NCBI GenBank assembly: GCA_964199315.1
Contig: OZ116710.1
Location: 17,546,001 to 17,610,000, forward strand
Direction of reading: 5' to 3'
DNA: 64,000 nt
DNA from: Orbicella franksi
Taxonomy: Eukaryota
The notes under the pieces are model-generated. The model saw nothing but the letters and a program-made list of their open reading frames with translations. It did not search any database and had not been told where the DNA came from. A program made the translations under genes and the position numbers. This document shows positions 1 through 64,000 of this stretch, in pieces. How positions within the stretch are numbered: the stretch's first letter is position 1; each line of letters begins with the position of its first letter.

Positions 1-1619
1 TACCATTCCAGTATCCCTATCGTCGTTGATATTTTTCCAAACACACTGTTTCCAGTTACTTGTCAGCGTCCCTGGAAGTCCCTGGGGGCCTGGAGGGCCT
101 TGACTTCCTGGTTTGCCATCATAGCCTTGGTCTCCACGTTGTCCCATGGGTCCTTGCGGGCCGGACGACCCCGCAACACCTGCTGGTCCCGCGGGACCCG
201 GACTGCCAGGGATACCTGGGATTCCTGGTGCGCCACAACAGCAACTTTGACCGCAAGTCGGTTGAATTTCCTTGATTAAAGTAGAAAGCAAAATGAGAAT
301 TTGTTAGCTCATAAAAGTTGCTTTGGAGCACAGAACGGATACATCTATTCTTCCGTTCTTTCCGAATGGTCTCTGACCTCTTTGGTAGACTGCGAGACTG
401 AATTTTTCATCCGAAAAAAAATATTAAGAGTTTCCTTTCATTACATTCATTATTGCAGCCATTACAAGAAATTGAGCATCGGATGGGTTAATTAGACGTC
501 TGTGGTCAAACCTAGCAGAAAGATTTCACAGCAGGAGCGTTTAGAGTAAAGAGAGGTTGTTAGCAATAATAGATATGTCATAATATTCACTTTGATTTTA
601 AAAATAATTTCTATTTACAAGGCTAAAGAAGTTCAAAGTAAAAAACCGAACGTTTTCGACAGTAGGTCATTTTCAGATATCATGCACTTTCTAAGGAAGG
701 AGGGGAGTGTGATGCGGTCTCTTAAAGGTGCGTTCCTTAGTACGGAGGGTTGATCATGATTCGGATCATCCGAAAGGAACACACATGAATTCGGTTTTAG
801 TCATACTTAGAGTGAGTTTGTTTGCTATCAGCAAACTGTGAACATTTTCTAAATCTTGATTTAGATGCAACTCAATATTGTCTGCATTGTCACCTGCATA
901 TGTAAGATGGTTGTCATCAGCGTACATCCTCGGTTCACAATTTGACAGACAGTTTGGAAGATCGTTAATATATAATAGAAATAGTAGTGCCCCAAAAATC
1001 CTCCCCTGGGGGACGCCAAAACTTAATGAACAACTTTTAGAGAGCGACGCGTTGATGGGGCACATTTCAGTACGATTCTCTAAATATGACTGAAACCATT
1101 TGTGCGCGTTTCCATATATGCCGTGGTCTCTTAATTTTGACAAGAGGATCTCGTGGTCAGCTGTGGCGAAGACCTTTTTTCAGGTCTAAGAAAACAACGC
1201 ATTGATTTTGCCGCGGTCAATGTTGTACGCCCAAGCGTCCGTGGCCTCAAGGAGAGCCGAGACAGTTGGGTGTATAGCACGAAAATCCGATTGATATTTA
1301 TAGATGATGTCATGCTCTTCTATGTTGGCGTATAATAATTATTGACCATAGACGATTCCTCCAAAGACCTTGGCCACAACTGAGATCACTTATGTCATCT
1401 TATCTTATTTTATCTTATCTTACCTTTTTAATCAGCCGGATTTTAAGTATTAGGGATTGATTTATACTGACTAGCTTTTTAATGTAATCAACTCACTTTG
1501 TCTTGACTTGAACTTGCACTTGATTTGCTGTCTGCTGTGGCGCAGAAAGCGATCAGCGGTAAAACGAGTAAACTTAACATGGTGTGGGAAATGTTCATTT
1601 GACTTTGATATGATGGCAT
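1..1619 (-). CDS. CTHRC1: CTHRC1-like secreted short collagen, left copy (partial). Coding exons 1497-1619 and <1-270; the 3' exon lies outside the window
   Basis: Exon 1497-1619 encodes [41 protein letters not shown] (signal-peptide-like), with acceptor tcgcag at 1625-1626 and a phase-0 donor GTGAGT. The exon starting at 270 (acceptor atcaag) encodes [12 protein letters not shown], 19 Gly-X-Y triplets and [20 protein letters not shown], and is open to the window edge. Confidence 0.85.
766..1345 (-). mobile_element. Degenerate LINE (CR1/L2-like) reverse transcriptase fragment inside a CTHRC1-like intron
   Basis: Translates across frameshifts to ...[21 protein letters not shown].., [30 protein letters not shown] and MYADD. 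Confidence 0.85.
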
Positions 1620-1650
1620 TTGATCTGCGAGTAAGAATAAATAGAGAATA

Positions 1651-2964
1651 CAGTGAAACCTGTATTAAGCGGACACCATCTATTAAAATTTCTTCCCACA
1701 TTAACTTTAAAATAAACCTGCGTGCAGCGGATGGGGACACCAATATCAAGCCATTTTGTCGCACAAAACCAGCAAAGCGGACACTTCAAGGGCTTTTTAC
1801 CTCTAAAAGCTCAGCACAGACTCCTTTAACATCGGTCAGCGATGTCATTTTAAAGCTAAGTAAATTATTTTAGATTGATACGTTTACTCGCGGCATGAAC
1901 ATTGTGTTAGACTGTGTTAGACTGTGTTACAAAAGATTTAATAATTGCGTTCGACGAAGTGGAACGCAAACCTAATTGTGACCTGTGGCTTTTCAGAGTT
2001 GGTTGCCCTGTGCATGGTTATAGGCAGAAAACCCCACATTCCTGTAAGGACACCAAAATGGCCACCCCGCTTGATTTTTGCAGGGGCATGTCACGGCCAA
2101 TAAACTGGTAGCGTTTAATGCTAAGACATGTGATAAGACATGTGGCGAACATGTGAGTATGTGAGCAGGCTATGTGAGCTCGTCTTTCCTATGGATCTTT
2201 TTTTGACTTCTTTCCATTCAGTCGCCGTACGCTTCGCTATTATGTGGTCTCAGCGTTAGGTTTGGCGAATTTAAACGCTTCGACGGTGGCATTTAACGAA
2301 ATCTGAGGGAATTGTCCTTGTTTATTAACGCGACTTGGCTTTGGGATGATAATCGTGGGAACAGCTACATTTTGATTGCATTTGTTGATTGGTTCAGTCG
2401 CGACAGATAGCTCAGTCTTTATCCGGTCGCAATTTTATTGTTTGGAATCGGTGGAAAAGTACTCTGTAGGCAAGATCCATAAGACTACTTTATTCATTAG
2501 GGGAAATACTCGAATTAGTCGCACGAAGTTTGTTTACGATAATCGACCACGCGAAACGATCACGCGATTGCAAATGCTAGCTTAGAATAATGTACGTAAT
2601 TTAAATATTCTATGAAACTTGAGAGTCTACAGAAACTGGCAGCGTCACGCAACGTATCGACAAATCGTGACCTCTTCACTAGCACGGACTTCGACACTAT
2701 GCATATCTGACTGTAAAACCTCGGTTGCTGCTGAAAAATGCTAATTTTAGCAATAGACAAAGGTTGAAAGTCAGCTAGTGAAATCATTTATTTACGGTAT
2801 ATATATGTTAATGTGAGAGCGTCGAACGCGCTCTCATAATCTCTGATTACTACTAGTTAACTAATACTCCACAATACATTAGAACCTGTTTAGAGCGAAC
2901 ACCCTGTATTAAGGGCACATTAGCGAGTGTCCCAAGGGTGTCCCTTTTAATTCAAGTGTCACTG
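1651..2964. mobile_element. Tc1/mariner-like non-autonomous element (TA-flanked), probably with nested inserts
   Basis: TA|CAGTGAAACCTGTATTAA ... TTAATTCAAGTGTCACTG|TA: imperfect TIRs with TA on both sides and no transposase ORF. Confidence 0.6.
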
Positions 2965-3743
2965 TAGTACCACAGTATGTGGTTGTGTGCAGAGATTTGC
3001 AAATTCTCCATGGGTAATTAACTTGATATCTTTTTATATAACACTAACATAAAAAGAAATAAGGAGATGTTGACTATTCCTGAAAATTGTTTGTTTGAAA
3101 ATGATCCTCAGTCAAGCGAAAGTTTCCGATCATTTTCCGAAAAATTCCAAAGATTTCTCGAAGATTTAGGAGAGACATTTATAATTGTGTTGGACTATTA
3201 CTGTTCAGTTTATTCATTAGTTTAAAAGAGACTGTCGGACAGATATTGGAAAATGTTTCGACTAACAGTGTTTCATTACTTGGCAATTGTTATTTCATCG
3301 TAAAATTGTCAGCGGTAAAAGTCTGCATCACAGTTTGTATGACGAAATCAGTCGTGGCTTACAGTCTGGTGATGTGCGACTTATGACCTCGGTTCTTCAT
3401 TCTGGTTTTGACTTACACTGTAGAAAACGACATTTGTGAGAATAGTTTCTTTTGTCATTTAGTCGAATCGTAAAGACTGGTTTTCATGTGATCTTTACGG
3501 TAGCTACAAAAAAAGTCGAGGCAGCCCACTTGACGTGAAAACTTCGTTTTCGTTCTAGAAAAAACATAGTTTGAAAAGGTTTTTGCGGGTGTGCAGTTTC
3601 CAGTATTCAAGCGCGTACCGTACAAAGTCATCCGATACATAATGTGGGTTAGCGGTTATCAAGAAATAATACCTTCAATTCATCATTTACTGAGCAAAGC
3701 AAAACAAAGTTACTGCATTTAAGTTCATCGGTTAAGTGCCTAC

Positions 3744-3804
3744 CTTGCAGCTGTGGTTGTGGAAGAAAATGGTCACAATTTGAAGAACGTTTTAGCTTTA
3801 TATA
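3744..3804 (-). promoter_or_regulatory. Candidate TATA box and short non-coding first exon of the CTHRC1-like gene
   Basis: TATATAAA on the minus strand at 3797-3804, then ~30 nt ending in CAAG|GTAGGC (donor at 3742-3743). Conserved at 32544-32604. The signal-peptide exon has a strong acceptor, which implies an upstream exon. Confidence 0.4.
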
Positions 3805-5049
3805 TCCAGTTTCTGGAAAACACCAGTGTCATGTTTCTAAAATATTAAAGTTATATTTTGGTCTGTTCCGGTTTGAAGGGGTACAGGTTAAGACATGTTT
3901 GAAAGTTGAGCACGTTCCCCCAAAAACTATCACAACAAAACTGTAAATTTGTAAACTATTCTACAGTGTTGAGGAAATATATCAAACACCGGGGACAAGG
4001 TTTTATCACATTCCTCAACACCGAAAAAAAAGTTGAAAATAGGACGTGCGGCACAGTGGAGTATTTTTAACGAACTTCGGCACGTTCTGCTCCTTACCAC
4101 GAAGATCCAATTAATACATTGTCCTTGAAGTTGGCTGAGGTTCATGATTGTTTCTTTGTGATCTATCGAAACAGCAATTCACGCTCTTAACACGTGGATA
4201 TATTTGTACGTGCGCTATAAATTACCCACCGTTAAACATCGAGGTCAACAGGTCTCACACCTGATTAGCTGCGTGTAGTGTTGTTTGTATAAGGACTGCC
4301 ACATGATTCATACATGTGAAAAGGATTTTGTTAACACCTATAAATCCTCAGTTCAGCCTGACTGACATTTATTACGGTTAATTTATTTAGCCCAAAGCAT
4401 AGCTATTGAATGTAATGCCTTCTAGTACAACAAATAATTACAAAAGAAGCTGCAAAATTACAAACAAGATGACTCTGAGAAGACAATTTTAATAAATGTT
4501 AAAATCTTCGATTACATATGTGCACAGTTAATCAATCAGCTTTAATGTACTGGTAATTTTGTAATATATTGAGGACCTTTGTAATCCCTAAACAATTTGA
4601 GGGCTTTTGTAGGAACTCGAAACCAGTCCGTTTAGCAACAACCTTACACAATTTAGCGATCCAGCAAAGGTACGTGGACAATTCACGTTTTCTGTTTGTT
4701 ACTATTTGAGACAATTCGATTGCTTCTGGAATAAAGTACATCCCCGAGGGTTTCCACCGACTGCCTTGATAATTAGTCTAGCGTCCGTTCTCCTGGTTAA
4801 GATTCTCGTCAGATAAATCTTGTCTAAAAGTTTCAATGTTTGAATCCACCACCACTTCCGTAATTGAAGTCTGGTGTGTTCCAGGCTCCAAATTTGTAAG
4901 GGTAATCGGGCGTTTTGCAGCGAGCGGAAGCTGGTCCTTTCGGCCTATCTCTCCTCCCAGTTCTCATTCCACTCACTGTCTTCCCCTTCGTCGCCATCAT
5001 TCGCGCTACGAATCCAATCTTGGTCTACGTGCTTCTGCGACCGTTGCAC

Positions 5050-7279
5050 TCACAACTGGGACACCGATAAACGACGCAGATCATGTCGCACTCCGCACGT
5101 GGCTGCATCCAGGCTGGTCTCGCCAATACGCGTGGTGGCGGTGCGGCTGGGCTCAACCGAAGCATCTCTGAAAAGGTTTCTGAAGGCGCGCTTGAATTCG
5201 TTCAACCTGAGCATGTAAATGATCGGGTTTAGAGCGCTGTTTACTCCCAGCATTACAATAACGGCAGAGCGGATTGCATCGGGTACTCCTGGGACCGAGT
5301 TTGACGGTGAGCAGGACATAGACCACCGCTGGACATAGCAGAGCACAAACGCTCCAATTACCATTACTGTAAGAAAGAAAAGGGAAATTAGAAAGATATC
5401 TATATTGATTACTAGAAATGGTACGATGGTGAACGTTCACTGATCTTAGCTGGTCTAGGGGACGCCACACCCTTCCTATCATCACACTAGCAATACAGCC
5501 TACAGAAATATACAGGGTTTACTGCAATTACGAACCAGTGGAAGGAAGAGCCGATAGACTGGAGCGTAACGAAAAGTGAAAGAGCAAAAATAATGTGGTT
5601 GGTCCTTATATCTACAATCATGGGCAAAAATATTGGGCAAATTTACACTTGTGGCGCTTTCTCACGTAAAACAAACAGTCGCGGGCGAATTCAGCTACAC
5701 TTGCTCACCCCCTCACCGTACTCGTAAGTTTTCCTGTCCTGTCTTTTTTATTGGATGGCGGACAGGGATATGGCAAGGCATTTCAAAAAGGATTTTCCAA
5801 ACTTCAGTCTGCATGTTGTAAAACACAGATAACAAATGGCAATGCAACAGCGGTCAAGGCTCGAGCTTTGGCCGGGGACAGTGTGCTGATTCTTGGTCAA
5901 GACACTATTACTAGATTGTCTCTTGTCACCCCGATACTTAAATCGGTTCCAGAAAATTTAATGCTAGGAGGTAACCCTGGGATGTACCAGCATCCGACTG
6001 TTCGAGTATTGTTCGAGCATTCAAGGCAAGTGGCCTGATGGGCCACTTAGCTTGAATGCCGACTTTGCCTTAACCTTACCCTTAGGTGTAATCAAGTGTC
6101 GTGAGCTCAAAATCATCTCCCACAGTGCAGGCGGGTACAATTGCGACACGAAAAATAAATAAATAAATAAATAAATAAGTAAAGATCGAAAAAAACAAAG
6201 GTCGACAAACCTTTACAAGGGACAATACTGGCCCTAGTAATAATTTTTATCTACGCTTCCGCGGGAGAGTATTAATATTATTTTTAATTTGCTATGACAC
6301 ACACGATGTTCGTTTCACAAAATAGGCGTTTGTAGCTCACGCTTTTGACTATGCTATCGGTTTCTTTTAGTCCTAAATATAGAATTTCCTGGTTAAAATG
6401 TGCATTTAATGTATTTTCTGTCAGTCCTGTCAGTGAGCTAATCGGATAGAATGTCATTATGCTTCGGAAACTAAATTACTATAGTAAAGGGAAACAGAAT
6501 TTAAACTATCAGTCTCTTGCTACCTATTGTCTTCATCCATTTCATCTCTTTCCTCCTCCTTCTTCTCATGTCAGCTATCTCAGGATTCAGGTTTTCGCCA
6601 GGCTCAACTCGGTTGCTCTGAAACCAAGAGATCTTAGCGATGTGGCCGTAGACGAATATCAGCACCACAAAAGGAATCGCATCGAACAGAGTGATGTTGA
6701 AGACAAGATGGACTTTGTGCAATAAGCCATGTTCACTAGTGGACTCTGAGCAACCTAAGATGCTTGTTCTAAACTGAGTGTTGTCACTGTCAACATAAAA
6801 CAGGGGCAATACCACCATGGAAACCACAGGAGCACCCCAGACTACTAACAAGGCTAGTTGTACGCGTGTTCTAGTGACAATTTCAGTGTACCTCAGAGGG
6901 TAAAGGATAGCTATGTAGCGATCGCAACTGAGTAGACAAATGTTAGCAATATCGACGTGCAAGAGTGTTGCTTGTATGATTACGAAATGCTCGCACAATT
7001 TGGACACAGCCTCAAAGTCGTAGAGCCAGATCAAGCGAAAGAGAAGACACGACAGCCAGGAGAAGTCAGACATTGCTAAGCTGGCCAGAATATAACTGTC
7101 TGGTTTTTGCGGAGGCTTCTCACGCGCCAAATGGCCAAACAAACACAGATGTTACCAACCAAGTTTGCTATGACAGTGGGGCCTAGAACTGCAGTTTGTA
7201 AGGCTGTGGATACAATACTCGGAGACGGCGCAGTGAAGCTCCCGCCAGAATGTCGAGACCCGTCAAACGAATCGCCCAT
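5050..7279 (-). pseudogene. Orphan class A GPCR type A, copy A1, frameshifted. Exons 6524-7279 and 5050-5366
   Basis: Versus intact A2: a 1-nt deletion at 7109/7110 (stop after 67 aa), plus -1 (~5331) and -2 (~5289) deletions in exon 2. LAMSD, DRY and NPIIY motifs are still recognisable. Confidence 0.85.
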
Positions 7280-7280
7280 G

Positions 7281-10138
7281 CTAGTTTGTTGGCTCGATGC
7301 CTTACAAGTTTGCGTCGCTTGATTACTAGCACTGCATGTTTATGAGCGGCGACTTAATTTTCACCTCACTTCTTTATAAATAGTTCTTTTCTTAAATGGC
7401 TTAGATAAACTTCCTCGTTATTGTTCGAGCGGCTTGCAAATTTTTAAGTAATAACAAGGCCGGAAAATAATATTCAAATCCAGAAACGAAAACCGAGAAT
7501 TCTCCTAGCACGAATCGACCGTTTACGAAACAATCCTCTTGTTTAAACGGAGGAATGGAAAGAGCTTCCGATGAAATCTCACGAGAAGAGTTTATCACAA
7601 ACTAACAAGGTTATTTAACAATATAAGTGGACAAAATACCCGAAAATTAAGAGAGATTCTTCAGGTCGCTCGCAGTACAATGTTTGTTTTCGTAATAGTT
7701 ATAAAGGCGACTTTTAACGTGTGTTTAAATTTTGAAACTTGAACGCAAAACTGCAATAAACATTTCCCGAAGTAACACAGGGGAGTATATGGAAAGCCAA
7801 ATAAATGATGAAATCCGTTAAGAGTTCAGTTTTCATGATTAAAATACCGAAATTGCCGCCCAATTTTAACAGGAAATAACATACTTTGTTTATTATCGCA
7901 GCCATTCAAAACAGTTTAATCTTTATAATCTGCCTTGAACTTTTTTCTTTTCTTTGAAACAGGTGACTATAGACAAATGCTATTAACATCACTTATTTTG
8001 TTAATCGACATTTAAATCCAGTGATACTAAGGGAGGGAAGTATGGGAAAGCACATGCCAAGTCCAGAATTTTTTTTAATGAAATTTCAGTTTAAATGGTC
8101 AAATTTCAGTACCGAAAATAACAAGAAATTAAAGAGCATACTGTATTTGGAGAGCCTTCATTGGCGAAAGGTGTCCAAGTTTTAATTAGTATTATTATTA
8201 TTGTTGTCGTTATCAATCAATATCATATGAAAGCGAGAGCAATTAAGGATTTTACGGTACGAGTGATATTTCGAAAATTCTTAGCCCAGTTTAGGCAAGT
8301 GTAATTTGAAAGAATTTCTTAAATAAAAATTAAAAATAAAAATCGTAACCACATTCAATAAAAAATTATTCTCTTTAAGTTGGAAAATTTTAAAAAAACT
8401 TGTTCGGAAGGGGTAAAAGATACAGCTGAAATCGTGCACAAAAGCCGTTACTCAAGGATAAAATTTGTTATTGTATTTGGAGAAATGTTTCACTACACTG
8501 GTATCCTAGTGAACGAGCGAGCCGTGAACATTATGTGACTTTGCGCGTCAGCGTTAGAACAAAAAACATGCAATGAAACGACTTACTTCGACCTTTCTGT
8601 GTGCTACTTGTGTTTCCGTGCCGTTTCAAAGCGATTCTAATGAGTTATAGTTTCACTTTTACATCTCTCTACATATAGAAAGGAAAACAGTGAGCATATA
8701 TTGAACAATTATGACGTTACGTCTTTTGCGTTACTTTTACATTTCAACCCTTCTCTTTGCTTATCAAAAAACATGAACGATTTTTTCTTTAAAAGTGCAC
8801 CCACTCAAGCAGGTGCAAGTAATAAAACATTAAGAAATTTCCTTCAAGCTAAGCTCGACAGCGAACTTAATGTTCCATTTTGTCCTAAACGAGCACGGCG
8901 ATCTCCACTTTATAATGCATAAATTTAAGTCACAGTGGTTGACTACGGATATACTGCGACTTAAAGAAAAGTTTGAAATTCTGGTCTGATATACTTATAT
9001 CCGGATGCTTTGAAAAACGCATCTTTAGAAGATGCTGGTTGAATATTATTCTGCTCATCAAAATTCGTTTTTAAAATAGAAGTACTTAGAGCTCAAGTTA
9101 AGGTTGTTTTAGTGGCTACTGTTCTCATGGTAACCTTCGTGTCACGAAAATGATAACAGCGTTGTCACCAACGATTGGACAGTCTTGATACCATGATTGT
9201 AGCATCAACTGATAAAGAGTGGTGATATTGGTTCATGAAAATCTAAGTCTTGGAAAGTGCTGGAAACTGTTTTGAGCCACCTTAAAATTGACACTAAAGT
9301 TACAACTCACGTGTTGCGCGAAGACGAAGTAATAAATCACGAGAAATACGATAAGAGGAAACGGTGACACAAACGTAAAAGGTGTCTCCGTCACACATGT
9401 GCCAAGTCTTCCGTTTTTTCCCTTTGTTTTATTATTACTGTTATTTTTGAAAAAAACCTCGTTTCTTTGTAACCTTCACACCTTTCCACCTGCTTTAATT
9501 AAGGATAAAATAAACAAAATTTAAGTACTTAGTTTAAATAAGTGAATAAAGTTTTCATTCATTTGGAATATTTTAATTCCCAAACCATTTTTAAGTGACA
9601 ATTGACAAGGAGTTATCGAAGACTATTTTAGCTAAGAAATGCTATACATTTTATAAAAAGTCCCTCATAAAACTTCTTTTCGTCAAATTTAAAGGTAAAA
9701 CCTACGGGAAGCATTACAATGGCCCTTAATTTTCCGCCGTTTTCTGTTGCTGTGTCAAACCTATTTCGTTAAATGTACACACAAGCTTTGACACTAGTTC
9801 TGAATCAGTTCAGTCCAAGTTTTGAGGCATAAACTTTTTAGGAAGCTGTAGTTTGGTATTTGCGTTCTTAGATCAGGCTGATTTCTTGTTCAAAGCATTA
9901 GGTTATGATTGCATTGAAATAATTACAAAGGATTTCCTTTTAGAGACGACTTTAAATATACGGCAAGGACAAAAACGAGGAAACGAACTCGAGTCGCTGA
10001 AAAAAAAAACAAAAAAACCGTATAAATCGAACGTATATACCCGGAACTGTACGTTTATCAATCGCCACTAAGAAACATACAGTTCCGCCTGCAACTGTTT
10101 CGTAAGAAATCGACCGAGGAAACGAAGTCTTAAACAAC
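7281..10138. promoter_or_regulatory. Divergent (head-to-head) intergenic region between GPCR A1 and B1
   Basis: ~2.86 kb between the opposed ATGs (7279 on -, 10139 on +). Homologous to 20213-22519, 36093-38945 and 49072-53134. Promoter function is inferred from position only. Confidence 0.55.
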
Positions 10139-12167
10139 ATGGATGGTTCTAATAGCGCTTCTAAAAGTTTTGACCCTAGTTTCACAGCGTCTCAGCCAAG
10201 TACCGTCTCTATTGCTTTACAAACCGCTGTTCTGAGCCTCACGTTTATAGCAAACTTGCTCGGTAACATTTCTGTTTGCCTGGTTATTTATGGCACGCGT
10301 TCCCTCAGACAAAGACCAAGCAGTTCTATTTTGGCCAGCTTAGCAATGTCTGACTTCTCCTTGCTGTCGTTTCTCCTCTTCCGTTTGATTTGGCTGTACG
10401 ATTTTGAAGCAGCAAACAAAGCCTGTAAACATTTTATAGTACTGTTTGGAGTACTCTTGTACGTCAGCATTGGTCATATTTGTCTTCTTAGTTGCGATCG
10501 CTACATTGCTATCATATATCCTCTGAGGTACACTGAAATTGTTACCAGAACACGCGTGACGCTAGCCTTGTTGGTTGCCTGGGTTGCTCCTGTGATTTCC
10601 ATGGTGGTCTTTCCCCTGTTTTACGTTGACAGTGACGGCACTCAGTTTAGAACAAGCATCATAGGTTGCTCTGAGTTCACAAGCGAGCATCTCTTGATGC
10701 ATAAAGTTCATGTTGTCTTCAACAGCACCCTGTTCGTGGTGATTCCATTTGTGGTGACGATTTTCGTCTATGGCCATATCGCCAAAATCTCATGGTCTCA
10801 GAGCAGCCGAGTTGAGCCTGGCGAAAACCTGAATCCCGAAACTGCTGACTTAAGGAAAAGGAAGCGAAAAGAAATGAAATGGGTGAAGACAACAGGTAAC
10901 TAGAGCCTTATTAATCCCACTAATACACATCAAATTAATTTTGCTAGTATTCTAAGTTCATTTTATCAACTTTACTTTAGTCCAGATAGCCATTCATTAC
11001 TTTTCATCTGAATCACGTGTAATGTATTTATGGTGATAACACATCACGTTCTTCTAGAATTAATCAAGAGCCCTATGTGTCATCTCCCGTCACATACAGG
11101 CAATTAGAGACCCCGTCAGTACACTAATCACGTGATACAAACACAATGCACGATTTTAATAACCGAAAAAAGCTGTTGTTACGTGAGCTACAAATTTGGG
11201 TTTGACGGCGAGAACAAGGAAGCATCTTTTTTTCAGATTATCATTAAATATGGCTTGCTTCTGAGGGATTATTGATATGGCAATGAGATGTTGCCTGCTA
11301 TAAAATGCCCAGAGTTTACATCTATAAAAGAAACCTCGAAAAAAAAGGCAGAAATCCAAACATTAGCCGGTAAGATTACATGACTTATTTTCGCTAACTT
11401 TGACAGTGAAAAGCCTGGAAAAATCCTGAAAGAGTCTCTGATTCAAAAGGAACAAACCCTCAAGTATCACCCAAATACATGCAGCGCCATGTTGAGTGCT
11501 TTTTTTTTACTGTTTTGAATGATTAGCATGGTATTCCTTGATAATCATTTGAAATTGAATTAAGAGTTTGGGCCGAAAAAAAACATCGATAAGAATGATC
11601 AATCACCAGACAGGTGTGACTTTAAAATATAGCTTCTCAGAATGAGACACAATAATATAGACCTCAAATAATTTTGGTCGAGAGTAAGGATTTGCTTTCT
11701 TACAGACTTCCTCCTGGCCTAAGTTACATTTTTTAACCTGGTTTTGGTTTTTGTGTTTGCTTTTTTCAGTTATCGCGATCGGTGCGTTCACCTTGTGCTA
11801 TCTTCCAGGATTCATCTGTATATTGCTCACGGTAAAACTTGGGCCCAATCGAGTCCCTGACGCACTCCGCCATTCCGTCATCATGTTGACGGCAATAAAC
11901 AGCGCCCTCAACCCAATTGTTTACATGTTCAGATCCAAAGAGTTCAGAATCGCCTTCAAGAAATTATTCAGAGGTACTTCGATTGTTCGCCAGCCGATTG
12001 AAGGCAAAAAGAAAGCCTGGTCACGTCTTGAAGTTTCCACGTGCAACCAACATGGTCGTCAGCCTTCATTTCCAACCGTTCCGACTGCGGATGTGAGAGA
12101 CTTAAGTTTTCATTTACCGGGAAGCTCCGAGATTGCTGTAGAAGTGACTGAAGCAAACCTGCCATGA
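10139..12167 (+). CDS. Orphan class A (rhodopsin-like) GPCR type B, copy B1, 384 aa. Exons 10139-10895 and 11770-12167
   Basis: 757+398 nt with a phase-1 GT-AG intron at the start of TM6. Motifs: GN (TM1), LAMSD, C3.25, DRY, ECL2 Cys, CYLP, NSALNPIVY. Confidence 0.92.
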
Positions 12168-12683
12168 CTAGATGTGCGACCAGCCGTGATTAGCTCTGTC
12201 TGCCTGGGTGGTGTGAGAACCAGAAGAAATGTTGACCGTTTTCTTCAACATTCAGTTTCCACTCGAAACTCGAGGTCTACATGCATTAAACTTTTTATTG
12301 TCTGGACAATGATATTATACGTTGCACCCCCTATTGGAATACCCTAGCCAGCATAGCTAGTTAAGTTTAAATATTAACTGAGGGACAGAATCAAAGATGG
12401 TTGTCAATTAATTAAGAGCACATGTCCACGAAAATCAAACATGGAGTGGCAAACTTGAAAATTTCAAAATCGCTCAAACTTTGGCTATGAGTAGTCCGTA
12501 TTGAACTATTCGTCGTTATGTGGTTCATTGCCATTTTGAAGAAAACCGCATGCCTGAAGTATGAAGCCAGAAGATATCCATTTGCAATTAGCTTATTCTA
12601 CAACTTATCCAGGTTTCAATTTCCAGGTTGTAATTTATATATGACAGTACATTTGAAAAAAAAATCTGACATTGTGCGAAAGC

Positions 12684-13309
12684 TAGGGGTGGCGAACGGT
12701 AAATGCTAGACTTTGCGAGACGGCGAGACAAGCGTTTTTCGTTGCGAGCCCGAGATGTTTTGACATTTAAGATTGCGAGACCGAGACTTCAAAGTGTTTT
12801 GAGTGCGGGCGCGAGACGTTCAGACTCTTAAACTTTGAGCCCCAGATTTAGTTGAGAGCAAGAATGAGCTTGTACAGCCTTACGCCAGCTTCTTGGAACT
12901 GACTGGAACTGGAAATTCGATTATAACGCACTACGTTATGATATCCTAGACAAAAGTGACTGTTTTTCTGGCGCCAAAGCGGACGTTGCGGTAGGTTTTG
13001 TACCTTTTTGTGGAAGTAAGGTAATTAGGAGAAGTTAGGATTAACTTTTTCTCGGAAAATTTGTAAGCTGCTCCATTGAAACTCCATATCAAGTGAAGAG
13101 AAGACGTCATTTATAAAAACAGATAAATGAACGATTTGGGACTTCGAGACCCTTAGCCTTGCGAAAAATCGAGACTCAGAGACAGCTTCCTAGAAAAAAC
13201 GAGACTGCGAGACGCACATAACCGCTAAAAAACGAGACTGCGAGATCCGTGAAATTCGACTAAAATTTTATGAGGCCCAGAGCTTTTGAAGGACCATTCG
13301 CCACTCCTG
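12684..13309. mobile_element. hAT-like MITE
   Basis: TIRs TAGGGGTGGCGAACGGT / ACCATTCGCCACTCCTG and many subterminal GCGAGAC repeats. No TSD is preserved. Confidence 0.6.
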
Positions 13310-14652
13310 AAATAAACCCCCTGTTTCTTTATGGAAATCACTACCTAACTTGAAAAAGAAATTACCCACTTCCTTTATCACAAATTAAACGAGATTTAGA
13401 GATCAGACCTCTTTAGGGATGGGCTTTTAACTGATATGATTTTTGTTGTGGGGAAATCAGGTTGTGGTCTATGAGAGAGCGCTTAAACTTGCGAAATCGA
13501 ACAAGAGATTGCGTGACGGACCGTGACAGACAGATCTATTATTTCCGCCCAAACTCAGTGAAAAAGCTCTTTGAAAATATAGTGGTTATTCTTGTTGATG
13601 TTGAGTCTTGCTATTTACATGTACTACTGTTTTTAAAATTACAGCGTTTATTGGCATGCTTGTTTTATCAAAGCTTCCATAACTTCTGAAATATGTTTAC
13701 GTGCTTAGCAGGCTGTACTTGCAATTATCGTTTCTGACTTGCAAAATCCAAGTTGTAGGTATGGATGGGAGATTCACTCGATCCTTCCATCGACCCTTCT
13801 TTCGCTCCTTCCGCCGCTTTCTCATAGACATTCCGCCATCGAATCCGCACGAACGTGTCTATGTACAGAAGTTTATTACATAATGGTGCATTTTGAGAAG
13901 GTGTTCGCTTAATACAGGTTTGAATGTACTCGAGTTACACTTCTATCGACGATCAATTTACACGACAAGTTTCTCTCTATTCACTTTAAAATGGCAAGGA
14001 GAGTCACTGTAAGTAAATTCGAACGAGTGTTTGATCTGTGAGAGTTGTTTGGTGTTGTTTCTGGCTGGGCTCTGTAATGGCGCGTAATGTGTTTATTTCG
14101 GCATACAATTTTAACTAAAATATAGTCAGTTTCAGTGGAGTTTACCTCTTCGTTGGTGTATTTAAGAGAATTTCTGTGGAATGCACTTGACGAGTTTTCG
14201 TGCTTTCTGCTATTCAATTTACGGTATAAATGTCTGATTTCAAGCGATTCGCAACGACTGGCAGAAATTGTTTTTGCAGTACGACTTTTAACTTTTCACA
14301 AAATTTCAGAGCGGGAAAACAATTTTGTAGAACATAAGCGGTGAGCTAAACGCAATAAATATTAATTTTTAAGAAAAGTATCTGTTATTCAATACATGCT
14401 TTTGTGTCTAACCATTGCGAAGATTTTTGTGAGATTATGCAATATTATTGCACAATCTCATATAGTTATCGGCTCAGTTGAAGGTTTGAGGATTTTATGA
14501 AATCTGAAAATCTCTCCCTGATGAGAGTTAATAATTAATGAAGATAGTGAAAACAAAGCGGCAGACAAGATGATATTTGAGATAAACTGCCTTTGCTTCT
14601 AGTCAAATCCCTTCTAAACGGGTCAAACAGACCCAGGAACACAGGTAAATAA

Positions 14653-15428
14653 AGGTCCGGTAATACGGGCAACATTTTTCTTCAACTTGTCTCGCAACAT
14701 TGTTGCATTACAAGTTGAAACCCTCTGTTGCGCGTATTACCACGTTTGTGACCAACTTGTCTCGCAACATAATACAGTGTTGCAAGTCTGCGGAATTCTA
14801 CACGTATGATTGGTCAATCGTGTGTAAATAAAAATGGTTCCTTCTTTCATAATTAAGCGTTTCGACGAACTTGCACTTCTAGTTCTGGGCGTCATTTTCT
14901 TCTTAATTTTCCGCGCCAGCCAAGTTCTCTTAGAGTAAAGCTCAGTGTCGTTTCAGATAGCTAGGCGAACAGTTGTATGTTTGCGACAGTGCTTCCAAGC
15001 CTTTTGCCCCTTTTGCCGCTTGTTTTGGAGGGACAAACGAGGTGTCCCAAAGACTATGTTAGCCCTCGAGGTCTTTGTACAGGGCAAATTTATGACTTTG
15101 CGAGAGTTACTGGCCTACTTCGAATTGACGCTCGTCTTCACCGTCCGCCATGATTGTTTTGTTTGCCGCGTTGCCGCGCTTTCCGACAGCCAATCACAAG
15201 CGTTGAATTCAAATTTGTTGCGAGACAAGTTGTAGCTTCAGTGGTAATACGAGCAGCAAAACTGAACTTTGTCCGGTTGCGGAAAGCAGAACTCGAGTCT
15301 ACTTTGCGCAACATGTTGCCTCAACTTGCAACACCGTGTTTTGCTGCGAGACAAGTTGGTCACAAACTTGCAATGCAACAATGGTGCGAGACAAGTTGAA
15401 GAAAAATGTTGCCCGTATTACTGGACCT
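14653..15428. mobile_element. PIF/Harbinger-like MITE
   Basis: TAA|AGGTCCGGTAATACGGGCAACATTTTTCTTCAACTTGTCTCGCA ... near-perfect inverse ...GGACCT|TAA, with a 3-bp TAA TSD. Confidence 0.8.
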
Positions 15429-15882
15429 TAACAGTGCTTTTATTTTGTTAATGATTATGTTATTGCTTTAGCTTTAAAGCTGCCCACGAACCAAAAATTA
15501 AGCTTGTTCTTTTGTTTTTTTAAGTGGTAATGCATTGGTGATCTCAAACCCTTTGGTGTGCGATTTTGTGTTTTTCACGCTACGGTGTTCGGTAAAATAA
15601 AGTTATCTGCGGTGCTGTGGTTTCTTGTTTGACCTTTCTCAGACCTAACTTCAGCATCCAAACTTCGTTAATATGTGCTAATCTATGACAAGCACACTGT
15701 CTAGTTAAACTTCGATATGCTTCAGCTGCCAGTCCGAAGCTGTTTTCATTAACACATAACTTGACAAGTAACTTTACCTCTGCCACGATGCACTTGGAGC
15801 TGGACCGAATTTATTATTGCTGCGTAGCATTTTCGATTTACCCTGCAATCAACCATGATTTAGGTCGGTAACCAAGGTTGAG

Positions 15883-18800
15883 ATGACAGATATACCGAGT
15901 CCACTTGCGGTCGCATGGTATCTCGAACCCCGTGGTGTCCAGATTGCTTCAATCTCAATTGGTCGCGTTTTCGACAAAGTTTATTTTCATGGTCTACTAC
16001 TCAAATCCGGTTTAATTATCTGCTCTCGTCGTTCGACTTCTCTCGGGGTTGCTATATTGAAGCAAGTGAAACGAAGAACACACGCGGTTGTCTTGCCGTT
16101 CGATGCAAACGTCCAAATCAGCACTTATTTCGCCCTATGCTGTGATGTCTCGTCAAATCCTGGCCCAGTGGAAAGACAGACGCTACTCAGAACTACTACC
16201 CAGAACATTACTCATGGCAAACGCTCAAGCATGATTGTTCACATCAATACCAGAAGTATACTAAAGCACATGGATGAATTAAGGTTGGTTTTGGTGATGT
16301 TTATCCTTCAATTATCGCAACAACGGAGACCTGGCTGGACGATTCTGTCGCGGACTCTGAAATCTCAATTCTTAACTAATCGTTAGAACGTCTAGACCGA
16401 AGCACAAATCGACGAGGAGGAGGAGTAGCGTTTTATTTACTGGATGGTTTGAAATATAGTCGTCGAAGACTCTTAGAGGCAGAGTCGGAAGCAATTTGGA
16501 TTCAAGCTAAATTATGCAACACTAATTTCTTAATTGGATGCATCTACAGAGCCCCAAACGAATCTCTGGAGGTTTTCAACTACATGGATGATGCGTTGAG
16601 ATATGCTACACGAAATAACCTCGAAGTCATTATCCTAGGTGATTTAAACTGCGATTGCCTTAACACCTCTCTTCAACAAACAACAAGGTTACAGGAATTT
16701 ATGGCCAACGAACTAGCACAGTTGATAAAAGAGCCTTACCGTGTAACACGCAGCACAAAAAGTCTTATTGATGTACTCATCACCTCCACACCCAATTTGT
16801 TTAAAGCTTCCGGCGCTCTGAGCACAACCGTCAGTGACCATTATCCCATTTATGGAATAATGAAATGCCCCGCGGCCCGTCCAACAAAACATCGAATTAT
16901 TAAAACGCAATCATGGAAGGAAAGCAGTATGAAAGACTTTCTCTCTGAATTGGAAAAAAAAACCCTGGAGTTTTCTAGATTGTTTTGACGACATCGACGA
17001 CACGTATTCTGCCTGGGAATCCTTATTCAAGTCTCTTATTGATAGTCACTTCCCTACAAAACTAAAGCGAGTACGAAAACAGACACACCCGTAGCTTGAT
17101 AGTTCTGTTCTTCGACTTATGAGGCAAAGAGATCAGCTACACAAAAAGGCAATTAAACATGGACTGTCCACAGATTGGAATGAGTTCAAACGCCTCCGTA
17201 ACATGGTAACGAGCATTAACAGGAAAAGAAGAAAGAATTTCTTTGCTTACAAACTTGAAGAGAACCGTGGAAATCCAAAAGCGTATTGGAGAACATTGAG
17301 GCAAATTCTACCATCTAAAAGCAAAATATCTGGAACCGAAAAGTTGGTTGTTGACGAAATAGAACTGAATGATGGGCTCGACATAGCCAACTCCTTCAAC
17401 GAATATTTTACAGCGTAGCCTCTACGCTGCTTGAGAACAGACCATCACCTGGCATACAACAACCAGTACCCCAGTCCCAGACTCCATCTAAGATTTTCAG
17501 CCTACCTATTATCAACGAGTGGGACATGTTTAAAGCATTGAGTACTACGAATCACACAAAGGCAACTGGTACAGACAACATTCCAGCCAAAGCTTTGAAG
17601 ATTGCCGCTCCGCATATCAGTATAGTTCTAGCCAAGATCTTCAACCTATCATACAGCACTGGTCACTTCCCCTCCTCTTTTAAAGTGGCTAAAGTAACAC
17701 CTATTTTCAAGGGTGGCTGTAAAACAGAACGCGACAATTACAGATCTATATCAGTGCTTCCGTGCATCTCGAAGATCTTTGAAGCGTTTACGAACAATGC
17801 TCTAACAAACTTTGCACTCGAAGCTGGAATGATAAAACAACATCAGTTTGCCTTTATGAAACACTCGTCAACAACAATCGCCCTCATTAAAGCGGTAGAT
17901 TCATGGAAAATGGCAATTGACAATACCAAGAAAGTTGTATGTGCTTTTCTCGACCTGAGGAAAGCATTTGACACCATTGATCACAACATCCTACTACAGA
18001 AACTTTCAAAACATCTACATGGGAAGGAGTACGAGTGGTTCAGAAGCTACCTATCGGAGAGATCTCAATATGTCAGCTGCAATGGAATTAAGTCTGAACA
18101 GCAACAAATCACCCATGGAGTCCCCCAAGGCTCTGTCTTAGGGCCGACCCTATTTAATATACATATAAACGATATATCCAGTGCTTGTGAAAACAGCCAA
18201 GTCATTCTTTATGCCGATGACACTGAATTTCATGCAAGTTCCAATGATGCTGGTGCTGCTGAACAGTGTGTAACGATGATCTTAATCAAGTAAGCGTTTG
18301 GTTGCGCCGCAACGGTCTCATCAGCAACCATAAAAAGTCCGAGGCCATGCTAGTTGGATCAAGATATTCGGTAGCTAACACTCGTGACTTACAAGTGAAA
18401 CTAGACGGAAAGCTGTTGAAACAAAGTGAACATTGCAAATGTTTAGGTGTATATATGAACAGTTGCCTAACCTGGAATAAGCACATTACGTATATTGCAT
18501 CGAGAGTATGTCCTAAACTCAAAATGTTAAACAGGATCGCGCTCTTTCTTAGCCAAAGAGTTCTACTGAACATTTGTAAACAAACTATATTACCCATCCT
18601 AGATTACGGGTGTATCATATGGGGTGTTTGTGAAAAAAGTAATTCATGACGATTAGAGAGATTACAGAATCAGGCCATGCGTATTATTCTTGCTCCGAAT
18701 CGCAGAACGTGCTCAAAGGATATGCGTAACAGGCTATATCTGTTATCCTTAGATAGTAAGGCGGTGGTTTTTGAAGCTACAATTAGCGTTTAAGATCGTA

Positions 18801-19330
18801 CACAATGTTCACTGTCCGCACCAGTTAGAGGGATATCTTGTTAAGAGGTCTGATCTACATGGAAGAATACTTAAAGACTCAACACTTTTAAACGTCACAC
18901 CATCTAAGACGAAAATGGGTCAGTCTACTTTCAAGTGTGACGCTGCACGAGAATGGAACGGATTACCAAGAGAGATCAGAGAATTAAACACTCTTTCTAA
19001 GTTTAAAACACATATTTTTAAGCATTTTATGGATCAAGACCGTATCAATCATGTATGTACCGTAAATTAGGTTCAAATTTTTGCTTGTCTGTTTGTTGTT
19101 GCTGCTCTTCTTTTTAAATGCTTGTTTTTATATAATCTCCACAATGGTTGTAATTGTTAATGTAAACGTTTACTATATATATCTTCTTGTTTTTTTTGTT
19201 TTAAAGTACAATTTTATGAATAGCAGTATTGTATATGTAAATGCTGATCGCCAGTTAATACCAGTGATCCAGTGATCACTGACTGGCCTTTCAGGTTAAA
19301 TAAAGTCTTTTATTTTATTGATTTATTGAT
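15883..19330 (+). mobile_element. Decayed APE-type non-LTR retrotransposon (CR1/L2-group LINE), left copy
   Basis: Endonuclease motifs (HINTRS, ETWL, IYRAP, LGDLNCD, SDHYPI) and RT motifs (FLDLRKAFDTIDH, GVPQGSVLGP, YADDT). The 3' end reads GGTTAAATAAAG plus a TTTA-rich tail. Multiple frameshifts and stops; 5' boundary uncertain. Confidence 0.93.
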
Positions 19331-19568
19331 TTACGTTTTCGTACAAAATATTCGAACGTACAAAGCAAAGCAAAGCACTTTTCAAGCCTAAACTTTTGGC
19401 CCAGAAATCTAGTATTGCCATTTTCCGCCGAACCAAAAACCACACAGCGATGACGAGTTCAAAATTGACTACTAACGGCCGGGGTTTGAGCAAATTTAGA
19501 TTGTACATTTTCCCGCTAATTTTCGATTTTGCTTGATTCTTGCTGACACTCACTCTTAACGCATCTTA

Positions 19569-19995
19569 TACCCGGGTCTAATGCCATACTTTACATGAGC
19601 CGAACCCAATTTAACCTATTAGGTTCATGTCAAGTTCCGCGTTTGACCCAGTTAAGTTCGACTGATTCTATTTGGAGCCGCTGAGGCGTTCTTCACGCCT
19701 GGCCAGCCGTGAATAACGCCTGAAGACCTACTTTGGGTCAAACGCCGATCTTCACATGAGTCGAACCAAACGCATAATCAAAGGTCTAGGTCTAAAGGTG
19801 TCATTTTAAACTTTACCTTGAAAAACCACTGACCAATTGCAACAAGACCGCTTTTGTTATTTGTTTGGTGTAGCAGTTTTGTTCGACTGAATTAAGTTCA
19901 ACGTTTGACTCAAACAGGCGTTCTTACAATTATTTGAGTCGACCCAAACTGTCATTAGGTTCGGCTCGTGTGAAGTACGGCGTTTGACCCGGGCC
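19569..19995. mobile_element. PIF/Harbinger-like MITE
   Basis: ~36-bp imperfect TIRs (CCCGGGTCTAATGCCATACTTTACATGAGCCGAACC and its inverse), flanked by TTA/TAA, with an internal copy of the TIR motif. Confidence 0.75.
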
Positions 19996-20212
19996 TAACA
20001 GTATCCACCAGACAGTCTTTTTTAACATTTTTTCCCCAAATGTCGTATTTCCAATCTGTCAGAAGAATGTTGAAATTTGAGAAACAAAATTTTATAATAC
20101 CTGCCTTCTCCTAAAAAAGCGGTCCAAATAAAGCTAAGAAAAAGAGAAGGCAGAATACATCCAGGACCTTCTTGTCATGGAGATTAACACGGGAAAGCCT
20201 AAGTTCTAAGTT

Positions 20213-22519
20213 CTAGCTTGTTGGCGCGATGCCTATTATTAAGTTTGCGTCGCTTGATTATTGGCGCTGCATGTTTATCAGCCGCGACTTAATTGTCACC
20301 TGATTTCTTCAAAAATAGTTATTTTCCTAAACGGCTTAGGCAAACTTCCTCGTTATTGTTCAAATGGCTTGAAAATTTATAAGTAATAAGAAGGCAGGAG
20401 ATAATTCAAATTTAGTAACGAAAATCGAGAATTCTCCCCTAGCACAGGTGAATCCTCCCATTCAAACGGAGCAATGGAAAGAGCTTCCGATGAAATCTCA
20501 TGAGAAGAATTTATCACATACTGACATAAGATTGAGGTTTACTGTACATAACTTAACAATATATTAGTGAACAAAATACCTCAAAATTAAGAGTGATTGT
20601 TCATGTCGGTTGTAGTACAATGTTTGAGTTTCGTAATCGTTATAAAGGCGACTTTTAACGTACGTTTAAATTTTGGAAAATTGAACGAAAATTTGCAATA
20701 AACATTTCCTGCAGTAACACAGGCGAGTATCTGAGAAGCCAAATAAATGATGAAATCCGTGAAGAGTTCAGTTTTCATGATTAAAATACTGAAATTTTCG
20801 CCCGAATTATAACAGGAAATAACATATTTTGTTCATTATCTCAGCCATTCAAAACAGTTTAATCTTTATAATCTGCCTTAAACCTTTTCCCTTTCTTTAG
20901 AGCAGGTGACTGGAGACAAATGCCATCAACATCACTTATTTTGTTAATCGATGTTTAATTCCGGTGATACAAAAGGAGGGAAGTATGGAAAAGCACATGC
21001 CAAGTCCAGAATTAAAAAGAAATGAAATGGTCAAATTTCAGTACCAAAGATAATAATAAGCTAAAAAGCATTCTGTATTTGTGGGTCACTACTTGGCGAA
21101 AGGTCTCTAAGTCTAAATTAATATCATTATTGTTGTTGTTGTTATCAAAATCATATGAATGAGAGTGTAATTAAGGATTTACAGTACGAGTGATATTTCG
21201 AAAATTCTCAGCCTTTAGGAGAGCGCAATTTAAGAGAATTTTTTAAATATAAATTGAAAATGAAAATCGTAACCATTCAATAAATACAGCCAAGAAAAAT
21301 TACAACAAAAATTGTTTGGAAAGGAAAAAATATACGGCTAAAAGCGTGTATAATTCCGGTCTGATATGCCTACATCTGGACTGTGAAGAACCCATCTTTA
21401 GAAAATGCTGGTTGAATTTTATCCTGCTTATCAAGATGAAAGGGTTTCCTCGTGCTGGTTTTGAAATAGAAGTACTTAAAGCTAAAGTCAAGTGTTGTTT
21501 AGTAGCTACTGTTGTCATGGTAACCTATTGTGTCACGAAAATGATAACAGCGTTTTCAGCAATGATTAGACAGTGTTTTGATACCATGATTGTAGCATCA
21601 ACTGATGAAGAGTGGTTATAATGACTCATCAAATTATTAGTCTTGGAAAGTGCTGGAAACTGTTTTGAGCTACCTTAAATCCACGCTAAAGTTATAACTG
21701 ACGTGTTGCGCGAGAACGAAGCAATAAATCACGAGAAATACGAAAAGAGGAAACGTTGACACAAAAACGAAATATGTTTCTCCGTCAAACATGTGCCAAG
21801 TCTTCCGTTTTTTCTTTTGTTTTATTATTACTGTTATTTTTTTTTAAAAAAAAACCTGTGTTTGTTTGTAACCTTCAAACATTTCCATCTGCTTTAAGGA
21901 TCAAATAAACAAAATTTAAGTACTTAGTTTAAATAAGTGACTAATTCCTTTGGAATATTATAATTCTTAATCATTTTTTAAGTGACAACTGACAACGAGT
22001 TACCAAAGACTATTTTAGCTCATAAATGCCGTAAATTTTATAAAAGGCTTCTTATCACTTCTTTTCATCAAATTTAACGGTAAAGCTCACAGGAAGCACA
22101 ACAATGGCCCTTGATTTTCCGATTTTTTGCTGTTGTGTCACACCTATTTCGTTAAATGTACACAGCAAGCTTTGACACTAGCTCTGAATCAGTTCGGCCC
22201 AAGTTTTTTGAGGCATAAACTTTTTATGAAGCTGTAGTTTGTTATTTGCGTTCTTAGACCAGGCTGATTCTTATTCAAAACATTCGATAAGGTTATGATT
22301 ACATTGAAATGATTACAAAGGATTTCCTTTTAATGACGACTTTTAATTATGCGGCCAGGACAAAAACGAGGAAGTGACCGCGAGTCGTTGAAAGGAACTC
22401 ATAAAGTCTGTGCATGAAATCCCGCGGTTTCATAATCAATCGCTACTGATAAACGTACAGTTCCAAGTACTGAAACAGTTTGGTAAGAAATCGAGCGAGG
22501 AAACGAAGTCTTAAGCAAC
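20213..22519. repeat. Paralogous copy of the A/B intergenic region upstream of GPCR C1, lacking any type A coding sequence
   Basis: Aligns to 7281-10138 (roughly 80-85% by eye, with indels). Homology begins at CTAG, 2 nt upstream of the type A ATG. Confidence 0.85.
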
Positions 22520-24404
22520 ATGAGTGGTTCTAATAGCGCTTCTAAAAGTTTTGGTCCTAGTTTCACAGCGTCCCAGCCAAGTACCGTCTTTATTGCTTTA
22601 CAAACCGCAGTTCTGAGCCCCACGTTCATAGCAAGCTTCCTCGGTAACATTTCTGTTTGCCTGGTTATTTGTGGCACGCGTTCCCTCCGACAAAGACCAA
22701 GCAGCTCTATTTTGGCCAGCTTAGCAATGTCTGACTTCTCCTTGCTGTCGTTTAATTTCTTCTCTCCCGTTTGATTTGGCTGTACGATTTTGAAGCAGCA
22801 AACAAAGCCTGCGAACATTTTCTACTGCTGTTTGGAGTACTCTTGTACGTCAGCATTGGTCATATTTGTCTTCTCAGTTGCAATCGTTACATTGTTGTCA
22901 TATATCCTCTGAGGTACACTGAAATTGTCACCAGAAGACGCGTTACGTTAACCTTGTTGGTTGCCTGGGTTGTTCCTGTGATTTCCATGGTTGTCATTCC
23001 CCTGTTTTATGTTGACAGTGACAGCACTCAGTTTAAAACAAGCATCATAGGTTGCTCTGAGTTCACAAGCGAACATCTCTTGATGCACAAAGTTCATGTT
23101 TTCAACAGCACCCTGTTCGTGGTAATTCCATTTGTGGTGACGATTTTCGTCTATGGCCATATCGCCAAAATCTCATGGTCTCAGAGCAGCCGAGTTCAGC
23201 CTGGCGAAAACTTGAACCCCAAAACTGCCGACTTAACGAGAAGGAAGCCAAAAGAGATGAAATGGATGAAGACAACAGGTAACTAGAGCCTTATTAACCC
23301 TAATAATACACGTCAAATTAATTTTGCTAGTAATTTGAGTTCATTTTATCAACTTTACTTTAGTCCAGATAGCCATTCATTACTTTTCATCTGAATCACT
23401 TGTAACGTATGTATGGTGATAACACATCACGTTCTTCTAGAATTAACCAAGAGCCCCATGCGTCATCTCCTGTCACATACAAGTAGTTGGAGACCCCGTC
23501 AGTACACTAATCACGTGATACAAACACAATGCACCATTTTAATAACCGAAAAAAGCTGTTGTTACGTGAGCTACAAATTTGGGTTCGATGGTGAGAACAA
23601 GGAAGCATATTTTTTTTCAGATGATCATGAAATATGGCTTGTTTTAACTTTGTCAGTGAATAGCCTGGAAAAATCCTGAAAGAGTCTCTGATTCAAAAGG
23701 AACAAACCCTCAAGTATCGCCCATATACATGCAGCGCCATCTTCAGTGCTTTTTTTTTTTGCGGTTTTGAATGATTAGCATGGTATTCTTTGATAATCAT
23801 TTGAAATTCATTAAGAGTGTGGGCCGAAAAATAACATCTATCAGAATGATCAATTACCAGACAGGTGTGACTTTAAAAAATAGCTACTCAGAATGAGACA
23901 CAATGATATAGACCTCAAATAATTTTGGTCGAGAGTAAGGATTTGTTTTCTTCCAGACTTCCTCGATCCTGACCTAAGTTATATTTTTTAACCTGGTTTT
24001 GGTTTTTGTGTTTGCTTTTTTCAGTTATCGCGATCGGTGCGTTCACCTTGTCCTATCTCCCAGGATTCATCTGTATATTGCTCACGGTAAAACTTGGGCC
24101 CAGTCGAGTCCCCGACGCACTCCGCCATTCCGCCATCGTGTTGACGGCAATAAACAGCGCCCTCAACGCAATTATTTACATGTTCAGATCCAACGAGTTC
24201 AGAATCGCCTTCAAGAAATTATTCAGAGGTAGTTCGATTTCTCCGCTGCCAAGTGAAAGCAAAAAGAAAGCCCTTGCTGCTCGGTCACCTCTGGAAGTTT
24301 CCACGTGCAACCAACATGGTCGTCAGCCTTCATTTCCAACTGTTCCAACTGGAGATGTGAGAGCCTTACGTTGTCGTTTACCGGCAAGCTCCAGCGGTGA
24401 TTAG
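22520..24404 (+). pseudogene. Orphan class A GPCR copy C1, frameshifted and probably chimeric. Exons 22520-23278 and 24025-24404
   Basis: Net +5 nt at ~22754-22767 gives a stop after 84 aa. Also DRY>NRY, NP>NA in TM7, a 1-codon deletion, and a ~50-nt deletion removing the ancestral stop. Confidence 0.88.
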
Positions 24405-24581
24405 TTCTGTCTGCCTGGGTGGTGTTAGAACCAGAGGAAATATTGACCGTGTTCTCCAAAATTCAGTTTCCACTCGAAACTCGACCTCTACATGCATTAA
24501 AATTTTTATTGTCTGGACAATAATTTTATACGTGGCACCCCCTATTGGAATACCGTAGCCACCGTAGCTAGTTAAGTTTAA

Positions 24582-24869
24582 TTAGGAAAAAGCCACAAGA
24601 AAATACGCGCGCTGATTGGTTAAAAAATCGTGTTTCTATAACTCGATGGAAACACAGAATTAGCACGAGCTGTTGAAGTAATAATGGCGCGAGCAAAGAG
24701 AATTCACATTTTGATGATCAACGTAAACACGCTGTTTTTCTTTTTTGTCGTCAAGGTGTTTTCTAAAAGAAATAGAAAACATGTTCTCCATGTTTCTATC
24801 GACTTATAGAAACACTCGTGAAAGTTTGGGAGAATTGGAAAAAACTGTGGAAACAATCGCCTGCAGTTC

Positions 24870-24900
<31 letters not shown>

Positions 24901-24954
24901 TTTCCACTCGTGTTTCTATAACTCGATAGAAACACGGTAAATGTTTGCTATTCC
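24582..24954. mobile_element. ~370-bp MITE-like insertion
   Basis: Absent from the paralogous flank (12361-12380 ttaagtttaaatattaactg). TTAA on both sides and terminal GGAA(A/T)AGC inverted motifs; exact ends are ambiguous by a few nt. Confidence 0.6.
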
Positions 24955-25753
24955 TTAAATATTAACTGTGGGGCAGAATAAAGGGAATGAATGAGTTGCC
25001 AGTAATCGGATACCCGTGTTATGCGCAAAGGACTCCGGGATCGTCAGGGGGCAAGTCGCTAGATGAAAATGTATAGCGAAAAGTTGTTTCTACATCCAAA
25101 AAACGATTTTGGGGAGAGACCAATGCTTTTTCGCCGTTGTTTTATCGCAAATGGATTTGGGCAATGTTGATACATGGAAAATGTAAGTTTTGTTTGAATA
25201 ACCGTGAAATAAGTGATAAAATCTACCGATCAGTTTTTATGATGAGATCAGTTTTCATGATTTTGCGCCTAAATTATAACAGGAAATAGCATATTTTGTT
25301 CACTCTCTCAGCCATTCAAGACAGTTTAATCTTTATAATCTGTCTTGAGCCTTTTTTCTTTTTTTTTTCAAAACAGGAGACTAGAGACAAATGCTGTTAA
25401 TATCACTTATTTTGTTAATCGATGTTTAATTCCAGCGTCACAAAGAGAGGGAAGTATGGAAAAGCGCATGCCAAGTTCAGAATTAACAAAAATATTCAAT
25501 GAAATTTCAGTTTTAATGCCCAAAATTCAGTACCAAAAAGAACCAGAAATTTATAGGCTCGATAGCATTGTGTTTCCAAGTTTAAATTGATATTTATCAC
25601 AAGATTACGATCTGAGAGAGCACATACCCAGTGCATGGCCTCGTCCCATGATAATGTTTCTCAATGTTAATTTAGCACTTGGTCATACTGCGAGGCTGGT
25701 TTAGGAAAGACATGTGTTGGCCAAAACTGATTGGCTAAATGACGTAAAAAATA

Positions 25754-26300
25754 CCGTAGGTCCTCGAATTTGTGCCCGGGGCGCTAATTTCAAATCTAGG
25801 AGAAGACGGGGGCACTGATTCGCCGTTTTAAAGCGAGGGTGGGGGAGGGGGGAGAGAGGACGCTTATTTAATTTTTCCCAAATCGTGGTCAGATATGATC
25901 GGGGTATTTTTTTTGTAATAAATGTGTGTGTCAGTCTCTTAGAAGGATCCTGTCTCTTTTGGAGAACTACGTGATATAACACCTTTGACCAGTCTAGTCA
26001 TGCTGCACAAGGTTGGCTGGGCTTCAGTCAGTGAATCAGTAGATCGTCAGTATCATCCGTTGCAATGGTCAATTCGTAGTGCTTGAATGAGTCGATAATG
26101 ATTTGCTCGTGATTGCTCGTGATTGGACACGACCAAAACTATACATCTTTTGTTGTTTCAGTAACTCTTGCATAAAACAAGGGGAGGAGAGGGCGCGCCT
26201 ATTCGAGGGGAGGCGCTTATTTTAAATTTTGGCCGATAGAGGGGTCGCTTATTCCAAGGGGCGCTTATTTGAAGGGAGACACAAATTCGAGGATTCATGG
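25754..26300. mobile_element. Degenerate Tc1/mariner-like MITE
   Basis: TA|CCGTAGGTCCTCGAATTTGTG ... CACAAATTCGAGGATTCATGG imperfect TIRs, with internal GGCGCTTATT repeats. Confidence 0.55.
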
Positions 26301-26719
26301 TGCCCAAAAAACTTTCGCCTGGATTTTCGGAGCGCAATTTGTAAGGAAAGAGGAGCATAACATGTCCGGCGCTTTTAAAGAACTTTCCAAAGAGATATTT
26401 TTCGCTTTAATCCGTTAAGTACTCTTCGTGAAACTACTTTCGAGCGGGTTAGAATACAATTCCTGTCAGCTGCCAGTGCGCCTCATGTGAACCAGTCATG
26501 CAGAGAAATGACAAGACTTATTTTCGAAGTCAACATAGGATAAGCACATAAAAGATAATTTTCCTGCCGAGTGCTTTGAAAATGCTTTCCAAAGAGACCT
26601 CTATCGCGATCCAAACGGTGCGGTAGTTCCGGGGAAGCAGCTTTTTTTTCGCCGTGGACTTGCAAACCTTGGTAAATATTACACAGCACTTTCGAAGTTA
26701 AATATGCAAACATTTGCCC

Positions 26720-27030
26720 TCAGTGTAGTGCTCTACCAACTGAGCTGTCAAGCCAACTGGGAGCTGGTCACGTTGTGAATTCGTAATATACCCGTAGATG
26801 GTGACGAATACAAGTGAAGCCATGATTGATTATCGTGGCCAACTCCCAGATGAGCACTGTACTGATATCGATCTAGAGGTCATGGGTTCGAATCCCGTTC
26901 AAACCTGAATTTTTTCCAGGCTTCTAATTTCACAACTACTTAAGTTGTTTGTATAACTGCGATGATCAATCTTGTCCTCATATCATTCTCCGCAGTTCAA
27001 ATACGTGATCCTTCTATCATATTCACTTGA
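26720..27030. mobile_element. tRNA-derived SINE-like repeat
   Basis: A-box-like AGCTCAGTTGGTAGAGCAC on the minus strand (~26728-26746) and B-box-like GGTTCGAATCCC on the plus strand (~26886-26897). No complete cloverleaf. Confidence 0.6.
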
Positions 27031-27501
27031 ATACAAGTCTTGGCGCTGTGCCGGTAATCATTCGTGCAAGGGAATGATAAGACTACTATTTTAACTTCGG
27101 AGAAACACGTGTAAGATATTTTTCCTTCCCAGCGCTTTGAAAATGATTTCCAATGCAAACAGTATGGTATTAAAAAAAAGATTTTATTTCTCTGTTAACC
27201 GGTTAGATTTCTACTTTCGGATTTAAATGGACGCGACCCGAATGACTGTTGGGCATTGGCTGCGCAATCATGGGACCGAGTCTAATATACCTTTCACAGC
27301 GTAACGCGAAGATTAAAATAGATTGGAAAAGATTATCATAGACACGGGAATTTGTTCTCTCAGGATCATAATCTCTGGTATTAATACTGTTGTTGTTACT
27401 ATTGTCATATAAATTGTGGGGTTTTCAGCAGATTGCTTTGTTTTCGAGATGAGGCGTTTTGGAATTTGAGATTTGGAATTTTATCCTCGTATCTTCAGAA
27501 T

Positions 27502-30432
27502 TTAAGCCTGTGGAGGTAGTACTTCTTCCACATAAATCCGGGACACTGAGTTCCAACCCGTGTACGCGTCAGCAGATCCTTGACTGGCACAGTTACCAAC
27601 CCAGAATCCCACGCGGACAGTGCCCTTGGCGATGTTCTCACACACTCCTTCGATGTGGCGAGGGCGGTGTAAATCTTTCTTGCCACCATTTCCGTGTACC
27701 ATATAGACCACGCCATCAATCGCCTCTGGACCTGAGCACTCAGCTCCGTTGAAGGTAAAATACCATCGTCTGCAGCAGGCATGGCAGTTATAGATGCGAA
27801 GATTGCCACTCCAGAAGACGCGCAGGCTTGTTTGGTCTGACGCTTTGTTGAAAAGACATTCCTGCAAAAATTAATTGAACGGGAAATTTTGAACAGGAAG
27901 GGTGACCATGGGACGTTAAAATATAAGTTCAAATCTCTGAAAGAAAACGTTTCTTCAGCTCGGCCTGGATTCATAGCAGTACTTTTATCGACGTCTACCT
28001 TGTTAACGAGTATAACATGGCACGGTCATGTTTAGACACGAGATATTGTAATGGAAGCGTTGTAACTCGCTCTATGCTGCATATTTGTTAGTTAATTTCA
28101 GCTTAAAGGCAGTTGTAATGCATCATGGTATCTGTGCTATGGAATTATAAGAGTCCAAACTATGGCATAAGACCAAATTAACTTTTAAAGGCCCTTTCTT
28201 ACATACCTACGAATAAATACAATCTGTGACAAACGAGGGTCACAAGAAAATAGCTTCCGAATTAATTTTAATGCTTTTGCTAGGCTGTGAAAGCGCCTAC
28301 AGAAGAGTATATTACTCTATATTTCACGACCAAGATGAAGGGCCGCCTGCACCTCTTCCAAGCCGTTAAATTGAATCGAGACTTTTCAGTTCAGTCATCT
28401 GTCTCACTAAACATATCTCACTGAAAAGGTCAAAATACAGTTGGCGAAGATAAAAATATTAAAACAAACTCGAAAAAAAAACCAAACCCTTCAAGAATAA
28501 GAAATTCAAGTTTAGGTGCTGACGTGTTTCTTAGCAAGGAGTTCACTGGCAGCATACCAGTAACGCAATGTAGTCAAATGAGGTTGCCACAGTGCTATCC
28601 CTGTAGGAGACGTGTGCTAGTGTGATAGTTCGTTGGACCCCACTTGAAGCGGTCTAGGCTAGAAACCTCTTTTAAAAACTGGTGCTGCTGTGCTGTTAAG
28701 AAACGTGACAAACTGCAGGTTGGGGGAAAAAGGGGTTAATTTGCGAGGGGCCAGAGAGCTGAACAAGTACATTGTGTAATGGGTAAAAATGTCACACGAG
28801 ATAGCCGAAAGAATGGTAAGTGTAACATTTACCTTGATCAATCCAGTATCCTTCCCGTCGTTAATATTTTTCCAAACACACTGTTTCCAGTTACTTGTCA
28901 GCGTCCCTGGAAGTCCCTGGGGGCCTGGAGGGCCTTGACTTCCTGGTTTGCCATCATAGCCTTGGTCTCCACGTTGTCCCATGGGTCCTTGCGGGCCGAG
29001 CGACCCCCCAGCACCTGCTGGTCCGGCGGGACCCGGGCTGCCAGGGATACCTGGGATTCCTGGTGCGCCACAACAGCAACTTTGACCGCAAGTCGGTTGA
29101 ATTTCCTTAATGTAGAAAGCAAAATGAGCATTTGTTAGCTCATAAAAGTTGCTTTGGAACACAGAACGGATACATCTATTCTTCCATTCTTTCCGAATGG
29201 TCTTTGACCTCTTTGGTAGACTGCGAGACTGAATTTTTGATACGAAAAAAAATATTAAGAGTTTCCTTTTATTACATTCATAATTACAGCCATAACAAGA
29301 AATTGAGCATCGGATGGGTTAATTAGACGTCTGTGGTCAAACCTAGCAGAAAGATTTCACAGGAGCGTTTAGAGTGAAGAGGTTGGTAACAATAATAGAT
29401 ATGTCATAATATTTACTTTGATTTTAAAAATCATTTCTATTTACACGGCTAAAAAAGTTAAAAGTAAAAAACCGAACGTTTTCGACACTAGGTGATTTTC
29501 AGATATCATGCACTTACTAAAGAAGAAGGGGAGTGTGACGCGGTCACTTAAGGGCGCGTTCCTCAGTACGGAGGGTTGATCATCCCAAGGGACACACATC
29601 AATTCGGTTTTGGTCATATTTAGAGTCAGTTTGCTTCCTATCAGCAAATTGTGAGCATTTTCTAAATCTTGATTTAGATGCAACTGAACATTGTCTGCAC
29701 TATCCCCTGCATATGTAAGATTGTTGTCATCAGCGTACATCCTCGGTTCACAATTTGACAGACAGTTTGGAAGATCATTGATATATAATAGAAATAGTAG
29801 TGGCCCCGCAATCCTCCCCTGGGGGACGTAACAACTTAATGAACAACTTTTAGAGAGCGACGGGTTGATGGGGTACATTTGAGTACCATTCTCTAAATAT
29901 GACTGAAACCATTTGTGCGCGTTTCCATATATGCCGTGGTCTCTTAATTTTGACAAGAGGATCTCGTGGTCAGCTGTGGCGAAGACCTTTTTTTAGGTCT
30001 AAGAAAACAACGCATTGATTTTACCGCGGTCAATGTTGTACGCCCACGTGTCCGTGGCCTCAAGGAGAGGCGAGACAGTTGAGTGTATAGCACGAAAATC
30101 CGATTGATATTTATAGATGATGTCATGCTCTTCTATGTAGGCGTATAATAATTATTGACCATAGACGATTCCTTCAAAGACCTTGGCCACAACTGAGATC
30201 ACTTATGTTATCTTATCTTATTTTATCTTATCTTACCTTTTTAATCAGCCTGATTTTAAGTATTAGGGATTGATTTATACTGACTAGCTTTTTAATGTAA
30301 TCAACTCACTTTGTCTTGACTTGAACTTGCACTTGATTTGCTGTCTGCTGTGGCGCAGAAAGCGATCAGCGGTAAAACGAGTAAACTCAACATGGTGTGG
30401 GAAATGTTCATTTGACTTTGATATGATGGCAT
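27502..30432 (-). CDS. CTHRC1: CTHRC1-like secreted short collagen, complete, 251 aa. Coding exons 30310-30432, 28833-29105, 27502-27861
   Basis: Signal peptide, CGQSCCC, 19 Gly-X-Y triplets, then NWKQCVW...ECLFNK...[10 protein letters not shown]...[17 protein letters not shown]...[13 protein letters not shown], which matches the CTHRC1 C-terminal domain. Both introns are phase-0 GT-AG; 123+273+360 nt. Confidence 0.92.
29590..30150 (-). mobile_element. Degenerate LINE RT fragment (duplicate of 766-1345)
   Basis: KWFQSYL, VPQG, YINDLP and MYADD motifs in ORF 29441-29956. Confidence 0.85.
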
Positions 30433-30463
30433 TTGATCTGCGAGTAAGAATAAATAGAGAATA

Positions 30464-31778
30464 CAGTGAAACCTGTATTAAGCGGACACCATCTATTAAA
30501 ATTTCTTCCCACATTAACTTTAAAATAAACCTGCGTGCAGCGGATGGGGACACCAATATCAAGCCATTTTGTCGCACAAAACCTGCAAAGCGGACACTTC
30601 AAGGGCTTTTTACCTCTAAAAGCTCAGCACAGACTCCTTTAACATCGGTCAGCGATGTCATTTTAAAGCTAAGTAAATTATTTTAGATTGATACGTTTAC
30701 TCGCGGCATGAACATTGTGTTAGACTGTGTTAGACTGTGTTACAAAAGATTTAATAATTGCGTTCGACGAAGTGGAACGCAAACCTAATTGTGACCTGTG
30801 GCTTTTCAGAGTTGGTTGCCCTGTGCATGGTTATAGGCCGAAAACCCCACATTCCTGTAAGGACACCAAAATGGCCACCCCGCTTGATTTTTGCAGGGGC
30901 ATGTCACGGCCAATAAACTGGTAGCGTTTAATGCTAAGACATGTGATAAGACATGTGGCGAACATGTGAGTGTGTGAGCAGGCTATGTGAGCTCGTCTTT
31001 CCTATGGATCTTTCTTTGACTTCTTTCCATTCAGTCGCCGTACGCTTCGCTATTATGTGGTCTCAGCGTTAGGTTTTGGCGAATTTAAACGCTTCGACGG
31101 TGGCATTTAACGAAATCTGAGGGAATTGTCCTTGTTTATTAACGCGACTTGGCTTTGGGATGATAATCGTGGGAACAGCTACATTTTGATTGCATTTGTT
31201 GATTGGTTCAGTCGCGACAGATAGCTCAGTCTTTATCCGGTCGCAATTTTATTGTTTGGAATCGGTGGAAAAGTACTCTGTAGGCAAGATCCATAAGACT
31301 ACTTTATTCATTAGGGGAAATACTCGAATTAGTCGCACGAAGTTTGTTTACGATAATCGACCACGCGAAACGATCACGCGATTGCAAATGCTAGCTTAGA
31401 ATAATGTACGTAATTTAAATATTCTATGAAACTTGAGAGTCTACAGAAACTGGCAGCGTCACGCAACGTATCGACAAATCGTGACCTCTTCACTAGCATG
31501 GACTTTGACACTATGCATATCTGACTGTAAAACCTCGGTTGCTGCTGAAAAATGCTAATTTTAGCAATAGACAAAGGTTGAAAGTCAGCTAGTGAAATCA
31601 TTTATTTAGGGTATATATATGTTAATGTGAGAGCGTCGAACGCGCTCTCATAATCTCTGATTACTACTAGTTAACTAATACTCCACAATATATTAGAACC
31701 TGTTTAGAGCGAACACCCTGTATTAAGGGCACATTAGCGAGTGTCCCAAGGGTGTCCCTTTTAATTCCAGTGTCACTG
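30464..31778. mobile_element. Tc1/mariner-like non-autonomous element (duplicate of 1651-2964)
   Basis: Same TA-flanked imperfect TIRs. Confidence 0.6.
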
Positions 31779-32543
31779 TAGTACCACAGTATGTGGCTGT
31801 GTGCAGAAATTTGCAAATTCTCCATGGGTAATTAACTTGATATCTTTTTATATAACACCAACATAAAAAGAAATAAGAAGATGTTGACTATTCCTGAAAA
31901 TTGTTTGTTTGAAAATGATCCTCAGTCAAGCGAAAGTTTCCGGTCATTTTCCGAAAAATTCCAAAGATTCCTCGAAGATTTAGGAGAGACATTTATAATT
32001 GTGTTCGACTATTACTGTTCAGTTTATTCATTAGGTTAAAAGAGACTGTCGGACAGACATTGGAAAATGTTTCGACTAACAGTGTTTCATTACTTGGCAA
32101 TCGTTATTTCATCGTAAAATTGTCAGCGGTAAAAGTCTGCATCACAGTTTGTATGACAAAATCAGTCGTGGCTTACAGTCTGGTGATGTGCGACTTATGA
32201 CCTCGGTTCTTCATTTTGGTTTTGACTTACAATGTAGAAAAGGACATTTGTGAGATTAGTTTCTTTTGTCATTTAGTCGAGTCGTAAAGACTGGTTTTCA
32301 TGTGATCTTTACGGTAGCTACAAAAAAAAGTCGAGGCAACCCACTTGACGTGAAAACTTCGTTTTTGTTCTAGAGGAAAAGGTTCTTACGTGTGTGTAGT
32401 TTCCAGTATTCAAGCGTGTACCGTACAAAGTCATCCGATACATAATGTGGGTTAGCGGTTATCAAGAAATACCTTCAATTCATCATTTACTGAGCAAAGC
32501 AAAACAAAGTTACTGCATTTAAGTTCATCGGTTAAGTGCCTAC

Positions 32544-32604
32544 CTTGCAGCTGTGGTTGTGGAAGAAAATACTCACAATTTGAAGAACGTTTTAGCTTTA
32601 TATA
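32544..32604 (-). promoter_or_regulatory. Candidate TATA box and non-coding first exon, right CTHRC1-like copy
   Basis: TATATAAA and the CAAG|GTAGGC donor are conserved with 3744-3804. Confidence 0.4.
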
Positions 32605-33855
32605 TCCAGTTTCTGGAAAACACCAGTGTCATGTTTCTAAAATATTAAAGTTATCTCTTGGTCTGTTCCGGTTTGAAAGGGTACAGGTTAAGACATGTTT
32701 GAAAGTTGAGCACGTTCCCCCAAAAATTATCACAACAAAACAACAACAACAACAAATTTGTAAACTATTCTACAGTGTTGAGGAAACATATCAAACACCG
32801 GAGACAAGGTTTTATCACATTCCTGAACACCGAAAAAAAGTTGAAAATAGGACGTGCAGCACAGTGGAGTATTTTTGACGAACTTCGGACTTCGGCACGA
32901 CCTTCGACACGTTCTGCTCCTCACCACGAAGATCCAATTAACACATTGTCCTTGAAGTTTGCTGAGGTTCATGATTGTTTCTTTGTGATCTATCGAAACA
33001 GCAATTCACGCTCTTAACACGTGGATATATTTGTACGTGCGCTATAAATTACCCAGCGTTAAACACCTGATTAGCTGCGTGTAGTGTTGTTTGTATAAGG
33101 ACTGCCACATGATTCATTCATGTGAAAAGGATTTTGTTAACACCTATAAATCCTCAGTTCAGCCTGACTGACATTTATTACGGTTAATTTATTTAGCCCA
33201 AAGCACAGCTATTGAATGTAATGCCTTCTAGTACAACGAATAATTACAAAAGAGACTGCAAAATTACAAACGAGATGACTCTGAGAAGACAATTTTAATA
33301 AATGTTAAAATCTTCGATTACATATGTGCACAGTTAATCAATCAGCTTTAATGTACTGGTAATTTTGTAATATATTGAGGACCTTTGTAATCCCTAAACA
33401 ATTTGAGGGCTTTTTTATGCGCTCAAAACCAGTCCGTTCAGCAACAACCTTACACAATTTAGCGATCCAGCAAACGTACGTGGACAATTTTCGTTTTCTT
33501 TTTGTTACTATTTGAGACAATTCGATTGCTTCTGGAATAAAGTACATCCCCGAGGGTTTCCACCGACTGCCTTGATAATTAGTCTAGCGTCCGTTCTCCT
33601 GGTTAAGATTCTCGTCAGATAAATCTTGTCTAAAAGTTTCAATGTTTGAATCCACCACCACTTCCGTAATTGAAGTCTGGTGTGTCCCAGGCTCCCAATT
33701 TGTAAAGGTAGTCGGGCGTTTTGCAGCGAGCGGAAGCTGGTCCTTTCGGCCTATCTCTCCTCCCAGTTCTCATTCCACTCATTGTCTTCCCCTTCGTCGC
33801 CATCATTCGCGCTACGAATCCGATCTTGGTCTACGTGCTTCTGCGACCGTTGCAC

Positions 33856-36091
33856 TCACAACTGGGACACCGATAAACGACGCAGATCATGTCGCACTCC
33901 GCACTTGGATGCATCCAGGCTGGTCTCGCCAATACGCGTGGTGGCGGTGCGGCTGGGCTCAACCGAAGCACCTCTGAAAAGGTTTCTGAAGGCGCGCTTG
34001 AATTCGTTCAACCTGAGCATGTAAATGATCGGGTTTAGAGCGCTGTTTACTCCCAACATCACAATAACGGCAGAGCGGATTGCATCGGGTACTCCACTGG
34101 GACCGAGTTTGACGGTGAGCAGGACATAGACCACCGCTGGGACATAGCAAAGCACAAACGCTCCAATCACCATTACTGTAAGAAAAAAAAAGAGAAATTA
34201 AAAAGATATCTATATTAACTACTAGAAATGGCACGATGGTGAACGTTCACTGATCTTAGCTGGTCTAGGGGACGCCACACCCTTCGTATCATCACACTAG
34301 CAGCATAACCTACAGAAATATACAGGGTTTACTGCAATACGAACCAGTGGGAGGAAGAGCCGATAGACTGGAGCGTAACGAAAAGTGAAAGAGAAAAAAT
34401 AATGTGGTTGGCCCTTATATCTACAATCATGAGCAAAAATATCGGGCAAATTTACACTTGTGGCGCTTTCTCACGTAAAACAAACAGTCGCGGGCGAATT
34501 CAACTACACTTGCTCACCCCCTCACCGTGCTCGTAAGTTTTCCTGTCCTGTCATTTATATTGGATGGCGGACAGGGACATGGCAAGGCATTTCAAAAAGG
34601 ATTTTTCCAACTTCAGTCTGCATGTTGTAAAACACAGATAACAAATGGCAATACAACAGCGGTCAAGGCTCGAGCCTTGGCCGGGGACAGTGTGCTGTTT
34701 CTTGGTCAAGACACTATTCTCTCACATTGTCTCTTCTCATCCCGGTGCTTAAATCAGTTCCAGAAAATTTAATGCTAAGAGGTAACCCTGGGATGTACCA
34801 GCATACGACTGTTCGAGCACTGTTCGCGCGTTCGAGCCAAGTGGCCTGATGGGCCACTTGGCTTGAATGCCGACTTCACCTTAACCTTACCCTTGGGTGT
34901 AATCAAGTGTCGTGAGCTCAAAATCATCTCCCACAGTGCAGGCGCGTACAATTGCGACACGAAAAAAGAAAAAAAGAAAAAAAAAAAAAAAAAAGGCCGT
35001 AAAAAACAAAGGTCGACAAACCTTGACAAGGAACAATACTGGCCCTAGTAATAATTTTTATCTACGCTTCCGCGGGAGAGTGTTAATATTATTTTTAATT
35101 TGCTATCACACACACGATGTCCGTTTCATAAAATAGGCATTTGTAGCTCACGCGTTTGACTATGCTATTGGTTTCTTTTAGTCCTAAACATAGAATTTCC
35201 TGGTTAAAATGCGCATTTAATGTATTTTCTGTCAGTCCTGTCAGTGACCTAATTGGATAAAATCTCAATATGCTTCGGAAACTAAATTACTATAGTAAAG
35301 GGAAACAAAATTTAAACTATCAATCTCTTGCTACCTATTGTCTTCATCCATTTCATCTCTTTCCTCCTCCTTCTTCTCATGTCAGCTATCTCAGGATTCA
35401 GGTTTTCGCCAGGCTCAACTCGGTTGCTCTGAAACCAAGAGATCTTAGCGATGTGGCCGTAGACGAATATCAGCACCGCAAAAGGAATCGCATCGAACAG
35501 AGTGATGTTGAAGACAAGATGGACTTTGTGCAACAAGCCAGGTTCACTAGTGGACTCTGAGCAACCTAAGATGCTTGTTCTAAACTGAGTGCTGTCACTG
35601 TCGACATAAAACAGGGGCAATACCACCATGGAAACCACAGGAGCACCCCAGGCTACTAACAAGGCTAGTTTTACGCGTGTTCTGGTGACAATTTCGGTGT
35701 ACCTCAGAGGGCAAAGGATAGCTATGTAGCGATCGCAACTGAGTAGACAAATGTGAGCAATATCGACGTGCACGAGTGTTGCTTGTATGATTACGAAATG
35801 CTCGCACAATTTGGACACAGCCTCAAAGTCGTAGAGCCAGATCAAGCGAAAGAGAAGACACGACAGCCAGGAGAAGTCAGACATTGCTAAGCTGGCCAGA
35901 ATATAACTGTCTGGTTTTTGACGGAGGCTTCTCACGCGCCAAATGGCCAAGCAAACACAGATGTTACCAACCAAGTTTGCTATGACAGTGGGGCCTAGAA
36001 CTGCAGTTTGCAAGGCTGTGGATACCATACTCGGAGACGACACAGTGAAGCTCCCGCCAGAATGTCGAGACCCGTCAAACGAATCGCCCAT
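33856..36091 (-). CDS. Orphan class A GPCR type A, copy A2, intact, 358 aa. Exons 35335-36091 and 33856-34175
   Basis: 757+320 nt, phase-1 GT-AG intron. Motifs: GN, LAMSD, C3.25, DRY, CYVP, NSALNPIIY. Confidence 0.92.
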
Positions 36092-38945
36092 GCTGGTTTG
36101 TTGGCTCGATGCCTCACAAGTTTGCGTCGCTTGATTACTGGCGCTGCATGTTTATGAGCGGCGATGAAATTTTCACCTCACTTCTTTACAAATAGTTCTT
36201 TCCTTAAATGGTTTAGATAAACTTCCTCGTTATTGTTCGAGCGGCTTGCAAATTTTTAAGTAATAACAAGGCCGGAAAATAATATTCAAATCCAGAAACG
36301 AAAACCGAGAATTCTCCTAGTACGAATCGACCGTTTACGAAACAATCCTCTTGTTTAAACAAAGGAATGGAAAGAGCTTCCGATGAAATCTCACGAGAAG
36401 AGTTTATCACATACTAACAAGGTTATTTAACAATATAAGTGGACAAAATACCCGAAAATTAAGAGAGATTCTTCAGGTCGCTCGCAGTACAATGTTTGTT
36501 TTCGTAATAGTTATAAAGGCGACTTTTAACGTGTGTTTAAATTTTGAAACTTGAACGCAAAACTGCAATAAACATTTCCCGAAGTAACACAGGGGAGTAT
36601 ATGGAAAGCCAAATAAATGATGAAATCCGTTAAGAGTTCAGTTTTCATGATTAAAATACCGAAATTGCCGCCCAATTTTAACAGGAAATAACATACTTTG
36701 TTTATTATCGCAGCCATTCAAAACAGTTTAATCTTTATAATCTGCCTTGAACTTTTTTCTTTTCTTTGAAACAGGTGACTATAGACAAATGCTATTAACA
36801 TCACTTATTTTGTTAATCGACATTTAAATCCAGTGATACAAAGGGAGGGAAGTGTGGAAAAGCACATGCCAAGTCCAGAATTTTTTTTAATGAAATTTCA
36901 GTTTAAATGGTCAAATTTCAGTACCAAAAGTAACAAGAAATTAAAGAGCATACTGTATTTGGAGAGCCTTCCTTGGCGAAAGGTGTCCAAGTTTTAATTA
37001 GTATTATTATTATTGTTGTCGTTATCAATATCATATGAAAGCGAGAGCAATTAAGGATTTTACGGTACGAGTGATATTTCGAAAATTCTTAGCCCAGTTT
37101 AGGCGAGTGTAATTTGAAAGAATTTCTTAAATATAAATTAAAAATAAAAATCGTAACCACATTCAATAAAAAATTATTCTCTTTAAGTTGGACAATTTTT
37201 AAAAAAATTGTTCGGAAGGGATAAAAGATGTAGCTGAAATCGGGCACAAAAGCCGTTGCTCAAGGATAAAATTTGTTATTGTATTTGGAGAAATGTTTCA
37301 CTACACTGGTATCGTAGTGAACGAGCGAGCCGTGAACATTATGTGACTGCGCGTCAGCGTCAGAACAAAAAACATCCAATGAAACGACTTACTTCGACCT
37401 TTCCGTGTGCTACTTGTGTTTCCGTGCCGTTTGAAAGCGATTCTAATGAGTTATAGTTTCACTTTTTACATCTCTCTACATACAGAAAGGAAAACAGTGA
37501 GCATATATTGAACAATTATGACGTTACGTCTTTGCGTTACTTTTACATTTCAACCCTTCTCTTTGCTTATCAAAAAACATGACGAACGACTTTCTCTTTA
37601 AAAGTGCACCCACTCAAGCAGGTGCAACTAATAAAACATTAGGAAATTTCCTTCAAGCTAAGTTCGACAGCGAACTTAATGTTCCATTTTGTCCTAAACG
37701 AGCACGGTGATCTCCACTTTATAATGCATAAATTTAAGTCACATGTGGTTGACTACGGATATACTGCGACTTAAAGAAAAGTTTGAAATTCTGGTTTGAT
37801 ATACTTATATTTGGATGCTTTGAAAAACGCAACTTTAGAAGATGCTGGTTGAATATTATTCTGCTCATCAAAATTCGTTTTTAAAATAGAAGTACTTAAA
37901 GCTAAAGTTATGGGTGTTTTAGTGGCTACTGTTCTCATGGTAACCTTCGTGTCACGAAAATGATAACAGCGTTTTCACCAACGATTGGACAGTCTTGATA
38001 CCATGATTGTAGCATCAACTGATAAAGAGTGGTGATATTGGTTCATCAAAATCTAAGTCTTGGAAAGTGCTGGAAACTGTTTTGAGCCACCTTAAATTGA
38101 CACCAAAGTTACAACTCACGTGTTGCGCGAAGACGAAGTAATAAATCACGAGAAATACGATAAGAGGAAACGGTGACACAAACGAAAAAGGTGTCTCCGT
38201 CACACATGTGTCAAGTCCTCCGTTTTTTCCCTTTGTTTTATTATTACTGTTATTTTTGAAAAAAACCTACGTTTCTTTGTAACCTTCACACCTTTCCACC
38301 TGCTTTAATTAAGGATAAAATAAACAAAATTTAAGTACTTAGTTTAAATAAGTGAATAAAGTTTTCATTCATTTGGAATATTTTAATTCCCAAACCTTTT
38401 TTAAGTGACAATTGACAAGGAGTTATCGAAGACTATTTTAGCTAAGAAATGCTATACATTTTATAAAAAGTCCCTCATAAAACTTCTTTTCGTCAAATTT
38501 AAAGGTAAAGCCTACAGGAAGCATTACAATGGCCCTTAATTTTCCGCCGTTTTCTGTTGCTGTGTCAAACCTATTTCGTTAAATGTACACACAAGCTTTG
38601 ACACTAGTTCTGAATCAGTTCAGTCCAAGTTTTGAGGCATAAACTTTTTAGGAAGCTGTAGCTTGGTATTTGCGTTCTTAGATCAGGCTGATTTCTTGTT
38701 CAAAACATTAGGTTATGATTGCATTGAAATAATTACAAAGGATTTCCTTTTAGAGACGACTTTAAATATACGGCAAGGACAAAAACGAGGAAACGAACTC
38801 GAGTCGCTGAAAAAAAAAAAAAAAACGTATAAATCGAACGTATATACCCGGAACTGTACGTTTATCAATCGCCACTAATAAACATGCAGTTCCGCCTGCA
38901 ACAGTTTGGTAAGAAATCGACCGAGGAAACGAAGTCTTAAACAAC

Positions 38946-40963
38946 ATGGATGGTTCTAATAGCGCTTCTAAAAGTTTTGACCCTAGTTTCACAGCGTCTC
39001 AGCCAAGTACCGTCTCTATTGCTTTACAAACCGCTGTTCTGAGCCCCACGTTTATAGCAAACTTGCTCGGTAACATTTCTGTTTGCCTGGTTATTTATGG
39101 CACGCGTTCCCTCAGACAAAGACCAAGCAGTTCTATTTTGGCCAGCTTAGCAATGTCTGACTTCTCCTTGCTGTCGTTTCTCCTCTTCCGTTTGATTTGG
39201 CTGTACGATTTTGAAGCAGCAAACAAAGCCTGTAAACATTTTATAGTACTGTTTGGAGTACTCTTGTACGTCAGCATTGGTCATATTTGTCTTCTTAGTT
39301 GCGATCGCTACATTGCTATCATATATCCTCTGAGGTACACTGAAATTGTTACCAGAACACGCGTGACGCTAGCCTTGTTGGTTGCCTGGGTTGCTCCTGT
39401 GATTTCCATGGTGGTCTTTCCCCTGTTTTACGTTGACAGTGACGGCACTCAGTTTAGAACAAGCATCATAGGTTGCTCTGAGTTCACAAGTGAACATCTC
39501 TTGATGCATAAAGTTCATGTTGTCTTCAACAGCACCCTGTTCGTGGTGATTCCATTTGTGGTGACGATTTTCGTCTATGGCCATATCGCCAAAATCTCAT
39601 GGTCTCAGAGCAGCCGAGTTGAGCCTGGCGAAAACCTGAACCCCGAAACTGCTGACTTAAGGAAAAGGAAGCGAAAAGAGATGAAATGGGTGAAGACAAC
39701 AGGTAACTAGAGCCTTATTAATCCCACCAATACACATCAAATTAATTTTGCTAGTATTCTAAGTTCATTTTATCAACTTTACTTTAGTCCAGATAGCCAT
39801 TCATTACTTTTCATCTGAATCACGTGTAATGTATTTATGGTGATAACACATCACGTTCTTCTAGAATTAATCAAGAGCCCTATGTGTCATCTCCCGTCAC
39901 ATGCAGGCAATTAGAGACCCCGTCAGTACACTAATCACGTGATACAAACACAATGTACGATTTTAATTACCGAAAAAAGCTGTTGTTACGTGAGCTACAA
40001 ATTTGGGTTTGACGGCGAGAACAAGGAAGCATCTTTTTTTCAGATGATCATGAAATATGGCTTGCTTCTGAGGGATTATTGATATGGCAATGAGATGTTG
40101 CGTGCTATAAAATGCCCAGAGTTTACATCTATAAAAGAAACCTCGAAAAAAAAGGCAGAAATCCAAACATTATTTAACAAACTTATTTTGGCTAACTTTG
40201 ACAGTGAAAAGCCTGGAAAAATCCTGAAAGAGTCTCTGATTCAAAAGGAACAAACCCTCAAGTATCACCCATATACATGCAGCGCCATGTTCAGTGCTTT
40301 TTTTACTGTTTTGAATGATTAGCATGGTATTCCTTGATAATCATTTGAAACTAAATTAAGAGTTTGGGCCGAAAAAAAACATCGATAAGAATGATCAATC
40401 ACCAGACAGGTGTGACTTTAAAATATAGCTTCTCAGAATGAGACACAATGATATAGACCTCAAATAAATTTGGTCGAGAGTAAGGATTTGCTTTCTTACA
40501 GACTTCCTCCTGGCCTAAGTTACATTTTTTAACCTGGTTTTGGTTTTTGTGTTTGCTTTTTTCAGTTATCGCGATCGGTGCGTTCACCTTGTGCTATCTT
40601 CCAGGATTCATCTGTATATTGCTCACGGTAAAACTTGGACCCAATCGAGTCCCTAACGCACTCCGCCATTCCGTCATCATGTTGACGGCGATAAACAGCG
40701 CCCTCAACCCAATTGTTTACATGTTCAGATCCAAAGAGTTCAGAATCGCCTTCAAGAAATTATTCAGAGGTAGTTCGATTGTTCGCCAGCCGATTGAAGG
40801 CAAAAAGAAAGCCTGGTCACGTCTTGAAGTTTCCACGTGCAACCAACATGGTCGTCAGCCTTCATTTCCAACTGTTCCGACTGCAGATGTGAGAGACTTA
40901 AGTTTTCATTTACCGGGAAGCTCCGAGATTGCTGTAGAAGTGACTGAAGCAAACCTGCCATGA
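38946..40963 (+). CDS. Orphan class A GPCR type B, copy B2, intact, 384 aa. Exons 38946-39702 and 40566-40963
   Basis: 757+398 nt. Differs from B1 at three residues (L34P, D>N after RVP, T>S in the C-tail). Confidence 0.92.
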
Positions 40964-41472
40964 CTAGATGTGCGACCAGCCGTGATTAGCTATGTCTGCC
41001 TGGGTGGTGTTAGAACCAGAGGAAATGTTGACCGTGGTCTTCAACATTCAGTTTCCACTCGAAACTCGAGGTCTACATGCATTAAACTTTTTATTGTCTG
41101 GACAATGATATTATACGTTGCACCCCCTATTGGAATACCCTAGCCAGCATAGCTAGTTAAGTTTAAATATTAACTGAGGGACAGAATCAAAGATGGTTGT
41201 CAATTAATTAAGAGCACATGTCCACGAAAATCAAACATGGAGTGGCAAACTTGAAAATTTCAAAATCGCTCAAACTTTGGCTATGAGTAGTCCGTATTGA
41301 ACTATTCATCGCTATGTGGTTCATTGCCATTTTGAAGAAAACCGCATGCCTGAAGTATGAAGCCAGAAGATATCCATTTGCAATTAGCTTATTCTACAAC
41401 TTATCCAGGTTTCAATTTCCAGGTTGTAATTTATATGACATTTGAAAAAAAAATCTGACATTGTGCGAAAGC

Positions 41473-42098
41473 TAGGGGTGGCGAACGGTAAATGCTAGAC
41501 TTTGCGAGACGGCGAGACAAGCGTTTTTCGTTGCGAGCCCGAGATGTTTTGACATTTAAGATTGCGAGACCGAGACTTCAAAGTGTTTTGAGTGCGGGCG
41601 CGAGACGTTCAGACTCTTAAACTTTGAGCCCCAGATTTAGTTGAGAGCAAGAATGAGCTTGTACAGCCTTACGCCAGCTTCTTGGAACTGACTGGAACTG
41701 GAAATTCGATTATAACACACTACGTTATGATATCCTAGACAAAAGTGACTGTTTTTCTGGCGCCAAAACGGACGTTGCGGTAGGTTTTGTACCTTTTTGT
41801 GGAAGTAAGGTAATTAGGAGAAGTTAGGATTAACTTTTTCTCGGAAAATTTGTAAGCTGCTCCATTGAAACTCCATATCAAGTGAAGAGAAGACGTCATT
41901 TATAAAAACAGATAAATGAACGATTTGGGACTTCGAGACCCTTAGCCTTGCGAAAAATCGAGACTCAGAGACAGCTTCCTAGAAAAAACGAGACTGCGAG
42001 ACGCACATAACCGCTAAAAAACGAGACTGCGAGACCCGTGAAATTCGACTAAAATTTTATGAGGCCCAGAGCTTTTGAAGGACCATTCGCCACTCCTG
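41473..42098. mobile_element. hAT-like MITE (duplicate of 12684-13309)
   Basis: Same TIRs and GCGAGAC repeats. Confidence 0.6.
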
Positions 42099-43441
42099 AA
42101 AGAAACCCCCTGTTTCTTTATGGAAATCACTACCTAACTTGAAAAAGAAATTACCCACTACCTTTATCACAAATTAAACGAAATTTAGAGATCATACCTC
42201 TTTAGGGATGGGCTTTTAACTGATATGATTTTTGTTGTGGGGAAATCAGGCTGTGGTCTATGAGAGAGCGCTTAAACTTGCGAAATCGAACAAGAGATTG
42301 CGTGACGGACCGTGACAGACAGATCTACTATTTCCGCCCAAACTCAGTGAAAAAGCTCTTTGAAAATATAGTGGTTATTCTTGTTGATGTTGAGTCTTGC
42401 TATTTACATGTACTACTGTTTTTAAAATTACAGCGTTTATTGGCATGCTTGTTTTATCAAAGCTTCCATAACTTCTGAAATATGTTTACGTGCTTAGCAG
42501 GCTGTACTTGCAATTATCGTTTCTGACTTGCAAAATCCAAGTTGTAGGTATAGATGGGAGATTCACTCGATCCTTCCATCGATCCTTCTTTCACTCCTTC
42601 CGCCGCTTTCTCATAGACATTCCGCCATCGAATCCGCACGAACGTGTCTATGTAGAGAAGTTTATTACATAATGGTGCATTTTGAGAAGGTGTTCGCTTA
42701 ATACAGGTTTGAATGTACTCGAGTTACACTTCTATCGACGATCAATTTACACGACAAGTTTACCTCTATTCACTTTAAAATCGCAAGGAGAGTCACTGTA
42801 AGTAAGTTCAAACGAGTGTTTGATCTGTGAGAGTTGTTTGGTGTTGTTTCTGGCTGGGCTCTGTAATGGCGCGTAATGTGTTTATTTCGGCATACAATTT
42901 TAACTAAAATATAGTCAGTTTCAGTGGAGTTTACCTCTTCGTTGGTGTATTTAAGAGAATTTCTGTGGAATGCACTTGACGAGTTTTCGTGCTTTCTGCT
43001 ATTCAATTTACGGTATAAATGTCTGATTTCAAGCGATTCGCAACGACTGGCAGAAATTGTTTTTGCAGTACAACTTTTAACTTTTCACAAAATTTCAGAG
43101 CGGGAAAACAATTTTGTAGAACATAAGCGGTGAGCTAAACGCAATGAATATTAATTTCTAAGAAAAGTATCTGTTATTCAATACATGCTTTTGTGTCTAA
43201 CCATTGCGAAGAGTTTTGTGAGATTATGCAATATTATTGCACAATCTCATATAGTTATCGGCTCAGTTGAAGGTTTGAGGATTTTATGAAATCTGAAAAT
43301 CTCTCCCTGATGAGAGTTAATAATTAATGAAGATAGTGAAAACAAAGCGGCAGACAAGATGATATTTGAGATAAACTGCCTTTGCCCCTAGTCAAATCCC
43401 TTCTAAACGGCTCAAACAGACCCAGGAACACGGGTAAACAA

Positions 43442-44217
43442 AGGTCCGGTAATACGGGCAACATTTTTCTTCAACTTGTCTCGCAACATTGTTGCATTGC
43501 AAGTTGAAACCCTCTGTTGCGCGTATTACCACGTTTGTGGCCAACTTGTCTCGCAACATAATACAGTGTTGCAAGTCTGCGGAATTCTACACGTATGATT
43601 GGTCAATCGTGTGTAAATAAAAATGGTTCCTTCTTTCATAATTAAGCGTTTCGACGAACTTGCACTTCTAGTTCTGGGCGTCATTTTCTTCTTAATTTTC
43701 CGCGCCAGCCAAGTTCTCTTAGAGTAAAGCTCAGTGTCGTTTCAGATAGCTAGGCGAAAAGTTGTATGTTTGCGACAGTGCTTCCAAGCCTTTTGCCCCT
43801 TTTGCCGCTTGTTTTGGAGGGGCAAACGAGGTGTCCCAAAGACTATGTTAGCCCTCGAGGTCTTTGTACAGGGCAAATTTATGACTTTGCGAGAGTTACT
43901 GGCCTACTTCGAATTGACGCTCGTCTTCACCGTCCGCCATGATTGTTTTGTTTGCCGCGTTGCCGCGCTTTCCGACAGCCAATCACAAGCGTTGAATTCA
44001 AATTTGTTGCGAGACAAGTTGTAGCTTCAGTGATAATACGAGCAGCAAAACTGAACTTTGTCCGGTTGCGGAAAGCAGAACTCGAGTCTACTTTGCGCAA
44101 CATGTTGCCTCAACTTGCAACACCGTATTTTGCTGCGAGACAAGTTGGTCACAAACTTGCAATGCAACAATGGTGCGAGACAAGTTGAAGAAAAATGTTG
44201 CCCGTATTACTGGACCT
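43442..44217. mobile_element. PIF/Harbinger-like MITE (duplicate of 14653-15428)
   Basis: Same long TIRs. The left TSD reads CAA and the right TAA. Confidence 0.78.
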
Positions 44218-44737
44218 TAACAGTGCTTTTATTTGGTTAATGATTATGTTATTGCTGATAAAGTGCACGGGTTCCCTGTGCTTTGGGCGTGCGAGAGGAT
44301 TTTCATAAACGCAAATTGAATGGGAGCTTTAAAGCTGCCCACGGACCAAAAATTAAGCTTGTTCTTTTGTTTTTTTAAGCGGTGATGCATTGGTGATGTC
44401 AAACCCTTTGGTGTGCGATTTTGTGTTTTTCACGCTACGGTGTTCGGTAAAATAAAGTTATCTGCGGTGCTGTGGTTTCTTGTTTGACCTTTCTCAGACC
44501 TAAATTCAGCATCCAAACTTCGTTAATCTGTGCTAATCTATGACAAGCACACTGTCTAGTTAAACTTCGATATGCTTCAGCTGCCAGTCCGAAGCTGTTT
44601 TCATTAATACATAACTTGACAAGTAACTTCACCTCTGCCACGATGCAATTGGAGCTGGACCGAATTTATTATTGCTGCGTAGCATTTTCGATTTACCCTG
44701 CAATTAACCATGATTTAGGTCGGTAACCAAGGTTGAG

Positions 44738-47700
44738 ATGACAGATATACCAAGTCCACTTGCGGTTGCATGGTATCTTGAACCCCGTGGTGTCCAGATT
44801 GCTTCAATCTCAATTGGTCGCGTTTTCGACAAAGTTTATTTTCATGGTCTACTACTCAAACCCGGTTTAATTATCTGCTCTCGTCGTTCGACTTCTCTCG
44901 GGGTTGCTATATTGAAGCAAGTGAAACGAGGAACACACGCGGTTGTCTTGCCGTTCGATGCAAACGTCCAAATCAGCGCTTATTTCGCCCTATGCTGTGA
45001 TGTCTCGTCAAATCGATCCTGGCCCAGTGGAAAGACAGACGCTACTCAGAACTACTACCCAGAACATTACTCATGGCAAACGCTCAAGCATGATTGTTCA
45101 CATCAATACCAGAAGTATACTAAAGCACATGGATGAATTAAGGTTGACTTTTGGTGATGTTTATCCTTCAATTATCGCAATAACGGAGACCTGGCTGGAC
45201 GATTCTGTCGCGGACTCTGAGATCTCAATTCTTAACTACTCGTTAGAACGTCTAGACTGAAGCACAAATCGACGAGGAGGAGGAGTAGCGTTTTATTTAC
45301 TGGATGGTTTGAAATATAGTTGTCGAAGAGACTTAGAGGCAGAGTCGGAAGCAATTTGGATTCAAGCTAAATTATGCAACACCAATTTCTTAATTGAATG
45401 CATCTACAGAGCCCCAAACGAATCTCTGGAGGTTTTCAACTACATGGATGATGCGTTGAGATATGCTACACGAAATAACCTCGAAGTCATTATCCTAGGT
45501 GATTTAAATTGCGATTGCCTTAACACCTCTCTTCAACAAACAACAAGATTACAGGAATTTCCTATGGCCAACGAACTAGAACAGTTGATAAAAGAGCCTT
45601 ACCGTGTAACACGCAGCACAAAAAGTCTTATTGATGTACTCATCACCTCCACGCCCAATTTGTTTAAAGCTTCCGGCGCTCTGAGCACAACCTTCAGTGA
45701 CCATTATCCCATTTATGGAATAATGAAATGCCCCGCGGCCTGTCCAACAAAACATCGAATTATTAAAACGCGATCATGGAAGGAAAGCAGTATGAAAGAT
45801 TTTCTCTCTGAATTGGAAAAAACCCCCTGGAGTTTTCTCGATTGTTTTGACGACATCGACGACACGTATTCTGCCTGGGAATCCTTATTCAAGTCTCTTA
45901 TTGATAGTAACTTCCCTACAAAACTAAAGCGAGTACGAAAACAGACACACCCATAGCTTGATAGTTCTGTTCTTCGACTTATGAGGCAAAGAGATCAGCT
46001 ACACAAAAAGGTAATTAAACATGGACTGTCCACAGATTGGAATGAGTTCAAACGCCTCCGTAACATGGTAACGAGCATTAACAGAAAAAGAAGAAAGAAT
46101 TTCTTTGCTTACAAACTTGAAGAGAACCGTGGAAATCCAAAAGCGTATTGGAGAACATTGAGGCAAATTCTACTATCTAAAAGCAAAATATCTGGAACCG
46201 AAAAGTTGGTTGTTGACGAAATAGAACTGAATGATGGGCTCGACATAGCCAACTCCTTCAACGAATATTTTACAAACGTAGCCTCTACGCTGCTTGAGAA
46301 CAGACCATCACCTGGCATACAACAACCAGTACCCCAGTCCCAGACTCCATCTAAGATTTTCAGCCTACCTATTATCAACGAGTGGGACATGTTTAAAGCA
46401 TTGAGTACTACCAATCACACAAAGGCAACTGGTACAGACAACATTCCAGCCAAAGCTTTGAAGATTGCCGCTCCGCATATCAGTATAGTTCTAGCCAAGA
46501 TCTTCAACCTATCATACAGCACTGGTCACTTCCCCTCCTCTTTTAAAGTGGCTAAAGTAACACCTATTTTCAAGGGTGGCTGTAAAACAGAATGCGACAA
46601 TTACAGACCTATATCAGTGCTTCCGTACATCTCGAAGATCTTTGAAGCGTTTACGAACAATGCTCTAACAAACTTTGCACTCTAAGCTGGAATGATAAAA
46701 CAACATCAGTTTGCCTTTATGAAACACTCGTCAACAACAATCGCCCTCATTAAAGCGGTAGATTCGTGGAAAATGGCAATTGACAATACCAAGAAAGTTG
46801 TATGTGCTTTTCTCGGCCTGAGGAAAGCATTTGACACCATTGATCACAACATCCTACTACAGAAACTTTCAAAACATCTACATGGAAAGGAGTACGAGTG
46901 GTTCAGAAGCTACCTATCGGAGAGATCTCAACATGTCAGCTGCAATGGAATTAAGTCTGAACAGCAACAAATCACCCATGGAGTCCCCCAAGGCTCTGTC
47001 TTAGGACCGACCTTATTTAATATACATATAAACGATATATCCAGTGCTTGTGAAAACAGCCAAGTCATTCTTTATGCCGATGACACTGAATTTCATGCAA
47101 GTTCCAATGATGTTGGTGCTGCTGAACAGTGTGTTAACGATGATCTTAATCAAGTAAGCGTTTGGTTGCGCCGCAACGGTCTCATCAGCAACCATAAAAA
47201 GTCCGAGGCTATGCTAGTTGGATCAAGATATTCGGTAGCTAACACTCGTGACTTACAAGTGAAACTAGACGGAAAGCTGTTGAAACAAAGTGAACATTGC
47301 AAATATTTAGGTGTATATATGGACAGTTGCCTAACCTGGAATAAGCACATTACGTATATTGCATCCAGAGTTTACCCTAAACTCAAAATGTTGAACAGAA
47401 TCGCGCCCTTTCTTAGCCAAAGAGTTCTACTGAACATTTATAAACAAACTATATTACCCATCCTAGATTACGGGTGTATCATATGGGGTGTTTGTGGAAA
47501 AAGTAATTCACGACGATTAGAGAGATTACAGAATCAGGCCATGCGTATTATTCTTGCTGCGAATCGCAGAACGTGCTCACAGGATATGCGTAACAGGCTA
47601 TATCTGCTATCCTTAGATAGTAAGACGGCGGTTTTTGAAATTACAATTAGCGTTTAAGATCGTACACAATGTTCACTGTCCGCACCAGTTAGAGGAATAT

Positions 47701-48190
47701 CTTGTTAAGAGGTCTGATCTGCATGGAAGAATACTTAAAGACTCAACACTTTTAAACGTCACACCATCTAAAACGAAAATGGGTCAGTCTACTTTCAAGT
47801 GTGACGCTGCACGAGAATGGAACGGATTACCAAGAGAGATCAGAGAATTAAACACTCTTTCTAAGTTTAAAACACATATTTTTAAGCATTTTATGGATCA
47901 AGACCGTATCAATCGTGTATGTACTGTAAATTAGGTTCAATTTTTTGCTTGTCTGTTTGTCGTTGCTGCTCTTCTTTTTAAATGCTTGTTTTTATATAAT
48001 CTCCACAATGGTTGTAATTTTTAATGTAAACGTTCACTATATATATCTTCTTGTTCTTTTTTTTTAAAGTAAAATTTTATGAATAGCAGTATTTTATCTG
48101 TAAATGCTGATCGCCAGTTAATACCAGGGATCCAGTGATCACTGATTGGCCTTTCAGGTTAAATAAAGTCTTTTATTTTATTTATTTATT
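44738..48190 (+). mobile_element. Decayed CR1/L2-group LINE, right copy
   Basis: APE and RT motifs in ORFs 44943-47934 (AITETWL, NYRPISVLP, GVPQGSVLGP, YADD, KYLGV). Stops at ~45258, ~45954 and ~46683. Confidence 0.93.
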
Positions 48191-48427
48191 TATGTTTTCG
48201 TAGAAAATATTCGAACGTACAAAGAAAAGCAAAGCACTTTTCAAGCCTAAACTTCTGGCCTAGAAATTTAGTATCGCCATTTTCCGCCGAACCAAAAACC
48301 ACACAGCGATGAGGAGTTCAAAATTGACTACTAACGGCCGGGGTTTGAACAAATTTAGATTGTACATTTTCCCGCTAATTTCCGATTTTGCTTGATTCTT
48401 GCTGACACTCACTCTTAAGGCATCTTA

Positions 48428-48854
48428 TGCCCGGGTCTAATGCCATACTTCACATGAGCCGAACCCAATTTAACCTATTAGGTTCATGTGAAGTTCGGCG
48501 TTTGACCCAATTAAGTTCAACTGATTCTATTTGGAGCCGCTGAGGCGTTCTTCACGCCTGGCCAGCCGTGAATAACGCCTGAAGACCTACTTTGGGTCAA
48601 ACGCCGATCTTCACATGAGTCGAACCAAACGCATAATCAAAGGTCTAGGTCTAAAGGTGTCATTTTAAACCTTACCTTGAAAAACCACTGACCAATTGCA
48701 ACAAGACCGCTTTTGTTATTTGTTTGGTGTAGCAGTTTTGTTCGACTGAATTAAGTTCAACGTTTGACTCAAACAGGCGTTCTTACAATTATTTGAGTCG
48801 ACCCAAACTGTCATTAGGTTCGGCTCGTGTGAAGTACGGCGTTTGACCTGGGCC
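48428..48854. mobile_element. PIF/Harbinger-like MITE (duplicate of 19569-19995)
   Basis: Same TIRs, flanked by TTA/TAA. Confidence 0.75.
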
Positions 48855-50129
48855 TAACAGTATCCACCAGACAGTCTTTTTTAACATTTTTTCCCAAATG
48901 TCGTATTTCCAATCTGTCAGAAGAATGTTGAAATTTGAGAAACAAAATTTTATAATACCTGCCTTCTCCTAAAAAAAGCGGTCCAAATAAAGCTAAGAAA
49001 AAGAGAAGGCAGATGACATCCAGGACCTTCTTGTCATGGAGATTAACACGGGAAAGCCTAAGTTCTAAGTTCTAGCTTGTTGGCGCGATACCTATTATTA
49101 AGTTTGCGTCGCTTGATTATTGGCGCTGCCTGTTTATCAGCCGCGACTTAATTGTCACCTGATTTCTTCAAAAATAGTTATTTTCCTAAACGGCTTAGGC
49201 AAACTTTCCTCGTTATTGTTCAAGTGGCTTGAAAATTTATAAGTAATAAGAAGGCAGGAGAAAATTCAAATTTAGTAACGAAAATCGAGAATTCTGCCTT
49301 AGCACGGATGAATCCTCTCGTTCAAACGGAGCAATGGAAAGAGCTTGCGATGAAATCTCATGAGAAGAATTTATCACGTACTAACATAAGATTGAGGTTT
49401 ACTGTAGATAACTTAATAATATATTAGTGAACAAAATACCCCAAAACTAAGAGTGATTGTTCATGTCGGTTGCAGTACAATGTTTGAGTTTCGTAGTCGT
49501 TATAAAGGCGTCTTTTAACGTACGTTTAAATTTTGGAAAATTGAACGAAAATTTGCAATAAACATTTCCTGAAGTAACACAGGCGAGTATCTGAGAAGCC
49601 AAATAAATGATGAAATCCGTGAAGAGTTCAGTTTTCATGATTAAAATACTGAAATTTTCGCCCGAATTATAACAGGAAATAACATATTTTGTTCATTATC
49701 TCAGCCATTCAAAACAGTTTCATCTTTATAATCTGTCTTGAACCTTTTCCCTTTCTTTAGAGCAGGTGACTGGAGACAAATGCCATCAACATCACTTATT
49801 TTGTTAATCGATGTTTAATTCCGGTGATACAAAAGGAGGGAAGTATGGAAAAGCACATGCCAAGTCCAGAATTAAAAAAAATGAAATGGTCAAATTTCAG
49901 TACCAAAGATAATAATAAACTAAAAAGCATTCTGTATTTGTGGGTCACTACTTGGCGAAAGGTCTCCAAGTTTAAATGAATATCATTATTGTTGTTGTTG
50001 TTATCAAAATCATATGAATGCAATTAAGGATTTACAGTACGAGTGATATTTCAAACATTCTCAGCCTTTAGGAGAACGCAATTTAAAAGAATTTTTTGAA
50101 TATAAATTTAAAATGAAAATCGTAACCAT

Positions 50130-51872
50130 CAGGAGCCATAATCGGGGACGGAGACCGTAAGTCTTGGGATCCGCGCGCACCTATGATATGGGACAATTTT
50201 CTATTTTTAGAACAAATTGCGCCATCCTGACGTCATATATCCGCGCGGATCCACGCACATGTCGGGGGTTTTCGTGTGGATGTTGTCACGTTGCATGATC
50301 AAATGGTGAGAGTTGAGAGATTCTCTTGCGTATCTTTCACAGCGATGGCAGGGTATAAGACAGGGACTAAGAACCAGGGCGCTTATATGTAGTTTTATGC
50401 TCTGAGCCAACGGAAAAGGTGGGTTTTTCAGGGTCGAAAACAAGACTTCAATCTCGCGCTGGGAATGAATAATAAGATCTGCTCGCGCTAGTTGTAAGCT
50501 TACGCATATGTTTTTGTGTTTGTTCTGACTTAAGAATATAGCAAGAAAACTCTCTACTCTGGTATCGAGTTAATTTGTGAGTTTCTCGGACAATGGTTAA
50601 TCATAACCAAAACCTGTTTTGATGGTTTCTTATTGCTTCTGCTTGTTTGGTGAGTCTGCAAAAGTTTTTGAAAGGAAAGTCTGACGCGTACAATTAGCTC
50701 ATTTGCATAGTGCGGCTCGTGCACTTTCAAGTCCGAGTCGTTGTTTTCAATTGTCAACAAATCTTGACAAAGATTTCTTTCGTTATCTTTTGTGCTGAGA
50801 TGCTGAAACAAATTTCACGAACGCAAAAAAGGCTACTAACATCATGTGTGTTTCTTCAACATAAGCATAGTGAAGTTTTACACTGCGAAAATGGAAATAG
50901 ACAAGGAGTTTGATAACTCGATCAACAAAATCAAAATGGTTATTCGAAGTTGATTAAAGAAAGCGTCATCGTAACTTTGCTGATTATTTCTGCTTTATTC
51001 GCATATTTTCAGCTTAGCTTTTAATATGTTCTCAAACATTTATCAAGCTTAAACATATTTAAAAACTATAGAATTCTTGTTTGAGTTCGATGTACGCTTT
51101 CACACGAAAGTGCGGCGGAAGTACAATTTGTCATGTTTACTGACTGTACAAAACACGCATCGGCGGGCGCTCTCATTCATCGACAACAGAGAATTTACTG
51201 GATTTTTACACGAATAAAACTGAGCGGTATCTACGGACGTAAAGTTATTGGGCCTTAATGAAACATCAAGCGTTGCTTACAATTCAGGCGAAACTCAAAC
51301 TAAGAATTATTTTGTTTTACTTTTCGGTCGCGATAGACTGGCAAATTCCTCGGAAGCGTGTGGCAAGAGGAGCTAGGAAACTATGAAGTCCTGAAGCTCT
51401 GCTATATCTAAATATATCGAGCTAGTTTTTTGTTGTGTAATGGAAAAGCTGTTAATCTTTAACATATGTGAAATTTAAAGTGGAGTAATGTACAGCTCAT
51501 GTAAAAGAAGCATCCGTCAGAACACAACTTGGTCAGCGATATATATCTAAGCTTAAAGCGGAACATACCCAAATTCGACACTGTCTCACTTCACTCAAAC
51601 TGGAGCAGCTTACGACGAAAATACTTAAGCAAAATTCCAACAGACGTAAACGCGTTGAGTTGTGGGCCAAAAACATAAAAAATATCGGGAATTTCGGACG
51701 CCATTTCCCCCCGCGCGACATCCGCAAAAATCCTCGCAGCATGTACGCGCGTGTGCCGCAGGCGATGGCGCAATTTGTTCTAAAAATAGAATTATTGTCC
51801 CATATCATGGGGACAACCCCAATACTAGAAATGGCGCGCGCTTACGGTCTCCGTCCCCGATTATGGCTCCTG
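50130..51872. mobile_element. Young 1743-bp non-autonomous DNA transposon (P-element-like), present only in the right unit
   Basis: Perfect 32-bp TIR CAGGAGCCATAATCGGGGACGGAGACCGTAAG, perfect TAACCAT target duplication, empty site at ~21270-21276, and no long ORF. Confidence 0.93.
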
Positions 51873-53134
51873 TAACCATTCAATAAATACAGCCAAGAAA
51901 AATTACGACAAAAATTGTTCGGAAAGGAAAAAATATATGGCTAAAAGCGTGTATAATTCCGGTCTGATATGCCTACATCTGGACTGTGAAGAACGCATCT
52001 TTAGAAAATGCTGGTTGAATTTTATCCTGCTCATCAAAATTCGATAAAGATAAAGGGGTCTCCTCGTGCTATTTTTGAAATAGAAGTGCTTAAAGCTAAA
52101 GTTAAGTGTTGTTTAGTAGCTACCTTGTCATGGTAACCTATTGTGTCACGAAAATGATAACAGCGTTTTCAGCAATGATTAGACAGTGTTTTGATACCAT
52201 GATTGTAGCATCAACTGATAAAGAGTGGTTATAATGACTCATCAAATTATCAGTCTTGGAAAGTGCTGGAAACTGTTTTGAGCTACCTTAAATTTACGCT
52301 AAAGTTACAACTCACGTGTTGCGCGAGAACGAAGCAATAAATCACGAGAAATACGAAAAGAGGAAACGTTGACACAAAAACGAAATATGTTTCTCCGTCA
52401 AACATATCCTAAGTCTTCCGTTTTTCCCTTTGTTTTATTATAATTGTTATTTAAAAAAAAAATAAAAACTGCGTTTGTTTGTAACCTTCACACATTTCTA
52501 CCTGCTTTGAGGATCAAATAAACAAAATTTAAGTACTTAGTTTAAATAAGTGACTAATTCCTCTGAAATATTATCATTCTTAATCATTTTTTTAAGTGAC
52601 AACTGACAACGAGTTACAAAAGACTATTTTACCTCAGAAATGCTGTAAATTTTATAAAAAGCTTCTTATCACTTCTTTTCGTCAAATTTAACGGTAAAGC
52701 CTACACAAAGTATAACAATGGCACTTAATTTTCTGATTTTCTGCTGTTGTGTCACACCTATTTAGTTAAATGTACACAGCAAGCTTTGACACTAGTTCTG
52801 AATCAGTTCAGCCCAAGTTTTTTGAAACATAAACTTTTTATGAAGCTGTAGTTTGTTATTTGCGTTCATAGACCAGGCTGATATCTTCTTCAAAACACTC
52901 GATTAAGTTATGATTACATTGAAATAATTACAGAGGATTTCCTTTTAATGACGACTTTTAATTATGCGGCCAGGACAAAAACGAGGAAGTGAACACGAGT
53001 CGTTGAAAAGAACTCATAAAGTCTGTGCATGAAATCCCGCGATTTCATAATCAATCGCTACTGATAAACGTACAGTTCCAAGTACTTCAACAGTTTGGTA
53101 AGAAATCGATCGAGGAAACGAAGTCTTAAGCAAC

Positions 53135-55028
53135 ATGGGTGATTCTAATAGCGCTTCTAAAAGTTTTGGTCCTAGTTTCACAGCGTCCCAGCCAAGTGCC
53201 GTCTCTATTGCTTTACAAACCGCAGTTCTGAGCCCCACGTTCATAGCAAACTTCCTCGGTAACATTTCTGTTTGCCTGGTTATTTGGGGCACGCGTTCCC
53301 TCAGACAAAGACCAAGCAGTTCTATTTTGGCCAGCTTAGCAATGTCTGACTTCTCCTTGCTGTCGTTTCTCCTCTTCCGTTTGATTTGGCTGTACGATTT
53401 TCAAGCAGTAAACAAAGCGTGCGAACATTTTATAGTGCTGTTTATAGTACTGTTGTACGTCAGCATTGGTCATATTTGTCTTCTCAGTTGCGATCGCTAC
53501 ATTGCTATCATATATCCTCTGAGGTACACTGAAATTGTCACCAGAAGACGTGTGACGCTAGCCTTGTTGGTTGCCTGGGGTGCCCCTGTGGTTTCCACGG
53601 TGGTTTTGCCTCTGTGTTTTGGTGGCGGAGCCCACTCTCAGTTTCGAACAAGCATGATCGGTTGCTCTGAGTCCACAGGCGAGCCACCCTCGTTGTACAA
53701 AGTTCATCTCGCATTCAACGGCACCCTGTTTCTGGTGATTCCATTTGTGGTGACGATTTTCGTCTATGGCCATGTCGCCAAAATCTCTTGGTATCAGAGC
53801 AGCCGAGTTGAACCTTGCGAAAACCTGAATCCCGAAACTGCTGAGTTAAGAAGAAGGAAGAAAAAAGAGATGAAATGGATGAAGACAATAGGTAACCAGA
53901 GCTTTGTTAGTCCTAACGGTACACTTTAAATTCACTTTGCTATTATTCTAAGTTCATTTTTGGTCACTTTACTCTGCTCCGAGTCGTGATTCGTTTGTTG
54001 TTGTCCGAACCACGAGTAATGTGCCAGCTATAAAATGTCATTGTCTCTTGAAACTGTGGCCTGAATAAAATAAAAAAAAAATAAAATAAAAAGTTAAAAT
54101 TAAAAAACAAAACTCGAAAAGAAAGGTAGAAATGCAAACAGAAGCCAGCAAGACTAATTTTACATATTTTGCCTAACTTTGTCAGTAAATAACCTGGAAG
54201 ATTCTTGAAAGAACCTCTGAATTTAAAGGAAAATATTCCGGTTAGAGGAAAAGCTTTGTCCAACGTTACATGTACAATGTGTGTCTTACACTTTGTACAC
54301 GTCTGCTAGTACATGTTTGCCACTCCTCTCTGCAGCAGCCTGTTAAGAAGCCTGTTAAGTGCTTTTTTACTGTTTTGAATGATTAGCATCGTATTCCATG
54401 ATAATTATTTGACATTCATATACAGTTCGGGTCGAACTATAAAACAACATTGATCAGTGTGATCAATCAAACTTATGTCGTCTCTTCCAGAGTTGCTTTT
54501 CGTCTAAGTTACTTGTTTTAACCTGGTTATTGTGGTTTTTTTTCCTTTTTTAACTTGTGATTGCGTTAGCAAGCTACGAGTTACAGTAGGTGATCAGATT
54601 ATTGTTTGTTTTTTTTTTCAGTTATGGTGATCGGCGCGTTCACCTTGTGCTATCTCCCAGGATTCATCTGTGTACTGCTCACGGTAAAACTTGGCCCCAG
54701 TCGAATTCCCAACGCACTCCGCTCTGTCGTCATTGTGTTGACAGCAATAAACAGCGCTCTCAACCCGATCATTTACATGTTCAGATCCAACGAGTTCAGA
54801 ATCGCCTTCAAGAAATTATTCAGAGGTAGTTCGATTGTTCCGCTGCCGACTGAAGGCAAAAAGAAAGCCCGTGCTGATAGGCCATGTCTGAAAGTTTCCA
54901 CAGGCGACCAACATGGTCGTCAGCCCTCATTCCCAACTGTTCCAACTGAGGATGTGAAAGCCTTAAGTTGTCGTATACCGGCAAGCTCCGAGATTGTTGT
55001 AAACGTGACTGAAGTAAACCTGCCATAA
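53135..55028 (+). CDS. Orphan class A GPCR type C, copy C2, intact, 387 aa. Exons 53135-53891 and 54622-55028
   Basis: 757+407 nt with the same phase-1 intron. Motifs: LAMSD, DRY, CYLP, NSALNPIIY. Confidence 0.92.
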
Positions 55029-55559
55029 CTATATGTGGGTCCAGTGGTGATTAGCTCTGTCTGCCTGGCTGGTGTTAGAACCAGACGAAATGTTCACCAC
55101 GTTCGTTTAACATTCAGTTTCCACTCGAAACTTGAGGTCTACAAATATGGTTATCATTTGAGGCATTTGTCTTTTTATTTTACAGTATCCACCAGGCAGT
55201 TTTTTTATTGAGGTTTTCAGTTGCCTTTGAATCTTGAAGATCAAATGCCAGTTAACGATGTGATTTTCATTGATACACATGTGCAAGTGCCGTTCAACTA
55301 ATTTAGATTTAATGATAAAAATTATTATAAACAAAAAGCTTCACAAACCTTCTCTGAAAGAAAATCTGAATCAAAAGTGAACCTTTTTTTCTAAATGTCG
55401 TATTTCCAGTCATGTGTCAGAAGAATCTTGAAATTTTTCTAAAAAAATTATAATACCTACCTTTTCCTCAAAATAGTGGTCCAAATAAAGTTGGGAAAAA
55501 GAGAAGGCAGAATTCATCCGGGACCTTCTTGTCATGCAGATTAACTCAGGAAAGCTTAA

Positions 55560-57001
55560 GGTTACAGTATACCTTAAGGGGTGTCTCGCGCGCAAGCGAT
55601 GTAGCGCGTGCAGTTTAAGCTGTAGATACCTAAACCCCTATATCAAATTAAAGCTTATGGAGCTGGCTATCAAACTATACCAAGAATTTTGAAAGAAAAT
55701 GAATTGTCGAATTTTTCACGACCACTAAATGCGAGCGCCCGAATCACCTTTCGAAAGCTACAAGTCAAAGCGAATTTCGTTTTTCGCCAATTTAATTTTT
55801 TCCTCGGTTTCAGGGCCCAAAGCGCTTAAAAAACGTGTCTGCGTTTTGGTATATTCAATTGCAGTAAAAAGTTACAGAACATTTTCGAAATAGGATTTAA
55901 AAAATGTGGAGTGATCGTACAAAAATCGCTCTCGAAGAAAAAGTATCTCGAAATTAACAATTCCCAGACACGCTTTTGTAGTTTATATGTTAAACTAGCC
56001 ACTGTCCAAATTTAAGAGCAATTGAACAAAATCCCTTTGAGTTATAACTCTTTAAAGTGTCTGCTTCAAGTGAAAAGATTTATTCGAGAAAACAGCGCTA
56101 AGAACAATTTTATGCTTCGCAAACAAACTCCGCCCACAAACGCCTTCAACTGGGTTCTCAGATAACTAAGCCAATCAGTGCAGGGAAAGTTTATTACCGT
56201 TAACCCCCTGGTGAAATTTACGCGCGAATCTCTAAAAAACTCTTGTGTTTAGCAATGCGCTCAAGGAACCGAAGGCAGAGAGAGAATTTTTCTGTAGCTC
56301 GGTTTTTCTTGAAGTTGGTCTGGCAAAATGGGGAAGACTAAAAAGGATACGAACGCTAGAGTGGCTGAGCGAAGGAAACAAACAAAAGAAAGCGCAGAGA
56401 GCAACTGTGTGTGGGCAACTGTGCATGGATAATATTTCAAATGGTCTCAATGAGTCCGACGATATCGGACTCAGCATCCTGTTATTGCTGTCAAGTTCCG
56501 AAATTTTTACAGAACCTTTCTTTTCTCTTACCACGAATATTTCCCCGCCTTATACGATAACTATAGCTTCATCTGCGTGGCGAACTTTCGCTTCTTCACT
56601 CACTGATGTATTTTCATTCGTTCTTCGCTGTTTTCGCTTTTTCGAACTGGTCCATGGTTTAAACGTGGTCTATGTTTACTTATAACTTAATAGAGACACG
56701 CCTAATACCAAAAATGCTGGGTAGTCAGAACAACAATGCTGATCAACTGAGTAGTCAATTCGTGACATCCACATAGGTAATTCCCGCGAAAATCGTCTCG
56801 GTTGATTGCATACGCGCCATAGGGCTGTCAATCAAGAGGTAACTTTTACTTCCGGTGAAAACGTAAAACCGCCATTTCTCCGCCAATATTTAGCCTTTTT
56901 CAAAATTTTTTTTCAGAAATTAGAGATTATTCTTCGACCACTATTTTGACCCAAAAATCCAAATTTGAAGAAAATTGCCGACCCGAAGGTATACTGTAAC
57001 C
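55560..57001. mobile_element. 1442-bp TTAA-flanked non-autonomous element (Kolobok-like), probably composite
   Basis: TTAA|GGTTACAGTATACCTT ... AAGGTATACTGTAACC|TTAA, a perfect 16-bp TIR. The paralogous empty site GGAAAGCCTAAGTTCTAA is at 20192-20209. Confidence 0.85.
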
Positions 57002-57107
57002 TTAAGTTCTAAAATAGGCAAGAGCCCCAGGAGATAATATAAATATTGCAATTATATTGACATTCACTGTATGAATATTGTCCTCTTTACGTTTTATAAT
57101 TGTTGTC

Positions 57108-57387
57108 GAAGCTGTTTTCAATTGGGCTTCGTGAGACGAAAACGTTAGCAATCACTTTAACCAATCACGAATGACACAGACAATCTATTGAACCAAGAAC
57201 TTCAAACAAATCAGTGCAGCCGACGCGACGCGCGAAAAAACGCGCGGAAGCGATTCTTGATTAGTTTGGATTTTTGTTCTGAATGGATGAGAAACTGGTG
57301 CCAGTTTTTTTAGCCAATCGCGCCGCGTAATAATGCAAAACCAAAGCTAATGTAAATCGCTTTCGACACTCAAGTGAAAACCGTTCT
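57108..57387. mobile_element. Degenerate MITE
   Basis: Imperfect inverted ends GAAGCTGTTTTCAATTGGGCTTCG / CGACACTCAAGTGAAAACCGTTCT. Confidence 0.45.
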
Positions 57388-58196
57388 GAAAGCAGAAATT
57401 GTCTAAATTGAACACATAACAAAGTTTTCAGCACCCCAGCCGATGAAGCCCGATTAAAGCCCCGCGTCTTTGACCAAAAACAATTATTGGAAGATTGATT
57501 GGCATTGAAATTTTGGTCAGAATATAAATTGAAAGACAATTTTGGCTTGCCGATCGGAAAGTTTTCGAAATCAAACGGGACGTCTTGAAGGGTAGTCCAA
57601 AGTTTCCAACCGATATATCCGAGTGGAAAATGTGCTTACCATTTGTAATTCTTTACTGCCATCTTGGACTTATGATCAGGTCGAACTCGTCCTAGGCTTC
57701 TCTCGGTAAATTGGGTTTTTTTGAGTTAATGGTAAAATGGTCAATTCGAACGGAACTTACGATTAGGCATTTTTGCTTGTCATTTGCACAGACCTTTGAC
57801 AAACCAGTTTCGCCTTGTAAATGTTAAACAACCCAGAACTTTGGTAAACTTTACCCAGGCTTGCTCTTCAATCAGTTGAACTTGCCATGAAGATAGCGCC
57901 GTCTATAAAGATGGCGACCAAGCGAAGTCACTGGACTGGGGCAGGGACACTTCTGAGATTGCAGTCAACCGGAAGACCTAGTTAGTTTAGAGGAGCGTCT
58001 TTTTCTTCTGGGGCATAAAAAACGAATATTAAGTGTATCATAGTCACTTGTCCATCATCCCCCAGAATTGGTAAGCTGTCCCAATGGGGACTTGTGCGTA
58101 CTTTACGAAACACCGTTTTGAATCTAGCACCGTACTTTTGGCTTATTTTTATAAGCCTGTTTAAATATATCCTCTAGATCTCCTGTCCACTTTCAA

Positions 58197-58208
58197 CCAA
58201 TCAATCAG

Positions 58209-58239
<31 letters not shown>

Positions 58240-58272
58240 GTCAGTCAGTCAGTCAGTCAGTCAATCAATCAA
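58197..58272. repeat. (TCAA)n/(TCAG)n compound microsatellite
   Basis: Directly visible tetranucleotide tandem repeat. Confidence 0.95.
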
Positions 58273-58419
58273 TTTATTAGTGTCAAAACCTTGGATATGG
58301 AGACCTTTCGCTCACCTTTTACTTAATTATTTTTTGCCATATAGTAAATAGATAGATAGATCGAAAGACAGACAGGTAGATAATTTCGTTTACAAAAACG
58401 GTAAAATTAATAAATTTCA

Positions 58420-58540
58420 ACCCCACTTCGACTATTTTTCAACTCCACTTCGATTATTGCAATACTGTATGGAACAACTGTAAGAACTGATAAAGGGTTC
58501 GCTAAAAAGCTTCAGAAACTTCAGAATTTTGTCGCTCATT
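58420..58540 (+). mobile_element. LINE ORF2 fragment
   Basis: HFDYCNTVWNNC followed by KLQKLQNF, a motif typical of the post-RT region of CR1/L2-group ORF2. Confidence 0.55.
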
Positions 58541-58777
58541 ATGGTTGCAGTCTCGATGATCTGTTTTTCTGATCTGAATTTCATGCTGCATTTTCAAGCT
58601 GAAAGAAAAAGCCTGAATCAAAACAAAATGTCGTCAAATTTAAACATCTTAAGACATCTTAATCCGGACATTTTTTTTTTTTTTTTATTCCGAACCTTTG
58701 TTTAAACGCAAACTGTGTTATGTTTTTTTATCATAATGTTAATTTACCTCTGGTGCAATGTCCCATTAAAGCACCAG

Positions 58778-59005
58778 GGGCCCGTTTCTCGAAAGCCCCG
58801 AAATGTTTTCGCACCCGGAAAGCCGTAGCAAAATCTCAAACCAGATGATTACAGAGTTGTTTTATTCGCATATTCTTAATATAAACAGAGGTTCTCTTCA
58901 TACAAGAAGTTTCAGGCGTATACACTTCTCCGTTTTCAGATACAGATGAACTAAAAATTGCTTTACGGGTCCGAAACATTTCCGGGGCTTTAGAGAAACG
59001 GGCCC
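58778..59005. mobile_element. PIF/Harbinger-like MITE with CAG target duplication
   Basis: CAG|GGGCCCGTTTCTCGAAAGCCCCG ... CGGGGCTTTAGAGAAACGGGCCC|CAG. Confidence 0.8.
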
Positions 59006-59367
59006 CAGGTCTGTAAATTTAAGATTTACAGACAGTTCATTAAGTTTGTTCATGATATGGTTCAGATCCTCCACCGATTCAAGGAACTATCGAATTATTA
59101 CCACAAATTGGATTGAAGAAGGTCCAGTGCTCTAAATAATTAAGAGGAATTGTGCTCGGCAACTTTCGAGCAACTTTTGGCGTTTGGAGCAACTTTTTGC
59201 GGTACTAGCAACGTCGAGCAAGTTTTGCCTTTTTGAGCAACTTTTGAGCAAATTACTGGTTCAGGGCTCATATCAGCCACGAAAAAGTCAACGATTTCAT
59301 AGAAAAACTTGTGATTGGTTAAGAACCATGACCGCGGATCCATTGTGAACTGCTTTTTACTTTTGAC

Positions 59368-59770
59368 CTACCGAACTTTAAGTTAACGCTAGGGAAAAAC
59401 GCATTTAGAATTTCAGGCGCGGTTCTTTTTAATGATTTACCCACATCAGTAAAAGAAGCCACCTCGCTTTCCATTTTTAAGAACTCTCTTAGTTTTCATT
59501 TTAGCAATTAGTTTTCTACCAATGTAATACTTAGATATACTTTGTTCTCTTTTGTTGTATTGATCTAGAAAAATCGTACTTCATAGATATGTAATTTCCT
59601 TCTTATTCAATTTTTAAACTCCTTGTTCATAACTTTGCGGTAATTTTTATATCCTGAATTTTTTATCATGTAGTCTTGATTTTGCGCAGGACCGCTTTTG
59701 ATACCGGCCTATGGCTGATGGGACTACCCTGCCTAAATAATCAAGGATGACTTGACTTGACTTGACTTGA
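59368..59770 (+). mobile_element. 5'-truncated LINE 3' end with (GACTT)n tail
   Basis: LPNFKLTLGKNAFRISGAVLFNDLPTSVKEATSLSIFKNSL...* (stop 59509-59511), then an AT-rich 3' UTR, CTAAATAA and a GACTT tandem tail at 59749-59770. Confidence 0.7.
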
Positions 59771-60829
59771 CCAGACTCGACTTCCAGTAGTCCAAACAAG
59801 CATGTTCTTCCCTCTCCATACGACCATTGATACGTTTAAAATAATTTGAGGTTTACACTAATGTAAACGTTTCCATATTTGAGGCTCACAATTTGATTTT
59901 GGTTATGAAACGGAGCCCACCTACCCCTCCCCCATTTCTCGTATTTCAAATCAATATTAGTCATCATTTCAATGCTATCTGGATGAGGAGAGATTGGATA
60001 CTAGTTATCTCTTCTTGTCACATTACGTGTTCGCTATCAACAACCTTTCTAGTCTATTATCACCTACTCAATATATTTCACCTTCTATGAACCTGTTATA
60101 GCTTATTTTACGCTACTTTATTCATATTTACATAACTTAAAATGAAGCTCTTCCGATGCAAAAAGCCATTTCTACAAACCGAATAAAAATATCGACAAAA
60201 ATTCTGCTCCCCTCTTCGATCATAACGCTTCCCACAGATAAGAGATCCTTTCAGGGACTGAGGGGGAGAAGTGACGAGACATTAACGTTCAAAGCAACTT
60301 TTAAACCTATAAAAACTACATTCTTCTTATTACATCTTTCGCTTTTGAGAACTTGTTATGATGCTTAAACGGATAAGCCGATCAGAAAAGCAAACAATAA
60401 CAAACTAACGTTTCATCGAGATCAAAATTTCACGTTTAGTCGATCAGAACACAGAAGTGGAATACTCCCAATCAATTCCACAAAAATGCTGGTTTACACC
60501 CTTCCCAGCACCCTTGCCCCTAACATAAAAAAATCTAAGTATAGATAAATTCCCCTATCTCGAACCCTCAAGGAAAACGAAAAGAATGGCTTGAGAAAAC
60601 GGTGGTTTGAAATAGCCGATATTAAATGACTGAAAAGTATGCTCGAGGGGGAAAAAGTAGTTTGAGGTAGTGAGGTTCTACTCTATCCCTGATGGGAAGG
60701 AATGTTCTTGAATTTTTGTGGTATGTTAATACCATTATAGTGAAGAAATATTTACATAATGTTTGGCCAATTGTCACCTAGCTATTTAATACATTTATAT
60801 AGCTATCTCTACTAGTAACGAACGTACAT

Positions 60830-63702
60830 CTAAGTCTGAGAAGTAAAGAATTCATCGAGTATCGTGTTTTCGTTATCACTCAGTGAACGAAGGATAGTCC
60901 TTGGTTTTAACTCGGCGCTGTACACTTCTTTTTCATTATCGTTGATTTGAGAGATTTTCAGAGATTCGGGAGAGGCTTCAAACAGAGTGAACGCTCCACT
61001 CTCGCCATTGAAAAATCTGAAAATAAGACAAAACGAACGAAGTTTGTGAGCTTTCTAAAGGAACCATTTCTATAAAAAAAATTGTATCAGCCCCTACTGC
61101 TACTTCGAGAGAGTTACGCACGCTCAATTTGAATTCTCGCGCGCGCGTAACAACCAATCAGAAACAGTGCAGAGGTGTTCGTGGTGTTACGTCATTAATA
61201 TTAAGTTGCTGACAGAGACAGAGACAGATTGATAGACCAAACAGATCGACCAGGCAGACAGATGAAACAGACATCACAGAAAGACAGACAGACAAAGCTG
61301 CCACACTGCTGTCTGCTGACGCTGAACAGGGAGACCAAACAAACAGAAAGACTAGACAGACAAATAAACAACACACCAGAAGACATACAGTAAAGAAAGA
61401 CTGTACCGACAGACGAATAAGACAGATCTAGATAGAAAGAGTAACTAGACAGGCCGGACATACCAAACAGAAAGATAGGACTGACAGATAGGCAGACCAA
61501 GCAAACAGAAAGACCAGACAGACAGGCATAAAGACAGGCATAAGGACAGCTCACTCAGACAGACCGACTGACAGACAGCTCAGAGAGACAGGCAGACAGA
61601 CAGCTCAGGCAGGTGGTTAGACAGACAAACAGATTGATTTACAGACAGACAGATAGACAGACAGACAGACAAACAGCCATGCAGACAGATAGAGCTGAGA
61701 TAAACAGACAGACCAAACAGACGACGAGATAAATAGGCACACAGACGAAAAATTGACGACATACGTGCCGGATCTTCTTGTAGGAGAAAACTATGATCAT
61801 ATATTCTTGACTTACTTGAGTGATGTTTGGACTCTATGTCTATGCATTGGGACCGGACTGTAAAAATTGCCATTTCCAGTCACGAAGTAGTGCACGTTAG
61901 AGTGCTCTTCCTTGAGGTGCTGCAAATAACCAGCAGAAACACTCAAGGTATTGGTCTCATATTACTCATACCCGGACGTTCACAATTTACCCGAGAAGTT
62001 AGCAGATATCTTGCTCGGATGGCGGAGGAAGCGCGGGTGGAGGGGGGGGGGGGGGAGAAGTAACTGTGACCTTTAGATGGGAGTAAGAGTACCAGACTGA
62101 GAAAGAGTTTCCCTTTTTAAAACTAGTACCTACGTACGATTTTGATAATCATATTTCCATCCAATCTCCTATCGATAGTCTCTTACAAAACTGGTCAGCA
62201 ACAGAAAAGAGTCAGGGCTCTGAGAAGGTGACTAGATGTGAAATATATCAAACACGAGAGACAGTGTTCCATCCAGATACCCAAACACCGAGATGTGAGT
62301 TGAGACGAAATTCGAGTTGTTTGGACGGCCAATGAAACACTCTCTCGAATGTTTGATATATCTTCTTAATCGAAACAAAAACTAAGGAGTAAGCGAAGAA
62401 GTAAAATCGTCAAAACCTATGCTAATTAAGACCAGGTATCCAAACCTCCTTTACAGTTGTGATTTTCTTTGTTTTAACTTGACGAGTTATTAATGAGTTT
62501 TAGAATGGAATTTGAAACTCCTAATCGATCTCGCACTCATACCGCTATCTAAAAGTCTCTGTTTGATTCTCTTGTAGCCTCACGTTCATAAGATCCTTTA
62601 TTGATTGTCGAGGACTGAACGACCTACTTTCTCTCGCAAGGCGCCGAGAATACATAATTTTCGAAAACATATTCTAAAATACCTCTAGAGGTTCTTCTCT
62701 TTCTCAGTTGAAACGAAAACGCCAAAAAGGCCGATTACCATACGCGCTATTCTCCAGCTTACAATCTCCATGAAAATCGCGCTATGGGTTCTGTTGACAA
62801 CCCAGGAAGAACTTCACAATGATCTGCCTCTTGTCTGTTCAGTTAATTTTGGAAGAATCGTTCCCATTATTCAAAGATTACTTAATTAAAGCGGATTTAT
62901 TTTTTCGGCAAATTGCAAGCGCGCACCGATTGTTCCATCAGATTTTGATTTTTGTCCCAGTGGAGAGTGGATTTTTTAAGTACGCATGCGCGAGGCATCG
63001 AAACGGTTACGCGAGATACACGCTGGACTCAGCAAGCACTGCAGGATGGGAAGCGTTACTCACCTGCAGATTATGATCGTGACCACTCAAGTAAGCCGTG
63101 ACGTCATTCTCTTCCAGCAAGGGCTTGAGTTTAGATTCCAGATATTGAGTGTTGCCATGAACACCGGCTGACAGGACTGGATGGTGACCAGCCACTATGA
63201 GATAGTCAGCGCTGAAACGCAATTAAATATAAGTTAAATGAGCTCTTACTAAAATTTAAAATAAATTAAGTTACTCGAGCACAGCCATGGTCATACGGAG
63301 GATTAAGGTCTACGCTGGACATGTGACACGTGAGACACGTGACACGAGACACGTGAGACTATACTACAGAAGCTCTGTGTGATTGTGGCCGACAAGACTC
63401 ACACTGAATTAGGCCATGCGTTGGACGCGTTGTTAACACGTGTTGTTTTGTTTATGACGTAACTGATTCTATGATCAAGTACACCGCTTGCCTTTTTAAG
63501 TATTTCTTATCCGTTTTTGCCATTGCCCCATATTTTAAAATCTAAGTAACAATTCTCCTTACTGAGAGCCTACATTGTCATTCCTGCCAGTGGTGAGAAC
63601 GTGGTACACGAGCAATAAAATACTCACCTGGAATCTCTGAGCGTCTTTTCTATCCATCTCAGTTGCTCTTGAGGACCGGGCAAATTCTTTAAATGCCTCT
63701 GA
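60830..63702 (-). CDS. ACP5: ACP5/TRAP-like purple acid phosphatase, 3' part. Exons 63628-63702, 63064-63211, 61816-61919, 60830-61016; 5' exons lie beyond the window
   Basis: Spliced reading [27 protein letters not shown]...[30 protein letters not shown]...[13 protein letters not shown]...SQT*. VxGH and GHxH metal ligands are present. All GT-AG junctions are phase-compatible. Confidence 0.9.
61210..61745. repeat. Degenerate (GACA)n-rich low-complexity tract in the last ACP5-like intron
   Basis: Dense AGAC/GACA/AAAC units on the plus strand. Confidence 0.85.
62243..62361. repeat. Inverted-repeat segment of a dispersed repeat; related sequence at ~3975-4080 and ~32785-32885
   Basis: ATATATCAAACACGAGAGACAGTGTT ... 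AACACTCTCTCGAATGTTTGATATAT. Confidence 0.55.
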
Positions 63703-64000
63703 CTAGACAAAAAAAGGGAAATTCAAATGAGCAGTTGAAGGGAGTGCGTCTTAATTTTATTTAACCATTATCAGCTATTACGCTAGCTTGTGAAACCTTT
63801 TCCATGTATGCGCACAGATGGCTGATGTGAAACCAGTGCTGACTTTCATATACAACGTTTGGACTATCTTTCTCGTTTGGCCTCGAGGTTTACACAGTGA
63901 CACTTTTGACAATCGCAAAATAGGAGTCACGTAACCTGGGACGGACTTCATGAGACTGGTCCAGTGGATCAGTCAGTGAAGACTTGCGCCTTGCCATTAA

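Follow-up and report, generated by a model that had tools for sequence, protein, structure and literature searches.

A 64,000-nucleotide stretch of the Orbicella franksi genome (hereafter the window) lies within a tandem segmental amplification that, judged from its sequence, is very probably real, young and built in several steps. Two gene families, putatively secreted CTHRC1-like collagens and rhodopsin-class G protein-coupled receptors (GPCRs), would travel together in it because one duplicated segment contains them side by side. The locus occupies 17.49-17.60 Mb of the chromosome-scale contig C13 of this robust stony coral. Self-BLAST aligns window positions 4-15467 with 28839-44256 at 96.7% identity and positions 15470-21276 with 44325-50129 at 97.0% identity; taken together, 4-21276 and 28839-50129 are ~97% identical, with a period of 28,835 and an offset of 28,835-28,855 bases. 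The alignment bears out the two colinear ~28.8-kb units proposed by an earlier, sequence-only reading, as well as their order: CTHRC1-like (minus strand), GPCR A (minus), GPCR B (plus), a LINE block and GPCR C (plus) are encountered twice in the window. The features are as follows, with positions counted from the first base of the window.

1..1619, minus strand: CT1, CTHRC1-like gene of the left unit; exon 1 (putative signal peptide) 1497-1619, exon 2 (collagen) 1-270, truncated by the window edge, exon 3 at 774-1133 bases to the left of the window; reading frame intact
766-1143: LINE reverse transcriptase fragment in intron 1 of CT1
5050..7279, minus strand: GPCR A1, pseudogene; exon 1 6524-7279, lacking 1 bp near 7109; exon 2 ~5050-5375, lacking 1 bp near 5332 and 2 bp near 5289
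10139..12167, plus strand: GPCR B1, intact, 384 aa; exon 1 10139-10895, exon 2 11770-12167, phase 1 GT/AG splice
12416..19555, plus strand: transposable element block of unit 1; degenerate LINE ORFs (endonuclease and reverse transcriptase) at 15883-18293, outer bounds provisional, from the initial reading of the sequence
22520..24392, plus strand: GPCR C1, pseudogene, a C/B chimera; C-type 5' part to ~22760, B-type from ~22960 on, frameshifting 5-bp insertion near 22751
27502..30432, minus strand: CT2, intact CTHRC1-like gene, 251 aa; exon 3 27502-27861 (CTHRC1_C), exon 2 28833-29105 (18 GXY triplets and the start of CTHRC1_C), exon 1 30310-30432 (putative signal peptide)
29441-29956: LINE reverse transcriptase fragment in intron 1 of CT2
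33856..36091, minus strand: GPCR A2, intact, 358 aa; exon 1 35335-36091, exon 2 33856-34175
38946..40963, plus strand: GPCR B2, intact, 384 aa; exon 1 38946-39702, exon 2 40566-40963
41200..50129, plus strand: transposable element block of unit 2; LINE endonuclease and reverse transcriptase ORFs at 45309-47657, ~97% homology with unit 1 ending at 50129
50130..51871, no strand assigned: 1,742-bp element with ~100-bp terminal inverted repeats, in unit 2 only
53135..55028, plus strand: GPCR C2, intact, 387 aa; exon 1 53135-53891, exon 2 54622-55028, a non-chimeric terminal copy outside the recent unit
60827..64000, minus strand: multi-exon Metallophos (calcineurin-like phosphoesterase) gene, running on to ~65805 past the window

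An Rfam scan of the window returned no match at the gathering threshold. The count of two units holds for the window but not for the array, which within ~110 kb comprises three full units (U0, U1 and U2), one 11.2-kb partial unit with a CTHRC1-like gene and GPCR A, and an older broken GPCR (Aold). The left CTHRC1-like gene does leave the window, as had been read, and the suspected leftward continuation of the array is found there: a further full unit, the partial unit and the broken GPCR, with the boundary between U0 and the partial unit ~11 kb left of the window start. The array thus consists of collinear head-to-tail units in which intact and disabled copies are mixed.

Each GPCR gene model has two coding exons that together encode a full rhodopsin-class receptor, and the splice sites of both the GPCR and the CTHRC1-like models are canonical GT/AG. 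Exon 1 matches the Pfam family 7tm_1 (PF00001) with 94.6-108.6 bits over profile positions 1-205, and exon 2 adds positions 207-260. The assembled proteins of A, B and C2 contain the DRY and NPxxY motifs, and the cysteines at 3.25 and in ECL2 can also be read in the sequence. Among solved structures, the best relatives are the A2a, alpha-1A adrenergic, TAAR and histamine H2 receptors (E about 1e-23), and the array GPCRs most resemble receptors of small molecules such as adenosine and amines, with which they share the 7tm_1 fold and the motifs above. They differ from the aminergic receptors at position 3.32, found by counting 18 residues back from the DRY arginine, where those receptors carry the Asp that serves as counter-ion of the amine: A has Gln at this position, while B and C2 have Phe. 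They stand apart also in their isolation, as all relatives at 68% identity or above fall within 17.49-17.60 Mb of C13 and the next best match in the genome reaches 32%. Outside corals, the best named protein shares 28% identity. The GPCR paralogs of the corals compared group by species; this suggests independent duplication in each lineage, although concerted evolution could yield the same grouping.

The CTHRC1-like gene model comprises three phase-0 exons, which encode a putative signal peptide, 18 GXY triplets and the CTHRC1_C domain. In CT2, exon 3 matches CTHRC1_C (PF25815) with 156.8 bits against a cut-off of 27 over profile positions 25-137, and exon 2 adds positions 2-24. The same exon 2 matches Collagen (PF01391) with 40 bits, and its translation reads as 18 uninterrupted GXY triplets, compared with 12 in human CTHRC1. 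As read from the sequence, exon 1 encodes a hydrophobic N-terminus of the kind seen in signal peptides, and it aligns with the N-termini of the CTHRC1-like proteins of Oculina.

The lesions of individual copies record how the array has grown. Of 11 GPCR loci in the array, A1, C0 and C1 are firm pseudogenes, Aold is broken, and A' is tentatively added to them: its one lesion, an extra G in a run of GG, may stem from an error of the assembly. The three GPCR genes per unit described by the sequence-only reading are present in the order claimed, but A1 and C1 of the left unit are pseudogenes. All three B copies (B0-B2) are intact, as are three of the four CTHRC1-like copies, the fourth (CT0) being frameshifted by an 8-bp insertion. 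C0, which lies left of the window, and C1 carry an identical 5-bp insertion and the same switch from C-type to B-type sequence, indicating that a gene already dead was copied along with the unit. C1 and C2 are only ~91-93% identical, in their 5' halves, while the 3' half of C1 is B-like (92-96% identity to B1 as opposed to 55-83% to C2). Placing GPCR C in the unit is hence correct for C1, the chimera copied with it, but not for the intact, non-chimeric C2, which lies beyond the recent homology ending at 21276 and 50129. Counting substitutions only, the three units are 97-99% identical across the region of A, B and the LINE block, whereas the CTHRC1 region is a mosaic with identities of 91-98%. 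Birth-and-death expansion of the array, as claimed earlier, is well supported by the three full units and the partial one, the mosaic identities, the lesion common to C0 and C1, and the independent later lesions in A1 and CT0.

These units could be mistaken for something else: two or more of them might be divergent haplotypes of one locus, set in tandem by the assembler. Substitutions separate the units by 1-3%, near the heterozygosity expected of a coral. Since this lies within the expected allelic range, the divergence alone cannot tell paralogs from haplotypes. Variants in independent sequencing runs are equally ambivalent: 26 of the 40 variant letters listed match the base of a paralogous unit, which fits true paralogs, but segregation of the unit types as alleles would give the same. 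False duplication is nevertheless very unlikely, because two haplotypes cannot yield three full units and a partial one, because the sequence is free of gaps (no run of 10 or more Ns in the 264 kb examined), and because the units are set apart by private frameshifts, by blocks of mosaic identity and by a 1.74-kb transposon restricted to unit 2. The last of these, the element at 50130-51871, has at least 40 full-length copies in the genome at 93-99% identity, and is thus a young insertion of a dispersed transposon. The junctions between the U0 tail and CT' and between the U1 tail and CT2 have identical structure, as true tandem repeats would give. In one independent DNA run, read as Logan contigs, some sites show the diagnostic variant of U0 and others that of U1 or U2, without phase.

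For a genuine amplification, we infer the following order of events, with unequal crossing-over as the mechanism. Four other coral assemblies (Pocillopora verrucosa, Oculina patagonica, Desmophyllum and one ENA coral assembly) suggest a starting arrangement of a large CTHRC1-like tandem array, one to a few coral-specific rhodopsin-class GPCRs and then Metallophos. The GPCR would have divided into A and B (dS about 0.73), C would have arisen from B (dS about 0.2), and a C/B chimera, to which gene conversion may have contributed, would then have appeared and been killed by the 5-bp insertion. Unequal crossing-over between paralogous sequences would next have brought the ~28.8-kb block of CTHRC1-like gene, A, B, LINE block and dead chimera to three copies, while a shorter 11.2-kb block of CTHRC1-like gene and A was copied once; dS between units is ~0.03. 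The copies would finally have decayed independently, with three frameshifts in A1, the 8-bp insertion in CT0 and one possible 1-bp insertion in A'. A simple crossing-over (NAHR) model predicts a parental gene of B type at the left end of the array; we searched for it there and did not find it.

Selection for more product, of either the CTHRC1-like gene or GPCR B, might have raised the copy number, with the other genes hitch-hiking. Such adaptive dosage amplification would agree with the intactness of all three B copies, whose dN/dS ranges from 0.11 to 0.34, with the three intact CTHRC1-like copies of four, and with the huge expansion of CTHRC1-like genes across the genome. It is unlikely, however: with 3-17 substitutions per pair, the changes are too few to part purifying selection from recency, and the rate at which pseudogenes have accumulated fits neutral turnover. 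Among all young copies dN/dS spans 0.1-0.65, again with few changes counted; between A and the B or C copies it is 0.30-0.33.

The CTHRC1-like genes extend far beyond the array. The genome contains 116 CTHRC1_C matches, and among those listed ~55 fall in 16.44-17.71 Mb of C13, with others on C14, C15, C1, C11 and elsewhere. The GPCR cluster is embedded in this ~1.3-Mb CTHRC1 super-array, and the two families are therefore expected to adjoin each other even if they share no function. Of the 116 matches only 4 lie beside these GPCRs, and most have no such GPCR nearby. In a tree of the CTHRC1_C domain, which at 119 aa is too short for firm resolution, the array copies form their own group, and the tree resolves no orthology with the copies beside GPCRs in Oculina or Pocillopora.

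The sequence-only reading had speculated that the secreted protein and the receptors form a linked signalling cassette. In such a module the CTHRC1-like protein would be a ligand or co-factor of the neighbouring GPCRs, and the genes would be kept and amplified together. The linkage itself stands and is conserved in robust corals: P. verrucosa displays the order Metallophos-GPCR-CTHRC1, in O. patagonica a CTHRC1 array comes after three GPCRs, and GPCR/CTHRC1-like adjacency is seen in an independent, related ENA assembly as well as here. In other corals, too, the Metallophos gene flanks the GPCR cluster on the right as a conserved neighbour, and GPCR pairs adjoin it in Desmophyllum and in one ENA coral assembly. 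Both families are also amplified together, and in vertebrates Cthrc1, which is tied to the Wnt/PCP pathway, adjoins the 7TM gene FZD6 in a gnathostome-specific synteny block (PMC7058181). Coupling, in contrast, finds no support beyond linkage, which the position of the cluster inside the super-array explains. The amplified unit already contained a dead GPCR, the search within 10 kb of the Desmophyllum GPCR pair yielded no CTHRC1, and the receptors, nearest to adenosine and amine receptors, have a short N-terminus of ~25-30 residues as read from the sequence. A functional cassette is on this evidence highly improbable.

Transcript data lend no support to coupling either. No spliced GPCR transcript is seen in the RNA contigs, which lack any joint of exon 1 to exon 2 and whose depth is similarly low over exons, introns and intergenic DNA; they may represent carry-over of genomic DNA or unspliced RNA. 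A raw polyA run (X37, from a differently labelled organism, ~12% of the run read) placed no reads on GPCR exons, and its reads fall only on the high-copy repeat at 37964-38163. GPCR expression may still occur, although these RNA data do not show it. For P0025, an Oculina GPCR, and the C-terminal domain of the adjacent protein P0116, complex prediction gave a score of zero, reported as 'no answer', and is neutral on binding. A more specific proposal would see in robust corals a conserved functional pair, consisting of a coral-specific class-A GPCR and an adjacent CTHRC1-like protein, a secreted collagen-like trimer that acts on or alongside the receptor, with co-amplification tuning the dosage of both, in parallel to vertebrate FZD6 and Cthrc1. 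We find it scarcely credible.

The gnathostome FZD6-Cthrc1-Slc25a32 block (PMC7058181) resembles the coral locus in that a Cthrc1-family gene adjoins a gene for a 7TM receptor, but the coral receptor is rhodopsin-class (7tm_1), without the cysteine-rich ectodomain of Frizzled, and the coral linkage is explained by array geometry. Other likenesses lie within Cnidaria, whose Cthrc1 genes have expanded in tandem, to a reported maximum of 31 copies in corals (Leclere et al. 2020, PMC7058181). As there, the genes here encode proteins, putatively secreted, with a short collagen triple helix and a CTHRC1 C-terminal domain, form tandem clusters and have diversified within the lineage; unlike there, the CTHRC1_C matches number 116 and the array copies are amplified inside a compound unit with GPCR genes. 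About 30% of coral genes are tandem duplicates, among which no domain is amplified more than the rhodopsin-like GPCR (Noel et al. 2023, PMC10236652). The array shares with these clusters a lineage-specific tandem expansion of class-A GPCRs and a wide spread of duplicate ages, but its unit is a 28.8-kb multi-gene segment of two unrelated families, a LINE block and a dead chimera, as opposed to a duplicate of a single gene.

Nothing requires the CTHRC1-like and GPCR genes to work together, and nothing shows a linked signalling unit: the array is one of ordinary gene birth and death. A functional pairing, if true, would point to a class of ligands for an orphan receptor of corals, but it finds no support here. 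Where one of two expanding families fills more than 1 Mb of a chromosome, their lying side by side says little about a common function. More than 100 CTHRC1_C matches, well above the published coral maximum, may interest work on coral extracellular matrix, growth zones and regeneration. The locus offers a clean, datable case of how coral gene families are built: a block is probably copied by unequal crossing-over, a dead chimera is carried along, and the copies decay singly.

Self-BLAST of the window aligns positions 4-15467 with 28839-44256 at 96.7% identity and positions 15470-21276 with 44325-50129 at 97.0% identity, with a unit period of 28,835-28,855 bases. Judged by ORFs, Pfam and tblastn, both window units share one gene order: a CTHRC1-like gene (-), GPCR A (-), GPCR B (+), a degenerate LINE with endonuclease and reverse transcriptase (RT), and GPCR C (+). 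The two colinear units of the sequence-only reading are thereby confirmed. Its suggestion of a leftward continuation also holds: sequence matching the first 6 kb of the window occurs again 11.2 kb and ~40 kb further left. The order below comes from tblastn and self-BLAST on the window extended by 120 kb on the left and 80 kb on the right; the host assembly comprises 497 Mb in 805 contigs, and the window occupies 17546001-17610000 of its contig C13.

Features of the array and its right-hand neighbour (window coordinates; negative values lie in the left flank)
-54.8k to -46.5k: Aold, older broken GPCR, exon 1 split by ~7 kb
left of window: full unit U0, with CT0 (CTHRC1-like), A0, B0, LINE, C0
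left of window: partial unit of 11.2 kb, with CT' and A'
in window: full unit U1, with CT1, A1, B1, LINE, C1
in window: full unit U2, with CT2, A2, B2, LINE
27502-27861, minus: CT2 exon 3
28833-29105, minus: CT2 exon 2, 18 GXY triplets and start of CTHRC1_C
30310-30432, minus: CT2 exon 1, hydrophobic N-terminal signal
38946-39702 and 40566-40963, plus: GPCR B2, 384 aa
53135-55028: C2, terminal copy
60827-65805, minus: Metallophos gene, located through tblastx with the Pocillopora locus

That the units are haplotypes falsely placed in tandem is unlikely. Three full units cannot derive from two haplotypes, the array sequence has no gaps (neither the window nor 200 kb of surrounding sequence contains an N run of at least 10 bases), there are frameshifts private to single units and, in unit 2 alone, a 1,742-bp transposon, and both internal junctions are structured alike. 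Public runs from several related organisms contain 50-70% of the sampled words. Among the variant letters listed from independent runs, 26 of 40 match a base carried by a paralogous unit, although only 205 of the 5,992 positions differ between units, so the unit types exist outside the O. franksi assembly; the matches fit paralogs and alleles alike and cannot separate them. The unit 2 transposon (50130-51871) has ~100-bp terminal inverted repeats and at least 40 full-length genome copies of 93-99% identity on many chromosomes, and is therefore a recently active non-autonomous DNA transposon. A ~920-bp dispersed repeat lies between CT1 and A1 (1939-2858; unit 2 counterpart 30750-31670), with at least 40 copies of 88-95% identity across all large contigs.

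The GPCR genes have two coding exons with a phase 1 junction, spanning 7tm_1 profile positions 1-205 and 207-260. They possess the DRY and NPxxY motifs and a Cys at 3.25; Gln or Phe, and not Asp, occupies position 3.32. Among solved proteins, the adenosine A2a, alpha-1A adrenergic, TAAR and H2 receptors come closest (E ~1e-23). The best named protein matches belong to Oculina patagonica and Desmophyllum pertusum, both robust stony corals, and outside corals the best named match reaches 28% identity. Copies A0, A2, B0, B1, B2 and C2 are intact. Three deletions disrupt A1, one of 1 bp near 7109 and two, of 1 bp and 2 bp, within exon 2. At nucleotide 231 of exon 1, C0 and C1 carry one and the same 5-bp insertion, to which C0 adds two more indels and a stop codon. 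B1 is thus the only intact receptor of unit 1 within the window. A', whose exon 2 has one extra G in a GG run at its beginning, is tentatively regarded as disabled.

In sliding comparison, the upstream region and first ~240 nt of C1 are 91-98% identical to C2 and 75-95% to B1, and from ~22960 onward C1 is 55-83% identical to C2 and 92-96% to B1. C0 shows the same switch, so both are C/B chimeras, placed at the two internal boundaries between full units; the terminal C2 is intact and purely C-type. C1 and C2 are consequently not twin copies. Unequal crossing-over between same-strand paralogs would leave such a pattern. The B-type parent gene that it predicts at the left end of the array was not found in the left flank, and gene conversion may therefore have contributed. 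The partial unit joins exactly at a ~300-bp repeat found both upstream of A and in the 3' flank of CTHRC1, which makes this repeat a candidate crossover substrate. Its copies (80-84% identity; 7822-8130, 20760-21042, 25244-25551, 36634-36942 and 49620-49901) occur upstream of A genes and of C, and beyond the 3' end of CTHRC1.

The three full units show 97-99% substitution-only identity across the stretch that starts at A exon 1 and includes the LINE. The CTHRC1 region is a mosaic (U0 90-95% to the others, partial unit to U2 97-98%, U1 to U2 92-93% switching to 98.6%), which points to several exchange events. Synonymous divergence is ~0.03 among units, ~0.2 between B and C2 and ~0.73 between A and B. 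The dN/dS ratios, from young copies with small counts, are 0.11-0.34 for B copies, 0.62 for A0/A2 and 0.40-0.65 for CT copies; A against B/C copies gives 0.30-0.33.

Across 34964-40963, RNA contig depth is low and much the same over exons, introns and intergenic DNA, and no splice joints were seen in the contigs. One raw polyA run gave reads only on 37964-38163, an A2-B2 intergenic element that is a very high-copy repeat: its contig depth is ~100-fold over the surroundings, with many loose ends, in every DNA and RNA run compared. In one polyA RNA run, 34964-35363 (A2 donor, intron side) and 40461-40763 (B2 acceptor region) reach 5-10x the exon contig depth, with contigs traversing the splice sites unspliced; a retained intron, another transcript or DNA carry-over are possible sources.

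Three phase-0 exons, joined at GT/AG splice sites, make up the CTHRC1-like gene, which has a LINE RT fragment inside intron 1. CT2 encodes 251 aa (CTHRC1_C 156.8 bits, Collagen 40 bits); CT', CT1 and CT2 are intact, and exon 3 of CT0 carries an 8-bp insertion. Genome-wide, 116 sequences match the CTHRC1_C-encoding exon at E<=1e-8, well above the published coral maximum of 31 Cthrc1 genes (PMC7058181). By hand count among the matches listed, ~55 of them fall within C13:16.44-17.71 Mb, a ~1.3-Mb super-array containing the window; other clusters lie at C13:19.59-19.64 Mb, C14:13.84-14.29 Mb, C15, C1:27.9 Mb and C11:10.87-10.96 Mb. An outlying CTHRC1-like gene adjoins a 1,947-bp inverted repeat (99.95% identity; -105835..-103889 and -103608..-101662, arms ~280 bp apart).

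The gene order in other corals indicates that robust corals share a conserved block of Metallophos, GPCR and CTHRC1 array. Pocillopora verrucosa has, in this order, Metallophos, a GPCR and two CTHRC1-like genes; Oculina patagonica has three tandem GPCRs and, 7 kb on, a run of CTHRC1-like genes; one ENA coral assembly has Metallophos followed by two GPCRs, and in another 7.7 kb separate a GPCR and a CTHRC1-like gene. In Desmophyllum a head-to-head GPCR pair adjoins Metallophos, as a GPCR does in Pocillopora and the first ENA coral, but no CTHRC1 was found within 10 kb of the pair. In O. franksi the Metallophos gene is multi-exon and tandemly duplicated right of the GPCR cluster (second copy 72603-79111), and one of its ORFs has a GHDHNLQ-type motif, which resembles purple/tartrate-resistant acid phosphatases.

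The conserved block favours the proposal that the CTHRC1-like protein and neighbouring GPCRs form a linked signalling unit, yet three results weaken this proposal, which is not supported. All GPCR relatives above 32% identity in the genome are confined to C13:17.49-17.60 Mb. CTHRC1_C has 116 matches, and any gene in or beside the super-array is "linked" to CTHRC1 by geometry. Moreover, GPCR paralogs cluster by species, and GPCR-adjacent CTHRC1 copies of different species form no resolved orthologous grouping. The vertebrate FZD6-Cthrc1 linkage (PMC7058181) is the sole precedent that keeps the idea alive as a long shot.

Birth-and-death expansion, by contrast, is upheld: with its intact and disabled copies, the locus is a real, well-resolved case of birth-and-death through tandem duplication of a multi-gene segment. 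Events of this type are already known in coral genomes, where pervasive tandem GPCR amplification (PMC10236652) and, in cnidarians, tandem expansion of Cthrc1 (PMC7058181) have been published.

Follow-up and report, generated by a model that had tools for sequence, protein, structure and literature searches.

The 64,000-nucleotide window of Orbicella franksi DNA analysed here lies within an array that carries 11 members of a rhodopsin-like GPCR family in at least three ~29-kb units and one partial unit; what the initial annotation had called a 28.8-kb duplication is really this multi-unit array. The order of units across the locus, from left to right, is F-1 a0 b0 c0 C0 / F0 a' b' / F' a1 b1 c1 C1 / F1 a2 b2 c2 C2. 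The intact genes are B0, B1, B2 and C2, the last being the only intact gene of the C lineage, while C0 and C1 are pseudogenes and A1 is probably one too. Against Pfam 7tm_1 (PF00001, cut-off 30.5 bits), B1 scores 141.7 bits (E=3.8e-41) over residues 42-304, and C1 can be aligned to B1 along the full gene, which places it in the Rhodopsin-like (class A) GPCR family; the nearest named proteins are coral GPCRs of Oculina, Desmophyllum and Pocillopora. The main landmarks around C1, in window positions, are as follows (sites left of the window are given as negative numbers).

10139-12167, + strand: B1, an intact rhodopsin-like GPCR gene (384 aa), representing the donor lineage of the C1 3' half
25207-28778, + strand: truncated copy of the A-B intergenic element (x tail), then segment F1; the start of unit 2
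38946-40963, + strand: B2, intact (384 aa)
50130-51873, no strand assigned: 1.745-kb transposon with terminal inverted repeats, in unit 2 only, upstream of C2; copies 98-99% identical lie on other chromosomes
53135-55028, + strand: C2, intact (387 aa), related to the C1 5' half

The C1 gene and its flanks can be divided as listed below.

21277-22519, + strand: upstream region, C-lineage type (JC distance C1-C2 6.6%, against 17.3% for C1-B)
22520-23278, + strand: what remains of exon 1, 759 nt long (757 nt in the intact B and C2 genes); ATG and GT donor conserved, frame broken
22672-22941, + strand: switch zone, with the last C-type site at 22937 and B-type sequence from 22941
22751-22755, + strand: frame-shifting 5-bp insertion, present in C0 and C1, absent from C2, B0, B1 and B2
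22772-22774, + strand: premature TGA stop at codon 85, read from the ORF at 22520-22774 and its translation
22882-22897, + strand: cluster of four substitutions, in C1 only, changing DRY to NRY
22941-23278, + strand: TM4-ECL2-TM5 part of exon 1, B-lineage type in DNA and protein trees
23279-24024, + strand: intron, B-lineage type (C1-B 6.8-7.1% JC; C2 intron unalignable)
24025-24404, + strand: what remains of exon 2 (TM6-TM7-tail); 53 bp are deleted after 24390 in both C0 and C1
24582-24961, no strand assigned: MITE-like repeat of ~380 bp, simply inserted into the 3' flank, with at least 40 genomic copies at 88-91%
24962-24988, + strand: final B-like stretch of 3' flank, matching B1 12371-12396
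24989-25206, no strand assigned: 218-bp filler joining the gene block to the next unit, identical in C0

The lesions leave C1 with neither an intact frame nor the DRY and NPxxY motifs of a functional member: exon 1 ends out of phase, and NPIVY has become NAIIY. The 5-bp insertion is confirmed by an independent public contig (run X16, record 12) that spans 22706-22935 without a gap. At the 22882-22897 cluster, runs X1 and X16 contain the DRY form alone, and no donor for the C1-only change was found in the 144 kb searched. C0 has the codon-85 stop as well, and carries extra lesions of its own, a TAG at codon 131 and two further indels. The dN/dS value of 0.55 between C0 and C1, against 0.1-0.3 among the B copies, suggests relaxed constraint on the pair, on counts too small to carry weight. 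Contigs from RNA libraries traverse both borders of the C1 intron unspliced, and no spliced joint of the 23278/25025 type is present among the short unitigs of the public runs. In annotation, C0 and C1 (and probably A1) should be counted as pseudogenes.

C1 is a patchwork of C-type and B-type neighbouring receptor genes, and the initial reading of it as a C/B-like chimera is borne out both by JC distances and by maximum chi-square analysis, taken from a MAFFT alignment of six copies (C0, C1, C2, B0, B1 and B2). Upstream of the gene, at 21300-22519, C1 lies 6.6+/-0.8% from C2 and 17.3% from B1, with C2 and B1 17.8% apart; a small B-like patch is embedded in this region at 21790-21950. The relationships are reversed in exon 1 from 22941 to 23278, where C1 is 7.1% from B1 and 20.3% from C2, in the intron, where C1 and C2 stand about 58% apart (in effect unalignable), and in the 3' flank at 24391-24581, with 9.5% to B1 and 44% to C2. 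From 22941 C1 has the B state against C2, and it follows B as far as 24988, in keeping with the B-like character first noticed in TM4-ECL2-TM5, the intron and the 3' flank; B homology resumes directly after the MITE-like repeat, and identity to B in the B-like part, put at about 90% by eye, measures ~93%. C2-diagnostic bases had also been reported in the 5' CDS, and C1 does carry the C2 base, in contrast to B0, B1 and B2, at 22554-5, 22573, 22609, 22627, 22929 and 22937.

The likeness of C1 to C2 is carried mainly by the 1.2 kb upstream. The first coding segment, 22520-22670, cannot tell the hypotheses apart by itself (AU p=0.42), and nothing can be read from 22672-22940, where B, C2 and C1 all differ from one another by 5.5-6.7%. 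Maximum chi-square, a recombination breakpoint test of the kind proposed, supports the switch, with chi2 273 over the informative sites (p<=0.0005) and 89.5 after removal of the intron and unalignable flank (p<=0.0002). A single switch at 22937-22941 explains the site pattern, the leftover wrong-type sites equalling the expected count of lineage-private changes. It sits in the part of the 5' coding sequence in which B and C resemble each other most (B and C2 differ by 5.5-6.9% in the 5' CDS and by 17-55% elsewhere), and short unitigs of the public runs show continuity over 22914-23019. Separate trees of the partitions, another check that had been suggested, gave a divided answer. The TM4-ECL2-TM5 part joins C0 and C1 with B at the DNA level (support 96/95), and a protein tree that includes B-type and C-type relatives from other assemblies places C0/C1 within the B-type clade (100/98 and 97/90); derived residues in TM4-5 are likewise common to B and C0/C1, against A and C2. 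The 5' coding part, in CDS-only trees with A-type outgroups, is a three-way split, and the 338-bp 3' exon-1 partition, taken by itself, gives a borderline AU value (p=0.058). With the 5' coding tree split and the AU tests weak, the case is built on distances in non-coding DNA, on the intron, and on the protein tree that takes in relatives from other assemblies.

The twin of C1, C0, lies 40.03 kb upstream (G000:C13:17528371-17530978) and is 96-99% identical to it, with 97% identity over 2.6 kb and 99.2% over 24400-25600; the two have in common the mosaic profile, the 5-bp frameshift, the 53-bp deletion and the 3' junction. By JC distance C0 and C1 are 1.4-4.0% apart, B0, B1 and B2 1.7-2.8%, and divergence from unit to unit is ~1-3% across most of the repeat, ~2% being typical. 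The distances of C0/C1 to the donor lineages are 6.2-6.6% (to C2, upstream) and 6.8-7.1% (to B, intron). With its halves ~6.5-7% from their donors against ~2% for the repeat, the recombinant predates the young duplications; C1 would accordingly not be the scar of the window's young duplication. In the unit 1/unit 2 repeat the edges are far older than the centre, at 4-6.4% over 18470-22960 and 7-12% in F'/F1, so the original duplication and the chimera could be of one age, in agreement with the linkage in time drawn by the initial annotation. Tracts of 17-33 kb at ~2% adjoin segments at 7-12%, and these ~2% tracts could in principle include haplotype-derived false duplication; the copy number of the ~29-kb array may vary, and its assembly may be difficult. 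A sharp identity step at 21276/50129 was rejected, since it is made by the recent transposon insertion there, divergence climbing gradually from ~18470. Schemes deriving the present unit order by a single unequal crossover were also rejected: each left one segment of the wrong age (F' with the first 1.1 kb of a1, or F-1 a0), and so layers are reported here and no history.

Similarity between units 1 and 2 does cease to be C-like within C1, as had been noticed, but the physical join between the units is the filler at 24989-25206, 3' of the gene and outside it. The filler had no homologue in the tails of B and C2 or in the x copies; parts of it look repetitive in public runs, and contigs of X1 and X3 bridge 25174-25296. 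The initial annotation had also placed a B-like parent, B', about 4.4-6.3 kb left of the window, followed by a copy of 25000-28835. That position is occupied instead by an A-type gene on the minus strand, 3.9-6.1 kb left, and a genome-wide search with the B-like half found, besides B0-B2, only C0, C2 and A-type copies. A copy of 25228-28662 does lie at -3338..-61, as predicted, but with 7-12% substitutions rather than ~2-3%; the best match to that downstream segment (1-2%) follows C0, 40 kb upstream. One period upstream, where a retained 3' donor with the same downstream sequence would be looked for, there is thus no B-like gene, only the diverged F', whose left 2 kb is 9-12% from F1. An "empty" A-x-F configuration is found also at -47091..-45503, aligned contiguously at 88.5%.

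It is quite likely that C0 and C1 are two copies of one already inactivated, recombinant rhodopsin-like GPCR gene that was later duplicated. The promoter and first ~140 codons of C1 would come from the C lineage, and the TM4-to-tail part, the intron and the 3' flank from the B lineage of the same array. A C-type and a B-type gene would have exchanged sequence by non-allelic homologous recombination, giving rise to the recombinant in what we infer was a single event, and the chimera, frameshift, 53-bp deletion, MITE and 3' junction would simply have been copied when the unit was re-duplicated. We lean slightly towards a crossover-type exchange over long-tract gene conversion, because one switch is visible and the B-like sequence reaches the very end of homology.

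Interlocus gene conversion, in which the 3' part of a C duplicate (TM4, intron and exon 2) was overwritten from B, 12.4 kb upstream, is possible though rather unlikely. It does not require B', its donor is close by in the same orientation, and B and C2 are homogenised in the 5' CDS, so that exchange between these paralogues does occur; the small B-like patch upstream also speaks for it. The tract would, however, measure at least 1.7 kb and cross a 745-bp intron that lacks C/B homology, and the B-like sequence runs ~115 bp past the end of the C2/B alignment (~24492) up to the junction, which leaves no visible distal homology for resolution. Recipient-type flank is present only at the proximal boundary, the filler beginning after 24988, and the two halves would have to be of equal age by chance.

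More doubtful still is the original proposal with one loss added. In it a B-type gene, B', stood upstream of an F segment, and unequal crossover between C and B' made both the chimera and the original ~28.8-kb duplication. B' would then have dropped out, perhaps when the two x-tail repeats recombined, so that A'-x'-F' is what remains; afterwards the repeat's centre would have been homogenised to ~2% and the unit re-duplicated to give C0. One visible switch, a B-like flank reaching the junction, halves of equal age (6.4% and 7.0%), unit 1/unit 2 edges at 4-8%, near the age of the chimera, and a family gene followed by an F copy at the predicted distance all agree with this. Against it, B' is nowhere in the assembly, its predicted position holds a gene of A type on the opposite strand, the left 2 kb of F' is older than the chimera, and the A-x-F at -47091..-45503 suggests that the empty configuration predates the chimera; moreover, the proposal calls for a deletion that is extra and unobserved, together with homogenisation and re-duplication. 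Of the claim that an unequal crossover with B' created the duplication, then, the C/B recombinant stands, while B' is missing and the mosaic, at 6.5-7%, is older than the bulk repeat. Unequal rates without recombination (a fast C2 in TM4-ECL2-TM5, where it has a long branch of 0.12 in the 3' exon-1 tree and a dN/dS of 0.6, and a fast B promoter) can hardly be right, being effectively refuted by the JC distances, in which the neutral partitions contradict each other under a clock: upstream, C0/C1 is 6.4% from C2 and each of these ~17% from B, whereas in the intron C0/C1 is 7% from B and neither can be aligned to C2. The derived TM4-5 residues also speak against this reading.

C1 is thus an ordinary product of non-allelic recombination in a coral rhodopsin-like GPCR array and calls for no new mechanism. 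Haemoglobin Lepore and anti-Lepore are delta-beta fusion genes from unequal crossover between tandem paralogues, the anti-Lepore hybrid lying between the retained parental genes. Like them, C1 is a hybrid of two neighbouring, equally oriented paralogues that switches once from one to the other, and C0/C1, like anti-Lepore, is placed between genes, namely B and the next unit; unlike them, C0/C1 is a pseudogene that has been duplicated again, and it lacks a parental B' upstream and B-type sequence downstream. The RCCX module of the human MHC (CYP21A2/CYP21A1P, C4A/C4B, TNXB/TNXA) occurs as ~30-kb tandem modules in variable number, with an active gene, a dead paralogue, and chimeric genes arising by unequal crossover and gene conversion. 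The C1 array resembles it in its tandem modules of about this size, its active and dead paralogues and its chimeras, in a different gene family and organism, and is not known to affect disease or function. In the red/green opsins (OPN1LW/OPN1MW), head-to-tail rhodopsin-class GPCR paralogues swap segments by non-allelic homologous recombination, and the hybrids are usually functional, with shifted spectral tuning; the exchange of segments between rhodopsin-class paralogues is the same here, but C0/C1 has been inactivated.

Rhodopsin-like GPCRs are the most amplified coral tandem families, and how such arrays grow and diverge is a descriptive question for which the C1 locus provides a worked example: a recombinant paralogue, its death, its re-duplication and multi-kilobase homogenised tracts, with transposon insertions that date the steps. 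That the ~29-kb unit was founded by an old unequal crossover of Lepore type, still preserved in the array, with B' lost and large-tract homogenisation and re-duplication following, is unlikely; if true, non-allelic exchange would be driving concerted evolution in at least some GPCR arrays of corals, at odds with the published view that gene conversion in coral tandem families is very rare. Noel et al. 2023 (PMC10236652) found the rhodopsin-like GPCR to be the commonest domain among coral-amplified families (34 of 192 orthogroups), with amplified families held as tandem arrays in scleractinian corals, and judged gene conversion very rare in these arrays; the C1 locus, by comparison, has a recombinant paralogue and tracts of 17-33 kb at ~2% beside segments at 7-12%.

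The window lies at G000:C13:17546001-17610000 of the 497-Mb assembly (G000:C13 being our handle for the contig), and it was compared with itself together with 60 kb to its left and 20 kb to its right, 144 kb in all; negative coordinates lie left of the window start. The locus holds eleven members of a rhodopsin-like GPCR family (Pfam 7tm_1, E=3.8e-41 for B1) plus fragments, rather than the six genes counted in the initial annotation. Family members are built of two exons separated by a phase-1 intron; among named proteins, the closest are GPCRs of scleractinian corals (Oculina, Desmophyllum, Pocillopora and Montipora).

Members of the GPCR family at the locus
About -47059 (truncated), -33586 (A0), -4656 (A'), 6514 (A1) and 35325 (A2), minus strand, A-type genes
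-29960 (B0), 10139 (B1) and 38946 (B2), plus strand, B-type genes
-17509 (C0), 22520 (C1) and 53135 (C2), plus strand, C-type genes

B0-B2 (384 aa each) and C2 (387 aa) are intact. An extra A-type fragment lies further left, at G000:C13 17491910-17492067, and the leftmost unit carries a local tandem duplication of ~1.55 kb (93% identity, window -45432..-42809). C1 has a twin, C0 (G000:C13:17528371-17530978), 40.03 kb upstream, which is 97% identical to it across the whole 2.6 kb and has a matching mosaic profile.

C1 had been described as a C/B-like chimera, and the diagnostic sites, Jukes-Cantor (JC) distances and maximum chi-square all bear this out. In a six-gene alignment, the diagnostic positions up to 22937 have the C2 state in C1 as against all B copies, while from 22941 on C1 has the B state as against C2.

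JC distances by partition
Upstream, 21300-22519: C1-C2 6.6%, C1-B1 17.3%, C2-B1 17.8%
Exon 1, 22941-23278: C1-C2 20.3%, C1-B1 7.1%, C2-B1 16.7%
Intron: C1-C2 about 58% (unalignable), C1-B1 6.8%
Exon 2: C1-C2 12.8%, C1-B1 8.9%
3' flank: C1-C2 44%, C1-B1 9.5%

Because all copies share one genome, neutral partitions are expected to be clock-like, and two conflicting sister relations among them therefore require exchange. The recombination breakpoint test proposed in the initial annotation was significant, with a maximum chi-square of 273 (permutation p<=0.0005, 554 informative sites), or 89.5 (p<=0.0002) with the intron and unalignable flank left out. A single switch at 22937-22941 is enough for the site pattern, the 'wrong-type' sites on either side of it occurring at about the rate expected from lineage-private changes; 22672-22940 is uninformative, since B, C2 and C0/C1 are pairwise 5.5-6.7% apart there. 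B and C2 differ by only 5.5-6.9% in the 5' CDS (22520-22940 vs 10139-10560 and 53135-53555) and by 17-55% in the upstream region, TM4-5, intron and flank, a pattern suggesting that the 5' CDS of B and C underwent an older homogenisation.

Separate trees had been proposed for the coding parts. With an A-type outgroup, 22941-23278 gives a (C0,C1,B) clade (support 96/95), the AU test for this 3' exon-1 partition alone being borderline (p=0.058); the 5' coding part alone left the tree unresolved (AU p=0.42). In a protein tree extended with relatives of B and C type from other assemblies, C0/C1 fall within the B-type clade (100/98, 97/90) and C2 within a separate C-type clade (95/89). The separation of B from C is therefore old, and it was recently that the B lineage of this species gave rise to the 3' half of C0/C1. 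The TM4-ECL2-TM5 region of C2 (window 53500-53700) has a long branch (0.12), a dN/dS of about 0.6 and several residues in common with A-type genes as against B; the ligand-facing loops of the intact B and C receptors are strongly unlike.

Two lesions are common to C0 and C1: a 5-bp insertion at 22751-22755, absent in C2 and all B copies, which produces a TGA at codon 85 (22772-22774), and a 53-bp deletion after 24390. The contig of an independent public run covers 22706-22935 gap-free, which rules out an assembly error as the source of the insertion. Private to C1 are the loss of 3 bp near 23097 and, at 22882-22897, a 16-bp cluster of four substitutions that turns DRY into NRY; no donor for this cluster was found in the 144 kb, and public runs X1 and X16 have only the DRY form there. 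C0 for its part has a TAG stop at codon 131 and two indels, a gain of 5 bp and a loss of 1 bp. C0 and C1 are thus pseudogenes. A1 (window 5050-7300, minus strand), which has frame breaks in both exons where exon 1 is open in A0, A2 and A', is probably one too.

Downstream, C1-B homology reaches 24581 and is then broken by a repeat with at least 40 genomic copies at 88-91%:

24582-24961, MITE-like repeat of ~380 bp that contains an inverted repeat; both C0 and C1 carry it as a simple insertion in their 3' flank

Homology restarts for 27 bp (24962-24988, equal to B1 12371-12396) and ends; there follow 218 bp without a local homologue (24989-25206), a truncated A-B intergenic element (element x, from about its position 520) and segment F. 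This junction is 99.2% identical to that behind C0, so the physical join of the units lies 3' of the gene, not within C1 as initially annotated, and predates the C0/C1 split.

F denotes the 25.2-28.8-kb segment and a and b the two after it, the A gene lying in b; c is the segment that holds the B gene along with a large transposon. The array then reads F-1 a0 b0 c0 C0 / F0 a' b' / F' a1 b1 c1 C1 / F1 a2 b2 c2 C2.

Regions linked by long tracts that differ by about 1-3% in substitutions
-36557..-3028 with 3573..36942
-56..21276 with 28779..50129
-36558..-18758 with 32375..50129

The 21276/50129 limit was rejected as the end of the window's repeat; it marks only the recent insertion, in unit 2 alone, of a 1.745-kb transposon (window 50130-51873) with ~100-bp terminal inverted repeats. 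At least 40 copies of this element occur across the genome, several of them 98-99% identical, and it is a recently active transposon. Unit 2 differs from units 0 and 1 by about 2% before 18470, rising gradually to 4-6.4% at 18470-22960; at the opposite edge the divergence is 7-12% between F' and F1, and 4-9% between a1 and a2 over the first 1.1 kb of a1. Both chimera halves are 6.2-7.1% from their donor lineages, as against 1.4-4.0% between C0 and C1 and 1.7-2.8% among B copies; the chimera thus arose before the window's dominant young tracts and is of about the same age as the repeat's old edges. Haplotype-derived false duplication could account for part of the tracts at about 2%, but the differing unit structures (C0/C1 vs C2, the unit-2-only transposon, the partial unit) argue against a simple artefact.

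These comparisons point to one recombinant ancestor of C0 and C1, in which a C-type gene and a B-type gene were joined through non-allelic homologous recombination; the switch lies in the coding stretch of greatest B/C likeness. The exchange may have been of crossover type or may have been a long tract of gene conversion. Only one switch is visible, the halves are equal in age and the B-type flank extends past the last B-C2 alignable point up to the junction, all of which favour crossover; conversion is favoured by a recipient that lies at the C position and is preceded by C-type sequence, by the homogenised look of the B and C2 5' CDS (5.5-6.9% vs 17% or more elsewhere), and by the absence of B', a B-like gene predicted to the left of the window. 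The family gene found there, 3.9-6.1 kb from the window, is A-type and on the minus strand, and a genome-wide search with the B-like half of C1 (22941-24575) returned no B', its only matches being C0, B0-B2, C2, A copies and one small A-type fragment. The copy of 25000-28835 expected to follow B' was found in part, 25228-28662 recurring at -3338..-61, but with 7-12% substitutions against the window copy (BLAST identity 83-90%); the 1-2% match is instead the copy following C0. Of the proposal that unequal crossover between C and B' created the duplication, the C/B recombinant stands, while the model as a whole can be kept only by postulating that B' was lost, an event not observed, and that homogenisation came later. 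The 'empty' A-x-F arrangement, with no gene between, is also found in the leftmost part of the array (88.5% identity), which suggests that it predates the chimera and counts against a rescue by B' loss.

The closest textbook cases are the Lepore/anti-Lepore globin fusions, the RCCX module with its CYP21 chimeras and the red/green opsin hybrids, and the mechanism itself is not new. Tandemly amplified rhodopsin-like GPCRs are abundant in coral genomes, and gene conversion is said to be very rare in coral arrays (PMC10236652); the present locus is a local counter-example to that rarity.
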